A stretch of DNA of 64,000 nt, taken from the sequence record ON529860.1; one strand, written 5' to 3'. This document shows, one piece after another, positions 1 to 64,000 of this stretch (positions within the stretch are counted from its first letter, which is position 1; each line of letters opens with the position of its first letter). The notes beneath the pieces were generated by a model. The model ran no database searches. It had not been told where the DNA came from and saw only the letters and a program-made list of their open reading frames with translations. A program made the translations under genes and the position numbers.

Positions 1-118
1 CGAACGCGACTTGGAAGGTGGCGGGGGCGTCGCCCACGTAGAGGGTCGCGCCGTCCGGCTTGACGCAGACGGCGGCCCCCTCGCGGACCTGAACGGTTCC
101 GATCAGGCGGCGGGCCAT
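1..118 (-). CDS. hypothetical protein (3' end outside window)
   Basis: ATG at 118 overlaps stop of next ORF (ATGA coupling); frame open to window edge. Confidence 0.55.
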   Translation of the reverse strand, partial: MARRLIGTVQVREGAAVCVKPDGATLYVGDAPATFQVAF

Positions 119-417
119 CAGGCGGCGGCCTTCTTGGCGGCGGGCTTATAGCCCTCGACGCGGCCTTCCAGCAGGGCGGACCCGTCCAGCGGACCCTCGA
201 ACGAGTCCACGTCGTCCATGGCCGCCATCGTCACGGCGCGGAAGGCCTTTTTGCGGACGACGGAATTCACCGCCCCGTCGTTGGCGCGGCTGACGGCGCG
301 GTAGCAGGCTTCGGGGTGAGATTGAGCGCGGACGGTCTGCTTATAGACGCCCATGTCGTCGCCCATCCAGAACAGGACGACGAACTCTTGGCGTTCGGGG
401 CGGATCGGGTGTTGCAT
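118..417 (-). CDS. hypothetical protein, 99 aa
   Basis: ORF downstream of CtrA-type promoter at 469; start set at MQHPIRPE. Confidence 0.7.
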   Translation of the reverse strand: MQHPIRPERQEFVVLFWMGDDMGVYKQTVRAQSHPEACYRAVSRANDGAVNSVVRKKAFRAVTMAAMDDVDSFEGPLDGSALLEGRVEGYKPAAKKAAA

Positions 418-545
418 CGCGGGTGGTCCCTTGCGGTGGTTTGTTCCCTTATACATAGGGGACAGAAGTTAACAAGAGGTTAAGACGCGAAAGTTTTTTG
501 GGCGGGGCAGGCGGGCGTTAACCTTAACGACGGGTTAATGGATCA

Positions 546-563
546 GCGGCCCCGAAGGGCCGC
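546..563 (-). terminator. GC hairpin with UUCG loop (example of the cassette terminators)
   Basis: GCGGCCC-TTCG-GGGCCGC just after stop at 569. Related hairpins recur near 10850,11720,14130,18620,20370,21900 (CGCCC(C)GGC-TTCG-GCCGG(G)GCG family) and 9355,16383,19227 (CCGGGTTGTCTCCCCCGG family). Confidence 0.7.
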
Positions 564-568
564 CCCTG

Positions 569-988
569 TCAGGCCGCGACCGGCTGGCGCAACAGGGTCC
601 ACAGGCGGTCCATCGCCTTGTTGACGACGTGGGGCGACCCGACGCCGAACGGCGTGACGTTGACCACGTCGGCGGACTTCCAGACATAGGCCCGGATCGT
701 CGCGACGCGGGGTCCGTGCGGCGGCTGTTCGGTGGTGACGAACAGGGTCACGCCCAAGCCGTGGAAGTCGTAGAAGCCGCCGGGGAACTTCGTGCCGAAG
801 CCCTTCATGGCGCCTTTGTCGAACCAATGGCCGCGACGGCGGCGGTCGTAATCGCGCTCGATGTTGGCGAGGCAATTGCTCGATCCCTCGAAGGCCGGGC
901 CTTCGTGCGGCGCGGGGGCGGCGGCGGCCAGCAAGCCCGGCAGGGCGGCGGCGGCGGCGAGGGCGATGCGTTCGGCTTGGGTGGTCAT
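569..988 (-). CDS. hypothetical protein, 139 aa
   Basis: ORF with GGAGA RBS, promoter at 1030, hairpin after stop. Confidence 0.8.
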   Translation of the reverse strand: MTTQAERIALAAAAALPGLLAAAAPAPHEGPAFEGSSNCLANIERDYDRRRRGHWFDKGAMKGFGTKFPGGFYDFHGLGVTLFVTTEQPPHGPRVATIRAYVWKSADVVNVTPFGVGSPHVVNKAMDRLWTLLRQPVAA

Positions 989-1135
989 GGTCGTCTCCGG
1001 TTTGATAGGTCCAACCTACAGGGGAGAAGTTAACAAAGCGTTAACGGCCGTCAAGGCCTTTCTGGCCGCGCGTTAAGGTTAACGGCGGGCGGGCGACAGG
1101 GATGCGCCCCGGCGCGAGGCCGGGGCGATCCTGGG

Positions 1136-1456
1136 TCAGCCGATCAGGCGCGTCTTGAGCGTCGCCCGGCCTTCCGGCGTCAGCTTGGCGCGTTGGGCGC
1201 GGAGGAAGTCAAGCCCCTTTTGATAGGAGTCGATCCTGCCGCCGTATTGGCGCTCCAACCACTTCAACGGCTCCGGGTAATGCGAGGCGTAGAAGGCCAC
1301 GCGACCCGGCCTGATGCGGGGGAACAGCTTGGCGCGGGCCTCTTTGATCGAGGTCGCGCCGGGGACGGGCAGTTCCGCGACCACGCGCCCCTTGCGGAGG
1401 ATATGGGCCGTGTTCAGTTCCGGCGCGTAGGCGTGGCGTTCGAGGATCAGTTTCAT
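1136..1456 (-). CDS. hypothetical protein, 106 aa
   Basis: RBS, promoter at 1499, hairpin after stop. Confidence 0.8.
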   Translation of the reverse strand: MKLILERHAYAPELNTAHILRKGRVVAELPVPGATSIKEARAKLFPRIRPGRVAFYASHYPEPLKWLERQYGGRIDSYQKGLDFLRAQRAKLTPEGRATLKTRLIG

Positions 1457-1509
1457 CGGTCGTCTCCGTTTCGATCCTTAGACCATAGGCGACAGAAGTT
1501 AACAAGAGG

Positions 1510-2151
1510 TTAAGAGGTGAAGTTTTCCAGATAGCGGCGGCGCATCCCCGCAACCGTCGTCGGCGTGACCCGGACAATGTCGGCGTTTTTGCGCATCATG
1601 TCCGCCCGCATGAACGACGTCGTCGCCAATTGCAGGGTGTGATTCACGCAGGAATGATAGCCGTCTTTCAGGCGTTCAATCGGCCACGTCGCCGGATGCA
1701 GCTTGGCGCGTTCCAAGGTCTCCAACGGGATAGGCACGGCGAGGTCGTCGCGATGCTGATCGGACTCCGTCCGCTCATAGGTCGCGCCGCGCGGATAGAC
1801 GCCCAAGATCAAATCCCCGTTGTTCAGCCGGAACCACGTCAGGCCGGAACGCCCGTCGTCGTCAACCGCTTGCGCCAGCACGTAGCGGGCCACGGCGGCG
1901 TCCGCCGGGACGGCCCACGCCACAACCGAATCGAGCATATTGCCGTCTTCGTCATGGGCGAAGATCGCGGACGGGGGGCCAGGTTCCTCCACGACGCCGG
2001 ACGGGTCTAGGCCATAGCGCCCTTCGAGCCAGACGGCGCGGGCCATGGTCAGGCCGTCGCGATAGGCGTCGCGTTCGGCCTCCGTCTCAAAGGGGCCGTG
2101 CAGGACGTTCGCCGGGCAACGCATGTAAAAGCCAACCGCTGAATCGGTCAT
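1510..2151 (-). CDS. hypothetical protein, 213 aa
   Basis: RBS, promoter at 2194; TAA stop lies inside the next CtrA box. Confidence 0.8.
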   Translation of the reverse strand: MTDSAVGFYMRCPANVLHGPFETEAERDAYRDGLTMARAVWLEGRYGLDPSGVVEEPGPPSAIFAHDEDGNMLDSVVAWAVPADAAVARYVLAQAVDDDGRSGLTWFRLNNGDLILGVYPRGATYERTESDQHRDDLAVPIPLETLERAKLHPATWPIERLKDGYHSCVNHTLQLATTSFMRADMMRKNADIVRVTPTTVAGMRRRYLENFTS

Positions 2152-2258
2152 CGGGGTCTCCCTTGATTGAGCCTCCTGTCTAGCACTGATTCGTTAACAA
2201 GAGGTTAACGTCGCGGAACGGACGGGCGTTAACCTTAACGGGCGGTAAGGGTAGAACG

Positions 2259-2489
2259 TCACCGGACAGGCCGGTAACGCTCCACGGGATAAGAGCCCGC
2301 TTTGGTGTAGATGGCGTAGGCGCCGTCGGCGTCGGGACCCAGGCAGGCAAAGGCGCCGCGCGAGGCATTGCGATTGCGCCGGTAGAACAGGGCGAGGAAT
2401 CCTGCGGGCGTTTTGGCTGCGGTCTCTTCAAGGTCCGGCAAGTCGCGGGAGCGACCATCCTCATAGTCGGTGACACTGTAGCGTTTCAA
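2259..2489 (-). CDS. hypothetical protein, about 76 aa (TTG start)
   Basis: GGAGG upstream of TTG, promoter at 2533. Confidence 0.65.
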   Translation of the reverse strand: MKRYSVTDYEDGRSRDLPDLEETAAKTPAGFLALFYRRNRNASRGAFACLGPDADGAYAIYTKAGSYPVERYRPVR

Positions 2490-2597
2490 GGGGCTTCCTC
2501 CATTGCTGCCCCATTCTTGTAGCACTGATTCGTTAACAAGAGGTTAACGCGTTTCGGCGGTGGGCGTTAACCTTAACGGGCGTTAGGAAAGCCAGGG

Positions 2598-3008
2598 TCA
2601 CAGGCCCCGGCAGGTGGGACCGAACCCGGACTCGATCGACACGGGATCGGTCAGGGGCAGGGCGCAGCGCCCGCAGCGGCCCTCATGATAGACCTTGAGG
2701 GCGGGCGGGATGCGCCCGGCGGCGAGGTGGGGCCACGCCCACGCGAAGGCGCGCGCGGACGGGGCGTCGGCGCCGATGGGGGCGCGGCGGCCATGCCGGA
2801 ACGAATCATCAGCGAAGATCGTGCCGAGGAAGGTGTAGTCGGCTTCGTTGTCCGCGCCGGTCAGGACCGACACGAACCAGACGCTATCCTTGGCGCCCAC
2901 GCGATAGGTGTAGCGGGCGCCGGTGGCCTCGCTGACCAGCGTGACGCGGGCGCGACCGGCGAGCATGAAGCGGCGGACGTTCTCGGCGGACATTTCAGCG
3001 GCGGACAT
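2598..3008 (-). CDS. DUF6011-like protein (C-terminal Cys motif)
   Basis: C-terminus CGRCALPLTDPVSIESGFGPTC resembles the DUF6011 signature. Confidence 0.7.
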   Translation of the reverse strand: MSAAEMSAENVRRFMLAGRARVTLVSEATGARYTYRVGAKDSVWFVSVLTGADNEADYTFLGTIFADDSFRHGRRAPIGADAPSARAFAWAWPHLAAGRIPPALKVYHEGRCGRCALPLTDPVSIESGFGPTCRGL

Positions 3009-3148
3009 GGGGTCGGCTCCGGGCGGGTGATCCTGTCACCCTAGAGCCGATTCGTTAACAAAAGGTTAAAGACAGATCGACGCCGGGACGCGTTAAGGTT
3101 AACGGCGGGCGGGCGCGGGAAGCCGCCCGGCGAACCGGGCGGCGGGGG

Positions 3149-3658
3149 TCACGGGGCCAGAGGATCGGGAGCCGGGATGATCTCGACGTGTCGCCTGCCC
3201 TGCTTGACGCGCCCGACCTTGATTCGCTTCTCGGCGGCGGCGCGCGCCCATTCGGTGCGCGTGGTCTCGGCGGCGTGGCGGCCCGTCTCATCAACGGCGC
3301 TATAGATGGAATAGAGCAGGCCGAACAACGCGACCTCCGGCATGGCCTTGATCGCCTCCAGCATTTCGCCGTTGTCATAGGCCCCGGACACTTCCACGAC
3401 GCGGGTGCCGGCGCCGTGGTGCATCAGGATATAGAAGGTCGATTTGCGGTCGCGGCGGCGCTCGCTTTCGCCGGTGCGGCGGACGGCCAGCTTGACGTCA
3501 TAGGCGCGGTAACAGACGCCGGTCCCCGGCTTGCCGTTGTCGCTTCCCAGGATGCGCATTTCGCGTTCCGGCAGGGGATGACGCAGGACCTCGAAGGGCT
3601 CGAAAGTCGTGTCGTCGGCGTAGCCCGATCCACGGGCGATGATGGCGCTTTTCAGCAT
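3149..3658 (-). CDS. hypothetical protein, 169 aa
   Basis: GGAGA RBS, hairpin after stop. Confidence 0.8.
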   Translation of the reverse strand: MLKSAIIARGSGYADDTTFEPFEVLRHPLPEREMRILGSDNGKPGTGVCYRAYDVKLAVRRTGESERRRDRKSTFYILMHHGAGTRVVEVSGAYDNGEMLEAIKAMPEVALFGLLYSIYSAVDETGRHAAETTRTEWARAAAEKRIKVGRVKQGRRHVEIIPAPDPLAP

Positions 3659-3712
3659 GAGGGGTCTCCGGTTGCGGGCCTGTTGAGAGACAGGCCCGGC
3701 GTGAATAGGGGC

Positions 3713-4150
3713 TTAACCCGTGATGTCTTCGGTGCGGTCGCGCAGGGCCTCGGCGTAGGTGTCGAAGGGCGCCGATTCGGCCTCTTGTTCTGCGTCATAC
3801 CAATGGAACCGCTTGACCGGGGCGGCGTCTTCCGTCGCGCCGGGGTAGGTGCGCTGAAAGACTTCCAAGTCGTCCAGATCGCCGTCTTCCGGGTCCAGTT
3901 GCAGGTTGAGGGGCGCGGGCGCCTCTGGAACCTTGCCGCTCGAATAGACGTCCACACAGACGCCCATGAAGGTCGCGATTTCGGTCGCCTGCGTCAGAAA
4001 CTGGCGTTGATACGAATCGGGCAGGGCTTGAGCCACGGCCACGGCGAAGGCGTCCGAGGCGAGGCACCAGACCAGTTCCGTAAAGGTCTCGACGCCGTCG
4101 TCCATGTCGGCGTAACCGATGACGGTGTAAAAGGCGGGGCGTTCAGCCAT
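3713..4150 (-). CDS. hypothetical acidic protein, 145 aa
   Basis: RBS, promoter at 4193. Confidence 0.8.
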   Translation of the reverse strand: MAERPAFYTVIGYADMDDGVETFTELVWCLASDAFAVAVAQALPDSYQRQFLTQATEIATFMGVCVDVYSSGKVPEAPAPLNLQLDPEDGDLDDLEVFQRTYPGATEDAAPVKRFHWYDAEQEAESAPFDTYAEALRDRTEDITG

Positions 4151-4340
4151 GGGGCTCTCCTGTTGCGTTGGGGATACCCTAGTCCGCAGAAGTTAACAAT
4201 AGGTTAAGATGCTGAAGATTTCCCGGCGGGCGGGGCGGGCGTTAACCTTAACGCGCCGTTAACCTTAACGGCGGACGGGCAGGGGCGGCCCCGGCCTAGA
4301 GCCGGGGCGCCGGGGCGGCGTCGTTCCGCCCCGTTCCCTG

Positions 4341-4538
4341 TCAGTCTTCGTCCGGGCGATAATCCGGGGCGGGATCGAAGCGACCGCAGAAGGTGCGGCC
4401 CTCCGATTCCATGCCGGGCTCAAAATCCCGGATGACGTAGAGCGCCCGGCCCACGGTGTTGAGGTTGAGCACCGCCACCGGGGCGCCCTTCCGGTTTGCG
4501 GTGCGTTGCGCGTCGCGCTTGACCTGATCGAGGCCCAT
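4341..4538 (-). CDS. hypothetical protein, 65 aa
   Basis: 3 nt after upstream stop; hairpin after stop. Confidence 0.7.
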   Translation of the reverse strand: MGLDQVKRDAQRTANRKGAPVAVLNLNTVGRALYVIRDFEPGMESEGRTFCGRFDPAPDYRPDED

Positions 4539-4541
4539 GGG

Positions 4542-4910
4542 TCAGCCCTCGTAACGGTCGTGAACCGAAACCGGGCCGCCGAAGCGGGGACCGCCGAGGC
4601 GTTCCACGGCTTCGTTGAAACGGCTGTCCGTCGTTCCGGCGTAGTTGCCGCCCGCCATCAGCCAGCGCGTGTCCATCTCGCCGGTGTCCGTCGCCGGGAC
4701 GATCTTGACCGCGCCGGGGACGTTGCCCTTGACCAGATAGGCGGCGGGGCGCGCCGGGTTGGGATCGAACGGGCCATCGACGTTGACCAAGGTCAGTTGC
4801 GCGACCTTGGACGACACGCCGCCGTTGGTGCAATCCACCGAGTCCAGCTTGATGATGTCGCCGGGGTGGTCGGCGGCGGCGCGGCGGTAGATGGAAACGA
4901 TCAGGCCCAT
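4542..4910 (-). CDS. conserved phage hypothetical protein (DCTNGGVS...GGNYAGTTDSRF motif)
   Basis: Motif pattern familiar from phage early-region proteins; AGGAG RBS; promoter at 4955. Confidence 0.75.
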   Translation of the reverse strand: MGLIVSIYRRAAADHPGDIIKLDSVDCTNGGVSSKVAQLTLVNVDGPFDPNPARPAAYLVKGNVPGAVKIVPATDTGEMDTRWLMAGGNYAGTTDSRFNEAVERLGGPRFGGPVSVHDRYEG

Positions 4911-4984
4911 GGGGCTCTCCTTTGTTTTGACCTTCACACCATAGCGCGAAGGTCTTAACAAGAGGTTAACGCCGGAAAGATTTT

Positions 4985-5152
4985 TCAGGCGGCGGAAAAC
5001 AGCGCGGCGGTCGAGACGCCGCCCAGCAGGGCGCGGCGGAACGGGTCGAGCGCGAGCGCCGGGGCGGCCTTGGCCTTGCGGGCGCGCGGCTTGGGGGCGG
5101 CCTTCGCGGCGGCGGGCTTGCGGGCGCGGGTCGTCTTCGGGGCGTCGGTCAT
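4985..5152 (-). CDS. 55-aa Lys/Ala-rich peptide ending in a Tat-signal-like segment
   Basis: Own degenerate promoter at 5209; basic N-part followed by FRRALLGGVSTAALFSAA. Confidence 0.65.
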   Translation of the reverse strand: MTDAPKTTRARKPAAAKAAPKPRARKAKAAPALALDPFRRALLGGVSTAALFSAA

Positions 5153-5310
5153 GGCGGGGCCTTTCAGCAGGGGTTGAAGTCCAGAGCCCCCAGCCTCGCA
5201 CTGATTCCTTACCAAAGGATTAACGGGCCAGGCCGCGCCGGGCGGGCGTTAACCTTAACGGCGCGGGCGGGACCGTTAACCACGGCGGAGGGGTCCGCCG
5301 TGGTCGTGGG

Positions 5311-5649
5311 TCACTTCACCCCGGCGATGATCGAGCAATCGCCGTAAAACTTGCCTTGGAACGGCAGGCAGTCGCCTTGCGGGGTGATGTGGTGCTCAAT
5401 CCAGAACCGGTCGTCGCCCTCGACCTTGGAGCCGTGCGCGTTGCTGTAGCCCTTGGCTTCCCACTCGGCGATGACTTCGGGGAAGGCGGCGCGGAAGGCC
5501 TCGCGCTCCATGGCGAACTTGAGTTCGCTCATGTAGGTGATCTGGATATAGCGGAAGGGGCCGATGGTCGGGCCTTCGAATCCCCAGTCTTCCATGTTTT
5601 GATCGGCGTCATCGCGGCCATGGAACAGGCGCAGGTGAACGTCGGACAT
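5311..5649 (-). CDS. hypothetical protein, 112 aa
   Basis: AGGAG RBS, promoter at 5694. Confidence 0.8.
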   Translation of the reverse strand: MSDVHLRLFHGRDDADQNMEDWGFEGPTIGPFRYIQITYMSELKFAMEREAFRAAFPEVIAEWEAKGYSNAHGSKVEGDDRFWIEHHITPQGDCLPFQGKFYGDCSIIAGVK

Positions 5650-5826
5650 TGGTCGTCTCCTCTTTCGATACAGACCACTATAGAGGCGATTCGTTAACAA
5701 GGGGTTAACGCCGGGACGATTTTTCGGGGGCGCGGGCGGGCGTTAACCTTAACAGCGCGTTAACCTTAACGACCGGTTTACGCCCCCGTTAACCATGGCG
5801 GGGGCGCCGCCATGGTCGGGGTCCGA

Positions 5827-6078
5827 TCAGGCCGCCGGGGGCGGCGGGATCGGGTGGCGCGCGGCGAGGCTCTTGGCGGTCCACGCGTCGGGGGTCGAGA
5901 GGTCGTAGGCCTCGGCGAACAGGCGGGCGCAGTCCTGCACCGTCTCGCCCGTCAGGTGGTCTTCATACCAGCTACGCAGTTGGTCTTCATCGGCCCCGGC
6001 GTCGCGGTAGTCGATGCCGTAGCCCGCCAGCAGGGCGGCGTTGGCGGCGGCGAGCCAGAGTTCAAACGTGGGATACAT
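5827..6078 (-). CDS. hypothetical protein, 83 aa
   Basis: RBS, promoter at 6125. Confidence 0.75.
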   Translation of the reverse strand: MYPTFELWLAAANAALLAGYGIDYRDAGADEDQLRSWYEDHLTGETVQDCARLFAEAYDLSTPDAWTAKSLAARHPIPPPPAA

Positions 6079-6266
6079 CGGGCGTCTCTCCTTGTTCCGA
6101 TGCTTAGACCATATCCGGCAGAAGTTAACAAGAGGTTAAGACCGGAAAGATTTTTCAGGGGTCGTCCGGGGCGGCGTTAACCTTAACAGGCCTTAAGGTT
6201 TTGTTAAGGTTAACGGGCGGGGCCTGGAAATGGTTAACGGCCGTTAACCACTCCCCTTAACCGTCC

Positions 6267-6551
6267 CTAGTTGGGACGGTCGTCGACGAACTCGATTTTC
6301 TGTTCCGTCGTGGCGATCAGGGCCGTGACGTCGGCGATGGCGTCGTCCAGTTTGGCGGCGCCCTTGTAGGTCTTGCCGGTCCAGCCGCCGACCATCGCCA
6401 GCAGGTTCTTGGCGGTGTAGGCCCGGTTGACCTTCATGCCGATCTTGAGGGCGCGCAGGCCTTGGCGAACAACGATCATCTGGTAGCGGGTGATGGCCGC
6501 GCCGGTGTGGGTGACGGCGCCGTGTTCGGAGATGTGGACTAGATCGGTCAT
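6267..6551 (-). CDS. hypothetical protein, 94 aa
   Basis: Promoter at 6596, plausible composition. Confidence 0.75.
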   Translation of the reverse strand: MTDLVHISEHGAVTHTGAAITRYQMIVVRQGLRALKIGMKVNRAYTAKNLLAMVGGWTGKTYKGAAKLDDAIADVTALIATTEQKIEFVDDRPN

Positions 6552-6747
6552 GTCTGTGTTCCCTTGTTGGTGAGATCACTATAGCGACCCAGTTCTTAAC
6601 AACAAGTTAAAATCGAAATAGATCGTGCTTAACGGGAATGGTTAATTTTTCGGGGCTGGGCGTTAACCTTAACAAGAGGTTAACGGCTGTTAAGGTTAAC
6701 GCCGGAGGGTCAGGCGAGACCGCCCCGGCGAACCGGGGCGGCGGGGA

Positions 6748-7371
6748 TCAGCCCAGTTGAATCGTGCCGTCGTCGGCGGTGTAGAGATAGACTTCTTCGG
6801 GGTATTTTTGCGCGGCTTCCGTCAGGGCCTCGCCCTCCGCTTCGGGCCAGTCGCCGTCTTCCCAGAACCCGACGCCGTTACGGGTCCGGGTCATGTAGAA
6901 GTCATATCCGGCCTGCTCTTGCACCGAACAATTGACCGCGCGGACCTCGCCCGACGCATAGGCCGCTTCCAAGGTGGCGGCGTTCTCGCGTTGGAAGCGT
7001 TCGCAGTCCGCGACCATTTCGCGCAAGCCGTCCGGGTGAATCTCTTCCGGGCAAATGGTGTTGTCACGGTCCGAATCGGCGGCGGGGTGTCCGGTCGGAT
7101 ACTCGGCGCCGTTCGAGGCGGCGGCGCCGATGTAGCCCCGCGTGAACGGATCGCACGGCGTCAGGACGGCCCAGGCATCGGCTTCATAGGCGGCGCGCGC
7201 CTTGGCGTTGGCCTCTTCGAGGGCGTCCACAACCGCGCGGGCTTCCGCGACCAGAGCGGCGGGTTCGGTGTGCGGAAATTGCATCACCGTCAGGGCGGCG
7301 ATCTGTTGCGCCGTCAGGGGGCTGTAGTCGGGGACCGTGGTTTCGGCGGTCAGCTTGGCGAGGGTCGTCAT
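6748..7371 (-). CDS. conserved phage hypothetical protein (AGYDFYMTRxRNGVGFW motif)
   Basis: Resembles the common phage motif GHDFWLTRNGHGAGFWD; promoter at 7416. Confidence 0.75.
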   Translation of the reverse strand: MTTLAKLTAETTVPDYSPLTAQQIAALTVMQFPHTEPAALVAEARAVVDALEEANAKARAAYEADAWAVLTPCDPFTRGYIGAAASNGAEYPTGHPAADSDRDNTICPEEIHPDGLREMVADCERFQRENAATLEAAYASGEVRAVNCSVQEQAGYDFYMTRTRNGVGFWEDGDWPEAEGEALTEAAQKYPEEVYLYTADDGTIQLG

Positions 7372-7738
7372 GGGGTTGCTCCCGTTGATGTGCGGGCATA
7401 TTGCACGCCAAGGTCTTAACAACAAGTTAACGCCGCGTAGATTTTTCAGGGCGGGCGGTCGTTAAGGTTAATGCGAAAGACTCGCACAGGGCGGCGTTAA
7501 CCTTAACGGAATCGTCCGAAAAATTAACCATGCCCGTTGACGCTTTCTTAACGACTCGGCGCTAGGCTCAAGGGTTCCATAGCCACGCCTCGCGCCGGGT
7601 CCGACCCCCCGCGCGCGGTGTCACGCGCTCGCCTCATCCGGGGCGGGGCGCCCGGCCACGCGCCCCGACATCAGGAGGCGCGAGCCCGCCCGGCTGGGCG
7701 GTCGATCGGTCATGCCGGCGACCGCCAGGGCGGGGGTG

Positions 7739-7918
7739 CGTCGAATCGAAACGGCGTCAGGTCAAGTCGGCCGGCGTCGAAACGAAACGGCGTCAGGTCA
7801 AGTGCGTGCGCGTCGAATCGAAATGGCGTCAAGTCAAGTTCGCTTGCGTCAAATCGAAATGGCGTCAGGTCAAGTGCGCTTGCATCAAATCGAAACGGCG
7901 TCAGGTCAAGTGCGCGGG
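7739..7918. repeat. 5 x 36-bp tandem repeat (CGTCRAATCGAAAYGGCGTCARGTCAAGT...)
   Basis: Units start at 7739,7775,7811,7847,7883; no spacers. Confidence 0.95.
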
Positions 7919-8007
7919 CGTCAAGTTCGCCTGGGCGGGACGCGCCGACGCCCGGCGGGCGAATGCCGACCGGGCGTCTTTTGATCAGGCGGGAGCCCGA
8001 TGAATTC

Positions 8008-8214
8008 GAGTCACGGAACCTAAAAACAGAGTCCGATGAGCACGAGGGCGAAAACCATCTTCGACGCGCTACAGAGTTTATCGAGCATATTCAGGGGCTT
8101 CCTTCTACTACGGAGTCACGTCTGGTGGAAAACGTGACAGGGAACCGCCGGAGTCATCGTTGGGGGCTAAACTGACTCCGAATTGGAGTCACGTCTGGTG
8201 GAAAACGTGACTCC
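8008..8214. repeat. GAGTCACG motif cluster with GAGTCAC-N14-GTGACTC palindromes
   Basis: Copies at 8008,8113,8151,8186; perfect 10-bp inverted repeat at 8185-8214; 27-bp direct repeat at 8112/8185. Confidence 0.9.
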
Positions 8215-8226
8215 GGGGTTTCGGTT

Positions 8227-9210
8227 TCAGGCCTCGGCTTGGAGGACGACCGTGGCGGCGGTCGTGCGGCTGGCGAACTGCTCGCTCGCGATGTCCCCCT
8301 TCAGACCCTCAAAAGCCATGATGCTCGCCCGCAGGTCCGGGGCGATGTAGTCGGTCCCCTCAGCGGTCGCGTCCGCCTGAAACAGGTCCAGCAGGCGCGC
8401 CCGCACCCCGGCGGCGTCGTCCGCATAGAGGATCGGCGCACCCTCTTGCTCGGGCTCGATCCGATACGGGCGGCGCTCCAGCCTAAGGTCGAAGGGTCCG
8501 CTCCACGTCTTGACTTCGGGCGGCGCCAGAGCGGCGTCGATCAGGGAGTCGCAGAGGTCCTTCGACAGGTCAGCGCAGGCGTCGGCCTCATTCTGCGAGA
8601 CGTAGAAGGTGTGACGGGCCTCATCGACCGCCAAGGCGTGATCGGCCACCCAGGCCTGGCCTTGGAAGGTCGCGCGGTAGGGCAGGGTCTCGGGCGCCGG
8701 CTGGGCGGGCGCCGGGGGATCGCGGTCCAGCCAGTAGCGGTAGAGGGCAGCCCACGCCCGCGCGCGCTGACGGTCGCCCGTCGTGGGCAGGTAGGCGTCG
8801 TGCAGGGCCTCGGCGGCGGCGGTGCGATCCGGCGTGTCCGGATCGGCCTGATCCGCATCAAAGGCGTCGAAGGTCAGCAGGACGGCCTGCGTATGGCGGG
8901 CGGTCCACTCACCGGCAGGACCTGCCGCCAGAACCTCGCGCACCTCGGGGAGCGTCAGGTGGGAAAACCGGGCAGGGTCCCCGGCGATAAATTCCGAAGG
9001 GTCCCCGACCTGCGATTCGGCAGGGTCCCCGGTGATGAATTGCGCAGGGTCCCCGGCGATGGATTCGGCAGGGTCCCCCCGCTCGATTCCGTCCGCGATG
9101 ACGTAGAGCCGGCCGATCAGGCCTTGGGCGGCCTCCGGCGTGGGGTTGTGGCGCAGCGCCAGCACTTGGGCGGCGGCGGCGCGGATCAGGGCGGGATAGG
9201 TGGTGCTCAT
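8227..9210 (-). CDS. hypothetical protein, 327 aa, with 5 x 8-aa GDPxxxxx repeat
   Basis: AGGAG RBS, promoter at 9263; repeat encoded by 24-bp GGGTCCC units at 8975-9077. Confidence 0.75.
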   Translation of the reverse strand: MSTTYPALIRAAAAQVLALRHNPTPEAAQGLIGRLYVIADGIERGDPAESIAGDPAQFITGDPAESQVGDPSEFIAGDPARFSHLTLPEVREVLAAGPAGEWTARHTQAVLLTFDAFDADQADPDTPDRTAAAEALHDAYLPTTGDRQRARAWAALYRYWLDRDPPAPAQPAPETLPYRATFQGQAWVADHALAVDEARHTFYVSQNEADACADLSKDLCDSLIDAALAPPEVKTWSGPFDLRLERRPYRIEPEQEGAPILYADDAAGVRARLLDLFQADATAEGTDYIAPDLRASIMAFEGLKGDIASEQFASRTTAATVVLQAEA

Positions 9211-9396
9211 AGGGGCTCCTCTTGGAGGGAGATGGTCAGAGGTCCTGTCTAGCGGCCAATCGTTAACATCCGGTTAACAGGCCGCATTCGGGGCCGGCGC
9301 CGGCGTTCACCCGGCGTTAAGGTTAACGGCGGCCGGGCGACCCGAAAGCGCCCGCCGGGGGAGACAACCCGGCGGGCGCGGACCTGACGGTGGGCG

Positions 9397-9876
9397 TCAG
9401 GCGGTCGGGGACAGTTCGTCCTCGAAGGCGTCGTATTCGGCCCCGTCGTCGGTGCGGACCTGATACATGGGGCCGACCTCCGCGTCGGCTTCGTCCTCGG
9501 TCAGGGCGCGCACGACCTCGGCGGGCGTATCGGGCGGCGTCGTCGCGTCCGAACAGGTCGAGGTGAACAGGACGCGGGCGCCGGGCTCGAACGCAGGGGC
9601 CTGGGGTTCGGCGGCGTCGTCGTCGTTCGACGCCTGGAACTCCGCCGACGACCCGTCGATCGAGGTGCCGGGCCAGGACGCGCCGGGATCGGCCAGCATC
9701 GTCAGACAGCCGCTGATGTCGGGCTGGGCGCGGGTGCCGATATAATCGCGATAGGCGTCCGGTTCGCCGACCGGGGTTCCGGGGTTCTCGGCGTGGAAGC
9801 GTTGCAGGGCCGCGTCGAACAGTTGGCGGGGGTCGGTCACGTCGAGGGTGATGGTGATCTGGTAGGCGTCGCGCAT
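9397..9876 (-). CDS. hypothetical protein, 159 aa
   Basis: RBS, promoter at 9926. Confidence 0.8.
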   Translation of the reverse strand: MRDAYQITITLDVTDPRQLFDAALQRFHAENPGTPVGEPDAYRDYIGTRAQPDISGCLTMLADPGASWPGTSIDGSSAEFQASNDDDAAEPQAPAFEPGARVLFTSTCSDATTPPDTPAEVVRALTEDEADAEVGPMYQVRTDDGAEYDAFEDELSPTA

Positions 9877-9945
9877 GGGGCTCTCCCGGCTGGGGTGTCG
9901 ATGATCTGACCCTAGAGGACAGAAGTTAACAGGCGGTTAACGCGC

Positions 9946-10719
9946 TCAGGTATTGAGCGCGGGGACCGGGGCGAGGAGGCCGAACAGCGTGTTATAGTCG
10001 TCGCCCTCGGGTGCCTTCTCGGCCGCGTTCATCTTGGCGTCATAGTCCTGCATCGCCTCAGCGGTGCGGTCGTAGGCGTCCGCCTTGGCCTTGAGCGCGG
10101 CGAGGGCGGTGTTCCCCGTCGAGGCGAGCAGGGCGGCGCGGGCGGCGTCGGGCAGGGCGTCCCACGCCTGTTCATCCAGACCAAAGGCCCGCATGGCGCG
10201 GCTGGCGTCGTCGCGCTCGGCCTCGTCCAGTTCATCCACGCGGGCCTTCAACAGGTCGCGCTGTTCGGCGTCGGCCAGATTGGCGAGGATGAAGCGCAGG
10301 TCCTCATCCGAAATCCCGTTGCCGCGCAGGTAGGCGACGACGCGATCCCAGGCGGCGACCTCGGCCACCGCGTCGCGCGGTTGCAGGTCGAACAGGCGGG
10401 CGGCGTGGTTGTCGCTGGCCTCGGACAGCATGGCGATCAGGTCTTCCGCCGTGACGTCATTCAGCAGGGCGGTGGGGCGGGGCAGGGTCCGACCGTCCGT
10501 CACCTGGGTATCCCAGTTGATGGTCGGCGTTATCGTCAGTTCCGACATGGCGGTCCAGCCGTCTTGCAGGTCGGAGTCGCCTCTGAGGGCGGCCACGGCC
10601 TGTTGAACCGCCTCCTGCGGGGTCTCCGCTGTGACGGCGACCGTCTTGTGGGCGAAGAGGGTGGCGTAGGCCGTGACCAGATAGTTGGTCTGGACCGAAG
10701 ATCGGACGGGGCTGGACAT
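9946..10719 (-). CDS. hypothetical protein, 257 aa
   Basis: AGGAG RBS, promoter at 10764. Confidence 0.8.
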   Translation of the reverse strand: MSSPVRSSVQTNYLVTAYATLFAHKTVAVTAETPQEAVQQAVAALRGDSDLQDGWTAMSELTITPTINWDTQVTDGRTLPRPTALLNDVTAEDLIAMLSEASDNHAARLFDLQPRDAVAEVAAWDRVVAYLRGNGISDEDLRFILANLADAEQRDLLKARVDELDEAERDDASRAMRAFGLDEQAWDALPDAARAALLASTGNTALAALKAKADAYDRTAEAMQDYDAKMNAAEKAPEGDDYNTLFGLLAPVPALNT

Positions 10720-10864
10720 GGTGTCTCCTGTCGTTGCGTTGAGGCTGTTCTAGCGCCAATCTCTTAACAAAAAGTTAACGCCGGTCAACTCTTTTCGACG
10801 GCCCAGGTCCGTTAACCTTAATGCGCGTTGCTCGCAAAACGCCCGGCCGAAGCCGGGCGCTGCG

Positions 10865-11611
10865 TCACTTGACCGGGGGCAGGTTGCGCAGATCGACGGT
10901 CGGCGGGGCGCCGTCCTTGGCGACCTTGGCGGCTTGGAGGATCGACTCCATCAGGGTCTTGGTCGCCGTGCCGGCGCGCAGACGGGCCGCCGCATCGGTC
11001 GATTCGACGTCATCAGGGATGATGGTCGGCGCCGCCTTCAACGCCTCCAGACAGGCCTTCATCGCGGCTTTCGCGCCGAGGGTGGCTTGCGCCGCCGCCG
11101 TGCGAAGGGCGGCGGCGTAATCGCCCTGCTCTTCGTCCGCCATCTGCAAGAGACGGTCCTGCTCCTTCAGCAACCGCGCCGCCTCATGGGCGGTGATGGC
11201 GATGGCGTTGGGCAGGGCTTGGGCCTCCTTGGCGTAGAGGGTCAGCAGCCGGGCCGCCTCCTCGGCGTCTTCGGCATAGACGGCGCCGGCGTCCGACCAG
11301 TTGTTGACCAGCACCGCCATGGCGGCCTCGGCGGCATAGTGAGGCAGGGAGGAGCCGCTGCCGATGTCTTCCAGCTTCTGGCACAGGCGCAGGGTCAGGG
11401 GGTCGGTGTTCTGGGCCAGGGCGAGGGTCAGGAACTCAGGCTGGACCTGAAACTCCGTGACGCAACCGGCGTCGTCGTCCGCCGACAGGCCTTCGGCGTC
11501 CCTGTAGTTCTGAATGGCGAACTCCAGCGAGCGTCGCACATGGGCGGGGTCCACCGCGCCGCCTTCGATCTGCAAGCTGACGATGTAGTTGATGTTGACG
11601 GGTGCGGTCAT
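10865..11611 (-). CDS. hypothetical protein, 248 aa
   Basis: AGGAG RBS, promoter at 11657. Confidence 0.8.
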   Translation of the reverse strand: MTAPVNINYIVSLQIEGGAVDPAHVRRSLEFAIQNYRDAEGLSADDDAGCVTEFQVQPEFLTLALAQNTDPLTLRLCQKLEDIGSGSSLPHYAAEAAMAVLVNNWSDAGAVYAEDAEEAARLLTLYAKEAQALPNAIAITAHEAARLLKEQDRLLQMADEEQGDYAAALRTAAAQATLGAKAAMKACLEALKAAPTIIPDDVESTDAAARLRAGTATKTLMESILQAAKVAKDGAPPTVDLRNLPPVK

Positions 11612-11749
11612 CGGTGTCTCCTGATGTGGCGTTGATCCTGTCCTAGCACCGATTCGTTAACAACAAGTTAACGCCACACTGCGAAACGCTCGCGTTAACC
11701 TTAACGGCCGGCGCCCCGAAAACGCCCCGGCCGAAGCCGGGGCGCAGGA

Positions 11750-12070
11750 TCAGCAGACGGTGTTCGCGCCGACCGTTTCGGAGACGTGGGTGGGCTCCTC
11801 GTCTTCTTCGTCTTCATCGTCCGCCTCGGAAGGCTCCATGTCAGGATAGGTCGCGACCATTTCGCTGGCCCATTCGTCCACGGCGCCCACGGCGGCGGCC
11901 AGGTTGCCTTGCTCCCAGTTGTCCCGAACGGCGGTCGCCAGCAACACGCCCTCGGCGGCGTCCTGATAGAGGCTCAGCAGCAGGGCCGTGGACAGGGTGA
12001 CGGTCTTTTCGCCCGCCGCCATGGCGGCGTCGAGGACGGAGTCGATGGTCGGTTCAGCGGCGTCGGTCAT
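11750..12070 (-). CDS. hypothetical acidic protein, 106 aa
   Basis: RBS, promoter at 12115. Confidence 0.8.
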   Translation of the reverse strand: MTDAAEPTIDSVLDAAMAAGEKTVTLSTALLLSLYQDAAEGVLLATAVRDNWEQGNLAAAVGAVDEWASEMVATYPDMEPSEADDEDEEDEEPTHVSETVGANTVC

Positions 12071-12125
12071 GGGTGTCTCCCGGTGGTTGATGATCTGACC
12101 CTACAGGCCAGAGGTTAACAAGCGG

Positions 12126-12545
12126 TTAATGGGTGCGAAGTTCGGCGGTCGGCGTTTCGACGCCGTCCCTGTAGGCGATAGAGCCGAGGACGCCGAGGAT
12201 CGGGTTATAGTCGCCGCGCTCTTTCTCGGCGGCGTAGAAGCGTTCGAGAATGGTGGGCTGGGCGGCGAAGCGGTTGTTCCGCCGCAGGGGCGTCAGTTTC
12301 GGCGGCAGGCCGTCGAAGATGAACCAGCCGCGTTCATTCGTCGCGCCGCCCATCCAACGCCGCTTGCGGCTGATGTAGATTTCACGCTCGCCGTTGCCCG
12401 CCAGCAGCCAGACCGTTCGCCCTGGCAGGGCCAGCGACAGGTCGCGCAGGGCGTCGCGCATCATCTGTTCCGACAGGGCGACTAGGCGGATTTCCGCCGC
12501 CTCGACCGCTTCGAGGGCGACGACGAAGGGGTCGCGGCGGCTCAT
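12126..12545 (-). CDS. hypothetical protein, 139 aa
   Basis: ATGA coupling to upstream gene; stop inside CtrA box. Confidence 0.75.
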   Translation of the reverse strand: MSRRDPFVVALEAVEAAEIRLVALSEQMMRDALRDLSLALPGRTVWLLAGNGEREIYISRKRRWMGGATNERGWFIFDGLPPKLTPLRRNNRFAAQPTILERFYAAEKERGDYNPILGVLGSIAYRDGVETPTAELRTH

Positions 12546-13147
12546 GCGGCGACCTTGCGCGGGCGGGTCGCCAGATCGGGCACCGTATCCATGAAATCGA
12601 GATAGGCCAGAGCGCGGTCGGCGTCGGACAGGAATTCGGCGTAAACCTCGGGCTTCTCGCGCGGTGAGAGGATTTCACCCGCGACCAGACGTTGACGGTG
12701 CGCAACCAGCAGCGGGCGCGCCGCGTCCAGTTCAGCGCGCAACGTCGGGGCCTCGCGCAGTCCTGCCCGCACGAAGGCGATGTCGGGTTGATAGCCGGAG
12801 CCCCAGCCCGACCAGATCACGTCCGACCGATAGTCGCTGAACGACGGCGCAGGATCGACCTCGACACAGCGGGTTCCGTCCGGCAGCTTGTCGAGGGCGG
12901 CGCCGGTGAAGTGGTGAATCAGCGGGCCGATCCAGTTTCCCATCATCACGCCGTCGGCGGCGGCGGTTCCCCGGCCGGTCGAGACGGACCCGGCGGGCGT
13001 GACATCGACCCAGTTGGGGGCGTCATAGAGAATCTTGATCCTCAGGGTGTTCGTGGTGTGCTGGATCAGAAAATACTCGGTCCCGTCCGGGCCGACGATC
13101 TTGTGCGTCGGCTTGGACAGCTTGGCGCTCGGGGGCAGGAAGGCCAT
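12542..13147 (-). CDS. hypothetical protein, 201 aa
   Basis: AAGGAG RBS, promoter at 13189. Confidence 0.8.
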   Translation of the reverse strand: MAFLPPSAKLSKPTHKIVGPDGTEYFLIQHTTNTLRIKILYDAPNWVDVTPAGSVSTGRGTAAADGVMMGNWIGPLIHHFTGAALDKLPDGTRCVEVDPAPSFSDYRSDVIWSGWGSGYQPDIAFVRAGLREAPTLRAELDAARPLLVAHRQRLVAGEILSPREKPEVYAEFLSDADRALAYLDFMDTVPDLATRPRKVAA

Positions 13148-13288
13148 GAGGTGTCTCCTTTGTTCCTGATCGTTCTAGCAGGGATTCGTTAACAATAGGT
13201 TAACGCGGTGCGGAAAATGCGTCGGGCCGGCGTTAACCTTAACGCGCGCAGGTCGCAGAAAGGCCGGGGCGAACCCCGGCCTTGCGCG

Positions 13289-13981
13289 TCACTCTTTGGC
13301 GTGGCCCGCGTCGATCTTCACCGCCAGTTCGTCCATCCGGTCGGCCTTGTGGCGCAGCCAGTCGGCGGCGCGCTCGATGACCTCGACCATCGGCAGACGG
13401 TGAACCAGACCGGACGGGAACGACCCCGACAGGTTGTCCAGCAGCTTGATCGGCGGGACGTGACCGCAGGCGATATAGGCCGCTGCAAGGTGGTCGGTCA
13501 GGTTCATGCCGCCGCCGGTCAGGGCGATCTCATAGGTCACGTCGTCGGCGTTCGTGCCGACCTCGATCAGGGAGCAGGCCAGCCCCCAGGCGTCAAAGCG
13601 CGCGGCGATTTCCTTGAGCGCGTCGGAGTCTTCAAAGCGCAGATCGACCGGCCAGCCGAAATTCATCATCGGATCGAAGCTGGCGCGCCACTCGTCACCG
13701 CCGTCCGCCTGCCAAAAGGCCTCGCGCAGGTCTTCGTCCGTCACCGGGGCGTCGCCGTCCACGTCGTAGAGGGCCTTTTCCTTCGGGTAGTCCTCCCACA
13801 GATCGGCGGCGTATTGATCCACGGCCGAACGGCTCACGACCGGCAGCACCGCCTGCCAGCCGGATTCGCCGGTGTCCGCGTTGTAGAACTCCGACCAATC
13901 GCGCTCAATCGAGTCGTTGGTGATCGAGGCCAGCGAGAAGGTCGCGTCGGCGGCGATGGGGCGGGGGAAGGGGTTCGACAT
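13289..13981 (-). CDS. hypothetical protein, 230 aa
   Basis: AGGAGG RBS, promoter at 14034. Confidence 0.8.
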   Translation of the reverse strand: MSNPFPRPIAADATFSLASITNDSIERDWSEFYNADTGESGWQAVLPVVSRSAVDQYAADLWEDYPKEKALYDVDGDAPVTDEDLREAFWQADGGDEWRASFDPMMNFGWPVDLRFEDSDALKEIAARFDAWGLACSLIEVGTNADDVTYEIALTGGGMNLTDHLAAAYIACGHVPPIKLLDNLSGSFPSGLVHRLPMVEVIERAADWLRHKADRMDELAVKIDAGHAKE

Positions 13982-13997
13982 GGTGCCTCCTGATTGG

Positions 13998-14076
13998 CAT
14001 ATGATCATATGCTGAGAATATGCACCTAATGTCTTAACAAGAAGTTAAAATCAAGCAGCATATGGGTCATATGCTG
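13998..14076. promoter_or_regulatory. pair of palindromic operator-like sites (GCATATG-N2/N3-CATATGC) flanking a CtrA box
   Basis: GCATATGATCATATGC near 13998 and GCATATGGGTCATATGC near 14058. Confidence 0.55.
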
Positions 14077-14154
14077 GAGAAAAGTGGTTAACCCCTCGTT
14101 AAGGTTAACGCCCGCTCCGGGCAAAAGAAAACCCGGCCGAAGCCGGGTCTCTCG

Positions 14155-14865
14155 TCAGGGCTGATCTGGTTCGGCCCCATTCATGTGATCGACCGCCCCC
14201 GCCCAGGCCTCTTCCTCGCTGACGGCCCAGACCACTTCATCGCCCTCGGGGTCGATGGCGGTGAAGGGGAGCGGGTCGCCCTCCTTCTCGGAGAAGACGA
14301 CCTGATAGCCCGCCGCCGAGGCGGTGGTCTCGTTGTCGTCCTCGTCGTCTTCGCTGCTGAAGAGGCCGTCGCCCGCCAGCAGGTCGTCAATCGCCTGATT
14401 GCCGCGCTCGGACAGGATGTCTTCGATGCGGCGGGCGTTGTCTCGCAGCCAGCTTTCCGGGTCGTCGCCGCCGTAACGGTCGGTCAGGTCGTCGGTGGTG
14501 AAGACGACCGGCACGGCGCCGGCGGCGCGGATGGCCTCGGTCAGGGTATAGACATCGACCTCGGCCCAGGTCGGGTAGATGTCCGACTGGAAATCCACGC
14601 GGGCCTCGGCCAGCTTCACCGTCTCGTCATCGGTCAGGTCGGCCAGGGTTTCGATCTGGTCAAGCGGCTTGATCGTTTCGATGTCATGGTCGGTCAGGGC
14701 GTCGCGCAGGGATTCCGGGCTGGCGTCCACAGAGCCCAGCCGGTCGGCGGCGGCTTGCACCTGCGCCCGGATGGCGAGGGCTTGCGAGGCGAAGGGCGCG
14801 CCGTCAGGACTGGCGTCACGCGACTGATAGGAAAGCTGGAAAAGCTGGATGCGGGCGGTGGTCAT
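14155..14865 (-). CDS. hypothetical acidic protein, 236 aa
   Basis: RBS, promoter at 14916. Confidence 0.8.
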   Translation of the reverse strand: MTTARIQLFQLSYQSRDASPDGAPFASQALAIRAQVQAAADRLGSVDASPESLRDALTDHDIETIKPLDQIETLADLTDDETVKLAEARVDFQSDIYPTWAEVDVYTLTEAIRAAGAVPVVFTTDDLTDRYGGDDPESWLRDNARRIEDILSERGNQAIDDLLAGDGLFSSEDDEDDNETTASAAGYQVVFSEKEGDPLPFTAIDPEGDEVVWAVSEEEAWAGAVDHMNGAEPDQP

Positions 14866-14902
14866 GACGGGTGTCTCCCGGTGAATGTCGATGGACTGAC
14901 CC

Positions 14903-15034
14903 TAGCGGTCAGAGGTTAACAAGAGGTTAACCGATGGTGTAGCGGCGCCAGATTTGTTGCCCCAGCATGACGGCGAACACCGCCAGCATGACCAGCACGG
15001 TCACGACCAGGGTCCGGGGTCCGGGGCGGGCCAT
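14903..15034 (-). CDS. small single-TM peptide, 43 aa (MARPGPRTLVVTVLVMLAVFAVMLG...)
   Basis: ATG overlaps upstream stop; hydrophobic core; not in ORF track. Confidence 0.45.
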
Positions 15035-15498
15035 CAGTAGGGCCTCGCCGCTTCGGGCTCGTCATACAGGATGTCCAGGTCATCGACCGAAACGACGACA
15101 GAACCGCCGCAGTCCAAAGACACCTCAGCGCGGGCGAATCCATCCGCAAAAGTGTCGGGCAGGATGGTGGTGATCTCGCCCCGGTCGGCGTGGGCCGGCA
15201 CGTCGCAGCGGTCGCCCTGTTCCCATCCCTTCGTCTCGACCTCGTCTTCTTCGGCCTCGTCTTCCTCATCCGTGAAGGCTTCCAGTGCGCGCATGGCGTC
15301 GGCCCAGGCCGTGACCGCCGCGACGTTGTCGCCGAGGATCGGGGTGGTGGAGCCCCATTGTTCATAGGAGCCTTCGTAATAGGAGGCCTTGATGAAGTGC
15401 TCCAGGCCGCCGGGCTCGCGGCGGTGGAACACGACCCAGGCGCCGTCTTCGGCTTCTTGCGCGCTCGGGCCGCGAATTTCGATCAGCTTGGAAGTCAT
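15034..15498 (-). CDS. hypothetical protein, 154 aa
   Basis: AGGAG RBS, promoter at 15549. Confidence 0.8.
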   Translation of the reverse strand: MTSKLIEIRGPSAQEAEDGAWVVFHRREPGGLEHFIKASYYEGSYEQWGSTTPILGDNVAAVTAWADAMRALEAFTDEEDEAEEDEVETKGWEQGDRCDVPAHADRGEITTILPDTFADGFARAEVSLDCGGSVVVSVDDLDILYDEPEAARPY

Positions 15499-15657
15499 GA
15501 CGGGTGTCTCCTGTCGGATGGCGTTGAAGCCTGTCTAGCAGGAAAGTCTTAACAAGAAGTTAACGCCGGGCCAAGGGAAGATTTTAACTTATCGTTAAGG
15601 TTAACGGGCGGCGGTCGGGAAAGAAGCGCCCGGCGGTTAAGCCGGGCGTTCGAAGCG

Positions 15658-16269
15658 TCAGGACAGGTCGCCGGTGACGCCGTCGAAGGGCTGGGCGCCC
15701 GCTGCGACGTCGCGCGCTTGGGCCTCGGTCAGGTTCTTGGCGATGGTGTAGCGTTCGCCGCCTTGCACCTCATCGACATACCAATAGGCGCCGCGTTCGG
15801 AGTATAAGGAGGTGCGCTCGCCTTCGCGGTCCTCCTTGATCGTCAGGATCGGGTCGTCTTCGCCGATGCGGTAGAGATAGACCGACACATCGCGGTCGGG
15901 CTGGGCGAAGCCCTGCTGATTCCAGATCATCCCGGCGAAATGCTCGGCGGCCTCGCGCTCCCGCGTGTCGGCGATCCGGTTGTCCAGCACCGTGTCCGTG
16001 CGGTGGTCGAAGGCGACGACGCGGAAGCCGGGCAGGGCGGTGGGCTGCACCGTGAACTCATAGCGCACGTCTTCTTCGGCGATCCAGTGGCTGATGTCTT
16101 CGATGGTCGGCAGCAGATCGTCCGGGGCGTCGTTGTCGGCTTGCAGTTCGCGCACGACGTCGTTCAGGGCCTCAGCCTCGCTGACATGGATCGAGGCGCC
16201 CAGGCCGCCCGAAGTGGACGTGACCAGAATGACCAGGGCGGGCAGGCCGGAAATGGCGGAAAGCTTCAT
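15658..16269 (-). CDS. hypothetical protein, 203 aa
   Basis: AAGGAG RBS, promoter at 16311. Confidence 0.8.
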   Translation of the reverse strand: MKLSAISGLPALVILVTSTSGGLGASIHVSEAEALNDVVRELQADNDAPDDLLPTIEDISHWIAEEDVRYEFTVQPTALPGFRVVAFDHRTDTVLDNRIADTREREAAEHFAGMIWNQQGFAQPDRDVSVYLYRIGEDDPILTIKEDREGERTSLYSERGAYWYVDEVQGGERYTIAKNLTEAQARDVAAGAQPFDGVTGDLS

Positions 16270-16410
16270 GGGGGTCTCCTTCGTTGAGGCTCCCTTGTCG
16301 CACGGATTCGTTAACAAGAGGTTAACGCGGCGCGTTTATTTTCCGTTAAGGTTAACGGCCGGGCGGGGGCCGAAAAAGCCCGCCGGGGGAGACAACCCGG
16401 CGGGCTCGGT

Positions 16411-16494
16411 TCAGATCAGCGCCAGCAGGCTGAGCGCGATCAGAAGGTTCATGGCGATGACCGGGCGGACGTGCGTCCTCAGGACGGCGGTCAA
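16411..16494 (-). CDS. small single-TM peptide, 27 aa (MTAVLRTHVRPVIAMNLLIALSLLALI)
   Basis: TTG overlaps upstream TGA; followed by hairpin. Confidence 0.5.
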   Translation of the reverse strand: MTAVLRTHVRPVIAMNLLIALSLLALI

Positions 16495-16802
16495 GCGGCG
16501 GTCTCGGGGAAGCGCATGCCGTCGCCGGTCACGACTTCCAGCGCGGTCGCGGCGGGCTTCAGCCCGGACTGTTCCAGATCGACGCCCAGCGAGCGGACGG
16601 CGTCCTTTTCATCCTCGCGCCAGGCCCCGGCGACCGGGATCGCGCGTTCCAGCACCTTCTTGCGGTCGTCCTGATAGGCGCCGAGCGCCCGGAACTGAAC
16701 CGGCGAGGCCTTGGTGCGCTGGCGGCTGAGCATGGTCACGACCAGCCGACGCTGCGGCGAGACGGTGATGCGGAAGGTTCGCGTGACGGTGGGTGACGGC
16801 AT
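16491..16802 (-). CDS. hypothetical protein, 103 aa
   Basis: AGGAGG RBS; adjacent to upstream stop. Confidence 0.75.
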   Translation of the reverse strand: MPSPTVTRTFRITVSPQRRLVVTMLSRQRTKASPVQFRALGAYQDDRKKVLERAIPVAGAWREDEKDAVRSLGVDLEQSGLKPAATALEVVTGDGMRFPETAA

Positions 16803-16967
16803 TCAGGCCTCCTTTCGGGGGAGTTGTTTCAGAGCCCAGCGCCGGGCCGCCCCTCGGGACGGCAGCGGGCTGGACATGGCGATCAGGGTGTCGTCGCCGT
16901 TCCAGGCGGCGCCGTAGTAGGTCCCGTCAGGACAGGCGGCGGTGGTGACGTAGGCGGGGGCGCGCAA
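16803..16967 (-). CDS. hypothetical protein, about 54 aa (TTG start)
   Basis: Fills the gap between two coupled genes; GAGGA upstream. Confidence 0.5.
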   Translation of the reverse strand: MRAPAYVTTAACPDGTYYGAAWNGDDTLIAMSSPLPSRGAARRWALKQLPRKEA

Positions 16968-16969
16968 GG

Positions 16970-17344
16970 TCAGTCCTCATCCCCAAAGGCCAGAGCGAAC
17001 TCGCTGTCGGGGTCGTTGAACTCCAAGGCCGTGGATTCGGCATAGGTGGCGGTGCGCGAGTGGCCGAAGACGCCGGTCGCCTCGTCCTGCGAGACGACCG
17101 TGTAGGTCATGCGGACATCGGTGATGTTGGCGAAGTCGCCGAAGTGCTGATCGCGGCGGATCAGGCCCGAGATCGCGGCAACCTTGGCCGAGGCCAGCAG
17201 TTCGCGGCGAAGCGACTGGACGGCGTCGCGGGCCTCGGCCGAGCCGTTGAACGGCCGAACCAGTTCCAGCGTCTCGATGAGGCTGATCGTCTGGTTCATC
17301 CAGCCGGTCCCGACCAGATAGAGTTTCAAGGCAGCGTGGCTCAT
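16970..17344 (-). CDS. hypothetical protein, 124 aa
   Basis: AAGGAG RBS, promoter at 17394. Confidence 0.8.
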   Translation of the reverse strand: MSHAALKLYLVGTGWMNQTISLIETLELVRPFNGSAEARDAVQSLRRELLASAKVAAISGLIRRDQHFGDFANITDVRMTYTVVSQDEATGVFGHSRTATYAESTALEFNDPDSEFALAFGDED

Positions 17345-17404
17345 GCGGGGTCTCCTTCCCGGTGGTCGATGGGCTGACCCTACAGGCCAGAGGTTAACAA
17401 GAGG

Positions 17405-17941
17405 TTAATCGGCGAAGATTTCCGACAGGGGCGGGATGATTTTGTAGGGGATCGCCTCGACGCTGGCCTTGTTGAAGGCGCCCAGATAGGTCTTGTAGTA
17501 GCGGGCGCGCTTGCCGTCCGTCATCAGCTTCCACTTGGTCGCGTGACCCGGAATCCACTGCTGATTGTCGGCGGCCTCAATCGCGGCGATGAACTGATCG
17601 ACGGTCATCCCGTCGTGGTCCTGCCGGGTCGGGGAGATGCTGTTCAGTTCGTGCCAGGGGTGGTCGTCGGCGTAGTGGGCGCCGCCGCCGTCGCTGGACC
17701 ATGAGGCCGATTCCATCCCCAGCAGGACGGGCAGGAAGTCGTCGCCGTCGCCGGTCAGCAGGGAACAGACCTTGACCGCCTGCTCCATGGTCATCAGGCC
17801 ATCCAGAATGAACTCCAGATGCTCCTTATAGTTGGAGGCGTCGCGATACATATAGGACAGGCGCGTGTTCTGCCCCGGATGGCCCGCCCAGACGGACGGG
17901 TTGATCTGGTGGGGCAGGGCGGCGGGGGTCAGGTCGGTCAT
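17405..17941 (-). CDS. conserved phage hypothetical protein (YMYRDASNYK motif)
   Basis: Motif familiar from phage proteins; RBS; promoter at 17994; stop inside CtrA box. Confidence 0.8.
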   Translation of the reverse strand: MTDLTPAALPHQINPSVWAGHPGQNTRLSYMYRDASNYKEHLEFILDGLMTMEQAVKVCSLLTGDGDDFLPVLLGMESASWSSDGGGAHYADDHPWHELNSISPTRQDHDGMTVDQFIAAIEAADNQQWIPGHATKWKLMTDGKRARYYKTYLGAFNKASVEAIPYKIIPPLSEIFAD

Positions 17942-18004
17942 GGCGTCTCCTCCATGGGGTGATCTCGATTGAGACCACCCTACAGGCAAGAAGTTAACAA
18001 GAGG

Positions 18005-18487
18005 TTAATCGGCGGCGGAGACTTTGAGGTCCACCCCAAAGACGTGAACCAGTTCGCCGCTCGGCTTGCGCACGATCACGCCCAGCCACTGCTCCTCGAC
18101 AAAATAGCCCGTCACCTCGGCTTCGCCGATGCGATTGACGGCGACGCGCACGGTCGCGCCGACCTGGGGCGGTGAGTCCTCGCCGGACCACAGGACCGCG
18201 CCTTCGATGCCCGGCGGAAGCAGGCGGCCGTCTTTCCAGCGCGCCAGTTCATAGGCGGGCAGGTGCGGACGCCACAGGGGCGCATAGACATCCATCAGCC
18301 ACGACGGGCCGTAGGTGTTGCGGATCGCGCGCAGGAGATTGCCCGCGTCCTCCTGCGTGTCGCCGCCGGTGGCCCACAGGACGGTCAGATGCTCTTTCCA
18401 ACCGCCTTCGACCTTGGCGTATTTGTCGGCGAAGTTCAGCAGGGCGGCGGACGCCTCGGGCGTCAGGGCGGGGTAGGTGTCAGGCAT
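18005..18487 (-). CDS. hypothetical protein, 160 aa
   Basis: RBS, promoter at 18531; stop inside CtrA box. Confidence 0.8.
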   Translation of the reverse strand: MPDTYPALTPEASAALLNFADKYAKVEGGWKEHLTVLWATGGDTQEDAGNLLRAIRNTYGPSWLMDVYAPLWRPHLPAYELARWKDGRLLPPGIEGAVLWSGEDSPPQVGATVRVAVNRIGEAEVTGYFVEEQWLGVIVRKPSGELVHVFGVDLKVSAAD

Positions 18488-18641
18488 GGGGCGTCTCCCT
18501 TGTTCGATGATCCCTTGTAGCGGCGATTCCTTAACAAGAGGTTAACGCCGCGACAAGGGCGTGCGGCGTTAACCTTAACGCGGTGTTTAGGTTAATGCGG
18601 TCAGATCGCAGGAAGGTCCCCGGCCGAAGCCGGGGACGGGA

Positions 18642-19106
18642 TCAGGCGGCGTCCTTGTATTTGGGGAACTTGGCGATCAGGGCGGCGACCGTCTCCTCGA
18701 CCGACTTCATGTTGGGGAAGTAGTGGTCGGCCGGATCGGCGAAGTCCAAAGCGAAGTCGCAGATGAAGGGAATCGCGTCCCACTGCCAGCAGCGGCAGCA
18801 GTCGAACCAGTCCCGCCCGTCTTGATTGTAGGCGGTCCAGACCGCCTCGAAATAGGGGCCGAGGCGCATCATCACGTCGCGCATCTCGGCGGAGCCGTAG
18901 CCGTCGATGGCGTCGTCCCAGCGGGCGAAGGCCGCACGCAGCGGCTTGTCTTTGGTGCGGGCGTTGCGCGGGTCGAGGGCGTGACAGACATACTCCCACG
19001 CCGCCATGGACGCGTGGATCGCGCCGGGCGGATAGCTGGCTCGCATCTTGCAATACTTCTTGGCCGTGGGCGTGGGTTTGAACGTGCTGCGGTGCTTATA
19101 GGGCAT
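18642..19106 (-). CDS. hypothetical protein, 154 aa
   Basis: GGAGG RBS, promoter at 19153. Confidence 0.8.
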   Translation of the reverse strand: MPYKHRSTFKPTPTAKKYCKMRASYPPGAIHASMAAWEYVCHALDPRNARTKDKPLRAAFARWDDAIDGYGSAEMRDVMMRLGPYFEAVWTAYNQDGRDWFDCCRCWQWDAIPFICDFALDFADPADHYFPNMKSVEETVAALIAKFPKYKDAA

Positions 19107-19264
19107 GGGGCGTCTCCTCCCGGTTGATCCTAGCGACCATAGGGCCGAATCGTTAACAATAGGTTAACGCCGCGCGACTTAATTCGCTGTTAAGGTTAAC
19201 GGCCGGCGCTAGGGAAAGGCGCGCCACCGGGGGAGACAACCCGGCGGCGCGACAGGCGGCGGCC

Positions 19265-19825
19265 TCAGACGTCGAAGTCGCCGTATTGCGTCCCGCACTG
19301 GACGATTTCGCCGGTGGCGTCATCCCAGTGGATGCGGTTCAGGCGCAGCTTGTTGCCGGTGCGGGCGTGGGTCCATTCCACCTGACAGGTGATCATGTCG
19401 TCGAAGATCGCCGAGGGCTCGCCGTATTGCGACCAGTCCACGCCGCCCCGGTCGTCAACCTGCTGCTTGGCGTCGGACAGGATGCGGGCCAGCACCTCGG
19501 GCATCAGGCGGCCGGGCGCCTTCTTGAGGCCGTAGGCGCCGCGTCCGTTGTTCGCCATATTGCTGAAGTTGCTGAAGTCCTGCGTGTAGTTCTCGACCTC
19601 GACCGACCCCGGCTGGGGCAGGTCATACATGAGGTCCGACAGCATGTCGCCGACCGTATAGGTCTCGGTGGCGGCGTCCAGCTTGTCGGCCAATTCGGCG
19701 CCCTCGTCGCCCGGCTGGACATAGAGTTCGGCGCCGTCAGCGCGGCGCGCCAGGACGCCGCCCATCGAATCACGCCACGCCTTGAACGCGCCGTCATCGC
19801 TTTCCCAGGTGGGGGCCTTGCTCAT
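19265..19825 (-). CDS. hypothetical protein, 186 aa
   Basis: ATGA coupling, GAGGAGG RBS. Confidence 0.8.
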   Translation of the reverse strand: MSKAPTWESDDGAFKAWRDSMGGVLARRADGAELYVQPGDEGAELADKLDAATETYTVGDMLSDLMYDLPQPGSVEVENYTQDFSNFSNMANNGRGAYGLKKAPGRLMPEVLARILSDAKQQVDDRGGVDWSQYGEPSAIFDDMITCQVEWTHARTGNKLRLNRIHWDDATGEIVQCGTQYGDFDV

Positions 19826-20238
19826 GCCTCGGCCTCCTCTTCGACTTCGGCATAGGCGCTGGGGATGCGCTTGTTCGTGTGGTCGCAGAACAGATCAGGG
19901 TCCTCATAGTTGATCTGGACGCTGTCGAGGCGCCAGCCGGTCGAGGCGTCGTGCAGGTGGTCGTCACAGACCAGCGTGAAGTTCGCCTGCACCGCGTCGA
20001 ACGACAGGGCGACGCCGTCGCGGGTGGCGAAATAGAGCGGATAGCCGCCGAGGTCCGTGTAAGGCCCGGCGCGCAGCGCGGCCTTGACCTGCTGAAGCGC
20101 CTTGACCGGATCGGCGTCGAAGCGGGCGGCCGAACCCTTATAGGCGGCGCGCAGCGGCTTGGCGGTTCCCCAGCCGGGCTGGCGGGTGTCGTAGAGGGCG
20201 CCATCGGACGAGGCGAAAAGGTGGGCGGGCAATGTCAT
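19822..20238 (-). CDS. conserved phage hypothetical protein, 138 aa (GGYPLYF...DLFCDHT motif)
   Basis: RBS, promoter at 20284. Confidence 0.8.
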   Translation of the reverse strand: MTLPAHLFASSDGALYDTRQPGWGTAKPLRAAYKGSAARFDADPVKALQQVKAALRAGPYTDLGGYPLYFATRDGVALSFDAVQANFTLVCDDHLHDASTGWRLDSVQINYEDPDLFCDHTNKRIPSAYAEVEEEAEA

Positions 20239-20401
20239 GGGGTCTCCTCCCGTTGCTGACCCTCCCTGTATCGCATGAAGTTCTTAACAACAAGTTAACG
20301 CCGCGTTTTATTTCCGGCGGCGGGCGTTAACCTTAACGCGCTGTTAAGGTTAACGCGAGCCGGTCGCAGGAAAACGCCCGGCCGAAGCCGGGCGCTTGTG
20401 T

Positions 20402-20812
20402 TCAGCCCTCGCCCGCTTCCCAGAGCGCGACGCCGCAGCCGTAGCCCAGGGCGTAGGCCGCGTAACGGGCCGTGCCGGATTCGTATTTCGGTCGGCCGAA
20501 CCAGTCGTTATGTCGCGCCATGTCTTTAGGCGCGGCATGGGAGGCGTCCCGCCCTTCACCGAAAATCATCGCCAGCAGGTAATAGTCGTCGTCGGGGGTC
20601 GTCGCGCAGGCGGCGACGATCAGGTCGTAGAACTTGCGGGACAGACCTTTCATCAGGGGGAACTCAGGGATCAGCGCGACGGTGGTCGTGCGGTAGCGGG
20701 TGTGACCCTGGTCCCAGCGGTAGGCCTCGGCCGATCCGCTTTCGTAGGGGTTGTCCCACCAGTTGACGCCTGCACGGGCGGCGGCGAGGCCTTCGCGCCA
20801 GATCGGGTCCAT
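20402..20812 (-). CDS. hypothetical protein, 136 aa
   Basis: Coupled ORF, hairpin after stop. Confidence 0.75.
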   Translation of the reverse strand: MDPIWREGLAAARAGVNWWDNPYESGSAEAYRWDQGHTRYRTTTVALIPEFPLMKGLSRKFYDLIVAACATTPDDDYYLLAMIFGEGRDASHAAPKDMARHNDWFGRPKYESGTARYAAYALGYGCGVALWEAGEG

Positions 20813-21057
20813 CAGGCGCCGATCCGGTGGGCCGGGCAGAAGCCCGTCACGACCTTGACGCGACCGCGCTTGAAGCCGGGGCGCAGGGCGCGCGCCGAGC
20901 GTTCGGCGTCGGCGGTCTTCATGTGACCGCAGGCGCAGGACGCGCCGGGGTCGCGGGTCTGGGCCTCGCGCACCTTGTCGGCGCCGGCCTGTGTGCCGAG
21001 CCAGCCGCAGAAGGGCTCGCCGCCGACCGTGATGTGAGCGGGTTGGGTGTTCGTCAT
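20812..21057 (-). CDS. hypothetical Cys-containing protein, 81 aa
   Basis: AGGAGG RBS. Confidence 0.7.
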   Translation of the reverse strand: MTNTQPAHITVGGEPFCGWLGTQAGADKVREAQTRDPGASCACGHMKTADAERSARALRPGFKRGRVKVVTGFCPAHRIGA

Positions 21058-21066
21058 CGGGGCCTC

Positions 21067-21264
21067 CTATAGGTTCAGGGCGGCGTCGAACGCCTGGGAT
21101 TGCAGTTTCTTGGCGGCTTCGGCCTCGGCGGGGTAGAGCCGGGCCAGGCCGTCAAAGCGTTCTTTCTGATGCGAGCGCTCGCCCTCGGCGGCGGTCATAT
21201 GCATGACCTCGCCCCACAGGTGGGCCATTTCGAGGATCAGGACAGAGCGGCGGGAAGCGTTCAT
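21067..21264 (-). CDS. hypothetical protein, 65 aa
   Basis: AAGGAG RBS, promoter at 21306. Confidence 0.7.
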   Translation of the reverse strand: MNASRRSVLILEMAHLWGEVMHMTAAEGERSHQKERFDGLARLYPAEAEAAKKLQSQAFDAALNL

Positions 21265-21316
21265 GGCGGTCTCCTTGTTGACCTCGCCACCCTAGCAGAG
21301 AGGTCTTAACAAGAGG

Positions 21317-21793
21317 TTAACAGCGGCGAAGCATTTCGCGCATCAGGGCTTCCTCGTTGCGGGCGATGTCCAGCGCGGCGCGGTCGTGGCCTTGCTCATG
21401 CGCCTGCTTGGCCTGCTGTCGGCAGATGTCCTGGCGCTTGCGGATGTCGGCCTCCGACAGGGTGCGGAACAGGGCGTCGGCCTCCTGATCGACCTTGACG
21501 GTCCAGTGCTGCTGCGATTCGTCGTCGGCGCGGAGATGGGCGGGGAAGTAGAGGTCCGCCACGTCCTGTGCGAAGAACGACCCGTCGTTGCCGATCTTGA
21601 GCAGTTCGGCCTCGACCTCGACCGGCGCGATCTCTTCGGCGGCGACGACCGTATAGGCGCCGATCCCGTCGCCGTCGGTGATGAAGTGGGCGATGTCCGC
21701 CAGCGTCATGTCCGCGACCAGCCGCTCGGCGGCGGCGGTGTCGGCGGCGTGATACACGACCAGGGAGAGTGTCGTCTTGATGATCTTGGGCAT
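21317..21793 (-). CDS. hypothetical protein, 158 aa
   Basis: AAGGAG RBS, promoter at 21835; stop inside CtrA box. Confidence 0.8.
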   Translation of the reverse strand: MPKIIKTTLSLVVYHAADTAAAERLVADMTLADIAHFITDGDGIGAYTVVAAEEIAPVEVEAELLKIGNDGSFFAQDVADLYFPAHLRADDESQQHWTVKVDQEADALFRTLSEADIRKRQDICRQQAKQAHEQGHDRAALDIARNEEALMREMLRRC

Positions 21794-21927
21794 GGGGTCT
21801 CCTTTGCGACTGATCCTGTTCTAGCAGTGATTCGTTAACAAGAGGTTAACGCGGCGCGCGGTAGTCCGGGGCGTTAACCTTAACAGGGTCAGGCCGGAAA
21901 ACGCCCCGGCCGAAGCCGGGGCGCGGT

Positions 21928-22818
21928 TCAGCCGATCCGCTCCTTCTTGAGGTGGTAGGACCGTCCGTGGGTCATCAGGGTGCGGAACCCGCCCAACCGG
22001 GTCTCGCCCGGCGCTGGGCTGACGACATAGACCGGATCAAGGAAGTCGTCGTTCCAGCGGATCACGTCGTCGAACGACTGGGGCGTATGCAGCACGACCT
22101 TATAGGGTTCGCCCTCGGGCGCGACCAGATCGGTGGTGTGGTCCTCGTCGCCCCTGTAACCGAACACCGACAGGACCGCGACCGGCAGGCCGTCGTCAAG
22201 CGTCGTGAGGTCTTGCAGGGCGCGGGCCTCGGCCAGCCGCTGATGCGGTTCATAGAGGGCGCAGTCGCGCTTGAGCAGATCGGCGCGCAAGGCGACGACG
22301 CGCTGGGGCGTCAGGTCCAGAGCCGCGCAGGCCCCGATGACGACGCCGTAGATGAAGCCGAGTTCGTGCTGCGTGAGTGACACCATGCCGTCCATTCCCG
22401 CCGTCGCGACCTCCTGATTTTTCAGGCCGAACGCCGCCAGGGCGCCGGCGACGTCGCGGCACTCCTGCCGGGTCGGGGCGGTCTTGGACTCGATGTGAAG
22501 GCGCAGGGTTTCGCGGGCCTTCATCAGGTCCACAATCGCCAGCGACAGGCCGGTGTAGCGGCCGTCTTCGACCGGGGCGGGCTTGGGCTTCGGGGCCGGG
22601 TAGGTCTCGACGCACAGCAGGCGGGCGCGGGTTTCCTCGACCGTATAGACCTCGACCTGATAGGTCATGCCAAGCGCCGCGCGTAGTTCGTTGCGGATCG
22701 CCAGACCGGCTTCGGGGTCGGTGGTGGTCAGGCGCAGTTCGCCGATCCGGCGGTCCTCGCCCTTGGCGGGGTGGCGGCGCGACAGTTCAAGGCGCAGGTC
22801 GTAGGGGGCGTCTGTCAT
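21928..22818 (-). CDS. hypothetical protein, 296 aa
   Basis: RBS, promoter at 22861. Confidence 0.8.
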   Translation of the reverse strand: MTDAPYDLRLELSRRHPAKGEDRRIGELRLTTTDPEAGLAIRNELRAALGMTYQVEVYTVEETRARLLCVETYPAPKPKPAPVEDGRYTGLSLAIVDLMKARETLRLHIESKTAPTRQECRDVAGALAAFGLKNQEVATAGMDGMVSLTQHELGFIYGVVIGACAALDLTPQRVVALRADLLKRDCALYEPHQRLAEARALQDLTTLDDGLPVAVLSVFGYRGDEDHTTDLVAPEGEPYKVVLHTPQSFDDVIRWNDDFLDPVYVVSPAPGETRLGGFRTLMTHGRSYHLKKERIG

Positions 22819-22871
22819 CGGTGTCTCCCGTGGTTGAGCGTCTGGTGTAGCCGAGATTCGTTAACAAGAGG

Positions 22872-23063
22872 TTAACGCGGCGTGTTTTTCTCGATCCAGG
22901 TTTCGGCGGCGCGGCGCGTCTGGCGCATGGCGGCGAAGGTGTGGCGCACCTTCCCGTCCGGTCCCGGCGGCGGCACGAACTCGCCCGCGCTGACGATGGC
23001 GTAGTAGGGGCCGTGACCGGAGAAGAAGTCGTAGTATTCGACGACGCGGTGCGGGGGTTCCAT
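22872..23063 (-). CDS. hypothetical protein, 63 aa
   Basis: AAGGAGG RBS; stop inside CtrA box. Confidence 0.7.
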   Translation of the reverse strand: MEPPHRVVEYYDFFSGHGPYYAIVSAGEFVPPPGPDGKVRHTFAAMRQTRRAAETWIEKNTPR

Positions 23064-23098
23064 CGGGCCTCCTTGGCAGGGGTTGTGTCGGGCTGGGC

Positions 23099-23458
23099 TC
23101 AGCTTAGGCGGGCGAGGATTTCGTCGTTCGTCATGGTGTCCATCAGGGCCTGGACCCGCTGGGCCTTTTCATCCTCGACCGCCTGGGCCGCCGTCTTGGC
23201 GCGGCGATGCTCGGCCAGCGCCGCCTTGCCGGCCTCGGTGGTCTCCGGGTCGATGGTCATGTAAAGGCTGACCTCGCGGCCCTGACGGTCCACGAAGGTC
23301 AGGCTTCCAGACGGCCGCACCTTGACGGTGAAGTGATGCTTGACCAGACGCTCGGCGGTCTCCTGACCGAAGTCGCCGCCGAAGCAGCCGCCCGCCGCCT
23401 TGACGGTGTTGTCGCTCTTGAGCCGGGTGTGATAGCCGATGTTCTTATGGGCGTGCAT
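23099..23458 (-). CDS. hypothetical protein, 119 aa
   Basis: AAGGAG RBS before MHAHKNIG. Confidence 0.75.
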   Translation of the reverse strand: MHAHKNIGYHTRLKSDNTVKAAGGCFGGDFGQETAERLVKHHFTVKVRPSGSLTFVDRQGREVSLYMTIDPETTEAGKAALAEHRRAKTAAQAVEDEKAQRVQALMDTMTNDEILARLS

Positions 23459-23468
23459 GGGGCGCTCC

Positions 23469-23807
23469 TTAGAAGGGAATGTCGTCGTCGAACGACGGGG
23501 GCGGGGCGTAGGTCTGGGCGGCGCGCGCGCGGCGGGCGGCGTCCATCTCGGCGCGCTCCTCGTCCGTCGCGCTCCAATACTCGTCGTCTTCCGGGTGGGC
23601 GCCGGGCTCGCCGCGATAGTGCGGGTTCTTGACCCACGCATCCAGCGGATGCAGCAGCCATTCCTGATCCGGGACCTCGCGGCCTTCCGTGTGCGCGAAG
23701 CCCGACACGGCCAGGCTCATGTATTCGCCCTGGCTCAGCGACTCCATCGCCAGAGCGTCTTCCTTTTCGCGGCGGGCCTCTTCGGCCATTTCGATCACAT
23801 CGCGCAT
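23469..23807 (-). CDS. hypothetical acidic protein, 112 aa
   Basis: AAGGAG RBS, promoter at 23849. Confidence 0.75.
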   Translation of the reverse strand: MRDVIEMAEEARREKEDALAMESLSQGEYMSLAVSGFAHTEGREVPDQEWLLHPLDAWVKNPHYRGEPGAHPEDDEYWSATDEERAEMDAARRARAAQTYAPPPSFDDDIPF

Positions 23808-23983
23808 CGGCGTCTCTCCTTGTGAGCCCCCTTTATGCCAGACAGAAGTTAACAACAAGTTAACGCCGACGCTTTTCTGCATTTTCTTCGGGCGGCGGCT
23901 GCGGGCGTTAACCTTAACGGCGTGTTAAGGTTAACGGTCGGGGTCCAGCCTGGGAAACGGCGTCCCGGAACGGGACGCCTCTC

Positions 23984-24052
23984 CTAGAAGGTGAGCAGGA
24001 TGACCAGCAGGGCCAGAAAGAGGCGGGAGGCGCCGGCCAGCTTGTCGATCAA
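23984..24052 (-). CDS. small single-TM peptide, 22 aa (MIDKLAGASRLFLALLVILLTF)
   Basis: TTG overlaps upstream TGA; hairpin follows. Confidence 0.5.
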   Translation of the reverse strand: MIDKLAGASRLFLALLVILLTF

Positions 24053-24519
24053 GTCGCGTTGTCCGCCTTCATCGCCGCGCACAGGGTCTCGACCAGCCGC
24101 TTGTGGCGCGCCAGAGCGGCGGGGTCCGTGCGGTCGCCTTGGAAGGGGACCAGCACCAGAGGTGTGGCCGAGGGGTCCAGCGCCCAGAAGATTTCCGTCT
24201 CGCCGTCCGTCATCTGGTAGGTGAAGACGTTCAGGTCGGCTGGGGCGTGGTCGAGGAAATAGACGCGTCCGTTGAACCGGGCGTTGAAGGGCTGTTCCGG
24301 CGTCGCCAAGTCGATCTCAGCCAGCACGGCGTCGCGCACGGCGTCAATCGGGTGGACGCCGTCTTCGCTGGTTTCATCAGGACGGGATTCGGCCTCGGCC
24401 TCCGCGTCGCGCTTGATGTCCTCGACCACGGCGGCGCGCGCCTCCTCCCAAGTCGCGCTGGCGCTGGGCTCCTCGTCGGGCATGAAGCCCGAGACGTTCG
24501 ATCCGGTCACATAAGGCAT
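24049..24519 (-). CDS. hypothetical protein, 156 aa
   Basis: RBS, promoter at 24567. Confidence 0.75.
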   Translation of the reverse strand: MPYVTGSNVSGFMPDEEPSASATWEEARAAVVEDIKRDAEAEAESRPDETSEDGVHPIDAVRDAVLAEIDLATPEQPFNARFNGRVYFLDHAPADLNVFTYQMTDGETEIFWALDPSATPLVLVPFQGDRTDPAALARHKRLVETLCAAMKADNAT

Positions 24520-24671
24520 CGGGGTCTCCCTTGTTGATGCGAGGCTGCAATCTACCCGACGAGGTCTTAACAAAAAGTTAACAGCGACGCAATCGCTTTT
24601 CTTCGCGGCGTTAACCTCTTGTTAACTTCTTCGTGGGATAAGGGACAGGTCAACAACACAGGAGATCGCCG

Positions 24672-24917
24672 ATGGGCGAAGTCATCCCGCACCGCGTCTG
24701 GCGCAACACCCGGACCGAACGCACCGCTGGCGTGTTCGGCGCCGTGCCTTGGGTCTCGGACGCGGAGAAGCATGAATGGGAACTGGTCACGGTCGGCTGG
24801 ACCGTCCGCCACCCGGACGGCACGACCGGGGTCGGCCGCTTCGCCTTCCAGACGAAGGACGAGGCGCAGGCTTGGGTCGATAAGAATCCCAACTTCCCCG
24901 GCATGAGCCAAGGCTAG
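24672..24917 (+). CDS. hypothetical protein, 81 aa
   Basis: AGGAG RBS; inverted copy of the CtrA promoter at 24611; hairpin after stop. Confidence 0.8.
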   Translation: MGEVIPHRVWRNTRTERTAGVFGAVPWVSDAEKHEWELVTVGWTVRHPDGTTGVGRFAFQTKDEAQAWVDKNPNFPGMSQG

Positions 24918-25167
24918 TCACAGGGGCGTCGGTCGCAAGGCCGGCGCCCTTCGTTGTTGCGACCCGCTCGCGTTAACCTTAACAGAGCGTTAACCTTAAT
25001 GCCCCTGCCCGCTCTAGGGGTATGACCGGGTATGACCAGGTCATACCGGGGCGGATTCCCGCTGAAAATCACCCGAATTTGCCGAATTGCGCTCGAAATC
25101 GCCGGATTTTGACCCTAAATCACTGTTTTTACTAGATTTTTCGGGTTTTCTGGCGGTCCAGAGGCCG

Positions 25168-25320
25168 TTAACCTTAACGGGGCGTTAACCTTAACGCGGT
25201 TTTGGTTAACGGGGCATTAACCTTAACGCCTGGATGGTTAACGAGGCGTTAACCTTAACGCGGTGATGGTTAACGGGCCGTTTACCTTGACGGCGGGAGG
25301 GTTAACGGCCCCAGGGTTAA
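25168..25320. repeat. dense TTAA half-site array, 32-bp period (TTAA-N7-TTAA-N2-TTAA-N11)
   Basis: N7 pairs start at 25174,25206,25238,25270. Confidence 0.9.
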
Positions 25321-25329
25321 TCGGGGCGG

Positions 25330-25533
25330 CGTCAAATCGCGCTCCCGTCAAATTCGGCCGGCGTCAAATCGAAACGGCGTCAAGTCAAATCTGTCGCGTT
25401 GAAGCGCGCTCGCGTCAAATCGGCCGATCGTCAAATCGCGCTCGCGTCAAATCCAGATCGCGTCAAATTCGCGGGGCGTCAAATCGCGCTCCCGTCAAAT
25501 CGATCGCGCGTCAAATCGGCGAGGCGTCAAGTC
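25330..25533. repeat. 16-bp-period CGTCAAAT array (about 13 units)
   Basis: GTCAA(A/G)T at 25331,25347,25363,25379 then 25414,25430,25446,25462,25478,25494,25510,25526; includes one copy of the 36-bp unit from 7.7 kb. Confidence 0.95.
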
Positions 25534-25766
25534 GACCGGGCGGCCTGAAGCGGGCCGGCGTCCAGTCGGGCTGCCAGGGCGCGCCCGAGCGGGCTTGCGC
25601 GGCGCTCCGCCTCCCAGGGAGGACACCTGGAAGAAACGGCCTGAAGCGCGCCCTGGCGCCTCTTTCTAACCTGAGCCGGGGCAGGGTCAAGCCGAACAGG
25701 GTCGAGAAGGCCGTTTTCCGGGCCGTGGAGCGCCCTGGCGCGGGCGGGGCGACCGCAGGGCCGCTG

Positions 25767-26216
25767 GAGTCACGAAACCCATCCACGGGCCGGAAAACCA
25801 GCCAGGACGGGCGATTGTCAGTCACGATACCCACCATCTGTGACTCTGCCGGGATTTTTGTCAGTCACGAAACCCGGAGGCGGGCTTCGCCGGCGATCCT
25901 GGCGCCCAGGCGGATCAGTGTCAGCGGTTGTGTCAATGCGGGACACAATAAGGCGGGATTAGGGCGAAATGGGATTTCAGGGCGGAGTCACGTTTGCCGA
26001 AACGGGCGCTCGGGACTTCTGTTGATTTCATTGAGGTTTTTCGCCGGAGCCGGGCGTTTTGGAGTCACGATTGCCGTTGTGCGGTGCAGCAATGCGCCGG
26101 ATTTGAGCGGGTCCAGGCGGGGCGAAACAGAGTCACGTTTTCCTAAGCTGTTGGGTTCATTACGCTTTTTAGGGTGGGCCAGCACCTGAGTCACGTTTGA
26201 CACGAACGATGACTCC
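25767..26216. repeat. GAGTCACGWWWNCC motif cluster
   Basis: Copies near 25767,25820,25863,25985,26062,26130,26188; two form N14 palindromes. Confidence 0.85.
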
Positions 26217-26295
26217 GTCAGCCGAGGCGCAAAAACAGGCAAAATCACAGTAAAATCAGTGATTTAGGGGCGTTTTTCGGGATTTAGGGGTGAAA

Positions 26296-26478
26296 TTAGC
26301 GGCGATTCCGGTGAAATCGGTCGATGGCGGTGTCGTGAGGGGCTTGCCGCCCGTCAAAACGCCCTGCACGCTCCCGATGACGCCGTTTGCGCTCCCAGGG
26401 ACCGGGCCAGATGATCTGGACGGTCCAGACCAGCAGCAGGAGGAACACAAAGGCCCCCATGACGATCGCTACCCACAT
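26296..26478 (-). CDS. small membrane protein, 60 aa
   Basis: GGAGAG RBS; N-terminal TM helix, basic tail. Confidence 0.55.
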   Translation of the reverse strand: MWVAIVMGAFVFLLLLVWTVQIIWPGPWERKRRHRERAGRFDGRQAPHDTAIDRFHRNRR

Positions 26479-26509
26479 CGCGCGCTCTCCGTGACCTGGT
26501 GAATGACCA

Positions 26510-26714
26510 GGGTCCCCGCCGGATGAATCTGGAGGGTCCCCCGACCGAAAATTCGCCAGGGTCCCTGGACGAAAAATTCCAAAGGGTCCCCGGCCGTTAA
26601 TTCAGCAGGGTCCCCCGGTCGAAAAATCCCGAGGGGTCCCCGCGTTGAATTCGCCAGGGTCCCTGGGCGATGAATCCAGACGGGTCCCCGGTCCAGAAAA
26701 TCCGGAAGGGTCCC
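26510..26714. repeat. 9 x about 25-bp AATT/AATC...AGGGTCCC array
   Basis: GGGTCCC at 26510,26534,26559,26584,26608,26634,26657,26682,26708. Confidence 0.95.
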
Positions 26715-27020
26715 CGCAGGCTATCACGGTCGGGCCGGCGCCGCCATGGGCGCGCGGCGTTAACCTTAATGGCGCGTTAACCATGCCTGTTAAGGTTAAC
26801 GCGGGGCCGGCCGCCGTTAACCCTCTGATCGTTAAGGTTAATGCCGCCGGGTGGCTGGCGCGAGATCGTTGACAGGGGACTCAGTTGGTCTGTCGCACTT
26901 ATGACACAGTCCGAGGGCGCCGTTGTCTGTCAACAAATCGCGTCTGGAATGCGCTTCCAGCGGAGCCCCGATTTTGAACCCTCTCCTATTCTTTCATGGA
27001 TCATATCCCAACATCCAAAG

Positions 27021-27046
27021 AAAAAGGCCGGTGCAGCGCACCGACC
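27021..27046 (-). terminator. intrinsic terminator after terL
   Basis: GGTCGGTGC-GCT-GCACCGGCC followed by TTTTT on minus strand. Confidence 0.8.
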
Positions 27047-27075
27047 CCTTTCGAGTCAGATTGTGGAGAGGCTGA

Positions 27076-29799
27076 TCAGCCGAACGAGCCGATCTTGCGG
27101 GAGCCGAAGCGGGTCCGGGACCCCTTCATCCACTGGAGGGCCTGGGTCATGGCGTCCACCTGGTCGTCGTGTGCGCCTTCGGGGAACTGCCCGACTTCCT
27201 TGGTGAAGGCGTCCATCCATTCGGCCTTCTTGGGCAGGAAGACGTCGCCGGCCGTGATCAGCGGACTGACCTCGTCGAAGCGGAATTCCTTGGACTGGCC
27301 CTTGGGGTCGATGCCGACGATGGGGGCCGGCGCCAGGCGGCGGTGACTGGTCGTCTGCCCCCGGTTCTGGATGTAGGCGGTGCCCTGGCCCTTGTCTTCG
27401 ACCAGGATCACATCGACGCCGTCCTTGACCGCCTGCTGTTCGATCATCTCGATCATGGCGTCGAACTCGACCTTCTTGCGGGTCTGGCGCAGCAGGTAAT
27501 ACTGCCGGTCGTTGGTCTCGCCCCAGGTCTGCACGACCGTGTAGTCGGCCCGCTGATTGACCTTGGCGGCGCAGTCGACCGACAGGACGATGCGGCGGAA
27601 GTGGGCGCGCTTGTTCGGGATCGCCTTGCCGTGCTCGTCGACATGGCCCTCGGCGCGCTGCTTCTTCAGCGCCTCCTCGGTCAGGTGCGGGGGCCGCTCG
27701 TAATACTGGAAGCGGCCGGCGATCGAGTCGTCGGAGGTCGCGGTGGCGTTCTGCTGGTAGACCAGGGCGAAACGCTGGTAGGACCATTCGGTCTTCTTCG
27801 TCTTGAAGAAGGACAGATCGTAGTAGTCCCACAGGACGTCGCCCAGCTTGCGCCCGAGCACGTCGGTGTCCTCGTCGATGCACAGCGCCGGCGCCTCGAC
27901 CTGGGTCCACTGGGCGTAGGCCGGCAGGCGCGGGTTCATCTCCATCAGGTGGCCCGTCAGGTCGTGCTCGTGGAAGCGCGTCATGATCAGGAACATCTTG
28001 CCGAAGGGCAGCATCCGCGAACCGATGTCGCCGACGAACCAGGTGTTGACCTTCTCGCGGGCGGCGGCGGATTCCGCCTCCTCGATCTTGGCGTAGGGGT
28101 CATCGACGCAGGCGAAGTTGGCGCGGAAACCGTGGACGGCCTGCCCGGTGCCCTTGGCGACATACTGTCCGCCGTAGCCGGCGATGGCCCACTGGTCGGC
28201 GGCGCGGGTGGCGTAGTCGACCACCACCTCGGGGAAGACCCGACGGAACTCCTGACCGCCGACCAGGGAGCGAATCTTCTTGGAGAACTCGTTCTCGACG
28301 AAGCGCTGGCTGTGGCCGCCGCCGATGATCTTCAGCTTGGGATTGCGGCCCAGACGCCAGGCGACGAACAGGCGCGAGGCGTAGGTCGAGTTGTGCACCA
28401 CGACGCCGTCGGCGGTGAAGGTGTGGTCGCCGAACACGGTCAGGCAGCGGCACTCGCCGGAGCCGGCCGCCTCGACCATCAGCACCTTGTCCGTCACCTT
28501 CGAGCCGTAGGGCAGACGCTTGGCGACGAAGTCCGGTTCGTGGCGGCCGTGGAAGCTGATGCCGGAATCGAGCAGGCGTTCGATCGCCGGACCCTTGACG
28601 ATGAGCGCGGCGCGACGGTTCGGCTGCGGGTGATCGACCACGGCGTCGACGTCGTAGCGCGCCAGCAGCTTTTGCAGGTCCTGGGCGAAGCCGACCGACT
28701 TGATCCAAGCGATCAACGTGGCCTGGCTATACTTCTTCGGCGTCTCGCCGCGCAGGCGGAAGTAGGTCGTCAGGAAGTGCTTGATCTTCTCGTCGTCGCC
28801 CCGGAACACGAACTCGGGCACGCGGCGTTCGCCGGCGCGCTTGGTCATACCGAGTAGTTCCTGGTAGGGCCGGGTCGTCTTCGAGCGCAGACGGATCAGG
28901 TGGCGCTTGTTCGCCGGGACCCAGCGGCGGGCGTAGCGGATGCCCAGAGCGTCCAGCACGCCTTCAGCCTCCTCGACATGGGCCAGGGAGGAGAACCACA
29001 TCTGGAGGTTCTGGTAGGGCGTGCCGTTCGGGGCCGTCGCGTCGGTGAAGGAGCCGAAGGCGGCGACGAAGGCCGCCAGCGCGAAGACATCCTTGGTATG
29101 ACCGGAGGTGTCCTCGGGTTTTTCCGGGGTATGGCTGGTCATACCGACCACGCTCAGGTTCATGCGCGGGCGCAGGTTCTGGGCTTCGATCCAGTCGCCG
29201 TCGACCAGGAAGGGATGGTCCGGGGCCGACAGGATCGTGCGACCCTTTTCGGTCGTGATCTTCAGCAGCGGCAGTTCGCCCTGGACGTGAACCGCCTCGA
29301 CCTTGCGGCGGCGGCCGGCGTGGGTGACGACCTCCTCGCCGACTTCGATGTCGCCCAGGGCCTTGTAGGCGCCCGACCCCATCAGGACCGGGGTGGAGAC
29401 GTGCAGCGGCTTGGCGTGGCCGGGCGGGCAGTTCAGGATGAAGCGATCCAGTTCGGGATCGTTCTCGATCTTCTGGAGCAGTTCGGTCAGGTAGATGTGC
29501 CACTTCGATTCCGGCGGCTCATCGGGCGAGACGTATTCGCAGAAGGCGTTGAAGTCGTCGCGGGCCAGCGGCAGCAGCCGCTCCAGGTGACGCTTTTGCA
29601 GTTCGTCGCTCAGCCCCATCAGGGCGTCGATCTGCTGGTTGGTCTCGTGCACCCCGGTGATCTTGATGATCCCCTGGCGGGTGTTGTCGGGCAGGATCAG
29701 GCCGCGTTCCGCCGAACGCTTGGCTTCGGCCGCGAGGCTCTGGAGTTGGTTGACGGCCTGGCGCGCTTTGATGCGGTCGGCGATGATGTAGTCGGACAT
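27076..29799 (-). CDS. terL: terminase large subunit with intein (907-aa precursor)
   Basis: Walker A NCPPGHAK|STY split by intein, Walker B-like CVDDP, nuclease motifs SVDCA and HDDQVDAMTQAL. Confidence 0.93.
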   Translation of the reverse strand: MSDYIIADRIKARQAVNQLQSLAAEAKRSAERGLILPDNTRQGIIKITGVHETNQQIDALMGLSDELQKRHLERLLPLARDDFNAFCEYVSPDEPPESKWHIYLTELLQKIENDPELDRFILNCPPGHAKPLHVSTPVLMGSGAYKALGDIEVGEEVVTHAGRRRKVEAVHVQGELPLLKITTEKGRTILSAPDHPFLVDGDWIEAQNLRPRMNLSVVGMTSHTPEKPEDTSGHTKDVFALAAFVAAFGSFTDATAPNGTPYQNLQMWFSSLAHVEEAEGVLDALGIRYARRWVPANKRHLIRLRSKTTRPYQELLGMTKRAGERRVPEFVFRGDDEKIKHFLTTYFRLRGETPKKYSQATLIAWIKSVGFAQDLQKLLARYDVDAVVDHPQPNRRAALIVKGPAIERLLDSGISFHGRHEPDFVAKRLPYGSKVTDKVLMVEAAGSGECRCLTVFGDHTFTADGVVVHNSTYASRLFVAWRLGRNPKLKIIGGGHSQRFVENEFSKKIRSLVGGQEFRRVFPEVVVDYATRAADQWAIAGYGGQYVAKGTGQAVHGFRANFACVDDPYAKIEEAESAAAREKVNTWFVGDIGSRMLPFGKMFLIMTRFHEHDLTGHLMEMNPRLPAYAQWTQVEAPALCIDEDTDVLGRKLGDVLWDYYDLSFFKTKKTEWSYQRFALVYQQNATATSDDSIAGRFQYYERPPHLTEEALKKQRAEGHVDEHGKAIPNKRAHFRRIVLSVDCAAKVNQRADYTVVQTWGETNDRQYYLLRQTRKKVEFDAMIEMIEQQAVKDGVDVILVEDKGQGTAYIQNRGQTTSHRRLAPAPIVGIDPKGQSKEFRFDEVSPLITAGDVFLPKKAEWMDAFTKEVGQFPEGAHDDQVDAMTQALQWMKGSRTRFGSRKIGSFG
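28390..29409 (-). mobile_element. intein (340 aa), Pro1 class-3-like, degenerate LAGLIDADG domain
   Basis: Starts PLHVSTPV; block B DHPF..W; block F CRCLTV; ends VVHN followed by Ser; in-frame in Walker A. Confidence 0.88.
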
Positions 29800-29803
29800 G
29801 CTG

Positions 29804-30040
29804 TCAGTGGGTCTCGTGAGTGTCGAGCGCAACGGCCGCCAGCAGGTCGTCGACATGGTAGATGAGGTCCGCATCGCCGAGATGGCGCGTCAGGTGACGA
29901 ATGGTGCGGAGGGTGTTTTCAAGCCGCAGGATGCGGCGGCGAAGGCGCGAGGCGCGGAGCATCAGCCCCGCCACCCCGATCAGGTAGACCGCGCTCATCG
30001 TGAGCATGGCCCACAGGAAGATCGGCGGCAGTTCAGGCAT
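29804..30040 (-). CDS. small membrane protein, 78 aa
   Basis: N-terminal TM segment; coupled to terS stop. Confidence 0.7.
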   Translation of the reverse strand: MPELPPIFLWAMLTMSAVYLIGVAGLMLRASRLRRRILRLENTLRTIRHLTRHLGDADLIYHVDDLLAAVALDTHETH

Positions 30041-30729
30041 CAGGAGAAGTCCGGCTCATCGAAGGCTTCGAGCGGCTCCAGGGCGTCCAGCTTGCCCATC
30101 ACGTCGGCGGCGCGCGCGTCGTCCATCAGGGCGACGTCGGTCTCCGATCCGGTCGTCAGCTTGCGATCCTTGGGATCGATCCGCTCCTTCTTGACGTGGC
30201 CCTGGATCAACTCCATCGCCGTGTCGTGACCGAACTCACGGCTCAGTTCCGCCTCGGACTTCTCCGACTGCGGCAGGGCGCCGATGGCGTCGCCCAGAAC
30301 CGCATCCAGTTTGTCCAGGTCGAAGGATTGCGGCACGCTCGACCCGGTGTCGTCGCCCTGACCGCCCGAGAACATGCCCAGGTCCTTGCCGATCAGTTCC
30401 AGGGCCGCGTTGGATTCCTTGAACTGCCCGTCGGCGGCGGCGTTCTGCGCGTTCTCGGCCAGCTTCTGGATGACGAAGGCGCGGCTGACGCCGGTCATCT
30501 GTCCGACGACCTTGGCGGCCTCGACGGCGGCGAGCCGCTGGGCCTCGCGCTGGGCCTTCTGGTCCTCGTAAAGTTCTTCGATCCGGGCGATGACGTCCGG
30601 GTCGGTCTCCAGGTGCTGGGTGGAGGAGCCCGGCGCGTAACCGGCCGCCATGGCGGCCTTGGCGGCGTTCATTCCCTTGGCGCGGTGGCGCGCGTAGAGT
30701 TCGTTGCGTTCGTTGGCGAGTCTTGCCAC
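30040..30729 (-). CDS. terS: terminase small subunit
   Basis: N-terminal AAKAAMAAGY...L..DPDV..RIEEL pattern typical of TerS; position upstream of terL. Confidence 0.75.
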   Translation of the reverse strand: MARLANERNELYARHRAKGMNAAKAAMAAGYAPGSSTQHLETDPDVIARIEELYEDQKAQREAQRLAAVEAAKVVGQMTGVSRAFVIQKLAENAQNAAADGQFKESNAALELIGKDLGMFSGGQGDDTGSSVPQSFDLDKLDAVLGDAIGALPQSEKSEAELSREFGHDTAMELIQGHVKKERIDPKDRKLTTGSETDVALMDDARAADVMGKLDALEPLEAFDEPDFS

Positions 30730-30738
30730 TGTGGTTTA

Positions 30739-30990
30739 CTACTTCGAAAGGTCAGCCAGCATTCGGGTCAGCTTGCCAATACGGATGTTGATGTCGAGGA
30801 AGGCTTCGTAATAGAAGGTCGCCTTGTCGCGGTTCTCTTCGATCACTTCATCGGTCACATCCTGGAACACCAGGGACACGACCGAAGACTGGAATGAGGT
30901 GAAGGCGTCGGCCGTCAGTTCAGCCCGATCCTGAAGCGCCTTGATCTCCTTGCGGAGCCGCTGGCGTTCGGAGCGGACCGCGTCAGGCAT
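30739..30990 (-). CDS. hypothetical protein, 83 aa
   Basis: Coupled ORF in packaging operon. Confidence 0.7.
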   Translation of the reverse strand: MPDAVRSERQRLRKEIKALQDRAELTADAFTSFQSSVVSLVFQDVTDEVIEENRDKATFYYEAFLDINIRIGKLTRMLADLSK

Positions 30991-31477
30991 CGGCCCCGAC
31001 CTCGACTTCGCCGGCGTCGACAAAATCGACGTCGACGTTGACGCGGATGCCCTGGGCGCCCAGGGCCGAGAGCACCTCGGACAGGTTGACGGTCGAACCG
31101 TCCTCATCGTCGTCGTCATCGGCCTCGGGCGGGACGTGGTCGACGCCGGCGCCGATGTCGGAGATCGACAGCATGTCCTCGGGGATGATCGCCTCGACCT
31201 CTTCGGGCTCCTGGTTCTCCCACACCTTGTGGAAGCCCATCGGCACCTTGATCGGGATGCGCACGCGCACCAGCATCATGCCGCGATGGTCGAGCACGCC
31301 GACCGGGGTGATGATCGGTTCGCGCGGATCGTCGACCAGGTGATCGGCGGTCCAGGAGATCGAGCCGTCGTCGGACGGGATCGGTCCGGCCGTCTGGCGC
31401 TCGGCCAGGTAGCGCCGCAGCGGCTTGCCCGAGAACTCACGCAGGGCGGCGCGGATGGTGGTGGTGTAATCGGTCAC
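30983..31477 (-). CDS. hypothetical acidic protein, 164 aa (GTG start)
   Basis: GTGA overlap with upstream stop. Confidence 0.7.
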   Translation of the reverse strand: MTDYTTTIRAALREFSGKPLRRYLAERQTAGPIPSDDGSISWTADHLVDDPREPIITPVGVLDHRGMMLVRVRIPIKVPMGFHKVWENQEPEEVEAIIPEDMLSISDIGAGVDHVPPEADDDDDEDGSTVNLSEVLSALGAQGIRVNVDVDFVDAGEVEVGADA

Positions 31478-31986
31478 AGGCTCGGGAACTCTGCCAGGGT
31501 GAGGGGTTGCGGCGGCGCGGTCCGCAGAACTTGCAGCACGGCGTAGAAGGCGATCATCGCTGCTTCGGCCCGGCCGTCGTCCTTGACGCGGGAGAACAGA
31601 TCGTAGGCGCAGGGGAAGACCTGCATGGCGCGGCGGCGCGCTTCGTTCTTGTCCTTGGGCGTCTTGGTCAGGGTCTTCCACTCCTGCGGACGCACCTTGG
31701 TCAGCATCGCCCGGCTGGCGGACGCGCCTTCCAGGATGCCGAGGTTGCGGCCGAAGTTGAACGCCGAGACGACGCCCATCTGCGGGCTGGACCAGACGTC
31801 TTCGATGTAGACGTGATCGGGCGCGGTCGCGTCGAACAGGCGCGCGACGCCGGCCGGAGACACCGCCTCCTTGCCGCCCTTGCCCGGCTCCTTGGGCATG
31901 TCGGTGATGGCGACGGTCCAGACCTCGGTGTCGATCAGGGCCAAGGCCCCGTTCTTGCCGGGGTCAATTCCGATAATGCGGCTCAT
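31474..31986 (-). CDS. RuvC-like Holliday junction resolvase
   Basis: IGIDPG, YIEDV, SAFNFG, V.PQEWK, DDGRAEA motifs. Confidence 0.9.
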   Translation of the reverse strand: MSRIIGIDPGKNGALALIDTEVWTVAITDMPKEPGKGGKEAVSPAGVARLFDATAPDHVYIEDVWSSPQMGVVSAFNFGRNLGILEGASASRAMLTKVRPQEWKTLTKTPKDKNEARRRAMQVFPCAYDLFSRVKDDGRAEAAMIAFYAVLQVLRTAPPQPLTLAEFPSL

Positions 31987-32336
31987 GCGTCGTTCAGCAG
32001 TTCAGGGTGGGCGGCCGCCATGCGGTCGGCGGCGCGGCGGATGATCTCCATCGCGTTGGAGTCGTCGGCGGCCTGGGCGGCGAAGGGCGGCGCGTCGCGC
32101 AGATGCGGCCCCAGGGCGAAATCGCCGCGTCGGACCTGGCTTTGCTTGATCATCTGCCAGGCGAGGTCTTCCGCGTAGCGGTGGATGGTCTCGTGGAAGA
32201 CCGTCAGGTCGTCCTGGCGCAGGCTCGACAGATCGACGCCGTCGGGCATCTCGACCGCCACGGTGAAGCCGCGATCATGCGTGGCGATGGTGTAGTGGCT
32301 GCCGGGCGTCGAGCAGGGCGTCTTCAGGCGGCTCAC
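31983..32336 (-). CDS. hypothetical protein, 117 aa
   Basis: Coupled ORF, GTG start. Confidence 0.65.
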   Translation of the reverse strand: MSRLKTPCSTPGSHYTIATHDRGFTVAVEMPDGVDLSSLRQDDLTVFHETIHRYAEDLAWQMIKQSQVRRGDFALGPHLRDAPPFAAQAADDSNAMEIIRRAADRMAAAHPELLNDA

Positions 32337-32467
32337 AGGCTTTCCGCCTTTTCTTCGAGCGCCGCCAGCGCGGCTTCCAGGGCGGCGATCTCGACGCGGT
32401 TCATGTGTTGCTCCGCCAAGGCCTGTCGCCAGATGCGCAGCACGCGGATGGCGTTGGCGGGGGTCAT
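32333..32467 (-). CDS. hypothetical protein, 44 aa
   Basis: Overlaps both neighbours by 4 nt. Confidence 0.55.
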   Translation of the reverse strand: MTPANAIRVLRIWRQALAEQHMNRVEIAALEAALAALEEKAESL

Positions 32468-32682
32468 GAGGGGCGGAATCCCTGCTCGGCGAACTTGCGC
32501 TCGACAATGGCGTGCAGGTTCGCCGCCACGGCGCGACTGCGTGCATCAGCGAGGTTCAGCAGGTCGTAGGCGGTGCGCAGCGCAAACGCGGCGTCAACCA
32601 CGACAGCGACCTGCGCCGGGGTCAGGGTGGCGTCGGCCGCCATGGCGTCGACCCGAACCATGAGACGGTCAAAGGCGGTCAA
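32464..32682 (-). CDS. hypothetical protein, 72 aa
   Basis: Coupled ORF. Confidence 0.65.
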   Translation of the reverse strand: MTAFDRLMVRVDAMAADATLTPAQVAVVVDAAFALRTAYDLLNLADARSRAVAANLHAIVERKFAEQGFRPS

Positions 32683-32903
32683 GCGAAATCCTGCCCGAAA
32701 CGCAACGACAGTCGATCGCTCTCGGCGTTGTCGTCCTGGCGCTGCTGCATGCGCAGGAACGACGCCTCGAAGGCGAGGCGCTGCATCTCGGCCAGATAGT
32801 CGCGCAGCACCTGGGCGTCAGGCGAACCGGCGGCCTCCAGCGTCTCGACGTGTTGTTCGATCAGGGTCCGGCCGGCGGAACGGATGGCGGCGCTGTCGGT
32901 CAC
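32679..32903 (-). CDS. hypothetical protein, 74 aa
   Basis: Coupled ORF with RBS. Confidence 0.65.
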   Translation of the reverse strand: MTDSAAIRSAGRTLIEQHVETLEAAGSPDAQVLRDYLAEMQRLAFEASFLRMQQRQDDNAESDRLSLRFGQDFA

Positions 32904-33061
32904 CAGGCGCTCTCCTCGGCGCGGACCTTGTGCGCGATTTCGGCGTAGTCGTCCGTGGGGTCGTAGTCGGAATCGAACTCATCGAAGGCGCGGTGCAGGA
33001 CGCGTTGCGGCGGCGGGGTCTGCGGGGCCGGCGCGCGGCGGTTAACCTTAACGTCGGTCAC
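32900..33061 (-). CDS. hypothetical protein, 53 aa
   Basis: GTGA coupling, AAGGGA RBS. Confidence 0.6.
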   Translation of the reverse strand: MTDVKVNRRAPAPQTPPPQRVLHRAFDEFDSDYDPTDDYAEIAHKVRAEESAW

Positions 33062-33663
33062 GCGGCGGTTCCCTTGCGGTCGGGCAGGGTCGAGACGCCG
33101 TGTTCGTCGGTGGTGATGTTGGAGACGACGCGTTCGGCCAGCACGCGGCGCGGTTCGCCCGCCTTGACCAGGCCCTCGAAGCCCTGCACCAGGGCCGAGG
33201 CGTAGCAGTTGTCCACCGCCACGATGGTGCCCGAGCGCAGCTTGTCGTTGTGATCCGCCCAGACGATCTGCTGGTTCGATTTCCCAGGGAAACGGAAGCC
33301 GGTGCGCATGGCCCATTCGGAGGTCTCGATCCGCAGCGAGAAGGCGAGGCTCTCGGTGACGTCGCGCAGCAGCAGGGCCAGGCCCATGTCGGCGGGCCAG
33401 GAGAACTCGTTCTTCAGAACGACCGCCATCCGAAACCCGTCCGCGCCGGCGGCGCGCAGGGCGGTGGTGACCGCCTTGGCGACTTCGGCGTCATCCAGCG
33501 CAGGGATGCGCGGCTTCAGCCAGGCCTGGAAACCGTCGAGGTGGCGATCGACCGCGCGAGCGATGACGCGATCGGAAAGAGGATCGGGACGGCCGTCGCC
33601 CTGGGGCGGCGTGCGCAAGAAACCGTGAGCCATGAGGCGGAGAACTCGGCAGACCCCGGACAT
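33058..33663 (-). CDS. hypothetical protein, about 190-200 aa (start uncertain)
   Basis: First gene of packaging operon; TTGACA upstream near 33710. Confidence 0.75.
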   Translation of the reverse strand: MSGVCRVLRLMAHGFLRTPPQGDGRPDPLSDRVIARAVDRHLDGFQAWLKPRIPALDDAEVAKAVTTALRAAGADGFRMAVVLKNEFSWPADMGLALLLRDVTESLAFSLRIETSEWAMRTGFRFPGKSNQQIVWADHNDKLRSGTIVAVDNCYASALVQGFEGLVKAGEPRRVLAERVVSNITTDEHGVSTLPDRKGTAA

Positions 33664-33849
33664 GAGGTCTGTTACGAGGCCGATTTCTTACATAAAATCC
33701 GCCATCTGTCAAGATTTACGGCAGACGGAGTCAGCCTTACTGACAATCGAGGGCGGCCGCAAGCCTTTTCCGCCAGGGCCGCCCAACGATCGGCGAGACC
33801 ACCGCGAAGGCGGCGGAAGAGGGTGGAAAGGCGGCGGGGAGGTAATTCT

Positions 33850-34275
33850 GAATTGTTGGCCTCAAGAGAGCAATTACCCTATCTCCTTACCCCCCATACT
33901 GCGAGTTTGGGATATTATAAATGAAAGATAAAGGAAGAGGGCAAGGCCGCCCCGAGGTCATCATTAAATGTCATTAAACGTATCCCAAAATGGTAATAGA
34001 GAGTATAGGGGTGGTGCCCGGTGCCTCAGACGCTTTGTGTGCACTTCCATTAAAAATAGCCCATAACGGCAATAGAGAGTATAGGGTGCCCCGGCCTCGT
34101 GGGTCGGACTTCCGTTATCTTCCTTTAAGCATATCCCATAATGGCGTTGGTGGTGGTGTGGGCTCTGGTCTGCACCTCATTTCCATAACCTTCCATGGCG
34201 GATAACCCAACAATCCCTCCACTCTGTCACTCGGTGGTGTTGTTTTAATCTCCATTAAACATAACCCAACATTTC
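33850..34275. repeat. AT-rich region with five imperfect CCATTAAA-N-TA(T/A)CCCA repeats and duplicated AATAGAGAGTATAGGG
   Basis: Units near 33971,34047,34122,34193,34252; 16-bp duplicate at 33995 and 34071. Confidence 0.75.
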
Positions 34276-34351
34276 AATGGGTGTGGCGGCGCACAGCAAA
34301 AAGCCCCAGGCGGTGAACCTGGGGCTCTGCTCTAACCACCGCCTGGGCGGT

Positions 34352-35602
34352 CTAAGTCATGCGCGCTTCTCGGTAGGCTTCGATCTCCGACATGCGCATC
34401 GCGTCGGGCGTCTCCCGGTTCGGCCGCAACTTCTCACCACGGAAATCGAGCATCATGACGCCCCGGCTCGCCATCACCGGGTCAATCCCCAGTTCGCGCG
34501 CCAGTGTCTCATAGAAGCTGACCGGCGCCCAGCAGTGGATGTTGATGCCGCAGCCGATCTCCGGGCTCTCGAACCGGTCCAGCAGGTCCAGCAGCAACGA
34601 CAGGCCTTCACGGCTGTTTCGGCGGTCCTCCCGGAAGTCCGCCACCTGGTCGGCCGTCGCGCCCTGCTCCAGCATGGCGTCGACCTTGGCCTGGGTCTCG
34701 CCGGCGAACCAGTCGTGGGTCTCGCGCTTGATCGCCTTGTGCTGCATCAGCGCGTAGAGCGCGGCGGCGATCTTCGGCTTGCGCACGAAGTCCTCGCGCT
34801 TGATCCCCATGGAGCGCCGCGCGGCGTTGTAGACCGACCCCACCTGGACGAAGAAGTCGTCGCGCGCCGCCGCCTGCTTCTTCTCGCTGCCGCCCAGTTC
34901 GGCGATGGTCATCTTGATCATCAGCCCGCCGAAATAGCCCCGCAGGGTCATCTGGTTCAGTTCGTCCTGGGGCAGGTTGTAGAGGCCGATGCGCAGCAGG
35001 TCCTGGCGGATCACTTCGCTCTCGCGCAGCAGCTTCTTGATCTGGGCGTAGCCGGTGGTGTCGCGCGGGTCGTAGGCGGTGCGCAGCGCATTATCCTCGG
35101 CGGTGTCGGTGCCGTAGCGCCGCCGCGTCGCCTGCTTGCGCACCTGGGTGAAGTCTTCGCCGGCCGGGCGCAGGCCGTGGTCGTCCATGATCTCGGCGAA
35201 GGTGGCGAAACCACCGCGCTTGCGGATCGAGTCCAGGATCGACTGCTCGATCTGATCTGAGGTCCCCACACCCTTACGGCTGAAACCACCGCTGACGGTG
35301 TAAGTGCCGCGCTGCCCCTCGACGCGATTAAGCACGCCGGACTTCCACATGTTGATCAGGGTCTGCGACACCACCTTACGCCCGGCCGGCGTATCCCATT
35401 CCTCGCCCAGGAACGGCAGCACGTCGAGCGCGCCACCGCCTGCTTCCATACGGCTCAAGGCGTCCGCGATCGCTCGTTTGAAGTTGTTCTGGGTCGCAGG
35501 CTTGCCGTGGAGGGTCTTTTCGAGGTTGTCGGAGCCGGTGGTGCGCATGTAAAAGCCTCTATGAGAAGCCTGCATGTTAATCCCACTGACATTCACTGTC
35601 AA
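34352..35602 (-). CDS. hypothetical protein, up to 416 aa, possible winged-helix DNA-binding segments
   Basis: Long ORF; segment SQTLINMWKSGVLNRVEGQRGTYTV is wHTH-like; start uncertain. Confidence 0.7.
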   Translation of the reverse strand: MTVNVSGINMQASHRGFYMRTTGSDNLEKTLHGKPATQNNFKRAIADALSRMEAGGGALDVLPFLGEEWDTPAGRKVVSQTLINMWKSGVLNRVEGQRGTYTVSGGFSRKGVGTSDQIEQSILDSIRKRGGFATFAEIMDDHGLRPAGEDFTQVRKQATRRRYGTDTAEDNALRTAYDPRDTTGYAQIKKLLRESEVIRQDLLRIGLYNLPQDELNQMTLRGYFGGLMIKMTIAELGGSEKKQAAARDDFFVQVGSVYNAARRSMGIKREDFVRKPKIAAALYALMQHKAIKRETHDWFAGETQAKVDAMLEQGATADQVADFREDRRNSREGLSLLLDLLDRFESPEIGCGINIHCWAPVSFYETLARELGIDPVMASRGVMMLDFRGEKLRPNRETPDAMRMSEIEAYREARMT

Positions 35603-35677
35603 GATTTTGGGATATAAATAATGTCAGTTAATGGAAAAATAGGCGCACGCCGGCAGGACCACCGCCCGAAACGACAT

Positions 35678-35730
35678 CACTCGTGCGCTTCGCGCCCTCG
35701 TGACTGGCTTCGCCAGCCCTCCTTCGGAAC
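35678..35730. repeat. 53-bp triple-hairpin dispersed element, copy 1
   Basis: Homologous to copies at 36503, 44784, 55075 with compensatory stem changes. Confidence 0.8.
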
Positions 35731-35757
35731 TCCCTGCGGTCGCTACTGCGTGAACCT

Positions 35758-36020
35758 GAATCGGTCGTGTCGGTCGAAACGGTCAAGGGTTGGTAGGGCT
35801 GAATCGGTTGTGTCGGTCAAGACGGTCAAGGGTTGGTAGGGCTGGATCGGTCAAGGGTTGGCAGGGCTGGATCGGTCAGGGGTTGGCACGGCTGGATCGG
35901 GCATAAGCGATCAAGGACGGGCATGGCTGGATCGGTCAAGGCCTGGCACTCGAACGTGTTCGAGCCGGCTGGATCGGACATCCTCGTTCAAGGCCTGGCA
36001 CTCGAACGTGGTCGAGCCGG
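35758..36020. repeat. tandem 25-bp units (CGGTCAAGGGTTGGYAGGGCTGGAT) plus 43-bp and about 52-bp duplications
   Basis: Units at 35780,35823,35848,35873; CAAGGCCTGGCACTCGAACGTG twice. Confidence 0.9.
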
Positions 36021-36502
36021 TTGGATCGTAGCCTCGCCCAGCAGCGTTTCAGCACCACCGTCTGGACGGCGTCACAGCACTCGGACCTCCACGACGGGGC
36101 GGCCGAACCGAGTCCAGGGCGACCGGAGGTTGGCTGGCGAAGCCAGTCACGACGGAACGCCGCAGGCGTTCAGGAGTGGAAGCGAGCGATGACATTAGGA
36201 TTTGTCACCGTGCCCTTACAATCTGTCTCTGTCATTTTCCACGGCGGTGGTTGACAGCACCACCGGCAGTCCGTAGACAACCTGGGCCGGGAGCGTTCTG
36301 CTCAGTCCGTGACCGGCTCTGGAAGAGAAGAGCGGCCGGCGCCTCCCGTACAGAGGATGCTGGTCGCTCCGATCTCACCCCTGGCAGGCTCGGACTTTCC
36401 TGAACTTTCCTGAAAACTATCCCAACATTCCGAAGGGTCCCGCAGGACCACCGCCGTGTTGCATGTGGGACCACCGTCCGCATCGCTGCGCCAGGGCGGC
36501 TT

Positions 36503-36555
36503 CACTCGTGGGCTTCGCCCCCTCGTGACCGGCTCCGCCGGCCGCACCTCCGGTC
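36503..36555. repeat. 53-bp triple-hairpin dispersed element, copy 2
   Basis: Alignment with the other three copies. Confidence 0.85.
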
Positions 36556-36736
36556 TCCTGGTTCCGACAAGGCCTGGCACGGCTGAAGCGCAGGACCGGC
36601 CGCTGCGTCAACACGGTGGTCCGTCAAGGCCCGGCACGGCCGTGTATTGCTTAGACTTCCCTGAAAACTATCCCAACAAATCGCAACACCCGAGCCGGTC
36701 AAACCGATTTTCAACCGACTCGGGCTCACGCCGGAC

Positions 36737-37573
36737 CTATCCTGCCTTGGCGCGGGCGATCAGCCGCGAGATGTCCGCCGGCCCCTGCCCCAGGTGCTCG
36801 CCCAGGGCGTCCCGGAAGGCTTCGCGCCAGGAGCGGTTTCGGCGGTATCCGGGGATCGCGTAGAAGGTGCGGATCGCCGTCATGATCGTATGCTCGTCGG
36901 CGTCCTCGGGCAGCCCGTAGACGATCTCGCTGATGATGGCGGGGCTCGGCGCGATGATGATCTCGGGATCGGCGCCCGGCGCGACGTAGCGGTGGTGGAT
37001 GGTGGTGAACTCGCGGTGGTTCGGATGGATCGCGATACGATCGGTCGCCTGCCCGGCCTCGGTGCGTCGCCGGATCACCTCGGCCAGCATCAGCCCGACC
37101 TCGTCCTGGGTGAAGCGGGATTCGCTGCCGCTGGCGCCGTGGTGGTGATGCGGCGTCAGGGGTTTGAAGTGGACGACCTCGTCGTCCTCGTCGAGCCAGT
37201 CCACGCCGAGCAGGTCCGCGCCGGTCGAGCCGGCCCCGCGCACGGTGGTGTGCTGATAGACCGGCCGCAGCCGCAGTTCCGCCCGGACGCTGACGACGTC
37301 TGACAGGTCGAAGCGCCGGAACATCGGGTACTTGCCGCCGGCGTGGTCCTGCTTCTCCATGCGGTCGGCGGTGCGCACGATGGCCTCGCCGATATAGCGG
37401 GCCATCTGGGCGGTGCCCAACGGCAGGCTGATCCGGGCGCCGTGGTCGATCTCCAGCGTATGGAGGGTGGCGTCGGGATCGTAGCCGGGGCGCTTTTCGA
37501 GGATGCGCACGGTCATGCTGGCGCCGTGCGTGCCGGAGAAGTGCATCTCCTCCAGGGTCGTCGTCTTTTTCAT
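36737..37573 (-). CDS. hypothetical protein, 278 aa
   Basis: GAGAG RBS; long ORF. Confidence 0.8.
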   Translation of the reverse strand: MKKTTTLEEMHFSGTHGASMTVRILEKRPGYDPDATLHTLEIDHGARISLPLGTAQMARYIGEAIVRTADRMEKQDHAGGKYPMFRRFDLSDVVSVRAELRLRPVYQHTTVRGAGSTGADLLGVDWLDEDDEVVHFKPLTPHHHHGASGSESRFTQDEVGLMLAEVIRRRTEAGQATDRIAIHPNHREFTTIHHRYVAPGADPEIIIAPSPAIISEIVYGLPEDADEHTIMTAIRTFYAIPGYRRNRSWREAFRDALGEHLGQGPADISRLIARAKAG

Positions 37574-37750
37574 GGTGGTCTCTCATCACAGGCTCTAGGC
37601 CCGAGCCGACCATGAGGGGCGCTGCCGACGCTGTCAATCCGTGTCAGGTTTCCTGAACTTCCCTAAGCCGTATCCCAAATCTCAGGAGAGGCCGGCGCGT
37701 CCAAATCGATTTTCAACCGACTCGGGCTCGCGCCGACCCTTTGTCTCGGG

Positions 37751-38053
37751 TTAAGCCTCGGGCGCTGCCGAGCCTTCGGGGATCGTCGAGCCGCCGTTCA
37801 GGACCGCGTCGAACTGGTCGATCAGGTCCCAGATCGGCTTCATCTCGCCGTCGATCTCGACCTCGTCCAGGTTCCAGTCCGAGGCGATGCGGGCAAGCTG
37901 CCGGGCGACGCGGACCGCTTCGAGCGCGTCGAGCAGACGCTGGTAGTCGTGATCGTCCAGGATCAGGTCCTGGTCGTCGGGGCGGACGCCGATCAGGCGG
38001 GTGCGGATGAAGCCGGCGAGGATGTCGGCCTGGGTCGGGGGTGCTGATGTCAT
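37751..38053 (-). CDS. hypothetical protein, about 100 aa (ORF may extend to 38248)
   Basis: Phage-like composition from MTSAPPTQ. Confidence 0.6.
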   Translation of the reverse strand: MTSAPPTQADILAGFIRTRLIGVRPDDQDLILDDHDYQRLLDALEAVRVARQLARIASDWNLDEVEIDGEMKPIWDLIDQFDAVLNGGSTIPEGSAAPEA

Positions 38054-38369
38054 TGACAATCTATGTCGGGTATCTTGACCTGGGTCAAGAGGATCGCCGC
38101 CCGCCCCGGTGCATCGGGGCGGGCGCGCGGCCTGGTCAACCAGCAAACCCAGGCGGGCGCACCACAGGGGCGCCTCGATCTTGCGCTCACCGAAGAGCGC
38201 CACGGCCGCCGCAGCTAGGAACGGAACTGCGCGGACGGACCTGGACATTGCCGTCGATCCTGACAAAGGTCAAGCGAAATCCCCGCATGTCCACAGGCAC
38301 GTCGCCCAGACCGGTCAAGCGAAATGTCCGTATGTCCACAGGCGCGTGGGCGCGGTGGTCCAGGCAAGC

Positions 38370-38510
38370 AAAAACCCGCCGGCGTGGGGCCGGCGGGTTC
38401 TCAGGAGCGCTTCTGTTCAGGGAAGCCGTGCTCGTGAAGAGCACCGCAGCCGCCTATGCCGGGTATGGGTGCATGGAAGGAGTCGCGGACCCCGGCGCGA
38501 CCGGACCTCG
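38370..38510 (-). ncRNA. candidate sRNA (promoter, hairpins, anti-SD-like CUCCUUCC, terminator)
   Basis: TTGACA at 38533-38; terminator at 38370-38399; no convincing ORF. Confidence 0.4.
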
Positions 38511-38607
38511 ACAATGCCATACTGACAGTGTGTGTCAATGGGGCCGACATAGAAAAAGACCCGCCGGCGAACCGACGGGCCTGGATGCTGTTCGTCTCTG
38601 GGGTGCC

Positions 38608-38637
38608 TTAGCCCCAGGGGAATCCCTCGCGGTACAT
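38608..38637 (-). CDS. 9-aa micro-ORF MYREGFPWG in its own transcription unit
   Basis: GGAGG 5 nt upstream; TGGACA-N17-TAGACT promoter; terminator near 38552-38582. Confidence 0.4.
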   Translation of the reverse strand: MYREGFPWG

Positions 38638-38711
38638 GCGGGCCTCCACTCTGGATAAGTATGACAAAAAGAAGTCTACCACGGCGGCTGCGGTGTGTCC
38701 AGATTCACAGC

Positions 38712-38828
38712 AAAAGGCCCGCCGGCGAACCGACGGGCCTGGATCGATCAAGATGCTGGGACCTGTAAAGGACCACTTGCTCGGAAGCCGAAGCCCCGGA
38801 CGACACAGGATACGCGTGTCTTGATCCC
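38712..38828 (-). ncRNA. candidate structured sRNA closed by GAUCAAGA/UCUUGAUC stem
   Basis: TTGACA-N17-CATAAG promoter; internal hairpins incl. UUCG; terminator at 38712-38740. Confidence 0.45.
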
Positions 38829-38939
38829 CTTATGGGGCGAACCGCTGCGGGTGTCAAGAATCCAGGCAGCCGAGATTCCTCCCGAGGGCGGGCGCCGCGT
38901 CAAAAGACGGGGCAGTCGGCGTTGCGGCTGGTGCGGCCT

Positions 38940-39392
38940 TTAAGGGGTCCCGAGCACGGTAACACGGCGGACGGCGGTCGCATAGTTGTCGAACGCATTG
39001 CCTCGGATGCAGAAGGAGACGATGTCCCCCGGCTTGAACCGGTTGTCAGCCTCGGCGATCCAGGCGTCCCCGTCGACAGGGCCTGTGCGGCGCGCGTAGA
39101 GGCGTCCCGAGGGGTGGGTGCGCACGATCCCCCTGTAGCGGTTGTTCCTCAGCTTACGAACATCAACCGCGTGGACGGCTCCGTCCTCGGTGACCTGGAG
39201 ATCGAACGCCACGCGCTCCCCCGCATACAGGGGTGGGCGGTCGGGGCGGAACGCCTGGTCCGTGAGCAGGGGAACGACCACGTCTCCTGTGGTGGTGTCC
39301 GTGATGATGCTATAGGCCCCATCGCGCCGGTCGAGGTAGCCATCCCTGACGTATTCCTTGCGGAAGGCGTACTCTTGTGGTGTCTCAGTCAT
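38940..39392 (-). CDS. protein with two cold-shock-like OB domains, 150 aa
   Basis: LYAGERVAFDLQVTEDGAVHAVDV and FKPGDIVSF resemble the CSD C-terminal strands. Confidence 0.65.
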   Translation of the reverse strand: MTETPQEYAFRKEYVRDGYLDRRDGAYSIITDTTTGDVVVPLLTDQAFRPDRPPLYAGERVAFDLQVTEDGAVHAVDVRKLRNNRYRGIVRTHPSGRLYARRTGPVDGDAWIAEADNRFKPGDIVSFCIRGNAFDNYATAVRRVTVLGTP

Positions 39393-40105
39393 TAGTCTTC
39401 CCTTCTCTCGGGCACGCCGAACACCGCGTCCGGGTATTGGTCGTGGCTGTAGTCCTCGACCGCGTCGAAGCCTTGCTCCTTGGCGATCTCCAGGGCCTCG
39501 TCGGCGCTGCTGGCGCGGATCGTCCACTGGTCGCGGTTGGTCCAGGTCACGTCGATGTCGTAGAGGCCTTCGCCTTCCGGCTCAGGTTCCGGCGTCGGGT
39601 CGGGCACGGTGATCGTTATGGCGGTGGTCTCGGCCGCCTGGCCCTGGACCGTTTCCCGAAGGGTGACGACACCTTCGTTGGTCGCCGAGAGGACTTCGAC
39701 ACGGTGACCCTGGAGCGCGCTCAGGCGCCCTTCTTCTCTGGCCGCCGCGATGACCCGATTGAGGTAGTAGCGCGACACCCCGTCCATGAAGACCTTGAAC
39801 TCGGGCTCCAGCAGCACGCGGCGGATGAAGGCTTCGTCGGTCACATAGGCGCCGATGTTCGACCGCAGGAAGCGGTGGCGGTAGTCCGGCAGCGTCTCGG
39901 GCGCGACCGCGATCAGATCATGCGCGACCAACTCGGACCCCTCGCCCCGCAGGGCGAACTCGACCTGGGCGTTGCGAGGCAGATCGGTCAGGCCCTGCTG
40001 AGCGCCGTCGGCGACGCGCACCGTTCTTACTGTGGGTTCGCGCTGTGCGATGAACCAGCGGTTGTTGAACTGGAAGAGTCCACCGCTATTAGGGCGTTCG
40101 GTCAT
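39392..40105 (-). CDS. protein with N-terminal cold-shock-like domain, 237 aa
   Basis: LPRNAQVEFALRGEGSELVAHDL segment. Confidence 0.6.
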   Translation of the reverse strand: MTERPNSGGLFQFNNRWFIAQREPTVRTVRVADGAQQGLTDLPRNAQVEFALRGEGSELVAHDLIAVAPETLPDYRHRFLRSNIGAYVTDEAFIRRVLLEPEFKVFMDGVSRYYLNRVIAAAREEGRLSALQGHRVEVLSATNEGVVTLRETVQGQAAETTAITITVPDPTPEPEPEGEGLYDIDVTWTNRDQWTIRASSADEALEIAKEQGFDAVEDYSHDQYPDAVFGVPERRED

Positions 40106-40160
40106 GGGGTTTCCTTGGTGATCAGATCGGCGTTGAAGTGGACGCGGCCCCACCGATCGA

Positions 40161-40367
40161 TCATGGGTAGACCTGCTTGACGTCGGCTGCTCGGTCGCCG
40201 CCCTCGCACACAGTCGCCAGGCGATAGGAGACAATGTCGCCGGGCGCGAAGACCTTGTCGTCCACGCCGCCTTCAATGGGAAGCCAATCCTCATAGCCCG
40301 ACACCTGGGTGGTCAGGAAGGCGTTCGGACCTGCGCGGTGCAGGATTCCTTGAAGACGTTCGGTCAT
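40161..40367 (-). CDS. single cold-shock-like domain protein, 68 aa
   Basis: LQGIL...AFLTT...FAPGDIVSYRL...GGDRAADV; CSD length. Confidence 0.65.
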   Translation of the reverse strand: MTERLQGILHRAGPNAFLTTQVSGYEDWLPIEGGVDDKVFAPGDIVSYRLATVCEGGDRAADVKQVYP

Positions 40368-41440
40368 GCGGCGGCCTCGATCTCGACCGCGAAGAGGTGA
40401 CCGTCCGTCGCACGCTCCAGGCGATAGGTGACCGCACCCATGGTATCAGGGTAGAAGCCGCCTGCCACGGCGATCCAGTTCTGGTAGTTGGACTCCTGGG
40501 TCATCACGAAGACCTGTCCGGCAGAGCGGATCAGGATGCCGCGCTTGCGCTCCAGGATCGACGTCTCGACCGGGTCACGCGGCTGCACGGTGACGACCCG
40601 CTCACACCCATAGACGAGGCGCGTGCTGAACCGCACCCGCGTGCCGTTCGGGAATTCGGTCGTGGCCGATTGGATCGGGATCAACCGCGCCGTGCCTTCA
40701 ATCGTAGCGACGAACCGCCGGTCCCCCACATGCATGTAGAAGCCGTTCTCCATCTCAGGCGCAGCGCCGTCGGCCTGGCCGCAGGCGTCATAGGTGCTGT
40801 CCGGCAGGGGCTTCCTCGGGGCGCAGGGTCGGAGGGCGGTCGCGTAGCGCTGCCCGGAATTCCCTTCAATCACCGCGTAGGAGACGCGTTCGTGCCGGCG
40901 CAAACCGAGTTCCTGGCCTGCGCTCAGCCTGATCGCGTCGCTGCCGTCCTCGGGGTAGATCACGGCCCAGGCGTGCGTCATGCCCGGCGTGTCCGAGGGT
41001 TCCCGCTGCATTCCGATGATGCCGGTGAACCGGGCGGGCTCCCGCACCGTCTCGGGCGTCACGCCCTGAATGAAGAACTCGCCGCGTTCCTGCACCTCGA
41101 ACAGGTAATCTAGGCGCTTGCGCTCGTCGGGCGACCCATAGGAACGCCCCTGACTGCACCAAGAGATCATGCCGGCCCACTCGATGAAGTTGACCACAGC
41201 CTGGGTGCGCGGCGTGCCGTTGTTCATCCGGGCGCCCAAAGCGAGCCCCATCAGTTCACGCACCGCCAGTTGACAGAGCGCGCCGCGAGTCTGGCATCCC
41301 TTCAGACCCAACTCCAACGCGCGTTCGATGCCGGCGCGCACCGACAGCGAAGCGCGCGCCTTGAAGTAGTCGGCCTTCATCATGTCGTCGTGCAGATACT
41401 GGATCAGGGCGGCGTGCTGCTCGCGCGTCTTCTCGGTCAT
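40364..41440 (-). CDS. 358-aa protein with three C-terminal cold-shock-like repeats
   Basis: RFTGII..WAVIYPEDGSDAI..LRRHERVSYAVIEGNSGQRYAT plus two further similar units. Confidence 0.7.
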   Translation of the reverse strand: MTEKTREQHAALIQYLHDDMMKADYFKARASLSVRAGIERALELGLKGCQTRGALCQLAVRELMGLALGARMNNGTPRTQAVVNFIEWAGMISWCSQGRSYGSPDERKRLDYLFEVQERGEFFIQGVTPETVREPARFTGIIGMQREPSDTPGMTHAWAVIYPEDGSDAIRLSAGQELGLRRHERVSYAVIEGNSGQRYATALRPCAPRKPLPDSTYDACGQADGAAPEMENGFYMHVGDRRFVATIEGTARLIPIQSATTEFPNGTRVRFSTRLVYGCERVVTVQPRDPVETSILERKRGILIRSAGQVFVMTQESNYQNWIAVAGGFYPDTMGAVTYRLERATDGHLFAVEIEAAA

Positions 41441-41451
41441 CGGGGCTCCTC

Positions 41452-42276
41452 TTGTCTGTCAACGAACGACGTAGCAGCCGCCGTCAGGATATGCAACAGC
41501 GATTGACAGGATCGGCGGCACACGCTTATGGTCGCGCCATGATCCTGACCGACCTCGCCCAGCATAACCAGAAGCGGCTGAAGAAGCACGACGTCATGTC
41601 GATCGCCCGCTCGGTGAAGAAGCACCTCTCGCGCCTGACCTCCATGGGCTACACCGCCGGCGCCGTCTCTGAAGGCGAGCGCGGCATCGTCAAGGTGACC
41701 ACGCCGCAGGGCCGGCGCTTCGAAATCGCCGTGCGCGAGATTTCCTGCGACGAGGAGATCATGCAGGCCCAGGCCTATTGCGCCGCGCTTGACGACCTCG
41801 ATCCTAAGAATCTGCCGCCGGTCTCCGGGCCTGCCCCCGAGGGCGTCATCCAGACGCTCGCCGCCGAAGCGCGCGGCTGCCCGATCAAGACCTGGGTCTC
41901 CGAACCTCAGCCTGCGGTGATCACCGGCAAGGCGACGCGCGTCCTGGAGCGCCGAAGCAGCCTGGCTGGGCTCAACATCGACGGCGAGTACGTCTATCGC
42001 AACTACGCGGTCAACTATGACGGCCGGACCTGGGACGACCTGTCGCCGAGCGAACGCCTGTCGTGGGATGATCAGGCGGCGCTGCTCGTCGGCCGCCTCG
42101 CCCGGAAGAAGGCCCCGGAGCCCGTCGCGGCGGTCAAGACGCCCGAGCCGGTCACCGGCCGCGACCTCTACATGACGATGATCGACAACTCCGGCGTCCA
42201 CTGCAACCGCTTCCCCGCCTGGAATGAACTGGACGAGGCTGCCCAGGCGGACTGGAATCGAAAGGCGCAGAACTGA
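41452..42276 (+). CDS. hypothetical protein, 274 aa (start uncertain)
   Basis: Long ORF coupled to next gene. Confidence 0.7.
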   Translation: MSVNERRSSRRQDMQQRLTGSAAHAYGRAMILTDLAQHNQKRLKKHDVMSIARSVKKHLSRLTSMGYTAGAVSEGERGIVKVTTPQGRRFEIAVREISCDEEIMQAQAYCAALDDLDPKNLPPVSGPAPEGVIQTLAAEARGCPIKTWVSEPQPAVITGKATRVLERRSSLAGLNIDGEYVYRNYAVNYDGRTWDDLSPSERLSWDDQAALLVGRLARKKAPEPVAAVKTPEPVTGRDLYMTMIDNSGVHCNRFPAWNELDEAAQADWNRKAQN

Positions 42277-43076
42277 TGCACTGGGTCCTGCAAGAGAACA
42301 TGTTCGGCGAACTCGCCTACGCTGAGTTCTGCCGCACGCTGGGCCGGCTCGGGCTGCCCTATTCGGTCCACCGGGTCGTCCCCTTCATCGGGACCTTCCT
42401 GGAAGAACCACAGATCGAAACGAACAACGCCATCTGCATGGGCTCCTACTCGATGCGCTACAAGGCCGCCGAGATGGGGTGGAACCCTGGCGTGTTCGAT
42501 CTGGAGCCGTTCGACTTCCCCGTCCAGCACGCCCACTGGGGCGCCAACATGCTGAACGCGGCGTCTCGCGTCCTGCCGCTGCGCGAGGTCGACCTGGGCG
42601 AGGCGCGCGCCTTCATCCGCCCGAGCCGCGACACCAAGGCCTTCCCGGCGAAGGTCTATGACCCGTTCGAGTTCCGCGACTGGCAGGCCAAGGTCGAGAA
42701 GCTGGGCGACATGCCTCTGGCACTGCTGGACCGGAACACCCTGGTCCAGGTCAGTCCCGTGCGGGAAATCTATGAGGAATACCGCTTCTGGGTGATCCGG
42801 GGCGAGATCGTCTGCGCCTCGCTCTACAAGCGCGGCGATCGGGCGCTCCATGACGCCGACGTGCCGCTGGCCTACCACGAGTACGTCCGCGCCATGATCG
42901 ACATCTGGCAGCCGCAGGAGGCCTTCGTGATCGACGTGGCGAACGTGCCCGACGACGGCGACGGCTGGCGCGGGATCAAGATCATCGAGATCAACTCGAT
43001 CAACTCGGCGGGCTTCTATGCGGCGAACCTGCCGAAGCTGGCGATGGCGTTCGAAGACGCCTTCAACGAGGACTGA
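42276..43076 (+). CDS. ATP-grasp domain protein, R2K/DUF4343-like
   Basis: FIRPSRDTKAF, EEYRFWVI, FVIDVA, KIIEINSINSAGFY motifs. Confidence 0.85.
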   Translation: MHWVLQENMFGELAYAEFCRTLGRLGLPYSVHRVVPFIGTFLEEPQIETNNAICMGSYSMRYKAAEMGWNPGVFDLEPFDFPVQHAHWGANMLNAASRVLPLREVDLGEARAFIRPSRDTKAFPAKVYDPFEFRDWQAKVEKLGDMPLALLDRNTLVQVSPVREIYEEYRFWVIRGEIVCASLYKRGDRALHDADVPLAYHEYVRAMIDIWQPQEAFVIDVANVPDDGDGWRGIKIIEINSINSAGFYAANLPKLAMAFEDAFNED

Positions 43077-43077
43077 C

Positions 43078-43230
43078 ATGGTCCCTTCCCTGCCCCCTCA
43101 CCTACCGGCGCCGAAGCCACACTGTGCCTATGTGATCAACCATGATGGAGTTTGGTGGCTTCACTCAGGGTATGGGACGGCGCGCCCCTTGACGCTGGCC
43201 GAGATCGCGGCTGGTGGCCTGAAATGCTGA
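43078..43230 (+). CDS. hypothetical protein, 50 aa
   Basis: GAGGA RBS. Confidence 0.5.
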   Translation: MVPSLPPHLPAPKPHCAYVINHDGVWWLHSGYGTARPLTLAEIAAGGLKC

Positions 43231-43574
43231 AGCTGTTCCGCCGTCCCAAACCGCCGGCGCCGCCGGCCTTTCAACCACCGCTGCCGGTCGAGATCGTCGA
43301 GACCTATGACGGCTACCTGATCCGCAAGACGGGGACCGACCTCTACGCCTGGTTCGCCTCCTCGGACACGCCGCACTGGCGCCCGCGCGACTGGCGCAAT
43401 CATGACCAGCCGTTCGGTTACGCCTACTCGCTCTACCGCACCAAAGACCTCGAACTCGCCCGCACCGCCTGCGCCCAGGTCGAGACCTACATGGGACGGG
43501 AGGCGGAGCGCGCACACAGCGCGGCCGTGGAGGCCTTCGAGCGCGCCAACTACGCCGAGCGGGTGATCGCGTGA
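43224..43574 (+). CDS. hypothetical protein, 116 aa
   Basis: Coupled ORF from MLKLFRRP. Confidence 0.7.
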   Translation: MLKLFRRPKPPAPPAFQPPLPVEIVETYDGYLIRKTGTDLYAWFASSDTPHWRPRDWRNHDQPFGYAYSLYRTKDLELARTACAQVETYMGREAERAHSAAVEAFERANYAERVIA

Positions 43575-43738
43575 CGTTCGGCGCCAGACCGCCCATCCCT
43601 GGTGACGTGATTCGCCACATCCGCAGCACCGCGACCGCCGGCAAGACCCTGTGCGGGCGCACCATAAGCCGGGTCTACACGGAGCGGTCCGGCTCCCCCG
43701 CCACCTGCGTCAAGTGCATCGGTCTCAGAGACGCATGA
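43571..43738 (+). CDS. small Zn-binding protein, 55 aa
   Basis: H...TLCG...TCVKC; 4-nt overlaps on both sides. Confidence 0.55.
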   Translation: MTFGARPPIPGDVIRHIRSTATAGKTLCGRTISRVYTERSGSPATCVKCIGLRDA

Positions 43739-43986
43739 CCACCGAAACCTACATCTGCCTCAACTGCCGGAAGGACTTCACGGCCCGCACCGCCGACCGA
43801 CTGCGCGGTTGGGCCAGGTACTGCTGCAAGTCCTGCAAGGCCAAGCAAATGAAGCCGGGCATCCGAGGCCGCCGCATCACCCACGTCGTCGTTGACGAAT
43901 ACGCCCTGGGCGGCTCGGTCGCCAACGGCGCCTATCACGACTTCGACGACACCCACCCCTTCTCGGGCGACGCCTTGGAGCCATAG
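43735..43986 (+). CDS. small Zn-binding protein, 83 aa
   Basis: CLNCRKDF...RGWARYCCKSC motif. Confidence 0.7.
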   Translation: MTTETYICLNCRKDFTARTADRLRGWARYCCKSCKAKQMKPGIRGRRITHVVVDEYALGGSVANGAYHDFDDTHPFSGDALEP

Positions 43987-43988
43987 CG

Positions 43989-44363
43989 ATGCAGATCAAG
44001 ATGAACGGACGGGTGGTCTATAACGGCAGGCCCCTGGCGATTGACGGCTTCACTGTCTCCAATCCGCTGGACCCGTCGCCGCCGACCGAAATCCCCGAGA
44101 CCCTCACCTTAACCGGTGAACTGGTCATGACGGAGACGCAACGCGCCCGTTTCGAGGCCTGGGCCGAGGAGATGCGGGCGAAGGAACTGGCGCGGGTCAA
44201 GCTGTTCGCGGCGACGACCGGGCTTCCCGTGGTCTATGACACCACCATGTTCGGCATGGCGTGGTCGCCCCGTTATGGCGCCGGCGGCGCCGTACTGGGC
44301 TGGAGCCACAACACCACCCATGACTACCGCACCGGCCCTGACTATCCTGGAGACGACGCGTGA
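43989..44363 (+). CDS. hypothetical protein, 124 aa
   Basis: Adjacent ORF in operon. Confidence 0.7.
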   Translation: MQIKMNGRVVYNGRPLAIDGFTVSNPLDPSPPTEIPETLTLTGELVMTETQRARFEAWAEEMRAKELARVKLFAATTGLPVVYDTTMFGMAWSPRYGAGGAVLGWSHNTTHDYRTGPDYPGDDA

Positions 44364-44470
44364 CCATCGCCCTCGTGATCCTCATTCCGCTGGCTGTTTC
44401 CGTCCTGCTTGAACTCATGTGCTGTGTGTCAGCGCCGAACCCTGTCCTCCCTGGAGACGAACGCCCGTGA
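44360..44470 (+). CDS. small membrane peptide, 36 aa
   Basis: GTGA overlaps on both sides; hydrophobic N-half. Confidence 0.45.
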   Translation: MTIALVILIPLAVSVLLELMCCVSAPNPVLPGDERP

Positions 44471-44763
44471 CCCGACGCAAGCGCTTCGACGCTTTGAAGC
44501 ACGGCGATCTCTTCTGGCTGGACCTGGACAAAAGCGTCGTCGCGCAGGCGTATGGCGTCACCGCGTTGACCGCGCCTGACTGGGTTCAGGTTCATTACGT
44601 CCTGCCCGGCGACCCGGTCCCCTATCGACGCACGGTCCTGGCGGCGCACCAGGTCTTCATCCTGTCGAAACCACCGAAGGGCGAAATCAAGGAACTGAAG
44701 GCGTTGAACGGATTGCACGGGACCGCTCTGCCCGACGACACCGCCCTGGTGTTCGGCCAGTAA
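44467..44763 (+). CDS. hypothetical protein, 98 aa
   Basis: GGAGA RBS, GTG start. Confidence 0.7.
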   Translation: MTRRKRFDALKHGDLFWLDLDKSVVAQAYGVTALTAPDWVQVHYVLPGDPVPYRRTVLAAHQVFILSKPPKGEIKELKALNGLHGTALPDDTALVFGQ

Positions 44764-44783
44764 GACCACCGCCAAGGCGACTT

Positions 44784-44836
44784 CACTCCTGCGCTTCGCG
44801 CCGTCGTGCCCGGCTCCGCCGGCCGCACCTCCGGTC
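44784..44836. repeat. 53-bp triple-hairpin dispersed element, copy 3
   Basis: At a convergent operon junction. Confidence 0.85.
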
Positions 44837-44956
44837 GCCTGAAGTAGACGACGTGGTTGACTCAGGCGATACGCCGATGCGGCTCACGCCCGGCACCGCC
44901 TCTCAGGATCGCCGGCTGAAACGTCGAACCGCCGCAGGGCTAGGCCCGGCACGCCA

Positions 44957-45424
44957 TCACGGCTTTAGTCCCACGTATGGGTTGGGGCGTCCAGTCTTCG
45001 CGGCTTTGGCGATCTCCCTGTCCAGGAAGTACCGGCGGCGAAGACCGTGGACAGCGCCCTCCTGGTAACCCTTCCCGAGCCCCTCATGGACGACGCACGG
45101 CTGATCTTTCTTGGCGCGACATTGCGGACAGGGCACTGAAAAGGCTTCACGCGGACCATTCCGCACCGTCCGCGACCGATATTCGTCCTCAGTGTAGGGT
45201 TCGATGGGGACATCTCGCGTCGAAATGACCAACCGCTTGATTTTGAAAGGGAGCCCCACCCCCTCCCCGTAACCTCTGTCAGAGGCGAGGAACGCGGCCT
45301 CTCGCGGATCGGCGTTACTCCACGCCGCCTCGGGATCGGAAGTCCAAAAATGAGGACCGCCGACGCCGCCAAACCGACGCAGGAACATCCCCGTTGCGGG
45401 GTCTTCGATCAGAAATTTCGCCAT
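44957..45424 (-). CDS. hypothetical protein with C-terminal CPQC..PC Zn finger, 155 aa
   Basis: GAGGGG RBS before MAKFLIED. Confidence 0.7.
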   Translation of the reverse strand: MAKFLIEDPATGMFLRRFGGVGGPHFWTSDPEAAWSNADPREAAFLASDRGYGEGVGLPFKIKRLVISTRDVPIEPYTEDEYRSRTVRNGPREAFSVPCPQCRAKKDQPCVVHEGLGKGYQEGAVHGLRRRYFLDREIAKAAKTGRPNPYVGLKP

Positions 45425-45551
45425 GATAGCCCCTCTCGTTATGGGTTCCGCTGAACCTGTCCTCGGTCCCAGGACACAGGACACCAGGCCCGGCACAGCG
45501 ACTGCGTCACCGTGGCGGCGCAGCACTCGAACGCAGTTCGAGCGGCACGCC

Positions 45552-45827
45552 CTATTCGGCAGCCTCGACCGGATCGCCTTCCCCGTTCAGGCCCGGCACG
45601 ACCGTAACGACCTCTCGGCCGGACCGCCTGCACGTCTCCAGCAGCGTCTCCTCCAGTCGACCGGCCCGGTTCCTGAACCGCCACACGATGTCGACCTGGC
45701 GGATGAAGGGCTGGTTGTTCAAGATGCGGTCAGCGCGTGCGCGGGCCGAGTCCATGTCGAACGCCTCCGACAGCGGCTCCAGCCGCTTGACGTAATGCTG
45801 TTCGTGATGACGACGGGTCCCGATCAT
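45552..45827 (-). CDS. hypothetical protein, 91 aa
   Basis: ATGA coupling. Confidence 0.65.
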   Translation of the reverse strand: MIGTRRHHEQHYVKRLEPLSEAFDMDSARARADRILNNQPFIRQVDIVWRFRNRAGRLEETLLETCRRSGREVVTVVPGLNGEGDPVEAAE

Positions 45828-45991
45828 CGGCCCATCGCCCAGACGGCAAGCAGGAAGGTGGCGGTGGCGAGGTTGAGCGGGTTGAAGTCGAACGGTCCGA
45901 CTCCGAAGCCCATCAGGTAGCCACCGATGACCAACACGGCGACACCGACGTCGACGCCGTAGCGGATGACGCGGTCGACATCCATCTTCAT
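45824..45991 (-). CDS. small two-TM membrane protein, 55 aa
   Basis: GGGAG RBS; hydrophobic segments. Confidence 0.65.
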   Translation of the reverse strand: MKMDVDRVIRYGVDVGVAVLVIGGYLMGFGVGPFDFNPLNLATATFLLAVWAMGR

Positions 45992-46008
45992 GTTGTTCTC
46001 CCTGGTGA

Positions 46009-46749
46009 TCATTCGACGATCAGGCCGTGCTTCAAGGCCTCCTCGCGGGTCAGGTTCTGCTGCTCGTCCAGGATCAACACCGGTTCGGCTTTCGCCGCGA
46101 TCGGATACCGGCACTGGATCGAGATACGGTGCCCGTGGTTGTAGGCCCAGAAGTGGCCGCGCCCATACTGGGCGTCCAGCGCCGCTTGCAGGTCCGTGCG
46201 GATGTCGTTGATGTGGCGGCCGTCACGGGGCGTGTCGTTACAGATCAACCACTGCATCGGCGCCAGCGGCGCGGCGTCCAGAAGCATGCGATCGAAGTCA
46301 GCGAACTGCGACGGCTTCTTGTCCCAGTTCGGCCGGCGCGCCGGAGGCTGATTGTCGGTCATGTTCCAGGGCCGATCGGGCGCCTTGAACGGCACGGCCT
46401 CGATCCAGTAGGTCTGGAGCGACGTGCTCCAACGTAGGCGCTGCTCCAACCCGGACGCGTCTTCCAACGCCTTCAGCCGCTCCAGGGCGGCGGCGCGGGC
46501 GAGGTCGCGTGCATCGCTCCCCGCCCGGACGGCTTCGTCGGCGAAGTCGGCGCACATGAACACGTCGGGTCCTCGGGTCAGGATCGGCTCGACGATATAG
46601 GCTTCCTGGTCAGGGTCCCACCGCCGGCGAAACTGGGTTGATCCCGTTCGCTCCAGAGCCTTGATGCGGTCGGCGGCCGCCATCGCGGCCTGCGCCATAC
46701 CATCATCGGCGCCCTTCTGGGGATAGTCGGCTGCGCGGTAGATGGGCAT
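46009..46749 (-). CDS. hypothetical protein, 246 aa
   Basis: GAGGAG RBS; promoter at 46780-46806. Confidence 0.8.
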   Translation of the reverse strand: MPIYRAADYPQKGADDGMAQAAMAAADRIKALERTGSTQFRRRWDPDQEAYIVEPILTRGPDVFMCADFADEAVRAGSDARDLARAAALERLKALEDASGLEQRLRWSTSLQTYWIEAVPFKAPDRPWNMTDNQPPARRPNWDKKPSQFADFDRMLLDAAPLAPMQWLICNDTPRDGRHINDIRTDLQAALDAQYGRGHFWAYNHGHRISIQCRYPIAAKAEPVLILDEQQNLTREEALKHGLIVE

Positions 46750-46810
46750 CTGGGCGTCTCCTCTTCAGTTGAGGCGACCTGTAAAGGAATGTTTTGAGGC
46801 CGTCAAGCCG

Positions 46811-47026
46811 TCAATCGGTGGTCTCGGCCGGGACGAAACAGACCCAGGCGAACGCCATGCTGAGCAAGGCGCACGGCATCAGGGCGAGCCCCGCCGGCCC
46901 GCACGTCACGGTGAGGAAGACGCTCGTCAGCGACACGAGGACGGCGATAACCACGAAAGCGATGCAGGGGACGTTCGCCACCGCACTGAGGGGTCGGCGC
47001 TCGCCCTTATAGTCACGGGTGTCCAT
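46811..47026 (-). CDS. small membrane protein, 71 aa
   Basis: AGGAGG RBS; two TM segments. Confidence 0.65.
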   Translation of the reverse strand: MDTRDYKGERRPLSAVANVPCIAFVVIAVLVSLTSVFLTVTCGPAGLALMPCALLSMAFAWVCFVPAETTD

Positions 47027-47034
47027 TGGCCCTC

Positions 47035-47127
47035 CTAGTTGATCGACAGGATTTCCCTGATCAGCATGAAGAGGATGATCAGGTAGATGATGATGACGAC
47101 GCCCAGGGTTACGTAGAGGCCGGACAT
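47035..47127 (-). CDS. small membrane peptide, 30 aa
   Basis: AAGGA RBS; MSGLYVTLGVVIIIYLIILFMLIREILSIN. Confidence 0.55.
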   Translation of the reverse strand: MSGLYVTLGVVIIIYLIILFMLIREILSIN

Positions 47128-47238
47128 GGTCTGTCCTTCTTGTCCGAAGCGGCCATCAGCCGCTTGAAGAAGTCGTCCGGCGCCGGACGTAGCGCCGGCA
47201 TGAGATAGTAGGGATCGCCGTCGCGGGTCCAGTAGGGT

Positions 47239-47538
47239 TCAGTCGGCATCGGCGACCGCCAGTCGTTTGTCGCGGGCGTCCATCGTCGCCAGCATCATGG
47301 ACAGACTGCCAATGCACGCAAACGCCCTGGGGTAGCTGTTCGGCTCCGCCTCGGCGTCCCTACAAACCGCCTTCACGCCCGCCGCCATGTCTTTGACCGC
47401 CAGCGTGCGCTCGGCGGCCAATCGCTCGTTGGCGCGCTCCTGCATGACGTGATGCGTCACGAGGAAGGTGATGGAGATCGCGAACGCCATGGCGATCCCG
47501 ACCAGCGCCCACAGGGCGGCCTTGTCATTCTTCGACAC
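47239..47538 (-). CDS. membrane-anchored hypothetical protein, 99 aa
   Basis: N-terminal TM segment. Confidence 0.7.
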   Translation of the reverse strand: MSKNDKAALWALVGIAMAFAISITFLVTHHVMQERANERLAAERTLAVKDMAAGVKAVCRDAEAEPNSYPRAFACIGSLSMMLATMDARDKRLAVADAD

Positions 47539-47833
47539 TGGCGCGGAACTCCTCTTTCAAACTGTAGAGGCGCAGCACGCGATTACGCCCCAGGCTGTCG
47601 CAGGCGTGGAACCGCCCGATCTCGAAGCGCTCGTCCCGGCCGAGCCAGGACGCCGCGACCTGCGCGCGGTTCATCGGGTGCGGGCTCATGCCCTTCCACA
47701 GCTTGGGCTCAGGCACGGCGTCGCAGAAGGCTGAATTCATCCACCCGTCCATGATACAGACGCTCCAGACGACGCCGCCCCCTTCGCGGCGCATCAGGGC
47801 GACCATGGCGTCGCCTACCGGATTGGTCTTCAT
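47525..47833 (-). CDS. hypothetical protein, 102 aa
   Basis: ATGA coupling. Confidence 0.7.
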   Translation of the reverse strand: MKTNPVGDAMVALMRREGGGVVWSVCIMDGWMNSAFCDAVPEPKLWKGMSPHPMNRAQVAASWLGRDERFEIGRFHACDSLGRNRVLRLYSLKEEFRASVEE

Positions 47834-48114
47834 GCCGACACCTGCGCGCGGTTCTTGCCGATGTGGTAGCCGTCGCAGAACGCGCACTTGTAGGGGCGAA
47901 ACTCGCCACCGTGCTTGCGCTGCATGGAATCGGCAGCCTTCTGGGCGCTCTCGGGCGAACCGTACATCACCTTGGGCTTGCCCGACCCCTGGGCGATGTG
48001 GGAGTGGCGGCTGAACAGCCCCCAGGCGTTGCCGGTGATGAAGAAGTTGCGCAGCAGACGCTTGAGCGGCAACTGGCTCTTGAGCGCCAGGAAGAGGTTG
48101 CGCGGTCGGATCAT
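47830..48114 (-). CDS. hypothetical protein with C-terminal YKCAFCDGYH Zn-ribbon, 94 aa
   Basis: ATGA coupling; Cys/His motif. Confidence 0.7.
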   Translation of the reverse strand: MIRPRNLFLALKSQLPLKRLLRNFFITGNAWGLFSRHSHIAQGSGKPKVMYGSPESAQKAADSMQRKHGGEFRPYKCAFCDGYHIGKNRAQVSA

Positions 48115-48485
48115 GCCGTAATCCCCATGCGGCGCATCAGGCCGCTGATGTAGCGGGCGCCGAAGGTGTGGTAGACGAAGAAGAGCGACGGGTGTCCGAA
48201 GCAGTCGTCGTTGCGGCCGACCTCGTTGCGGGCGGCGCGCTCGCGGGCGTCGCTCGGCACGATGCAGCCGTTGGCGGCCGTGTGCAGGGCGCCGACGCAG
48301 TAGGCGGTCTCGGGGTTCTCCGGGCCATGGTCGCGCAGATGGCAGGACGGAACCTGGTTCTCCTGCACCACGTCGGCATACCATTGCGCCTCGTGCCCGC
48401 CCAGGTAGCCCTGGAGGGCGTCCTTGCGCCACGGGCACTCGTTGCAGGGGGACTTGTGGATCAGGCGGCGGTTGTCGGTGGTCAC
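48111..48485 (-). CDS. DUF6283-like Cys-rich protein, 124 aa
   Basis: PCNECPWRKD...PSCH...CVGAL pattern. Confidence 0.6.
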   Translation of the reverse strand: MTTDNRRLIHKSPCNECPWRKDALQGYLGGHEAQWYADVVQENQVPSCHLRDHGPENPETAYCVGALHTAANGCIVPSDARERAARNEVGRNDDCFGHPSLFFVYHTFGARYISGLMRRMGITA

Positions 48486-48760
48486 GAAGGCTCCTGGATT
48501 TCGCGGTGGCTCAAGCGCGCCCAGACGAAGGCACGCATCCGTCCGGCGCCGACGCATTGTTCGCGCGAGGCGTTCGGGGCGGGCTCGGTGCAGATCATCT
48601 GCTCGGCGTCCGCGAGGTCCTTGAGCACGGCGCGGCGTTCGTCGACCTCTCCCTGCTGGGTCTGGCTGGAGACCCCGGCGGCGAGGCCGACCACGAAGAT
48701 GATGGCGGCGGCGAGAAACGCCACCACCGTCACCAAGGGGGTAGTCCGGCTGTCGCCCAT
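48482..48760 (-). CDS. membrane-anchored hypothetical protein, 92 aa
   Basis: N-terminal TM segment. Confidence 0.7.
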   Translation of the reverse strand: MGDSRTTPLVTVVAFLAAAIIFVVGLAAGVSSQTQQGEVDERRAVLKDLADAEQMICTEPAPNASREQCVGAGRMRAFVWARLSHREIQEPS

Positions 48761-49368
48761 CAGATCGTCTCCAGCTTCTTGCCCGTCAGGGCTTCCAGCG
48801 CGGCGGCGGCCGCGCGATAGTTTTCCAGTCGGAACACCGACGTGGCGGGTCCGCCGACGAAGCCGTGGTCGGTCCAGATTTCATGGCTGCCGTCTTCGGC
48901 CGCGTCGTAGCTGCGCACGACGGCCGCGAACGGGGCCAGCGCCGCGATCGCCTGTTCGAGCGTTTCCACCGAAGGGGTGGGCGGCGGCGTGTAGGGGCGG
49001 ATGTAGGAGATGATGCACTGCCAGGCGACGTCGGGGAAATCGCAGGCGCGGCCGCGCATCACCGCCCCCGTCACCAGCCAGGCCTCGATCACCGTCTCGC
49101 CGACGGGGTTGACGCCGCCTGTGAACTTCAACCAGCCGTCCCGACGGGGCCGCCCGATGAAGGTGTAGTAGGTCAGCGGTCCCGCCATCCCGCCGATGCC
49201 GATGGCGCCGCCCTTCGCGGCGCTGGGGTCCCGCTCAAGGGTTCGGATCGCACCGAAGCACGGACGGCCGCGATGCGTCGCCCATACAAAATCGCCCACC
49301 TGGATATGAGCCGAGTTCTGGATCGTCAGGCGCTCGCCGAGCGCGGGGAGGGTCATGGTGTCGGTCAT
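48760..49368 (-). CDS. hypothetical protein, 202 aa
   Basis: Coupled ORF. Confidence 0.75.
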   Translation of the reverse strand: MTDTMTLPALGERLTIQNSAHIQVGDFVWATHRGRPCFGAIRTLERDPSAAKGGAIGIGGMAGPLTYYTFIGRPRRDGWLKFTGGVNPVGETVIEAWLVTGAVMRGRACDFPDVAWQCIISYIRPYTPPPTPSVETLEQAIAALAPFAAVVRSYDAAEDGSHEIWTDHGFVGGPATSVFRLENYRAAAAALEALTGKKLETI

Positions 49369-49733
49369 GCTTTAAAGCCTGCGTTTCCAATGGACAGGCC
49401 CACGGCGGCGGCCATGCGGTCGCTGATCTCGCGCAGCGTGGTGGTTTCGCCGGCGATGAAGGTGTTGCGCTCGGCGACCCATTCCCGGACCAGAGCCTCC
49501 AGGTCCGGCGCGTTGTGCGGACGGATCACGAAGGGCTCGTCGCAGGGGTCCTCGAAAATCGAGTCCTTGGCCTTGGCGTACCACTGGTAGAGGTCGGTCC
49601 CGTCGTAGCGGAACAGGCGCGGGTCGCGGACGCCGACCTTCGGCATCTGGTTGTAGGCGAAGGATTCCATGTCGGGGACGTGGGTCCGGTCCGCCGAAGC
49701 CGGGAAATCATGCGTCAGGTGCGTGTCGCTCAT
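49365..49733 (-). CDS. hypothetical protein, 122 aa
   Basis: GGAGGA RBS; promoter at 49761. Confidence 0.75.
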   Translation of the reverse strand: MSDTHLTHDFPASADRTHVPDMESFAYNQMPKVGVRDPRLFRYDGTDLYQWYAKAKDSIFEDPCDEPFVIRPHNAPDLEALVREWVAERNTFIAGETTTLREISDRMAAAVGLSIGNAGFKA

Positions 49734-49783
49734 GCGGTCCTCCTTCGTGGTCCGGGGGTGTGTAAAGGAATGATTTGCGGCTG

Positions 49784-51373
49784 TCAACTCTTTGCGGCTG
49801 CCTGATCGTGCTTCACAAGCGACTCGATGAAATCCGCCCACAGCCCCTCGTTGACGATGTAGTCGTCTCGCCGCCGCAGCAGGTCCGACCACTCGGCCAT
49901 AGACCGCCACGGGTTTTCCTCGTCCTCCGGCTTGATCTTCAGTTCGTCCAGCACGATGCGGGCATGGGCGTGCGCCTGGCGGGCTCCGGCTTCGGCCTGT
50001 TTCCAGGCGTTGGTGTCCAGATGGCGCTGGCCGGGATCGTAGAAGGCCAGGACGAAGTTGAGCGCGCCCCAGCACTTCTCCAGCGCCTCGCTCGCGGCCT
50101 TGTAGGCGTCCGACCGAACGACGCGCCCTGCTTCCAGAATCTCTTCGACCACAGCCTCGAATTCCCGCTGGGCGATGGGGTCTCCGGGCGTCCGGTATCC
50201 CGCACGGTCCTCCAACCCCAGGGCCTTCCACCACCCGTAGCGGCGCCCGATGCGGTACAGGGCTTCGGCGGCGACCTCGACAGCCGGCACGTCTTCCGAC
50301 AGCACCAGAGTCGCCTCGGTCTCCAGTTCCTGCGCCGACGCGTCCAGACCGGCGTTGTAGTCCGCCGCGCCGCGTTTCAGGTAATCCGTCCAGTCGGTTT
50401 CGATGCAGCGCTCGAAGTAGGCGGGATCATCCGCCGGCAGGGCGGCGTTCGTGCGCCAGCCGGCCCGGAACGCCGCGAACTGATCAGACGCCGCTTGCAG
50501 GCCGATCATCGTCCACAGGTCATCCGTCAGCAGGCGGATGGCGCCCACGGGCGCCGACTTGTGCGGATGGTCGAACAGGCCGCCCGCGATCAGGTCGAAC
50601 AGGTGATCGGCAGACCGCAGGCCTTCCTTCGGCCCCGCCGTCGCCTGCGCCAGGATGTCGCCGATCCAGGCGTTCATCTTCTTGCCGCTGGCGAGCGCCG
50701 CCGCCTGGGTCGGGTCGACGGCGTTGCGCAGCAGCGGCCACAGGGCGTTCGCCACGTCGTCCGCCATCAGGTCGTAGTCGCCGGCGCGGCGGTGCGTGAT
50801 CAGGTCCTTCACCGTCGCTTTCAGCGCCGCCTCATCCTTGAACGCCGGGGTATGCGGCGCCGCCTTCAAGGCCTCGGACGCCATGTCGCAGGCGCGCAAG
50901 GCGGCGGCCCGGAACTTCTCGTCGCCGCTATCGCAGCGGGCGATCCACAGCTTGTCCTGGCACTCGCGCAGAGCGCCGCACAAGCGTTCCACGGTGAGCG
51001 GGGCGGACAGCGCGTGCGCCCACTTCCGAAACTCCGTCGCTGTTTTTCGGCACTGCGCCGCGACCGAGCGGCTGTTGTCCGCCCGCTTGGCCTTGAAGGG
51101 GTCAGGGTTCTGCGCCCAGTCAGCCGCATCCTCGTCGTAGCGGACGGCGGCGTCGTCATTCGATTCCGCCTGACGCAGGCAGAAAGCGTGCAGGGCGGCG
51201 ATGCTGGGATCGGCGGAGAGTTCGGCCGCGACAGCGTCGGCCTGGGCCTGTGCAGGCTCGCCATAGATGGCGAAGCCTTCGCCGGGCTCCCAGTGGACGG
51301 GGTAGTCGGCGCCCCACCAGGTGACTTCGCGGTCGTTGCGGACCCAGCCGAGCGGCGTGCGGGTGTTGGTCAT
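49784..51373 (-). CDS. hypothetical protein, 529 aa (probably multi-domain)
   Basis: AAGGAG RBS; long ORF. Confidence 0.8.
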   Translation of the reverse strand: MTNTRTPLGWVRNDREVTWWGADYPVHWEPGEGFAIYGEPAQAQADAVAAELSADPSIAALHAFCLRQAESNDDAAVRYDEDAADWAQNPDPFKAKRADNSRSVAAQCRKTATEFRKWAHALSAPLTVERLCGALRECQDKLWIARCDSGDEKFRAAALRACDMASEALKAAPHTPAFKDEAALKATVKDLITHRRAGDYDLMADDVANALWPLLRNAVDPTQAAALASGKKMNAWIGDILAQATAGPKEGLRSADHLFDLIAGGLFDHPHKSAPVGAIRLLTDDLWTMIGLQAASDQFAAFRAGWRTNAALPADDPAYFERCIETDWTDYLKRGAADYNAGLDASAQELETEATLVLSEDVPAVEVAAEALYRIGRRYGWWKALGLEDRAGYRTPGDPIAQREFEAVVEEILEAGRVVRSDAYKAASEALEKCWGALNFVLAFYDPGQRHLDTNAWKQAEAGARQAHAHARIVLDELKIKPEDEENPWRSMAEWSDLLRRRDDYIVNEGLWADFIESLVKHDQAAAKS

Positions 51374-51384
51374 CAGGGGCTCCT

Positions 51385-51933
51385 TCAGATCATGTCCATT
51401 GCGCGCAGACGCGCGGCGGCGCCGTAGACCCGGACGGTCTCACGGGTGATTCGGGGGTCGCTCAGGCTGCTGGTCACCAGAGGCGCATGGCATTCGTCGG
51501 TCGGCTCGAACACGCCCAGCGACATGGCGCGCCCGGTGTAGATTTGCTGGAAGGACAGCGGGAACGGGTAGGGGTAGTGCCCCTCCGGCCTGTCGCCGGC
51601 GCAGAACATGCGCAGATAGCCGAGGGGCTCGGGGTCGCGCACGTCATCGACGCCGGTCTCCTCGCGCAGTTCTCGCAGCGCGGCGTCCAGCATTCCTTCG
51701 CCGGCCTCGATATGACCGCCCGCCATCTCGATTCCGCGCCGGGTGTTATGCGCCAGGACCACCGCCCAGGTGTCCAGATAGGGGACCATGAAGGCGGTCC
51801 GGGTCAGGTCTTCAGGGGCCTCGTCGTCCGACAGGATCAGATCAACCCGGTTCGGGCGCGGCAGCCAGTCGACGTCAAACTCGGTGCGTGCGATCACGGC
51901 GCCGGGCGGCAAGGTGGTCTTGGGGGTGGGCAT
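51385..51933 (-). CDS. Nudix hydrolase
   Basis: Nudix box GGHIEAGEGMLDAALRELREETGV. Confidence 0.9.
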   Translation of the reverse strand: MPTPKTTLPPGAVIARTEFDVDWLPRPNRVDLILSDDEAPEDLTRTAFMVPYLDTWAVVLAHNTRRGIEMAGGHIEAGEGMLDAALRELREETGVDDVRDPEPLGYLRMFCAGDRPEGHYPYPFPLSFQQIYTGRAMSLGVFEPTDECHAPLVTSSLSDPRITRETVRVYGAAARLRAMDMI

Positions 51934-52099
51934 CGGCGCTCCTTCAACGGTTCCTTCGCCGTGTAAAGGAACGGTGTGAGGAATACAAGCAGAACTTCTT
52001 GCCGCCTGACAAGATTCATGTCACTCAGGATTTACCGTCAGGGATGACCCCTGCCGGCGCCAGGCGGCTGCGGCCGTCGATCGAAAGGACCACCGCCCC

Positions 52100-53284
52100 A
52101 TGAGCGGCACTGACCTGCGCGTCCGCGCGCACATCACCTATTCCGTCGCGTCCTACCGAGATACGGGCAAGACCGGCACGAGCCGGGAAGTAGGCTCTGG
52201 TTTCACGGCCGACGTCGCAAACGAAATCGCTAAGGCCGTGCATGCCGTCGCCGACGCCCCGCGCGACCTGACCCTGGTCAACGTCACCGACGCCACTTAT
52301 GAAATCGCGAAGGCTGCGCATCACGTCAGTCAGATCGTCGATGCCCCTGAAGGGACAGCCTACCTCATTGAGCGCCTGTCCCCGCGCCAAGTCCGCCTGA
52401 CCGAAGTCACGCCGCAAACGCAGCGCTACACGCTCGACGCCACGGTCTTTGACCTGAAGAGCAGCCTGGGTAACCTCCAGACCGTCGCCGATACGGTCAA
52501 GGATTCCGTCATGCGTGAGATCAGCCGCATCAACCTGCCCGAGCGGTGGGATGACCTGTCGAGCGAGACCACCCGGCGTGGGCTGGAGGCCTTCATGGCG
52601 GTCCAGACGGTGGGCAAAGATGCCTGGCGGGATCATGAGATCGAGGGGATGGTGAATCGCATCGCTCAGCGCACCGGCAAGGCCAAGATCGACCTGCGGC
52701 GTATGTTTGAGAACGCCCAGGAGCGGGTGATGGAAGCCAAACGCATCCTGGCGGACGCCGTACCCACCTCGGCGCCCCTGACCGCGCGTGAAGAACACTA
52801 CTGCAAGAACCGCGCGAAGGGCTGCACGCCCCACGACGCCGCGCGCTATGCGGGGTTCCTCAACGATCCGACGTCGCCGTTCAATACCGCCCTGCTGGAA
52901 AACTCACCCCCGATCCAGGCGCGGATCGCGGAACTGATCACCGCCCAGGCGCCAGCCGACGCCTCAACCACGATCAAGACGCCGTCGGCAGACGCCTTCC
53001 GTAAAGGCGTCGTCCAGAAGACTGCTGAGGCGGAGTTTGCGGTGGGGGCCGCCGTCTGGGAAGTTCCGGCCGATCAGGTGCCGCCCAACGGCTCCTACCG
53101 CCTGGACAACGCCACGCAGGAGTTCTTCGCCATGAACATCGGCTTCTACGGCATGACGGTCGAAGCGGCCGCCAAGCAGATGAGCCTGCCGCTGGAAACA
53201 GCGGACGGTCTGATGCAGATGCCGTCGGTGAAGGCGCGGATCAAGTTCTTCCAGCGCTGCGCCGCCTGGGGCGAACGCGGATGA
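52100..53284 (+). CDS. hypothetical protein, 394 aa
   Basis: AAGGA RBS; long ORF. Confidence 0.8.
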   Translation: MSGTDLRVRAHITYSVASYRDTGKTGTSREVGSGFTADVANEIAKAVHAVADAPRDLTLVNVTDATYEIAKAAHHVSQIVDAPEGTAYLIERLSPRQVRLTEVTPQTQRYTLDATVFDLKSSLGNLQTVADTVKDSVMREISRINLPERWDDLSSETTRRGLEAFMAVQTVGKDAWRDHEIEGMVNRIAQRTGKAKIDLRRMFENAQERVMEAKRILADAVPTSAPLTAREEHYCKNRAKGCTPHDAARYAGFLNDPTSPFNTALLENSPPIQARIAELITAQAPADASTTIKTPSADAFRKGVVQKTAEAEFAVGAAVWEVPADQVPPNGSYRLDNATQEFFAMNIGFYGMTVEAAAKQMSLPLETADGLMQMPSVKARIKFFQRCAAWGERG

Positions 53285-53628
53285 AGCGCGTCTTCGACGA
53301 CCATGGGCTCTGGAACCCGGAGGCTCACGCCGCCGGGCTCCGGGTGTCTCCTCTGGTGAAACAGGCGTTCGAACTACTGCTGAACGAAGGCTACAATCCT
53401 CGCGAGGCGCAGGCCCTGATCACCGTCACCGTTGATGAAGAGACCCTGGACCGCGTCCTCGCTGTCAAGCATCGGCTGCGCCTAAAACAGGCGGGCCACG
53501 CCGAGGCGGAGCGTGTCGGCAACCTGCGCCGGCATGTGCCGTTCCCGCCGGCCGACCACCCCGTCTTCACGCCCGAGCATAAGGCGAAGGCCTTCGACCT
53601 GGTGCGGCCTGAGGGAGAATCGACGTGA
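53281..53628 (+). CDS. hypothetical protein, 115 aa
   Basis: ATGA coupling. Confidence 0.75.
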   Translation: MKRVFDDHGLWNPEAHAAGLRVSPLVKQAFELLLNEGYNPREAQALITVTVDEETLDRVLAVKHRLRLKQAGHAEAERVGNLRRHVPFPPADHPVFTPEHKAKAFDLVRPEGEST

Positions 53629-53903
53629 GCCCTGGGTACAAGGCGGTGGCCGTCCAGGACGGCGTCCTTCGAAACCGCTACGGATACGAGCAACGTGTCG
53701 CGCCGGGCTGCTTCACCATTGCGGACGAGCACGACAACCCGATCCGCACCCATGACGGCTTCGCGGTCTTTGCCAGCCTCAAGGAGGCGGCCTGGTGCGC
53801 CGAGTTGATGCAAAGTGCCTATTTCGAGGGCGAGGCCAGCGTCAAGGCGGCCATGCGGAACCTGCTCGACATCCCTGAACCACCGGACGACGAAGACGGC
53901 TGA
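53625..53903 (+). CDS. hypothetical protein, 92 aa
   Basis: GTGA coupling, GAGGGAG RBS. Confidence 0.75.
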   Translation: MSPGYKAVAVQDGVLRNRYGYEQRVAPGCFTIADEHDNPIRTHDGFAVFASLKEAAWCAELMQSAYFEGEASVKAAMRNLLDIPEPPDDEDG

Positions 53904-53907
53904 AGGC

Positions 53908-53936
53908 TTGACGGTATGGAGGCGGCCGTGCTAAAC
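53908..53936 (+). promoter_or_regulatory. sigma70-type promoter TTGACG-N16-GCTAAAC
   Basis: Matches the Caulobacter housekeeping consensus TTGACG...GCTANAWC. Confidence 0.75.
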
Positions 53937-53944
53937 AACGCCCC

Positions 53945-53977
53945 ATGCTGACCGCCCTGAGACTCAGGACTGCCTAA
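53945..53977 (+). CDS. leader micro-ORF MLTALRLRTA (AGA and AGG codons)
   Basis: ATG at the expected start site (leaderless); stop overlaps terminator. Confidence 0.5.
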   Translation: MLTALRLRTA

Positions 53978-54003
53978 GCGCCCCAGACCACCGGGGCGCT
54001 TTT
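53976..54003 (+). terminator. intrinsic terminator directly before the tRNA
   Basis: AAGCGCCCC-N8-GGGGCGCTT followed by TT. Confidence 0.75.
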
Positions 54004-54005
54004 CG

Positions 54006-54080
54006 GCGTCTATGGTGTAGCGGACAGCACATCGATCTTCTAAATCGAGAGCCCTGGTTCGAATCCAGGTAGACGCGCCA
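54006..54080 (+). tRNA. tRNA-Arg (UCU)
   Basis: Acceptor GCGTCTA/TAGACGC, D stem GTGT/GCAC with A20, anticodon loop CTTCTAA, T loop TTCGAAT, encoded CCA. Confidence 0.95.
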
Positions 54081-54134
54081 CTGTTCAGTCGTCAGTCATA
54101 TTGACAATGACTGTCTGGATGGTAATCAACCGAC

Positions 54135-55100
54135 ATGGCTAAGTTGACTGGGCGTGAGGAAGAAGTCGTTCGGCGCGTGCGCGCCGGCGAACGGCAGACG
54201 GAAATCGCACGCGATCTTGGGGTGACGATCTCGTCGATCAGTCTCTGTGTTCGTCGCCATGCCCCTGAACTCAGTCGAACGAACCCGACCCCCGCTCAAC
54301 GCGCCGTCATCATCAAGGCAATCAAGGCGGGCATGCCCGTGGCGGAAGCGGCGCTGAAATACGGCTATGCCGCCCATACGTTGTCGTTGTGGCTCAAGCG
54401 CGGTGTGGGCACCCGCGAGCCCGTCGACGCCGCCTACATCGTCCAACTCTACGAGACCGGCGACTACACCATGACGGCGTTGGGGGCGGCCTACGGCGTC
54501 TCGCGTGAACGCGTCCGCCAGATCATAGCGGCGGCGAACCTCTCCAAGTCCCGGCGAGAGATACAAATTCAACGTGTGGCTTCCCAAGCCGCCGACATTC
54601 GCCAGCGCTACCTCGCGGGCGAGGAGCCCGCTGACCTGGCGCTGGCGTTGGATGTGGATCGGCCGGTCATCGAGTTTTACGTCGAAGGGTGCTCCAGGCA
54701 GGCGGCGGCGCGCATGTTCAACTATGAGGACATGATCGCCGACTATCGTTCTGGGACTTACACCACCACCGCCCTGGCTGAAAAATACAACACCAGCCAG
54801 ACCAACATCAGCGCAGTGCTCCAGCGCCACGGGGTGGACACCAAAGAGGCGCGCTGCGCCGAGAAACGCCGGCATATCCCAGAGCGCTTCCGCGCCAAGT
54901 GCAGCAGCCTGCGCCAACTTCTCGACACCACCGCCGTCGTGACGTGGTTCCAGGAGGATGAGAGCCGCACGGCGCTCGACCTCGCAGAACTCTGCGGAGT
55001 GACCCCGGCGACGATCTTGCGCATCACCACCACCGCCGGAGTAAAGACGGGGCGCAAGCGCCGACGTCGAAAGCCACTCCTGCGCTGCGCGCCGTCGTGA
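54135..55100 (+). CDS. protein with six tandem helix-turn-helix motifs, 321 aa
   Basis: QTEIARDLGVTISSIS, VAEAALKYGYAAHTLS, MTALGAAYGVSRERVRQ, PADLALALDVDRPVI, TTALAEKYNTSQTNIS, ALDLAELCGVTPATIL. Confidence 0.85.
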   Translation: MAKLTGREEEVVRRVRAGERQTEIARDLGVTISSISLCVRRHAPELSRTNPTPAQRAVIIKAIKAGMPVAEAALKYGYAAHTLSLWLKRGVGTREPVDAAYIVQLYETGDYTMTALGAAYGVSRERVRQIIAAANLSKSRREIQIQRVASQAADIRQRYLAGEEPADLALALDVDRPVIEFYVEGCSRQAAARMFNYEDMIADYRSGTYTTTALAEKYNTSQTNISAVLQRHGVDTKEARCAEKRRHIPERFRAKCSSLRQLLDTTAVVTWFQEDESRTALDLAELCGVTPATILRITTTAGVKTGRKRRRRKPLLRCAPS

Positions 55101-55127
55101 CCGGCTCCGCCGGCCGCACCTTCGGTC
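55075..55127. repeat. 53-bp triple-hairpin dispersed element, copy 4
   Basis: Overlaps last codons of the HTH gene at a convergent junction. Confidence 0.85.
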
Positions 55128-55236
55128 GACCCCACGCTCAGAATGACCACGCCCGGCACAGCCCTTTCGGCTGTTCCCGTTCGGGATCATCTCGCCCTAA
55201 AAGATAACGCCCGGCACGATCTGCTCCCGAACGGGA

Positions 55237-55662
55237 TCAGACCGCTTGCGGTCGAACCGGCGCCACGTCCGTCTCGTGGCGACGCACCAACGGCGTGTCG
55301 ACGAAACGCTCGTCGGCGAACATCACCCCGACCAGCGCATAGAGGTCGGGATCAGCGGCGAATTCTTCCACCACGTCCATGACGAACATCTCGGCCGTCC
55401 AGCCCCAGCCGTTCGCCTGAACGATGGCCTGGTTCAGATCAAGCAGGCGCTGCACGGCTCGCTCGTCCCACACATAGAGGGCGCCGCCGAAGACGTTGCT
55501 TTCGGCTTCCGTGAAGACACGGTGCTTGAGATCGGTGGTCTGGAGCCAGGCCAGAGCCCGCTCCAGGGTCCACCCCGCCATAACGATGGTGCCCAGCGGC
55601 AGATACCCCATGGGCTTGTCGCGACCGACCCGCAGGAGATCGTTCATATAGGCTTCGGACAT
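55237..55662 (-). CDS. hypothetical protein, 141 aa
   Basis: AGGAGGA RBS. Confidence 0.8.
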   Translation of the reverse strand: MSEAYMNDLLRVGRDKPMGYLPLGTIVMAGWTLERALAWLQTTDLKHRVFTEAESNVFGGALYVWDERAVQRLLDLNQAIVQANGWGWTAEMFVMDVVEEFAADPDLYALVGVMFADERFVDTPLVRRHETDVAPVRPQAV

Positions 55663-55747
55663 GGGTCCTCCTGGTTCAGATATGACGCGTTCGGCCGCGC
55701 AAGGCGTCAGATATGACGCAGACGGGCAAGGTCACGCGGTTGTTGGG

Positions 55748-56089
55748 TCAAGCCGCGAGCGCGGCGATGGTCAGGGAGACCGCCGCCATAAGGACCATCT
55801 TGTGGGCGCCGCCGATCAGGCTGTCGCCGTAGGAGAGCGAGGCCGGGTCGCCCCAACTCCGGCGCTCCCGCCCCGCCAGCGTCAACATGCCCGCGAACAG
55901 GACGAGGAAGCCGGCGGTCGCCAGGAAGGTCAGGACGACCCAGCCCGCCGACAGTGGGAAGAAGGCGAACATGCCCCAGACCAGAAACAGGCCCAGGCTG
56001 AACCCGCCTTCGATGTCGCGGTGCAGGGGTTCGTAGTCGGCGGCCGCCATGCGGGCCGAGGCGAGACGCAGGTGAGTTTCACGATCCAT
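55748..56089 (-). CDS. membrane protein, 113 aa
   Basis: Three hydrophobic segments. Confidence 0.75.
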   Translation of the reverse strand: MDRETHLRLASARMAAADYEPLHRDIEGGFSLGLFLVWGMFAFFPLSAGWVVLTFLATAGFLVLFAGMLTLAGRERRSWGDPASLSYGDSLIGGAHKMVLMAAVSLTIAALAA

Positions 56090-56612
56090 GCAGGGGTCCT
56101 TTCAAGGCGTTGAGCACCGCCGCGACCGCGACGGGGTTCATGGTGAGCGGCTCGCCCTCGCCGCGCAGGCGGGCGGTCCAGTAGGCGTCCTGTTCCCGAA
56201 CATGGGCGCCCCAGTCCCGGACGTGCTGATCGGGTTGAGCCGGCAGTTCGGCGGTTCCGGCGCGGATGTCGCAGATCACGCCGAACTGCTCCAGGCAGAA
56301 GGTCTCGGCCATCTGGATGGCTTGATCCGTCGCGGGGCCTGGGGCGGCCTCGTAGAGGATCATGGCGTGCCACAGGGTCTCCTGCCCGACGGCGAAGGTC
56401 TGGCGGACATCTTCGCTGATCTCGGCCCCGACGATCTGCAACACGCCTGCGTGGAACCCTTGCAGGAAGTCGAAGGCGGCCCGACGCCCGTCATCATCGG
56501 CCGCATCCGCCACCGCGTAGATGCGCTCCAGCGCGTCCAGCACCAAGGCGTCTTCAGTCCCCCGCTGGCAGGCGTAGGCGAACGTCGCGAGGTCGTCAGC
56601 GCGATGGGTCAT
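56079..56612 (-). CDS. hypothetical protein, 177 aa
   Basis: ATGA coupling. Confidence 0.75.
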   Translation of the reverse strand: MTHRADDLATFAYACQRGTEDALVLDALERIYAVADAADDDGRRAAFDFLQGFHAGVLQIVGAEISEDVRQTFAVGQETLWHAMILYEAAPGPATDQAIQMAETFCLEQFGVICDIRAGTAELPAQPDQHVRDWGAHVREQDAYWTARLRGEGEPLTMNPVAVAAVLNALKGPLHGS

Positions 56613-56917
56613 CCCTGAGGCATGTCCATGGCGGGGCTGTCGCGCAAAATGCCGAAGGCCTCGGCGTCCGACAGGTTGCTGTCGAGTAGCTGTTGGGCCA
56701 TCCAGTGGCGGGTGGCGGAGATCGGGTGCGGTCCATCGGCGGCGCGGTTCAACGACAGGACCTTGACGGCCTCTTCGATCGTCAGGGCGTCCACCAGAGC
56801 CGCCGACGGCGTCGGCCCGCCGATGGTGGTCTGGAACAGCCTCTGGTCAACCACACGCAGGGTCGAGGCCATGGCGCGCAGGCGGTCCAGCAGGGAGGAG
56901 GCTTGGTCGTGGGTCAT
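56609..56917 (-). CDS. hypothetical protein, 102 aa
   Basis: Coupled ORF. Confidence 0.7.
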   Translation of the reverse strand: MTHDQASSLLDRLRAMASTLRVVDQRLFQTTIGGPTPSAALVDALTIEEAVKVLSLNRAADGPHPISATRHWMAQQLLDSNLSDAEAFGILRDSPAMDMPQG

Positions 56918-57327
56918 CAGGTCTCTTTCAGTTCGGGCGGAAGTTCAAACAGGCGGCGCTCGCCGGCCCGGTCGCGCCAGGCGTTGATCATCGCGACGGA
57001 CGCCGCGTAGCCGGTGATCTCGGCGTTCATCGTCGGGGTCAGCTTGAAGGCGGCGCGCAGGGCCTTCGCCCTGGGGTCTTCCCGCATCTGGACCAGATGC
57101 TCCGAAAGGGCCTTCATCGGGTGCGGACGGAACAGCAGGATGTCGAGGATGATCGACAGGTGCGACTGACCTGCCTGGTTCATGACCGCCTCGTGGATGG
57201 CGGTGTTCGCGGCCGAGGCGCCCATCCCAGGCTTGACGCCGAAGGCCCGGCACACGGGCGCCGCGATCTCGGGGTTCGCCCGAAGGTAACGCACGAAGAC
57301 GTCCACCGCGTCAGGACGTCCGCTCAT
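56917..57327 (-). CDS. hypothetical protein, 136 aa
   Basis: ATGA coupling. Confidence 0.75.
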   Translation of the reverse strand: MSGRPDAVDVFVRYLRANPEIAAPVCRAFGVKPGMGASAANTAIHEAVMNQAGQSHLSIILDILLFRPHPMKALSEHLVQMREDPRAKALRAAFKLTPTMNAEITGYAASVAMINAWRDRAGERRLFELPPELKET

Positions 57328-57629
57328 GCGCCGACCTCTTCAACGGGGTCCTGGCGCACACGGAAGACGCCGGGCGCGATCCGTTCGAAATGCGGACTGT
57401 TGGCGAGATGGTATCCGAACGGTTGGCCGGCGTCGGCCAGCTTGAAGGCGCCCGGCTGACCCTTGACCTCCTCCGCCAGTTCACATTCCACAAGCACACG
57501 CATCGAGCGCTTGTCGTAGCCGGTCGGGACGACCGCCTTGTGTGGGGCCGCGCGGCGTAGCCTAGCGAACAGCAGAGCCTGGCGATGGCTCAGGCCATAG
57601 GATCGGACGATGTTGTTGACGCTCGCCAT
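57324..57629 (-). CDS. hypothetical protein, 101 aa
   Basis: TGATG coupling from MASVNNIV. Confidence 0.7.
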   Translation of the reverse strand: MASVNNIVRSYGLSHRQALLFARLRRAAPHKAVVPTGYDKRSMRVLVECELAEEVKGQPGAFKLADAGQPFGYHLANSPHFERIAPGVFRVRQDPVEEVGA

Positions 57630-57961
57630 CACGCGTCGCCCTGGTAGGCCGCGAAGAGGCGCTGCGCTTCGGCGGCGCGCTTCAGCCGCCCGGCGATGCC
57701 GTCCTGGATGACCTGCTCGCAGTAGGCCTTGGCGGCGTCCGCCGACTCGAAGCCCAGCTTGCCGCTGTTGTTGACCACCGCGCCCCATTTATACTTGTAG
57801 AAGTCGAAGCCGATGTTCACACGGGCCTCGTAGTCGCCATGGATCAGCTTCCAGACGGGCTCGCCGTTGTTCTCTCCGGCGTTGCGCCACGTCATGGTGC
57901 GGTCGCCGACCGGCTCGGGGGTGAAGCGCTCCTGGGCCAGCGGATTAGGGGCGTCGGTCAT
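57629..57961 (-). CDS. hypothetical protein, 110 aa
   Basis: GAGGAG RBS. Confidence 0.75.
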   Translation of the reverse strand: MTDAPNPLAQERFTPEPVGDRTMTWRNAGENNGEPVWKLIHGDYEARVNIGFDFYKYKWGAVVNNSGKLGFESADAAKAYCEQVIQDGIAGRLKRAAEAQRLFAAYQGDA

Positions 57962-58203
57962 GCGATCTCCTCGAAGTTGATGCGGGCGATGAAGTAGCGC
58001 TGAGGGACCCGATCCCAGGCATCCTTGGTGGTCTTCAGGCGTTCGGTGCGGCGATCGTTCGCGCTCCTCAGAAATGCCTGGGCCTCGGCGAGGTCCATAG
58101 GGACCGAAACGCTCCAGACCTTTCCACTCCTCTCGATACGGACGACGTAAATCTTGTCCTGCTCAACAGGGGCGGGCGAAACAGATACTGATACAGCAGT
58201 CAT
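57958..58203 (-). CDS. hypothetical protein, 81 aa
   Basis: AAGGGA RBS; promoter at 58230. Confidence 0.7.
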   Translation of the reverse strand: MTAVSVSVSPAPVEQDKIYVVRIERSGKVWSVSVPMDLAEAQAFLRSANDRRTERLKTTKDAWDRVPQRYFIARINFEEIA

Positions 58204-58318
58204 GGGGTCCCTTCGGTTGATGCGGTCGGTGTAAAGGAACGATTTGCAGATGTCAATCGGAATATCACACAATGTCAGCCCGAGAGAGTTGACAGACGTC
58301 AATCACCCCGCTAGGAGT

Positions 58319-58478
58319 GCCGTCGTTGGTGGCGCTCCCACCCTCTCCCGAGGCGACGGCCAGACGGATCAAGAGGGTGACGTGGTAGGAGCCATGATTT
58401 TGATGAGGCCCGCCGGATCGCCGGCGTGAACGCGGGCCAGTCCGAGACATGCGGGTTCGACTCCCGGCCGCCGACCCA
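58319..58478 (+). ncRNA. candidate tRNA-like structured RNA (about 155 nt)
   Basis: TTGACA-N17-TAGGAG promoter; 3' T arm GGGTTCGACTCCC, CCGCCGA-C-CCA end pairing with TTGGTGG at 58326; extra long arms. Confidence 0.5.
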
Positions 58479-58496
58479 AATTCACTGGAGGGCCGC

Positions 58497-58943
58497 ATGA
58501 CCACGATCGCCGAACTGCTGGAGCAGACCCCTGCTCGCATTGACACCGGCATCGAGAAGCTGGTCGCCTCACGCTACAACCACGTCTCGGAGGTCGAGGA
58601 TCACCACCTCTACGGCGTGATCTACCGCGACGACTTCTGCCCTCTGATCGAGCAGCACATCTTCCACGAGGCGGTGTACGACTACCGCCGGGCCTGGGTG
58701 CTGTTCGGCGTGCGCTTCAACGGCGCCTGGGTCATGCTGTGCTCGAATGCCGGCCGTGAACTGGACGACTACGCCCAACGTCAGGTCCTGGACGCCGAGG
58801 CCTATGTCGCCATGATCGCCTACATTCGGTCCGAACTCGTGCGGCATGGCGAGACGCCGCTGCCCGAGGTCACGCCGCTGGACACCGAAGTCCAATTCAC
58901 CTTCTACGGGCATGACGTCCGTGAGCCGCACTACCACTTCTAG
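58497..58943 (+). CDS. hypothetical protein, 148 aa
   Basis: GGAGG RBS. Confidence 0.8.
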   Translation: MTTIAELLEQTPARIDTGIEKLVASRYNHVSEVEDHHLYGVIYRDDFCPLIEQHIFHEAVYDYRRAWVLFGVRFNGAWVMLCSNAGRELDDYAQRQVLDAEAYVAMIAYIRSELVRHGETPLPEVTPLDTEVQFTFYGHDVREPHYHF

Positions 58944-58950
58944 GAGCCCC

Positions 58951-59457
58951 ATGAACTTCGCCGACCTCAAGAACCTGCTGGCCCGACACGGCTTCGGCAA
59001 CATCACCGCGATCAACCATGTCGCGGGATCGCTGCGCGAGGCTGGGCTGATCCAGGCCGGCACGAAGACGCCCATGACGGCCGAGGACGCCGTGGCGATG
59101 ATCCTGGGTATGTCGTGCCGGGGGACGGTGCGCGAGAAGTTCCACAACGTCGAGGCGCTGCTGGCGATGCGCGGGATTAGCTACGGGCACGCGTGGACGG
59201 ATGAAAACCGCACTTTCGGCGCGTTGTTCGCCCACTTGCTTCGGGCCTATCAGCCGGACCAACGCCGCCACAGCCTGTCGATTTCGCCCGATCGCCCTGT
59301 GGCGACCTACACCTGCCATGACACCTATACAGCGGATTCCTCGGGGATCGCCTACGGCAAAGGGGTGAGTGCGACCGCGCCCCTGGCGCCGGTGATCTGG
59401 ACCGTGTCGATCAGTCACGACGTCCTGCATGACGTCGCCCTGTCTCTGCGCGCCTAA
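58951..59457 (+). CDS. hypothetical protein, 168 aa
   Basis: AGGAG RBS. Confidence 0.75.
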   Translation: MNFADLKNLLARHGFGNITAINHVAGSLREAGLIQAGTKTPMTAEDAVAMILGMSCRGTVREKFHNVEALLAMRGISYGHAWTDENRTFGALFAHLLRAYQPDQRRHSLSISPDRPVATYTCHDTYTADSSGIAYGKGVSATAPLAPVIWTVSISHDVLHDVALSLRA

Positions 59458-59475
59458 TCCCTCAAGACGCCCAAC

Positions 59476-59512
59476 AAAAAGGCCCTGCCCGTTCCCAGGT
59501 CAGGGCCTTTAT
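59476..59512. terminator. bidirectional intrinsic terminator
   Basis: AAAAAGGCCCTG...CAGGGCCTTT between convergent genes. Confidence 0.75.
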
Positions 59513-59532
59513 TAGCAGTCGAGCCGCCTATA

Positions 59533-60156
59533 TTAGACGCCGTAGCCCGGCTCAAGCGCGCGCCGCATGTTCTGGCGCGCCTGCACTTCCAGCGGCTTGA
59601 ACTGCTCGGTGAAGAAGATCGACGGCTGCTCCAGGGTGTGCTGGAGAAAGGCGCGACGCCCCTTCTCATAGGCGTCGGGGTCCAGCCCGCCCGACAGGAA
59701 CTCCAGCTTCAGGTTCTCGCTGTTGCGGTCGTATTCGTCAGGGTCGGCCGCCAGCGGCGCCATGTCCAGGTCGACCATGTGGCGGATCATGTGGCGCACC
59801 GACGGGTCGTCATGCTGGAACTCGTCCGGATTGTGATTGATCGTCACCAGGATCAGCGCCTCGGCGATCTCCGGCCGAACGAACAGGCCCTTCGCGCGCC
59901 ACGCCTCCAGGCTCTGGCGCTCGTTCCACCCCTTCTCGCGTCCGATCTGGTAGACGCAGTCGTGCGCGGCCACGGCGGTGCGGAAGATCACCTCCAGGTA
60001 GGCCGGGAAGTAGGGCTTGCGGTAGCCGAGGACGCGCAGACCGCGCGTGGCGCCGCTGTCGTGCATTTCCAGCATCTCCAGGACGTGGAAGACGCTGTGG
60101 TAGCGGCGGTGCGGCTCGTCGTAGAGGCGCAGGAGTTCGAGTTGGGTGAGGTTCAT
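59533..60156 (-). CDS. HD-superfamily metal-dependent phosphohydrolase (COG4339-like)
   Basis: YDEPHRRYHSVFH, AAHDCVY, NERQS, DLDMAPLA motifs. Confidence 0.85.
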   Translation of the reverse strand: MNLTQLELLRLYDEPHRRYHSVFHVLEMLEMHDSGATRGLRVLGYRKPYFPAYLEVIFRTAVAAHDCVYQIGREKGWNERQSLEAWRAKGLFVRPEIAEALILVTINHNPDEFQHDDPSVRHMIRHMVDLDMAPLAADPDEYDRNSENLKLEFLSGGLDPDAYEKGRRAFLQHTLEQPSIFFTEQFKPLEVQARQNMRRALEPGYGV

Positions 60157-60168
60157 GTGGGCCTGCGG

Positions 60169-60402
60169 TTACCGGTTGAGCGAGAGGCGTCCCGCATGGA
60201 ACGCCCGGATCGGGTTGAGCCCGTCGTCCAGTGGCTGGAACGCCTTCCACAGGTCTGTGCGCCAGGGCTTGGTCAGGGCGAGGATGCGGTCGCGTTCGGC
60301 GCCCTCCAGCACTTCGCCGGTGTCGGGATCGACGACATAGAAGTCGTGCGTCATCAGCCGGCGGAAGGCGTCGCACATCTGTTCGGAGGGGTTTGTCCGC
60401 AT
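60169..60402 (-). CDS. hypothetical protein, 77 aa
   Basis: AAGGTG RBS; TTGACA upstream. Confidence 0.7.
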   Translation of the reverse strand: MRTNPSEQMCDAFRRLMTHDFYVVDPDTGEVLEGAERDRILALTKPWRTDLWKAFQPLDDGLNPIRAFHAGRLSLNR

Positions 60403-60450
60403 AGCTTCACCTTGCGCATGCCGCCGCGAATGTCAAGGATACCGACAATG

Positions 60451-60655
60451 CAAAACGCCCCCGGCGAACCGGAGGCGTCAGGGTGGCGTAGAACAAACGA
60501 CACGATCCGAAAAGGGTCCGGGCTCCACTCCCCCGTTAGCTGTTCGGCCGGCTCACCGTAAGGCCCGACGGTGATCGTCGCCGGGTTGCAGTCCTACCCC
60601 CGGCTGGCTTGGCTTAATCCAGGGACTCAAGGTCCCCAGTTGCTGCGCCGCTATG
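60451..60655 (-). ncRNA. candidate stand-alone structured RNA (about 200 nt with terminator)
   Basis: TTGACT at 60685-90; several hairpins; terminator GACGCCTCCGG-TTCG-CCGGGGCGTTTT at 60451-80; no ORF. Confidence 0.45.
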
Positions 60656-60686
60656 CCTGTATATGGTGCCTGAATAGGCGTAAAAG

Positions 60687-60896
60687 TCAAGCTTTCAGCG
60701 CCGCCTTGCGCATCCGGGCCGCCAGAGGATCGTCGGCGCCGCGAGGCTCGACGCCGTCCGGCAGCACGCTATAGGCGACGAACGGATTGCGCCGGTGCGC
60801 CCCGACCTTGATCATCGACAGCACGGTCTTCTCGCGCAGGACCAGGTAGCAGGGTTCGTCCCGAAACCAGACCTCATAGCGCCGACGTTTCGACAT
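60687..60896 (-). CDS. hypothetical protein, 69 aa
   Basis: Coupled ORF. Confidence 0.65.
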   Translation of the reverse strand: MSKRRRYEVWFRDEPCYLVLREKTVLSMIKVGAHRRNPFVAYSVLPDGVEPRGADDPLAARMRKAALKA

Positions 60897-61081
60897 CAGC
60901 CGGGAAACATCGCCGAGCGCTGTTCCGGCGTCAGGCGCGGACTCGGCAGGCGTGTCCGTAGACGTGTGGCGATCCGCCGGGCCAGGTCATAGTCGGCCTC
61001 CTCCAGGAACTCGGGGGTCACGTCTTCCAGCGCGTTGAACCACTGGCGCAGCAGGTCGATCTCTTCATCGCTGAAAATCAC
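60896..61081 (-). CDS. hypothetical protein, 61 aa
   Basis: Coupled ORF. Confidence 0.65.
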   Translation of the reverse strand: MIFSDEEIDLLRQWFNALEDVTPEFLEEADYDLARRIATRLRTRLPSPRLTPEQRSAMFPG

Positions 61082-61602
61082 AGCTTCACAATCCCCTCGC
61101 AGGTGCGGGTGTAATAGAGCGCGCCCTGGACGGCCGGGTGCTGGTAGTAGGAGAAGCCGCAGCGGCAGACGACGTCGCCGCCGGCGCGTGGCACGCCGAC
61201 CTCGTCGATGTAGTGACGATCGGCCTCGGCCAGCAGGTGCGGCGCGTTGCCGTTCTGGTCATAGCCCAGGCTCTCGCGCATGGTGTCGGGGATGCCGAAC
61301 AGGCGCTTGTCGCGCCGGGCCTCGATCTCCTTGCACAGGTCGCTGTAGGCTTTGATGATCCACAGCGACGCGTCGCGTTGGGCGCTCGGGTCGCCCTCGT
61401 AGTAGGCGATGACTGGGTTCATCTCGTTGAGGTAGACAGTCCACCCCGGCCCTTTCGCCTTGGTCCCCTCTACCTGGACGCCGTAGATGTCCCCTTGATA
61501 CCGGCGCAGCACGGTCCTCAACAGGTCCCCGCCGGACCCAGGCTCCATCTCCACCACGCCTTCCGGCAGGAACTTCGCCCGCCGCTCGCGCACTGTCGTC
61601 AT
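61078..61602 (-). CDS. hypothetical protein with C-terminal CRCG..HP..C motif, 174 aa
   Basis: ATGA coupling. Confidence 0.75.
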   Translation of the reverse strand: MTTVRERRAKFLPEGVVEMEPGSGGDLLRTVLRRYQGDIYGVQVEGTKAKGPGWTVYLNEMNPVIAYYEGDPSAQRDASLWIIKAYSDLCKEIEARRDKRLFGIPDTMRESLGYDQNGNAPHLLAEADRHYIDEVGVPRAGGDVVCRCGFSYYQHPAVQGALYYTRTCEGIVKL

Positions 61603-61796
61603 CCGTATCGTCCTTCATCTTCACGCCGACGCGGCATGTCATGATCTTCGCGGCGGTCCTCGAAGACCTCGATCGCCCGCGTCAGGCGCTCTCGCACATG
61701 CTGCCGCCGCGCGTCTTTCCTGATCTTCGGCAGTTCATCTAGCGCCAGGCGCAGGGCGTCCTCGATCATGTCGCCGTAGTCGTCGTCGATGATCAC
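61599..61796 (-). CDS. hypothetical protein, 65 aa
   Basis: GTGA coupling. Confidence 0.65.
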   Translation of the reverse strand: MIIDDDYGDMIEDALRLALDELPKIRKDARRQHVRERLTRAIEVFEDRREDHDMPRRREDEGRYG

Positions 61797-62044
61797 GCGG
61801 GGTCCGCCTTCGGCAGCGAATCCACGATGACGTGCCCCGCGACGTCGAGCCGCAGGCCTTGACCGTCCCCCGCGAACTCGCCCGCCAACTGCTGGGCCGC
61901 GCCGGACGGATCAGGCTTGTGCCAGACCTGCCAGCCGCCGGCGCGGGTGCAGGTGATCTCGACATTGTAGGGCAGGTCGAAGATCGACGTGCGCTCCATG
62001 TCCTCGGTCGTCAGGTGCAGGTCGTGATATGAGGGCGCGGTCAC
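61793..62044 (-). CDS. hypothetical protein, 83 aa
   Basis: GTGA coupling from MTAPSYHD. Confidence 0.65.
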   Translation of the reverse strand: MTAPSYHDLHLTTEDMERTSIFDLPYNVEITCTRAGGWQVWHKPDPSGAAQQLAGEFAGDGQGLRLDVAGHVIVDSLPKADPA

Positions 62045-62343
62045 CGCTTGACCTCGAAGGTCGTGCCGTTGGGGCTCTGGAGGATTTCGCCGTAGAGCGG
62101 CACGACGTCGAACACCTCGGTCGAGCCGTCGGCCCAGCCCTTCGCCCCGCGCAGGTCCCGCGTTTGCAGCAGGCGCAGGTGCGCTTCGCCGATGTCGAAG
62201 TCGTGGAAGATCGTGCCGTGGTGGGGCGCTCGGGTCCAAGTCGACGGCGTCATGTAATAACGGACCTGGACGGCGCCGTCGGGCGCAGTCTTGGTCGAGC
62301 GCAGGACGTAGCAGTTCTCTTCCAGCAGGGTGATCTTGCTCAC
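62041..62343 (-). CDS. hypothetical protein, 100 aa
   Basis: Coupled ORF. Confidence 0.7.
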   Translation of the reverse strand: MSKITLLEENCYVLRSTKTAPDGAVQVRYYMTPSTWTRAPHHGTIFHDFDIGEAHLRLLQTRDLRGAKGWADGSTEVFDVVPLYGEILQSPNGTTFEVKR

Positions 62344-62651
62344 AGTCCGGCCGCCTGGCGCGCCGCCTTGATGTCGCCGATGCGCACCGAGACCTGATTG
62401 AGCATGACCCGGTCATTGTCCTTCAGCCCGTGCCAATCCCCGTCGCTCGGCCCGCCGTAATACCCGGCAGCGGTCTTGGCGACCTGATCCAAGGCGCCAA
62501 GACGCACGAACGCCGCGCTCAACAGATCACGGGCGTGCCCGCCTAGTCCGTGCGGCACCAGGGCGTCGGCCTCGTCCAGGGCCAGTACGGCGCCGATGCT
62601 GCCCAGGAGGTTGGCGTTGTCGCCCCGGAAGGTGTCGGTGATTTCGGTCAT
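62340..62651 (-). CDS. hypothetical protein, 103 aa
   Basis: Coupled ORF. Confidence 0.7.
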   Translation of the reverse strand: MTEITDTFRGDNANLLGSIGAVLALDEADALVPHGLGGHARDLLSAAFVRLGALDQVAKTAAGYYGGPSDGDWHGLKDNDRVMLNQVSVRIGDIKAARQAAGL

Positions 62652-62654
62652 GGC

Positions 62655-63092
62655 TTATCCAATACGGAAGACGATGCGTTCGACGCCGAGCGCCCGCATC
62701 TGGTGAAGGTCAGAGAAGTAGGCCTCGCCCAGGTGTTCGCGCACCGACATGGACACGCCGGCGTCAGGCGGCCGCTGATTGACGAAGGTCTGATCGTAGT
62801 CGAACGCCAGCATCTCCTCCAGCGTCAGCCAGGACTTGACCCCGTCCCCGAGATCGTAGGCGTCGGCCCAGGCGGTCCAGCGGGCGAACCCGCCCATCTC
62901 GTAGGGCGGTTCGTCGGGCCAGTCGGCGGGCAGGTGCCGGGGTTCTGCGATGCTGGGCGCGGCCGCGTAGTTGCGTTGGTTCGCCAGGACGCCGAAGATG
63001 TCATAGGCGCCCCATTCCGGATCGAACGCGATCGGCTCCCAGACCCCGGCGCCGTTACGGCGTTGTGCGACCAGTTTGAGAGAGGCGCTCAC
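62655..63092 (-). CDS. conserved phage hypothetical protein, 145 aa (YDIFGVLANQRN...KSWLTLEEML)
   Basis: Motif pattern familiar from phage proteins; coupled. Confidence 0.75.
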   Translation of the reverse strand: MSASLKLVAQRRNGAGVWEPIAFDPEWGAYDIFGVLANQRNYAAAPSIAEPRHLPADWPDEPPYEMGGFARWTAWADAYDLGDGVKSWLTLEEMLAFDYDQTFVNQRPPDAGVSMSVREHLGEAYFSDLHQMRALGVERIVFRIG

Positions 63093-63412
63093 GACACCAT
63101 ATCCGCAAGCACCGTCTGCGCTTTCCTGTATTCGATCTCCAGGAGCCCGGCGATGTGGGCCTCAGGATCGTATTGAAGGGCGAAGTCCGGGTGGAACCAG
63201 AACCGGGCATGGTTGGAAATCCCGTCCGGCTCGCGGTAGGTCCAGAGCCCGCCATGGCCCTGCATCAGTCCTTCCGACAGGCTGTAGCCGGGGCGCCGCG
63301 TGATGCCGTCGAAATGCCCGCCGTCGATGTAGCCGGGTGTCGCCGCCCCGCCGAACGCCGCGTAGATGGCCTGGAACATGAGACGTTCCTTTTCCGTGGC
63401 GTAGCGGATCAT
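63089..63412 (-). CDS. hypothetical protein, 107 aa
   Basis: GGGAGG RBS, ATGA coupling. Confidence 0.7.
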   Translation of the reverse strand: MIRYATEKERLMFQAIYAAFGGAATPGYIDGGHFDGITRRPGYSLSEGLMQGHGGLWTYREPDGISNHARFWFHPDFALQYDPEAHIAGLLEIEYRKAQTVLADMVS

Positions 63413-63696
63413 GCGGCGGCCTCCCGCGCCAGGAACCGCCGCCTCGCCTCGCGCGCCTTCATCCCGCACTCGGTCGTGATGGAGCCGAACGGCTCACCGA
63501 CGCCCTCCAGGCAGGCGTCCTCGTCGTTGGCGTAGCGCGCCAGCGCTTCATCGACCAGGGCCAGTTCGGCCTCCAGAGCCGCGATATGTTGGGCGGCGTC
63601 CTTGACCACGGCCGGTCCGCGCCAGTTATCGCAGCCCAGCTTGCCCGACTTGTCGAGGAAGTAGGCGGCGCGGGGTTTGATCAGATCAGGACCCAT
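63409..63696 (-). CDS. hypothetical protein, 95 aa
   Basis: GGGGA RBS before MGPDLIKP. Confidence 0.65.
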   Translation of the reverse strand: MGPDLIKPRAAYFLDKSGKLGCDNWRGPAVVKDAAQHIAALEAELALVDEALARYANDEDACLEGVGEPFGSITTECGMKAREARRRFLAREAAA

Positions 63697-64000
63697 AGTC
63701 GTCCCCCAGCTTGATTTCCAGGTTGGCGTACAGGTCCTCGGCGGCGGCCTTGAACCATTCATGTCCGGGCCGGAAGGCGTTGAAGTCGATCTCCGACCCG
63801 GTCTCGCGAGGCTGTAGCGCGGCGTTGTGCCAGTTGTTCGGATCGATGCCGGCCTTGCGCGCCAGGGCGAAAGAGATTTGCCGGATGGCGCCGGGGCGTT
63901 TGACCATGGAGCCGTGCTCCAGCGCCGACACCATCACCTCGACCAGATCGACCAGAGCCATGACCACCGAAGGATCGGCCTCGGCGGCGAAGGCGTTCTC
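63686..64000 (-). CDS. hypothetical protein (5' end outside window)
   Basis: Frame open to window edge. Confidence 0.6.
   Translation of the reverse strand, partial: ENAFAAEADPSVVMALVDLVEVMVSALEHGSMVKRPGAIRQISFALARKAGIDPNNWHNAALQPRETGSEIDFNAFRPGHEWFKAAAEDLYANLEIKLGDDYGS

Follow-up and report, generated by a model that had tools for sequence, protein, structure and literature searches.

Genes and Repeat Cassettes in the Window

Brevundimonas phage vB_BpoS-Papperlapapp has a genome of 357 kb (ON529860.1), deposited as a circular record whose termini are not among the results of its source paper. The window analyzed here is a stretch of 64,000 nucleotides of this record, and its coordinates, used below unless the record is named, equal record positions minus 62,000. 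Both terminase genes lie in the window on the minus strand, terS for the small subunit (30040–30729; phrog_11494, E = 5.5e-63) and terL (27076–29874; 932 aa), whose product shares 55% identity with the intein-containing TerL of Colossus. This identity bears out the earlier assignment of the phage to the phiCbK group, whose members have long direct terminal repeats (DTRs). The terL stop codon at 27076 is followed by a spacer with a terminator-like hairpin (26842–27075) and then, directly downstream of terS-terL as first described, by a composite cassette of repeat arrays at 24.97–26.84 kb, here called B.

The inner edge of cassette B (25018–25150) comprises a palindromic GGTATGACC/GGTCATACC block (25018–25050), with similar palindromes in phiCbK and Colossus, and an A/T-tract region (25060–25150). 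Toward terL it is followed on the plus strand by a dense CtrA-box (TTAA) array (25166–25308; 4.2 copies of 32 bp), which has full TTAA-N7-TTAA boxes at 25174, 25206 and 25238, by an iteron-like array of GCGTCAAAT(C) (25329–25534; 12–13 copies of 16 bp) and by a (G)AGTCACG cluster of seven copies (25767–26216) that includes one exact GTCAC-N14-GTGAC inverted repeat at 25821–25844. The last module, also on the plus strand, is a non-coding array of GGGTCCC, GGGACCC on the other strand (26510–26714), in which nine copies are spaced by 23–26 bp and each unit consists of AGGGTCCCC and then a GAAAATTC-like tract. Between the last two modules lies a small ORF on the minus strand (26296–26478; 60 aa, hydrophobic N-terminus), the position of which is conserved in relatives; it showed no sequence similarity to phiCbK gp001, and a family search gave no match. 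A CtrA-box block between the GGGTCCC array and terL (26759–26841) holds the last full CtrA box of a 37-kb block.

Cassette A lies away from terL and retains three modules of the B-type cassette, all on the plus strand. To the left it is flanked by a generic, promoter-type block of CtrA boxes (GTTAAC / TTAA-N7-TTAA; 7416–7550). Its iteron-like array, GCGTCRAAT...GCGTCAGGTCAAGT (GCGTCRAAT/GTCAAGT; 7738–7922; 5–5.1 copies of 36 bp), is also kept in Domovoi, Kabachok, Bambus, Marchewka and Gurke. The (G)AGTCACG cluster (8008–8216) has GAGTCACG at 8008, 8113 and 8186 with an inverted copy at 8206, and it forms two GTCAC-N14-GTGAC inverted repeats (8115–8138 and 8188–8211), a type of inverted repeat also present in phiCbK, Gurke and one metagenomic relative. 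The GGGTCCC array (8972–9078; words at 8975–9077) has five copies at an exact spacing of 24 bp and lies inside gene PAPPERLAPAPP_01330 (8227–9210, minus strand), a coding sequence of 327 aa (GC3 0.90/0.73/0.86) whose product had no match in Pfam or PHROG. Upstream of this gene is another generic, promoter-type CtrA-box block (9260–9330).

Within gene 01330 the array is read as five in-frame, eight-residue GDPxxFxx repeats. Three observations show that it is nevertheless selected as DNA. Proline is always encoded by CCT and glycine always by GGG in the array, as against CCC/CCG elsewhere; the copy number in A-type arrays ranges from 5 to 7 and changes by whole 24-bp steps; and one relative retains the GGGTCCC word at a spacing of 23/25/24 bp, so that one array unit is translated there in another frame.

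The arrays of A and B were located where the preliminary description had placed them, in a common order and strand and with offsets of 17.5–17.8 kb, and the three non-TTAA arrays occur nowhere else in the window. Their origin by chance is excluded, because the maximum motif counts per 250/500-bp interval reach 9, 13 and 7, whereas none of 200 dinucleotide-preserving shuffles exceeded 3. Outside the window, 12.8 kb beyond A, a partial cassette C (record 56,980–58,300) comprises a GCGTCAGGTCAAG array, two genes and three copies of GGGTCCC; two modules are thus retained and the AGTCACG cluster is missing. Like A, it is not adjacent to terL. A search of the rest of the 357-kb genome revealed no cassette beyond A, B and C.

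The cores of the motifs are invariant and the spacers between them variable. A, B and C resemble one another in the arrays only. This restriction, together with the missing AGTCACG cluster of C, could be read as a sign that A and C are decaying duplications of the left end of the repeat that have no present function. Such a reading is very improbable: six phages and metagenomic relatives maintain the A-type cassette, its motif cores are invariant and rare codons are forced on the gene, and the genes that follow B, A and C proved not to be paralogous when compared, with no terL remnant found.

CtrA Boxes

Full CtrA boxes, TTAA-N7-TTAA as defined previously (PMC4285127), number 48 in the window, all of them at or below 26766, intergenic and upstream of genes. 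The TTAA blocks that had been counted as parts of the two elements are present, but they are not specific to them. GTTAAC or TTAA-N7-TTAA occurs in almost every intergenic gap between 468 and 26832 and the block continues unbroken through A, so that nothing about it is particular to A. These blocks represent CtrA-box promoter elements of an ordinary kind, described in earlier publications. An enrichment of CtrA boxes has been described in the DTRs of phages of Alphaproteobacteria (Mascolo et al., 2022; PMC9437464), and the TTAA-N7-TTAA sites in the intergenic gaps of these repeats correspond to the TTAA "parts" of A and B. That study does not treat the GGGACCC, AGTCACG and iteron-like arrays, and the boxes of Papperlapapp differ in forming, in addition, a dense tandem array at the cassette inner edge.

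In the relatives, every full CtrA box falls inside the DTR (14/14 in CcrPW, 3/3 in phiCbK and 12/12 in Colossus). All 67 of the full boxes between 16 and 176 kb of the Papperlapapp record fall at 51,829–88,766, between the right-end element described below and terL. By analogy with these three phages, the block would predict a repeat of 37 kb, the confinement of the boxes being only a proxy for its extent.

Since the cassettes are set among CtrA-box promoters, they might be operator or enhancer clusters through which phage or host regulators turn CtrA-dependent early genes within the repeat on or off. CtrA binding and activation have been demonstrated for two phiCbK promoters carrying such boxes, binding being shown only there; the threefold GGGACCC array of C lies immediately upstream of a CtrA-box promoter, and the N14 inverted repeats resemble sites of dimeric regulators. 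However, the arrays are placed inconsistently, that of C being upstream of a promoter, that of A embedded in a coding sequence and that of B downstream of the boxes, and transcription control offers no reason for the strict adjacency to terL across genera. We therefore consider this function improbable.

The Left-End Cassette in Related Phages

Cassette B is orthologous to the post-terL cassette of phiCbK, Colossus, CcrPW and the Sphingobium phage Lacusarx, and it is also found in C1, although these phages otherwise share near-zero DNA identity. Counted from terL, the order is CtrA boxes, GGGACCC array, GTCAC inverted repeats, iteron-like array and CtrA-box array, and the full module order of B is matched in Colossus, CcrPW, phiCbK and Lacusarx. 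The GGGACCC arrays directly follow terL (Colossus 355–494, CcrPW 418–543, phiCbK 853–980, Lacusarx 766–870); that of C1 (1119–1171) is near the left end of the record. Counterparts of the dense CtrA-box array lie at 1560–1790 in Colossus, 1920–2110 in phiCbK and 1800–2000 in Lacusarx. The iteron-like motif is phage-specific, being GACGCCATT in Colossus, TTTTGACGC in phiCbK, GCCATTTT in Lacusarx and GCGTCAAAT in B.

The left repeat ends have been mapped by ligation in phiCbK and by coverage in Colossus and are annotated in CcrPW; for CcrPW and C1 the ends were annotated by the depositors and may themselves have been set by homology. In phiCbK, Colossus and CcrPW, the B-type cassette lies 0.1–2.1 kb inside this end, and the left cut falls outside the entire cassette, on its terL side. 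It is 95 bp after the terL stop codon in Colossus, 35 bp after it in CcrPW and inside terL in phiCbK, where GGGACCC is absent nearby. With a cut-to-array distance of 35–850 bp and a cut inside terL, the array cannot position the cut directly, and a search for a conserved cut sequence at the post-terL left ends found none. The cuts once proposed between the GAGTCACG and GGGTCCC arrays find no counterpart in these phages, all of which are cut outside the whole cassette. By analogy with Colossus and CcrPW, the left repeat end of Papperlapapp is expected in the post-terL spacer (26842–27075).

Iteron-type origins of plasmids and phage-plasmids consist of tandem direct repeats with replicon-specific motifs and A/T-rich tracts, and the arrays may flank a gene. 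The cassettes share all of these traits, and each could accordingly, in line with the paired replication origins named as an alternative in the preliminary description, be an origin- or centromere-like module for lytic replication or episomal carriage, in which phage-specific iterons and A/T-rich unwinding tracts would be combined with a CtrA-box array that silences the module while CtrA is active; the adjacency to terL would then be incidental. The repeat motif differs from phage to phage as iterons do, A/T-rich tracts and CtrA boxes accompany the arrays, and the 4–8 tandem CtrA boxes bear comparison with the Caulobacter origin, which has five CtrA sites. Dolichocephalovirinae are reported to persist as episomes, and the authors who describe this postulate an origin; several copies in the same orientation are more tolerable for origins than for packaging sites. 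Yet A and B contain no DnaA-box cluster, the GGGTCCCC core differs from the published W-box TCCCCA, no initiator-like gene is adjacent (the neighboring ORFs have no Pfam or PHROG family), and the sign of the GC skew is the same on either side of A and likewise of B. Nor would this role account for the presence of GGGACCC at the repeat ends of relatives. On balance, a role in replication or maintenance is unlikely, though more probable than the other alternatives to packaging.

The Right-End Element and the Predicted Extent of the Terminal Repeat

In phiCbK, CcrPW and C1, a GGGACCC word also precedes the right repeat end by about 44 bp. It belongs to an element, GGGACCCAARGSC...TTAACCATTTTT, that occurs once each in phiCbK, Colossus and CcrPW, at the right end; C1 has GGGACCCAAGGCC 44 bp ahead of its right end. 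In the first 30 kb of CcrPW, apart from position 2 and the array, GGGACCC is found only at 18359 and 18477, on either side of the annotated end at 18404. Papperlapapp carries a homologue of this element at record ~51,415–51,480 (L006 35480–35415), 19 kb beyond A, with 86.8% identity to CcrPW 18338–18404 (E = 5e-12), and the similarity ends exactly at the annotated CcrPW end. The homologue is kept in 7/7 giant Brevundimonas phages, in a syntenic position before the peptidase and portal genes.

In the preliminary description, A and B bracket a repeat of ~17.5–18 kb, with the arrays as recognition sites of the two cuts. Their spacing of 17.5 kb (20.8 kb in Gurke) is indeed close to the 16.7–18.4 kb repeats of Colossus and CcrPW, both loci have GGGACCC arrays while the same word flanks the repeat ends of relatives, and a metagenomic contig of 18.8 kb terminates in an A-type array. 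However, tandem repeats that break assemblies explain such contig ends, and a search at A for the right-end element, a GGGACCCAAGGCC-type word ~44 bp before an end in conserved context, found it absent. CtrA boxes carry on through A, a third cassette exists, the homologue of the Colossus in-repeat gene gp027 is located beyond A, and the left cut of relatives is outside the cassette. The bracketing model is hence improbable. The ends of relatives do have a cassette near the left end and an element at the right end, but the latter is not at A.

Most likely, A and B both lie within one repeat rather than at its two ends. With the right-end homologue at ~51,415 and 67 CtrA boxes between it and terL, the predicted DTR is ~37.5 kb long and A is internal to it; judging from homology, its limits are most likely the post-terL spacer (~26.85–27.08 kb) and record ~51,415 (window position about -10,585).

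Comparison With Known Systems

Repeat arrays lie beside the terminal repeat in T7-group phages, and TerS of the SPP1/SF6 type binds multi-box pac sites. The cassettes resemble these sites in that phased short repeats adjoin the packaging cut and the terminase genes; they differ in their motifs, in their much greater length (1.7–1.9 kb) and in a variable cut-to-array distance; the cassettes are candidate binding sites. Their likeness to the lambda-type cos (cosQ/cosN/cosB) goes no further than the concept of a packaging site of several parts beside the terminase genes, as the relatives have blunt-mapped long repeats without cohesive ends and are cut outside the cassette. The homologous TerL, too, comes from phages with long DTRs, and no sequence reminiscent of a nicking site was noticed between the arrays. 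Unlike iteron-type origins, they have no recognized initiator gene, DnaA boxes or skew switch.

A close parallel is found in the phiCbK-like phages, which have long, non-permuted DTRs of 10–17 kb (Gill et al., 2012; PMC3556154); the same study reports HHpred similarity to PDB 3zqp for the TerS of phiCbK. Papperlapapp has homologous TerS and TerL, a repeat that would likewise begin at or just after terL and be filled with small function-unassigned genes, and the conserved right-end element. It differs in the predicted length of ~37.5 kb and in having two more cassettes within the predicted repeat. That study (Gill et al., 2012) does not describe the arrays of the cassette.

Proposed Role of the Cassettes

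We tentatively propose, at somewhat less than even confidence, that a candidate protein-binding cassette acting at the DNA level is present in three copies, A, B and C, all within one DTR of ~37.5 kb. Cassette B would be the ancestral copy, which follows terS-terL just inside the left DTR end throughout the phiCbK supergroup, and A and the partial C would be additional internal copies that only the giant Brevundimonas phages have. The packaging machinery, probably through TerS, may recognize the word GGGACCC. The phased array beside terL would load the terminase, a cut on the terL side would start packaging, and the single GGGACCC of the right-end element would place the terminal cut at a distance of ~44 bp beyond it. 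A phage-specific binder may have its sites in the fast-evolving iteron-like array, a dimeric one in the GTCAC-N14-GTGAC inverted repeats and host CtrA in the dense CtrA-box array; these binders could link replication or the control of early genes to the DTR end. From the idea of paired packaging signals, this proposal keeps the link to the phiCbK group, the homology of B and the GGGACCC words near right ends, and gives up A as an end and cuts between arrays. A point against the proposal is that the internal arrays of A and C would compete for the loading of terminase; moreover, C1 has a 24.7-kb DTR with one cassette only, so that the proposal gives no reason for the extra copies.

It is rather unlikely that the cassettes are CtrA-gated modules of replication and segregation, composed of phage-specific iterons and centromere-like arrays that the tandem CtrA-box array silences until swarmer differentiation. 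If so, they would be the long-sought cis element of the Dolichocephalovirinae episomes, with replication timed to the host cell cycle, and each terminal repeat of the giant Brevundimonas phages would contain two or three of these modules, giving four to six per virion DNA.

Arrangement of the Repeat-Array Cassettes

The window covers bases 62,001–126,000 of Brevundimonas phage vB_BpoS-Papperlapapp (ON529860.1; 356,874 bp, circular as deposited), a member of the subfamily Dolichocephalovirinae. Genes from window position 1 to ~34 kb are encoded on the minus strand, and terL (27076–29874, minus) and terS (30040–30729, minus) belong to them. The TerL protein shares 55% identity over its full length with the intein-containing TerL of CcrColossus. 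The alignment is end to end and takes in an insert of low identity at about residues 150–497; the terL of Papperlapapp therefore very probably carries an intein, which is unannotated in the record. Other genes of the phage code for a GcrA-like regulator of the cell cycle and for three DNA methylases (record 203,000; 292,900–312,400). The laboratory host of the phage is B. pondensis LVF1.

Two similar cassettes of repeat arrays, A (window 7.4–9.3 kb) and B (window ~24.97–26.84 kb, after terL), had been pointed out in the preliminary description, and every array listed there is present at the position assigned to it. Cassette A consists of a GCGTCRAAT/GTCAAGT array (36 bp ×5, 7738–7922), a (G)AGTCACG cluster with two GTCAC-N14-GTGAC inverted repeats (8008–8216) and five copies of GGGTCCC at a spacing of exactly 24 bp (8975–9077). 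Cassette B contains a dense array of CtrA boxes (TTAA-N7-TTAA) in 32-bp tandem units (25166–25308), 12–13 copies of GCGTCAAAT at a spacing of 16 bp (25329–25534), seven copies of AGTCACG (25767–26216), a small ORF on the minus strand (26296–26478) and nine copies of GGGTCCC spaced by 23–26 bp (26510–26714). A third, partial cassette C lies outside the window, 12.8 kb beyond A (record 56,980–58,300, window about −5,020 to −3,700; 40980–42300 in the coordinates of locus L006), and comprises a GCGTCAGGTCAAG array, two genes and three GGGTCCC copies. These copies stand directly upstream of a CtrA-box promoter, and C is without an AGTCACG cluster.

Strand and module order are identical in A, B and C, and a whole-genome scan found GGGTCCC arrays, GTCAART arrays and N14 inverted repeats at these three loci only. 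The clustering is far beyond chance: the highest counts in any one 250/500-bp interval are 9, 13 and 7, and none of 200 dinucleotide-preserving shuffles exceeded 3. The motif cores, namely AGGGTCCCC followed by a GAAAATTC-like tract, CGTCAAAT and (G)AGTCACG, are nearly invariant among units, while the spacers are variable. A GANTC site is present in the majority of AGTCACG units. Between A and B, GGGWCCC is not significantly avoided when compared with its density in the genome as a whole (~1.15 per 10 kb). An origin of B, A and C by tandem duplication was rejected: a set of 59 ORFs yielded a single weak pair of paralogues, the repeat interior showed no terL remnant, and similarity among the cassettes is confined to the arrays.

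Several smaller features accompany the cassettes. Next to the CtrA-box array of B lies a palindromic GGTATGACC/GGTCATACC block (window 25018–25050), which may be a fifth module; 'taccgggta' palindromes of similar type occur inside the phiCbK and Colossus cassettes. Very small hydrophobic ORFs (24–60 aa) recur between inverted repeats and arrays, as in a metagenomic A-type cassette (L020 11100–11200) and in B (window 26296–26478), and share no sequence similarity with one another; that of B has no similarity to phiCbK gp001. The annotated ORF PAPPERLAPAPP_01620 (window 25263–26189, plus), which spans the arrays of B, is unlikely to be a gene, because its GC1/2/3 values are flat and it is unannotated in four close relatives. 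Two overlapping tandem repeats of an unrelated motif (43 bp ×2.3 and 25 bp ×3.1) lie at window 35756–35900. Scans for promoters and terminators gave no signal above shuffles.

A DNA Word Within Gene 01330

The GGGTCCC array of A is located in gene 01330 (window 8227–9210, minus), which has a coding GC3 signature (0.90, 0.73, 0.86) flanking the array on either side; B is without such a signature. The array is translated into GDPxxFxx repeats, and searches of Pfam and PHROG assigned the 01330 protein to no family. In six phages, the array codons are always CCT for proline and GGG for glycine, whereas proline elsewhere in the gene is encoded by CCC or CCG. The number of copies ranges from 5 to 7 and changes in whole 24-bp units. 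A metagenomic homologue (47% protein identity) retains the word at spacings of 23, 25 and 24 bp, and therefore one of its units is read in another frame, giving GTL instead of GDP. The conserved entity in the array is the DNA word and not the peptide.

Cassettes in Related Phages

Both A and B are present in all five close relatives and in the more distant phage Gurke, in which they are 20.8 kb apart. The B-type module order was also found after terL in CcrColossus (record bases 100–1790), CcrPW, phiCbK (788–2110) and the Sphingobium phage Lacusarx, which otherwise has almost no DNA identity to the other cassette phages. This order runs from CtrA boxes through the GGGACCC array (GGGTCCC on the opposite strand), GTCAC-type inverted repeats with A/T tracts and the iteron-like array to a CtrA-box array. 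In phage C1, a GGGACCC array was recognized, with three copies at 1119–1171, close to where the record begins on the left. The B cassette, whose module order recurs after terL in these other phages, is much older than the giant Brevundimonas group. GGGACCC is invariant across these phages, while the iteron-like motif is different in each.

Ends of the Terminal Repeat

Relatives of Papperlapapp have long direct terminal repeats (DTRs), and their ends allow the position of the cassettes to be compared. Gill et al. (PMC3556154) used tag ligation to map the ends of phiCbK: the left one falls within codon 652 of terL, and the right one, at 10,287, in a gap between coding regions. For Colossus, they deduced the ends from coverage. 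The left end lies 95 bp past the terL stop in Colossus and, as annotated, 35 bp past it in CcrPW, exactly at a lone GGGGACCC unit. In both phages the entire cassette is inside the repeat, and therefore the proposal of the preliminary description that the cut separates the GAGTCACG array from the GGGTCCC array is unsupported. Comparison of left ends between Colossus/CcrPW and Papperlapapp/Gurke revealed no usable sequence conservation.

At the right end, phiCbK, Colossus and CcrPW each have a single copy of a conserved element GGGACCCAARGSC...TTAACCATTTTT, whose word is also present in C1. In phiCbK, CcrPW and C1, the word is followed ~44 bp later by the mapped or annotated end. Within the first 30 kb of CcrPW, GGGACCC is limited to the left end, the array and the two sides of the right end.

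A homologue of the right-end element is present in Papperlapapp at record ~51,415–51,480 (L006 35480–35415), on the minus strand, which is the correct one. In a database-wide search it matched CcrPW 18338–18404 with 86.8% identity (E 5e-12), and the similarity breaks off precisely where the CcrPW repeat is annotated to end. The element is kept in all seven giant Brevundimonas phages and, like its Colossus counterpart, immediately precedes the peptidase and portal genes.

The CtrA boxes serve as an independent proxy for the repeat. The motif form has been published (PMC4285127), and TTAA-N7-TTAA sequences are predicted CtrA-binding sites of phiCbK-like phages, concentrated in terminal repeats, with CtrA~P binding and activation demonstrated for two phiCbK promoters (PMC9437464). 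The TTAA blocks previously taken as parts of the cassettes do exist, but they are generic: nearly all intergenic gaps between window 468 and 26832 contain GTTAAC or TTAA-N7-TTAA, and the sole unusual feature is the 32-bp tandem array of B. In CcrPW, phiCbK and Colossus, full CtrA boxes are restricted to the terminal repeat. In record 16–176 kb of Papperlapapp, 67 of 67 full boxes lie between 51,829 and 88,766.

Taken together, the right-end homologue and the confinement of CtrA boxes predict, by homology, a repeat of ~37.5 kb that would extend from terL to record ~51,415 and hold A, B and C inside. The model places its limits at record ~51,415 and ~88,850–89,075 (37.4–37.7 kb), with the right end just after the GGGACCCAAGGCC element and the left end between terL and array B. 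The homologue of gp027, a gene within the Colossus repeat, lies beyond A, consistent with an internal position of A. The ratio of DNA to head length is 0.97–1.09 kb/nm under either repeat length and is thus non-discriminating. The earlier proposal that A and B flank the repeat as its end sites agrees with the GGGACCC words at the ends in relatives, but neither A nor any other part of the window contains the right-end element, and CtrA boxes run on to record 51,829; we regard that proposal as improbable.

Some deposited sequences break near the cassettes. Kabachok (ON529852.1) is linearised inside the GGGTCCC array of B, two metagenomic Logan contigs (L020, L021) end at the same base inside an ACTTGAC array, and the Domovoi record appears, from match coordinates only, to start near C. 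Break points of records and contigs were rejected as termini, being explained by repeat-induced assembly breaks.

Possible Functions of the Cassettes

We tentatively favour a role in packaging, at somewhat less than even confidence. The packaging machinery would use the GGGACCC word, the array adjoining terL would serve as a loading site, a lone word would mark the right end, and the remaining modules would be sites for other proteins. The main weaknesses of the packaging role are that the distance from cut to array is variable, that the left cut of phiCbK is without a GGGACCC word, that internal copies are unexplained, and that the 24.7-kb repeat of C1 has a single cassette.

An origin or maintenance module is the main rival, although a rather unlikely one. 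Iteron-like arrays, A/T tracts and tandem CtrA boxes would fit such a module, and episomal persistence has been reported for the subfamily, with an origin postulated by the authors. However, no DnaA-box cluster was found in A or B, no initiator gene was recognized in Pfam and PHROG searches of the cassette genes, which returned no match, and GC skew does not switch at A or B. Identity of the array with the W-box was rejected, since its core GGGTCCCC(G/C) differs from the published TCCCCA box. Control of transcription by the arrays is about as doubtful as the flanking of the repeat by A and B, and that A and C are functionless relics is very unlikely.

The arrays are unmentioned by Gill et al. 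(PMC3556154), and our searches of freely accessible full texts found no description of them. For the phiCbK supergroup, the searched literature describes neither a packaging signal nor an origin nor a sequence that defines the ends, and the source paper of Papperlapapp contains no genome-end analysis. The cassette is conserved across phages of Sphingobium, Caulobacter and Brevundimonas, and the cassette next to terL and the two ends of the repeat are marked by GGGACCC, except for the left cut of phiCbK; these points and the conserved right-end element can be checked directly against virion reads that already exist. The array in gene 01330 offers a clear case of a DNA signal that constrains codon choice and even survives a change of frame. 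If the origin reading is right, the cassettes would bear on episome persistence and on coupling to the CtrA cell cycle. For the seven giant-phage genomes deposited as circular, the predicted ~37.5 kb repeat would change both the stated architecture and the size of the packaged DNA (~394 kb).

Follow-up and report, generated by a model that had tools for sequence, protein, structure and literature searches.

Our comparison of related phages supports the conclusion that in ORF 8227-9210 of the giant Brevundimonas phage vB_BpoS-Papperlapapp a nucleotide signal, rather than the protein, dictates the sequence of a tandem repeat, i.e., that the repeat is dual coding. The unit, RGGGACCCT-N4-AATT when read on the minus strand (GGGGACCCT-N4-AATT type), is shared by coding and non-coding arrays, is conserved, is constrained at synonymous positions, is retained independently of the reading frame and interchanges between coding and non-coding locations. 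It is probably a cis-acting nucleic-acid signal, most likely a protein-binding site in duplex DNA, that was ancestrally located near the terminase large subunit gene, terL, and was overlapped by a reading frame.

The DNA under study (the window, 64,000 nucleotides) originates from the Papperlapapp genome (ON529860.1, 356,874 bp; 100% identity over window positions 7000-12000), and record coordinates are obtained by adding 62,000 to window coordinates. Papperlapapp is a member of Dolichocephalovirinae, the phiCbK-like giant phages; Kabachok, Domovoi, Marchewka and Bambus are its close relatives, and Gurke and Kikimora are more distant ones.

Three arrays of the unit are present in the genome, all on the same strand. 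Array A (8959-9078, minus strand) consists of five 24-bp units that are in frame, occupy codons 45-84 of ORF 8227-9210 and encode the peptide repeat GDPxxFxx (GDPAESIA-GDPAQFIT-GDPAESQV-GDPSEFIA-GDPARFSH, minus strand). On the plus strand, its GGGTCCC cores lie at positions 8975, 8999, 9023, 9047 and 9071, with a spacing of exactly 24 bp. Array B (26494-26715, minus strand) contains nine non-coding units with GGGTCCC at 26510, 26534, 26559, 26584, 26608, 26634, 26657, 26682 and 26708 on the plus strand, i.e., with successive spacings of 24, 25, 25, 24, 26, 23, 25 and 26 bp. The nine non-coding copies at 23-26 bp and the five in-gene copies at exactly 24 bp that had been listed in the initial annotation were thus confirmed at their coordinates. 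Array B is located 360 bp past the stop codon of terL (27076-29799, minus strand) and stops ca. 15 bp short of the start codon of the next gene, which encodes a small membrane protein (26296-26478, minus strand, 60 aa). Since the spacing of its units varies, no constant reading frame runs through array B, and no gene is annotated over it. Array C lies outside the window (record 58,191-58,253); it is intergenic, contains three units 25 bp apart and is located upstream of a promoter box. Neighbouring arrays are separated by 13-18 kb; array A is 18 kb and array C 31 kb away from the terminase genes.

The plain GGGTCCC heptamer is not enriched in the window (24 occurrences found vs. 18.8 expected); the degree of its clustering, though, greatly exceeds chance. 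Pairs of copies 14-20 bp apart were found 14 times in the 357-kb genome, on one strand and in three places only; there were no occurrences on the other strand and none in a reversed-pattern control when the whole 357-kb genome was searched. Arrays A and B are also recovered by Tandem Repeats Finder.

ORF 8227-9210 (minus strand) is an annotated coding sequence, PAPPERLAPAPP_01330, of 327 amino acids, with orthologues in the seven Brevundimonas phages and among nine metagenome proteins at identities down to 45%. A CtrA-type box, TTAA-N7-TTAAC, located 5′ of its start (9262-9280, minus strand) is its likely promoter element, and the same box is found upstream of neighbouring genes; such boxes have been published for phiCbK relatives (PMC9437464). 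The protein is laid out as an N-terminal helical hairpin, a low-confidence repeat linker and a helical and beta-rich C-terminal part. In comparison of orthologues, the first 32-44 and the last 240 residues show conservation at the protein level, with varying four-fold sites, and the two parts share one frame across array A in every lineage. AlphaFold modelled the flanking domains confidently (mean pLDDT 80), with a pLDDT of about 36 for residues 51-80. Since domains on both sides are conserved as protein, stand in one frame and are modelled with confidence, array A must be translated; judging by the model, the GDP repeat peptide looks like a flexible, disordered linker. A Pfam scan assigned the protein to no family, and a fold search with the model returned no PDB match; the sole viral match in the latter was an uncharacterised homologue from CcrBL9.

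Codon usage within the repeat was compared with that in the rest of the same genes, using 65 units from 13 lineages with 4-7 copies of the in-gene array each. The glycine codon was GGG in all 65 units (55/194, or 28%, elsewhere), proline was encoded by CCT in 56 of 64 cases (9/259, or 3%, elsewhere) and glutamate by GAA in 33 of 33 (68/263, or 26%, elsewhere); CAA was used for 16 of 20 glutamines vs. 54 of 155 elsewhere. Because the units share ancestry through duplication, Fisher p-values for these differences overstate independence and are descriptive only. Still, the 65 units represent 50 different sequences, and the codon pattern holds between groups that differ at half of their residues. 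Core four-fold sites show 89.5% identity in comparisons between such diverged groups, vs. 60.9% for four-fold sites elsewhere. All conserved peptide residues (G, D, P, E/Q and F) trace to conserved bases of the motif; the repeat, therefore, provides no separate evidence for selection on the peptide.

The spacing of units differs between coding and non-coding arrays: 49 of 52 coding intervals measure 24 bp vs. 11 of 39 non-coding ones, which range from 21 to 27 bp. Copy number of array A changes in whole 24-bp steps, from four to seven copies. Two metagenome contigs (L014 and L020) each carry one unit in which GGGACCC has moved by one base and is read as GTL or GTP instead of GDP, with the frame restored through 23+25 or 25 bp spacing. 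At a further locus (contig L018), the homologue P0013 (226 aa) is devoid of the GDP block; the 118-bp non-coding stretch that separates the preceding stop codon from the ribosome-binding site of the gene is instead filled by five units. The proposal made from the sequence at the outset, that the GDP peptide is a by-product of a DNA-level signal, is thus supported by codon choice, by the frame-shifted units and by the array outside the ORF in L018, although these lines favour the nucleotide sequence over the peptide and would suit a signal read in RNA as well as one read in DNA. The 24-bp intervals agree with the suggestion that the period is held to a multiple of three within the gene, and the predicted invariance of synonymous core sites was observed for GGG, CCT and GAA codons and in the four-fold identity. 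The expectation that the block would be variable or absent in homologues was borne out by its 4-7 copies and its absence from P0013; the link to a genome end that this expectation implied was not (see below).

The unit was described from an alignment of 38 coding copies, found in seven phages, and 30 non-coding ones that came from Papperlapapp, phiCbK, Colossus and CcrPW. The information profile is alike in both classes: positions 1-9 (RGGGACCCT) and 14-17 (AATT) are conserved, and the remaining positions are free. The two conserved patches are ca. 10.5 bp apart, centre to centre, and the unit period of 24-25 bp corresponds to about 2.3 helical turns, a non-integral number, unlike in many iterons. 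All arrays are co-oriented with transcription and placed at 5′ ends of genes. Bipartite, co-oriented units in 3-9 copies, repeated every 2.3 turns or so, agree with a protein polymerising along duplex DNA. Chi-like protection sites and G-quadruplexes were considered and set aside, since a fixed bipartite unit with a regular period fits a duplex-binding protein better.

We consider it improbable that the signal instead acts in RNA, with arrays in transcribed leaders and coding sequence binding an RNA-binding regulator or directing RNA processing, e.g., through the GAAUU stretch, which is similar to an RNase E site. The shared orientation of every array and its surrounding genes would be accounted for in this way, as would the position of the last unit, which abuts or overlaps the ribosome-binding site in phiCbK, L018, L026 and Papperlapapp. 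However, there is no conserved hairpin at the level of the unit, array A folds no better than shuffled sequences (z of -0.74), and array B folds about equally well on both strands (z of -3.65 and -3.06), which led us to reject a structured RNA element. A tandem arrangement of 24-25 bp units whose two conserved patches are spaced by 10-11 bp is characteristic of sites in duplex DNA, and the location of array C upstream of a promoter box likewise argues against a function in RNA.

A site in duplex DNA remains our preferred reading, and its distribution points to an origin next to terL. Three arrays per genome, in identical order and orientation, are found in all seven Brevundimonas phages, with 2-5 units in array C, 4-7 in array A and 6-9 in array B. 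When array B was used as a blastn query, matches were obtained in 29 Dolichocephalovirinae records; the non-coding array just downstream of terL is present in every phiCbK-type phage examined (29/29 matched records). Its coordinates are 853-980 in phiCbK, 354-494 in Colossus, 418-543 in CcrPW and 1165-1258 in CcrBL9. In relatives with mapped or annotated ends, it lies within the long direct terminal repeat, 0.35-1.2 kb from the left end, the mapped termini being those of Gill et al. 2012 (PMC3556154). The small membrane-protein gene follows the array directly in Papperlapapp, phiCbK (gp001), CcrBL9 (gp003) and metagenome contig L026. In addition, Colossus (L028:3408-3424) and CcrPW (L029:3237-3253) have a solitary GGGGACCCTTCGAAATT unit located 35 bp after the terL stop codon and followed by an AT-rich stretch. 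This unit starts ca. 60 bp before the left terminus mapped by coverage in Gill et al. and so stands between the terL stop and the left end; in Colossus-type phages, the motif is, therefore, present on both sides of the packaging cut. phiCbK, Colossus and CcrPW carry the array and have no full homologue of ORF 8227-9210. Since arrays occur without the gene, the product of PAPPERLAPAPP_01330 cannot be a general array binder.

In Caulobacter phages RBC11, RBC63 and RBC8 (PV231355.1, PV231352.1 and PV231354.1), the array at ca. 865-1040 is annotated as a hypothetical protein, whose predicted translation matches the GDP repeat. The circular record of Kabachok (ON529852.1; record end 356,285) has its opening point within the final unit of array B; rather than a mapped end, this is probably where the assembly broke at the repeat. 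A scan of IMG/VR with the two-unit pattern retrieved at least 120 loci, mostly unrelated; among IMG/VR sequences, two apparently unrelated viral contigs of ca. 130 kb (L087 and L089) contain 9-20 tandem 50-52 bp repeats with GGGACCCT.

The surroundings of arrays A and B resemble each other as well. Regions A (7400-9100) and B (24960-26820), 17.5 kb apart, contain the same four classes of motifs in the same order, namely TTAAC/CtrA-type boxes, a GCGTCAAATCG-type array, GAGTCACG repeats and the GGGTCCCC array. The remainder of region A (7400-8215) is located downstream of ORF 8227-9210 and includes GAGTCACG repeats, a mini membrane ORF, a 36-bp GCGTCRAATCGAAA array and TTAAC boxes, ordered as in region B (24960-26480). 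The same composite module, in the same order, is present at the left terminal-repeat end of CcrBL9 and in metagenome contig L026. Region A looks like a duplicated copy of a terminal-repeat control module.

Several smaller features were noticed in these regions. GAGTCACG(T/A)TT repeats occupy positions 8008-8215 and 25768-26230, some of them as inverted pairs (e.g., 8186-8215). Tandem GCGTC(A/G)AATCG(AAA) arrays with periods of 36 and 16/32 bp are located at 7716-7922 and 25319-25542, and metagenome contigs of relatives end within such arrays. The plus-strand ORF 7618-8175 and the annotated coding sequence PAPPERLAPAPP_01620 (25266-26189, plus strand), which extend over these repeats, are probably not genes. 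An unannotated minus-strand ORF of 22 codons (8020-8088) would encode the hydrophobic peptide MLDKLCSASKMVFALVLIGLCF; contigs L014, L016 and L018 have a comparable mini-ORF behind the orthologous gene.

Three observations bear on the extent of the terminal repeat in Papperlapapp. First, an element of the form TGTTTCAAAAYGGGACGGYCAGGGACCCAAGGCC...CCGGGGCGCC that contains GGGACCCAAGGCC occurs once per repeat copy in most relatives (in phiCbK, a second core match is found 215 bp further on), at or near the right repeat end. In CcrPW, its end coincides with the annotated one; in phiCbK, it lies 44 bp before the mapped end, and it is no more than 0.6 kb from the right repeat end in Colossus and CcrBL9. 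Papperlapapp has this element once, at record 51,394-51,499 (L150:4395-4500, minus strand), where its neighbours are the genes for peptidase and portal, an arrangement also seen in Colossus. This position is 19.6 kb beyond array A. Second, TTAA-N7-TTAA (CtrA-type) boxes, whose association with the terminal repeat has been published (PMC9437464), stop before the right repeat end in 4/4 mapped relatives. In Papperlapapp, they extend without a gap over record 52.6-88.8 kb, with 66 boxes in 36 kb, located before nearly every small minus-strand gene; the series reaches window position ca. 26,770 and is unusually long. Third, homologues of genes from the terminal repeats of relatives are found beyond array A. 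Together, the right-end element, the range of the boxes and the gene homologues lead us to predict, by homology, a terminal repeat of ca. 38 kb, from record ca. 51.4 kb to 89.1 kb or slightly into terL. Such a repeat would hold all three arrays, with array A internal; repeats of relatives measure 10-22 kb.

It is, by contrast, very unlikely that arrays A and B mark both ends of a 17.5-kb direct terminal repeat as terminase signals. The shared motif classes of regions A and B and their distance would suit a repeat of this length, and the right boundary in Colossus lies inside a gene ca. 16.7 kb from terL (PMC3556154); yet that boundary has no array, the right-end element of Papperlapapp lies 19.6 kb beyond array A, genes homologous to those in relatives' repeats are found beyond array A, and CtrA boxes, which are confined to the repeat in four mapped relatives, run unbroken past this point. 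We, therefore, rejected array A as a repeat-boundary signal, the predicted right end being at record ca. 51.4 kb and the left one at or in terL, and the connection of the in-gene array with a genome end, suggested in the initial annotation, found no support.

Finally, the view that the peptide repeat itself is selected, as a structural or interaction feature, and that non-coding arrays are its decayed copies or unrelated products of slippage, is scarcely credible: GDP is indeed retained by 63 of the 65 units, and the number of copies varies in whole units only, but codon choice is fixed on rare codons, the DNA motif is retained in GTL and GTP variants, the non-coding array is older, more widespread and present in phages devoid of the gene, the segment is predicted to be disordered, and one homologue has no repeat at all.

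If the units are sites in duplex DNA, as we favour, a single sequence-specific protein would contact the two patches of a unit, one helical turn apart, and would line up or polymerise along the 3-9 co-oriented tandem units, as on plasmid iterons. The ancestral array would be part of a non-coding control module that, in the phiCbK-type phages examined, occupies the terL-proximal end of the long terminal repeat; giant Brevundimonas phages would have gained two extra copies, one of which became overlapped by a reading frame. There, the site would be kept at synonymous positions, the lock on a 24-bp period would keep the frame open, and the GDPxEFxx peptide would be a tolerated, probably disordered linker.

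Here, we infer both that a protein binds the units and what the complex may do. The conserved location of the array, with the terminase operon on one side and the first terminal-repeat gene on the other, near the start of packaging, suggests packaging or repeat processing, replication/partition or control of the adjacent gene. A loading or recognition site for the packaging/terminal-repeat machinery (e.g., the terminase small subunit, TerS) is a possible role and, by a narrow margin, the one we would name first; replication or partition of an episomal form, relatives being reported to persist as episomes (PMC12195562), and an operator controlling the gene directly behind the array follow as equally tentative options, and some other function takes the remainder. 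TerS, encoded at 30040-30729 (minus strand) and recognised by a weak Terminase_2 match, would be one candidate for the array binder; its homologues have the same taxonomic spread as the array, as any core gene would. A Pfam scan of the ORF 8227-9210 product and 16 neighbours returned only two DUF matches in addition to the Terminase_2 one, and no recognisable DNA-binding or partition domain was found in these 17 proteins around and between the arrays. Domain searches also gave no match to ParB_N in the 357-kb genome and no match to the cold-shock domain in the phage genomes searched.

Binding sites located within genes are a known phenomenon, e.g., in lambda O, SPP1 gene 1 and P22 gene 3. The lambda ori iterons are tandem direct repeats of ca. 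19-24 bp inside gene O; they encode a flexible inter-domain linker, are bound by the product of the very gene that contains them and are followed by an AT-rich unwinding region. Array A is similar in that tandem repeats lie in coding sequence, over a linker segment with a pLDDT of ca. 36, and in that a DNA site constrains the sequence of a protein. Unlike in lambda, the units also occur in arrays B and C and in phages without the gene, no AT-rich element is evident, and the ORF 8227-9210 product has no recognisable initiator fold. An arrangement of the lambda O/ori type was thus rejected, since the host gene does not encode a recognisable initiator by Pfam and PDB searches and sites occur without it.

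Packaging sites offer a second comparison. In SPP1, pacL and pacR boxes of pac are located partly inside gene 1, P22 pac lies inside gene 3, and lambda cosB has R sites; each of these phages has one such site per genome, without 6-9 regular tandem units. Array B, with its repeated boxes beside terminase genes and, by homology to relatives with mapped ends, near the packaging cut, resembles these sites, as does the solitary unit across the cut in Colossus-type phages. Here, however, there are three sites over 30 kb, and the units are arranged as 6-9 tandem copies. The pac type, therefore, fits only partly: array B appears to match it by homology, and arrays A and C are distant.

In T7, short repeat arrays SRL and SRR flank the terminal repeat, and T5 has a repeat-rich injection-stop region at the inner end of its terminal repeat; the function of both is poorly defined. 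The likeness lies in non-coding repeat arrays tied to a direct terminal repeat in unit-genome packagers, and, as in T5, a phiCbK-type module would be at the inner end of the repeat copy expected to enter the cell first. The sequences are, however, unrelated, and the T7 and T5 arrays are not reported to be translated.

Plasmid iterons and centromeres (incC and incA of P1, sopC of F, parC of R1 and the dispersed centromeres of N15) are likewise built of tandem repeats. The phage arrays share with them co-oriented units and the presence of several arrays per replicon, and relatives are reported to be episomal (PMC12195562); they differ in being 13-18 kb apart and in that no Rep, ParA or ParB partner was found, with ParB_N sought genome-wide and neighbours scanned by Pfam. 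A partition centromere with an adjacent ParA/ParB operon was rejected, there being no ParB_N in the genome and no partition domain in the scanned neighbours.

The array family itself appears to be undescribed in the literature searched. There is no mention of it in Gill et al. 2012 or Mascolo et al. 2022, no matching motif was seen in the passages of the XRE/TgrL paper retrieved by term search, and a search with the motif string and "Caulobacter" returned only unrelated work. The case is an unusually clean natural example of two codes in one sequence, with related genomes serving as controls in which the same site is non-coding, in frame, shifted by one base or outside the gene. In addition, it brings to light a conserved repeat array of phiCbK, a model phage, and of related phages; the array is located in the terminal-repeat control region, where these genomes are least understood, and finding the binder could explain packaging, entry or maintenance of 200-400 kb genomes. 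More speculatively, the arrays might be a subfamily-wide cis element, so far undescribed, that governs the handling of long terminal repeats, and the ca. 38-kb repeat might have grown by duplication of the whole control module; terminase loading, T5-like pausing of DNA entry or seeding of episome replication/partition could be the handling roles. If so, module duplication would have left one functional array in a gene, where a binding site writes a 40-residue stretch of protein.

A separate tandem array, unrelated to the RGGGACCCT-N4-AATT arrays, is located at 35756-35900 in the window; its unit is CGGTCAAGGGTTGGCAGGG, and its periods are 43 and 25 bp.

Follow-up and report, generated by a model that had tools for sequence, protein, structure and literature searches.

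The RSF1010 (IncQ) primase RepB' primes on the 40-nt hairpins ssiA and ssiB and starts synthesis at T32 within a GTG (PMC8567376). Mini-hairpin DNA of the kind found in ssiA is also known from the G4 primase origin and the N4 promoters, whose hairpins are recognised single-stranded; as DNA the GCGNAGC/GCGNNAGC form melts at 76.5 °C, as RNA at 39 °C, and GCTTTTGC at 33 °C (PMC13037366). Mini-hairpins resist nucleases and bind SSB poorly, and GNA- or UNC-type triloops are weak in RNA (PMC13037366). The pRN1 origin and a putative Bordetella phage origin each consist of a stem-loop just downstream of an AEP-SF3 replicase gene; pRN1 requires the integrity of its stem-loop rather than the sequence, and its ORF904 primase starts at GTG (PMC4234260).

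We analysed a stretch of 64,000 nucleotides (the window), record positions 62001-126000 of the 357-kb genome of the Brevundimonas jumbo phage vB_BpoS-Papperlapapp. An element of 51-57 bases, composed of three small hairpins, is repeated on one DNA strand of this phage and its relatives. Five copies lie in the window, four on the + strand and one inverted on the - strand (Table 1). An earlier note had placed the four + copies correctly, with 0 expected by chance, but had missed the inverted copy and a CAC:GTG helix within the element. Iterons lie between copies 1 and 5, which are inverted relative to each other; the first hairpin of copy 5, GAACGCC TGC GGCGTTC, is longer than usual, and the copy is inverted in Kabachok and Marchewka too. 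Copies 3 and 4 do occupy convergent junctions, as had been observed, and are 10.3 kb apart; the coding sequence that copy 4 overlaps specifies a multi-HTH protein.

Table 1. Features of the window (positions counted from its first letter).
Feature	Position	Strand	Remarks
Conserved 398-aa gene	34352..35548	-	Adjoins the copy 1/5/2 cluster
Element copy 1	35678..35728	+	79 bits; T-N-C loops on + strand as written
Parts of copy 1	P1+H1 35678-35702, H2 35704-35716, H3 35720-35728	+	
Iteron array between copies 1 and 5	35756..36030	+	43-bp, 25-bp (CGGTCAAGGGTTGGCAGGGCTGGAT) and 52-bp units
Element copy 5, inverted	36122..36178	-	56 bits; 7-bp first hairpin
Element copy 2	36503..36554	+	
AAGGCCYGGCAC iteron-core box pair past copy 2	36572..36637	+	36572-36580, 36629-36637
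Element copy 3	44784..44835	+	Convergent junction; starts 20 nt past stop of + strand CDS 44467-44763
GCCCGGCAC box pair past copy 3	44888..44952	+	44888-44896, 44944-44952
Further GCCCGGCAC box pair	45488..45599	+	45488-45496, 45591-45599; no element copy adjoining
Element copy 4	55075..55126	+	Convergent junction; overlaps final 26 nt of + strand CDS 54135-55100
GCCCGGCAC box pair past copy 4	55151..55217	+	55151-55159, 55209-55217

Over 44 distinct copies, 99.5% of the pair cells are paired, compared with 87.5% in shuffles. Compensatory double changes were found at 7 of the 13 pairs (51 cells versus 11.3 expected), a result matched by 0 of 500 shuffles. The stem covariations described previously are correct, and orthologous copies in Marchewka carry further compensatory changes in H2 (CTGGC/GCCAG to CTGCC/GGCAG) and H1 (GGC/GCC to CGC/GCG). 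The CAC:GTG helix, 3 bp long, encloses hairpin 1 and is formed by invariant "linkers"; RNAalifold added it independently, and two copies have a compensatory CGC:GCG version. The statement that every loop reads T-N-C holds within the window (15 of 15) and fails in the wider family, where the commonest hairpin 2 loop is the 4-nt TGCC (21 of 43 parsed copies) and TTTC or TTG occurs rarely. Rather than varying freely, loop identity is constrained across more than 40 additional copies.

On the T-N-C strand, G.U wobbles occupy 9 cells, versus 3 non-pairs; in long-type first hairpins, G.T wobbles on this strand correspond to A.C mismatches on the proposed folding strand, and as RNA these hairpins fold about 3.4 kcal/mol better on the T-N-C strand. 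GCGCGC-type stems could adopt an alternative register with CTC/CTT loops. The primary sequence of H2 and the linkers is near-invariant even between phages that share just 54% identity in their large terminases, and first-hairpin sequences differ between copies of one genome. Both strands carry TGA at the edge of the element, a frequent end point of ORFs.

Read on the complementary strand, the apexes are GCGNAGC, GCGNNAGC or CCGNAGG, which is the mini-hairpin DNA motif. The counts are 21 for GCGGCAGC, 12 for GCGGAGC, 5 for GCGCAGC and 3 for GCGAAGC, together with 22 for CCGGAGG and 20 for CCGAAGG, and tandem 5'GA/3'AG (G.A) mismatches arise from the invariant CACTCG and CTCGTG. We propose that the folding strand of the element is the complement of the one written in the earlier note, which for copy 1 is the + strand. 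On that strand, three compact hairpins would form: CAC-GA-G-R-stem-GNA-stem-R-C-GA-GTG, CYGGC-GNA or GNNA-GCCRG, and CC-GNA-GG, which the G.A mismatches and GNA/GNNA loops would stabilise.

The window contains 12 GCCYGGCAC matches against 3.2 expected, 11 of them on the + strand, and the five pairs lie where they had been reported. That such boxes follow each copy is true of the four + copies in the window; they are absent after the other five + copies of the genome and after the copies in other phages. The boxes belong to local repeat arrays as iteron cores and are no integral component of the element. Each of the final two units of the iteron array holds a GCCTGGCAC box (35941 and 35993) and an inserted CTCGAAC-GTG-TTCGAG hairpin, and the Marchewka ortholog of this array consists of 3 x AAGGCYTGGCACGGCTGGATCGG. 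A CTCGAAC-GCA-GTTCGAG hairpin lies between the boxes of the pair that adjoins no element copy.

The genome and its relatives were searched with a covariance model, as the earlier note had suggested. Papperlapapp has 10 copies in 357 kb, 9 of them on the + strand, and all loci together gave 49 matches, 44 of them distinct. CcrColossus has six copies, all on the same strand, and the element also occurs in CcrPW, in six further Brevundimonas jumbo phages and in contigs of small temperate phages. Jumbo phages carry 6-10 copies per 280-357 kb, and the nine isolate genomes have similar numbers of blastn-detectable places (3-6 per record). The carriers comprise unrelated genome types, jumbo phages and temperate phages of 30-40 kb; the sequencing runs examined gave DNA-like contigs only. 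No element was detected in phiCbK-type phages, though these keep the primase-helicase described below at 46% identity. Copies within a genome look homogenised, and Marchewka copy 2 has the same sequence as Papperlapapp copy 3.

Orientation is strand-specific in both Papperlapapp and Colossus and does not depend on local transcription. Of the + copies of Papperlapapp, 4 are sense to the local genes, 3 are antisense, and copies 1 and 2 occupy a noncoding gap; in Colossus, 1 copy is sense, 3 are antisense and a divergent region holds the other 2. Contigs with 2-3 copies carry them on one strand, with a single exception, the 267-kb MAG contig L076 with two opposed copies. Positions are conserved as well: the copy at record 245903, like the cluster beside the 398-aa gene, is syntenic in Papperlapapp and Colossus/PW, the phages with the 54%-identical terminases. 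In Colossus and Papperlapapp every copy lies on the terS/terL side, within the right ~45% of the physical genome, with the densest cluster 5-9 kb from terS/terL and no opposite-orientation copies in the left half. This restriction is odd and fits a general lagging-strand signal poorly, and ordinary Okazaki priming would need more than 10 copies per 357 kb.

A nearby primase gene, which the earlier note had proposed to look for, was found in the small phages. In five of their contigs, the element and iterons lie 240-450 nt past a gene encoding an AEP-primase/zinc-finger/SF3-helicase, or past an intervening ORF, and the element is always on the strand opposite to this gene. The N-terminal domain of the protein has an AEP fold, with S-2L PrimPol (Z 9.3) and RSF1010 RepB' bound to initiator DNA (Z 6.6) as its best and second-best structural matches, and the C-terminus is a P4/D5/Cch-type helicase. 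Jumbo phages encode an ortholog, gp183 in Colossus; that of Papperlapapp (record 262217-265873) keeps all the invariant DxD, SH and zinc-motif residues. Among the jumbo phages this gene has no copy near it, the nearest lying 12-16 kb away. The 398-aa gene adjoins the cluster also in CcrColossus (gp440), CcrPW and one uncultured viral contig; its product has N-terminal tandem winged-helix domains and no enzymatic fold, and is a candidate iteron-binding protein.

Among the described systems, RSF1010 offers several parallels. Its ssi sites are likewise single-stranded DNA signals of ~40-57 nt built on a hairpin with a mini-hairpin apex, they lie within an origin with iterons adjoining, and conserved single-stranded nucleotides flank the hairpin, including a GTG on the 3' side. 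The ssiA apex, CCGAAGG, is the third-hairpin apex of 20 copies here, and the placement of ssiA and ssiB on opposite strands resembles the inverted copies 1 and 5 around the iterons. In contrast, RSF1010 has one pair of single hairpins rather than 6-10 dispersed three-hairpin copies nearly all on one strand, and sequence similarity stops at the apex. Its primase is a separate protein, whereas the candidate primase here is fused to a zinc finger and SF3 helicase, and it is a plasmid, whereas the replicons here are phage genomes of 30-357 kb.

G4-type origins (G4, St-1, alpha3) and G4-type plasmid ssi, primed by host DnaG, also place three hairpins side by side on one ssDNA strand, with GCGAAAGC or GCGTTAGC-type mini-hairpins left uncovered by SSB (PMC13037366). 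No SSB and no primase, DnaG-type or other, has been recognised in the phiCbK group (PMC3556154), which makes a host-primase route conceivable. However, the G4 origin is ~140 nt long with longer stems, occurs only once, in the genome of a ssDNA phage, and has no sequence homology to the element, and no CTG start triplet is conserved on the proposed folding strand. The gene-then-structure layout of pRN1 ORF904 and of Bordetella BPP-1/BIP-1 recurs in the small-phage contigs, but pRN1 has one ~100-nt stem-loop with neither adjoining iterons nor dispersed copies, instead of three mini-hairpins. Like the element, N4 virion-RNA-polymerase promoters form a hairpin of 5 bp capped by a 3-nt loop, its apex being GCGGAGC or GCGAAGC (PMC13037366), and the second hairpin here is exactly GCGGAGC in 12 copies. 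The N4 sites, though, are one-hairpin promoters clustered at the early genome end, whereas the element has three hairpins and an orientation that does not follow downstream genes. Neither the annotation nor the proteins scanned include an N4-like or other single-subunit RNA polymerase, and the hairpin-promoter reading of the earlier note is not supported.

Taken together, we favour, tentatively, the reading that the element is an ssi-like single-stranded DNA priming or origin signal for the phage primase-helicase. A single-stranded replication signal appears likelier than an RNA terminator because in the smaller phages the element stands beside short repeats right after the primase-helicase gene. 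Counting against the favoured reading are the confinement and small number of the copies, the lack of a detected element in phiCbK-type phages, the distance of the copies from the jumbo-phage primase-helicase gene, the A.C mismatches of long-type first hairpins and the alternative register of GCGCGC-type stems. The main rival, an RNA-level role, is unlikely. It holds that the hairpin cluster works within transcripts, in either orientation and at gene or operon boundaries: it could terminate or insulate transcription, either with a factor or as a hairpin cluster, stabilise mRNA 3' ends, or serve as a site of processing or protein binding. Copies do sit exactly at gene boundaries: TGA abuts the element at record 245903 and at Colossus gp206, two copies occupy convergent junctions, and those at records 155729 and 202681 and in Gurke lie between the upstream gene end and the next promoter's -35 box. 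The complement frequently precedes a TTGAC -35 box by 3-13 nt, a spacing that may reflect a transcription-linked role. The wobbles tolerated on the T-N-C strand and the greater RNA stability of long-type H1 there are consistent with this rival, and U-tract-free hairpin clusters have been proposed as terminators (PMC8355165). Like rho-independent terminators, the element forms GC-rich hairpins where genes end or converge. Even so, the element is no canonical RNA terminator: T runs and U tracts are absent from every copy, the triloops are not UUCG, conservation extends outside the stems, and TransTermHP calls none; the annotated rho-independent terminators include none of the six Colossus copies, and one of these terminators lies 91 nt from a copy. 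The phage's real terminators, found elsewhere, have UUCG loops and a U tract. A role of the hairpin alone would leave unexplained both the uniform genome strand amid mixed gene orientation and the near-invariant H2 and linkers, and the weakness of such triloops in RNA also counts against it. Moreover, in Colossus/PW the gp440 promoter does not transcribe the cluster copy, which stands upstream of that promoter's -35 box.

Another polar DNA signal is rather improbable. Such a signal could block or pause replication forks, stop nucleases, protect the last-packaged part of the genome in a Chi-like manner, act as a checkpoint in packaging or ejection, or form a cruciform for a duplex-binding protein, for instance the winged-helix neighbour. 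The single orientation, the confinement toward terS/terL, the dense cluster beside the winged-helix gene and the nuclease resistance and poor SSB binding of mini-hairpins (PMC13037366) would suit it. Yet no specific partner or precedent was identified, this reading gives no account of why the element adjoins the primase-helicase gene and iterons in the small temperate phages with circular organisation, and varied first hairpins within one genome are unexpected for a dimeric duplex-binding protein. Least probable is a selfish or mobile repeat (REP/BIME-, MITE- or PATE-like) spread by an HUH (RAYT/TnpA-Y1) or other ssDNA enzyme, its strand bias arising from insertion into the lagging-strand template. 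As with REP/BIME and RAYT and the IS200/IS605 PATEs, the element is a short, extragenic, non-coding imperfect palindrome with conserved flanks and a strong strand bias that would act as ssDNA; its occurrence in unrelated genome types suggests horizontal spread, and homogenised copies and the TGA edges at which ORFs end would agree. Against this, copies are few, their places are syntenic and similar in number across the nine isolates, and the small-phage site past the replicase gene beside iterons is constant in five contigs. A non-systematic look revealed no target-site duplication, and no HUH, Y1 or RAYT domain occurs among the candidate proteins scanned; the HUH/REP-like substrate proposed earlier is accordingly not supported.

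The earlier suggestion of a strand-specific ssDNA signal is supported in part: the element is structured and strand-specific, and its orientation does not depend on local transcription; its priming function we infer. As a priming or origin signal, the element would act in cis as DNA when one strand becomes single-stranded, and its fold may mark where the phage AEP-primase/zinc-finger/SF3-helicase starts or assists DNA synthesis. Element and adjacent iterons would then constitute origin-like modules, at the copy 1/5/2 cluster and past the small-phage primase-helicase gene, and solitary copies may provide extra same-strand priming or loading sites.

The window belongs to Brevundimonas phage vB_BpoS-Papperlapapp (ON529860.1), with which its large-terminase protein and a 12-kb piece of its DNA agree at 100%. 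The genome search combined nhmmer with a covariance model derived from 17 element copies, and the comparison covered the entire Papperlapapp record (356,874 bp; Dolichocephalovirinae; host B. pondensis) and most of Caulobacter phage CcrColossus (Colossus), whose physical ends are known. The three-hairpin element was found ten times in Papperlapapp, with nine copies on the + strand, and six times in Colossus, always on the - strand. The four window copies described in the earlier note were all recovered, at a chance expectation of 0, together with a fifth, inverted copy; copies 1 and 5 bracket a tandem-repeat array. Contigs that carry two or three copies have them all on one strand, apart from a single contig. 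Copies are confined to the right ~45% of the genome, and the left half holds no opposite-strand set.

Among isolated phages, the element was found only in CcrColossus, CcrPW (PW) and seven Brevundimonas jumbo phages. Pattern scans of IMG/VR and of genome and metagenome collections added ~30 genuine copies, located on phage-like contigs; most matches in these scans were chance occurrences in GC-rich DNA, and a match was kept only if it had an upstream CACTCG hairpin or also matched the covariance model. The element is absent from the phiCbK genome paper and from Rfam: with Rfam 15, the window's sole match at the gathering score was a tRNA, no family represents the element, and a search at E <= 10 over 35500-36800 returned nothing relevant. 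Genome-wide, GCGNAGC is frequent on both strands and uninformative; adjacent pairs alone are specific to the element, and clustered mini-hairpins occur in its copies only.

Coordinates of the element copies and other features discussed (record position minus 62,000 gives window position)
Feature	Window	Record or other	Strand	Remark
Element copy 1	35678-35728	97678	+	
Element copy 5	36122-36178	98122	-	inverted
Element copy 2	36503-36554	98503	+	
Element copy 3	44784-44835	106784	+	
Element copy 4	55075-55126	117075	+	
Further Papperlapapp copies		144438, 155729, 179775, 202681, 245903	+	
Colossus copies		163475, 210794, 223278, 255507, 271546, 272178	-	Colossus positions
Box pair	35941/35993		+	GCCYGGCAC
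Box pair	36572/36629		+	GCCYGGCAC
Box pair	44888/44944		+	GCCYGGCAC
Box pair	45488/45591		+	GCCYGGCAC
Box pair	55151/55209		+	GCCYGGCAC
Hairpins beside boxes	35951-35966, 36003-36018, 45528-45545			CTCGAAC-N3-(G)TTCGAG
CCTGAAAACTATCCCAACA motif	36404, 36656			19 nt
Element-promoter modules		155729, 202681; Gurke L171:2440-2560; PW L026:1450-1520		
Read-through of element complement		155746-155748		
398-aa gene	34352-35548		-	
Primase-helicase gene		262217-265873 (L007:12217-15873)	-	1218 aa, annotated hypothetical
'DNA primase TraC' CDS		54297-55208 (L003:4297-5208)		
'RNA polymerase' CDS	54135-55100		+	321 aa
Small-gene cassettes	1-24600		-	terminator e.g. 11692-11745
Further repeat arrays	25319-25534, 7738-7922, 8971-9078, 26533-26716, 25174-25308			
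Large terminase gene	27076-29874		-	
tmRNA gene		284841-285096 (L007:34841-35096)	-	
Ro60 homolog		L007:37503-38888		

In an alignment of 49 matches (44 distinct) fitted to the covariance model, pair cells were paired in 99.5% of cases vs 87.5% in shuffles, and three independent checks agree with the structure of that model. The compensatory stem changes reported earlier held up in this larger set: double changes affect 7 of 13 pairs, in 51 cells against 11.3 expected, a level reached in 0 of 500 shuffles, and the signal is lost when partner columns are slid. The three-hairpin structure is supported by a plain MAFFT alignment and by RNAalifold, which additionally proposes a CAC:GTG helix enclosing hairpin 1 (CGC:GCG in two copies). 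In the related phage Marchewka, CTGGC/GCCAG of hairpin 2 becomes CTGCC/GGCAG in the ortholog, and GGC/GCC becomes CGC/GCG in copy 2, alongside a change of an outer G:C to C:G. Hairpin 1 is free to vary in sequence and length (4-7 bp), and hairpin 2 and the flanks are almost invariant. The proposal that every loop is T-N-C stands for the presence of such loops on the written strand and fails as a universal rule, with TGCC in the majority in hairpin 2 and TTTC and TTG occurring once each. Single-copy thermodynamic z-scores are non-significant against the GC-rich background, which leaves covariation as the basis of the structure.

On the complement of the written strand, the hairpin apexes read GCGNAGC, GCGNNAGC or CCGNAGG. 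Read from the sequence, the invariant linkers would form 5'-GA/3'-AG tandem mismatches there, in C-GA-G context and with another G.A, and the same positions on the written strand would be C.T or T.C; the first domain of the complement may therefore be a continuous rod, CAC-GA-G-R-stem-GNA-stem-R-C-GA-GTG. Tandem G.A motifs of this kind are stable. According to a 2026 review by Hirao (PMC13037366), d(GCGAAGC) and d(GCGAAAGC) melt at 76.5 C, their RNA form at 39 C and GCTTTTGC at 33 C, and mini-hairpins occur in nature in the primase origins of G4, St-1 and alpha3, in RSF1010 ssiA (CCGAAGG) and in N4 promoters (GCGGAGC). Opposing evidence comes from the G.T wobbles of long-type first hairpins, which fall on the written strand, and from GCGCGC-type stems, which permit an alternative register.

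The GCCYGGCAC boxes are enriched in the window, with 12 matches vs 3.2 expected and 11 of the 12 on the + strand, and 18 (+) and 6 (-) occur genome-wide, ten of the + boxes being the window's five pairs. The association of paired boxes with the element holds for the four + strand copies in the window and goes no further, since other copies, including those in other phages, have no boxes; the pair at 45488/45591 has no copy beside it. Between copies 1 and 5 Marchewka carries three AAGGCYTGGCACGGCTGGATCGG units, and the same core is found in Papperlapapp in 25-bp and 52-bp tandem units; because this core is shared, the boxes are iteron cores, a separate local motif outside the element. In Colossus/PW and one further contig (L010), CCTGGCAC lies directly 5' of one copy. 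A sigma-54 reading of YGGCAC was rejected by eye, the -12 element being missing or misplaced, as was an integron attC or CRISPR-repeat mimic, on account of spacing, size and flanks. CTCGAAC-N3-(G)TTCGAG hairpins stand beside boxes three times, and two instances of the CCTGAAAACTATCCCAACA motif lie around copy 2.

Several other features of the genome were recorded. The first part of the window holds ~35 small genes, each in its own cassette with a conserved upstream motif (- strand GTTAAC-CTCTT-GTTAAC-GAATC...CTAG) and a canonical terminator of GC stem, UUCG loop and U tract; by analogy with Colossus, it is probably the terminal-repeat/early region. Further repeat arrays comprise 16-bp GCGTCAAATC x12, 36-bp x5 and 32-bp GTTAACCTTAACG units. 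A 24/25-bp AGGGTCCCCGG..AATTC unit occurs at two places, one of them directly downstream of terL, and is on that account a candidate site for packaging or for the terminus. The large terminase gene contains an intein (Intein_splicing/Hint + Terminase_6C). Among the tRNAs lies an unannotated, permuted two-piece tmRNA gene of alphaproteobacterial type, and a Ro60/TROVE+vWA homolog sits between ~1-kb noncoding regions, in which no Rfam match to a Y-RNA was found.

Contigs of 30-40 kb that resemble temperate phages and encode serine or tyrosine recombinases have the element 240-450 nt past the 3' end of a gene for a 1000-1300-aa protein, or of an intervening ORF, and on the strand opposite that gene. 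Iterons (GTGTCCA x6, GATGTCC, CGTCCCGAC x3) are placed between gene and element, and on one contig (L012) the gene is flanked by two copies. At its C terminus the protein carries a P4/D5/Cch-type SF3 helicase (DUF5906 or DUF927, TIGR01613, PDB 6k9c), and the N-terminal 600 aa carry invariant DxD, SH and Cys/His motifs and are akin to RepB_primase clusters in language-model features (score 0.95). Pfam and PDB sequence profiles did not recognise the N-terminal primase domain, but a fold search did: it is predicted to adopt an AEP fold (mean pLDDT 78), with S-2L PrimPol as the top structural match (Foldseek E 8e-5, VIA-align Z 9.3) and RepB' with initiator DNA among the best matches of the AEP domain (Z 6.6).

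The Papperlapapp ortholog is 48.6% identical over 1200 aa to one of these contig proteins (L049) and retains every invariant residue, with the catalytic DxD/SH and zinc motifs; on the predicted fold, it is an AEP primase joined to a zinc finger and an SF3 helicase. The earlier note had named a primase as one possible partner, and a replicon-encoded candidate is thus present, its AEP fold predicted and matched by Foldseek and VIA-align. Its counterpart in Colossus is gp183, and the family is conserved in all Dolichocephalovirinae, in which no primase had been recognised. For the phiCbK group, no primase or SSB is recognised (PMC3556154); a T7-like polymerase was identified in the 2012 genome paper, with no primase, SSB or origin. 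Phages of phiCbK type encode this family, yet have no detectable element. The elements are opposite in strand to the primase-helicase gene in every genome or contig checked, and every jumbo-phage copy is situated downstream of that gene. The annotated 'DNA primase TraC' was ruled out as the primase, as it is an ArdC-like anti-restriction/ssDNA-binding protein (ArdC-N + zincin metallopeptidase). The 398-aa protein encoded beside the copy cluster showed only winged-helix domains, with no Pfam, PDB sequence or enzyme-fold match.

With respect to neighbouring genes, four Papperlapapp + copies are sense and three antisense, and the remaining two share a 1.2-kb noncoding gap with the sole - strand copy; of the Colossus copies, a divergent region contains two, and the other four divide into one sense and three antisense. 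Element orientation is independent of transcription. An intrinsic rho-independent terminator is ruled out because no U tract follows the GC-rich hairpin (no copy has a T run after it on either strand) and none of the annotated Colossus terminators, which are TransTermHP calls, coincides with a copy; evident Papperlapapp terminators differ in having a UUCG loop and a U tract. Many copies lie directly upstream of promoters firing outward. In the modules listed in the table, a TTGAC(A/G) -35 box and a conserved CATTCCTTTAC motif come within 3-13 nt after the element complement and belong to a promoter firing away from it, and a 'GACCACCGCC' box upstream of other copies resembles a degenerate form of this module. 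Some ORFs run through the element complement, among them the 3' ends of Colossus gp291 and gp390; one ends at a TAG arising from the unusual TAC loop of hairpin 1, and others at the TGA within GAGTGA on the element's edge. Public 'RNA' runs yielded only short DNA-like contigs of related phages and no transcript ends. An RNA-level boundary element, the main rival reading, appears unlikely.

The idea of a single-stranded DNA signal survives in its core as the best-supported reading, with the boxes set apart from it and two of its variants dropped. An N4-type hairpin promoter conflicts with the mixed orientation of the element relative to flanking genes, and no N4-like virion RNA polymerase was found in the annotation or in the large ORFs scanned (a lectin-like protein, tail proteins, the primase-helicase and a cadherin-like protein). 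What is annotated as 'RNA polymerase', a CDS that stops inside copy 4 and adjoins a box pair, encodes several HTH/sigma-70 region-4-like domains and not a polymerase. Copy positions conserved between related phages speak against a HUH/REP-like substrate, and no HUH (Y1) transposase or RAYT was present among ~30 candidate proteins scanned. The same conservation bears on a selfish or mobile repeat: positions are syntenic among Papperlapapp, Marchewka, Kabachok, Colossus and PW. For Colossus/PW, whose large terminase is only 54% identical to that of Papperlapapp, this synteny includes the copy cluster next to the 398-aa gene as well as the copy at record 245903; a selfish repeat is accordingly very improbable. 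Some other polar DNA function is decidedly unlikely. Orientation switching with the fork and sites along the whole replicon, as for lagging-strand priming sites in general, are not seen, and GC skew tracks gene orientation and yields no origin.

Known systems offer parallels. In oriV, the 40-nt hairpins ssiA and ssiB serve RepB' as priming sites, with the start at a T in a GTG on the 3' side of the hairpin (PMC8567376). A stem-loop immediately downstream of the AEP/SF3 replicase gene forms the origin in pRN1 and the putative one in Bordetella phages (PMC4234260). Like ssi-type sites, which combine a stable hairpin with conserved flanks and adjoining iterons or a replicase gene, the element has three covarying hairpins with invariant CACTCG/CTCGTG, and in the small phages the order is gene, iterons, element. 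In the window cluster it is copy 1, iterons, copy 5, and we infer that this cluster and the small-phage element/iteron regions may be origins. We tentatively propose that the element folds on the strand complementary to the written one and is a putative ssDNA replication signal, of ssi/origin type, serving the phage AEP primase-helicase, a reading just short of an even chance. Against it stand the small number of copies, their restriction to one genome half, the position of many of them directly upstream of outward promoters and the wobbles favouring the other strand.

In a bolder version, which we consider unlikely, the element would define a new class of site at which a phage AEP primase-helicase primes or is loaded in a sequence-specific manner. 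In small temperate phages the element would be used once beside iterons, as an origin; in jumbo phages the site would have multiplied to 6-10 co-oriented sites across 150 kb. If true, one strand of that half of the jumbo genome would be replicated from a few fixed initiation points. To our knowledge, such a strand-asymmetric replication programme, in leading-strand mode or by strand displacement, is undescribed for a large dsDNA phage.

New here are a conserved AEP primase-helicase behind a 'hypothetical' annotation, a covarying, co-oriented hairpin element beside its gene and iterons in small relatives, and candidate origin modules in jumbo genomes, which together form a directly testable model. 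If the model is wrong, the element remains an undescribed, widespread structured repeat of Caulobacterales phages that is worth annotating. If it is right, the ssiA/RepB' paradigm would reach from small plasmids to phages of up to 357 kb, and the element would supply an example from nature in which selection acts on three mini-hairpin DNA motifs in a row.
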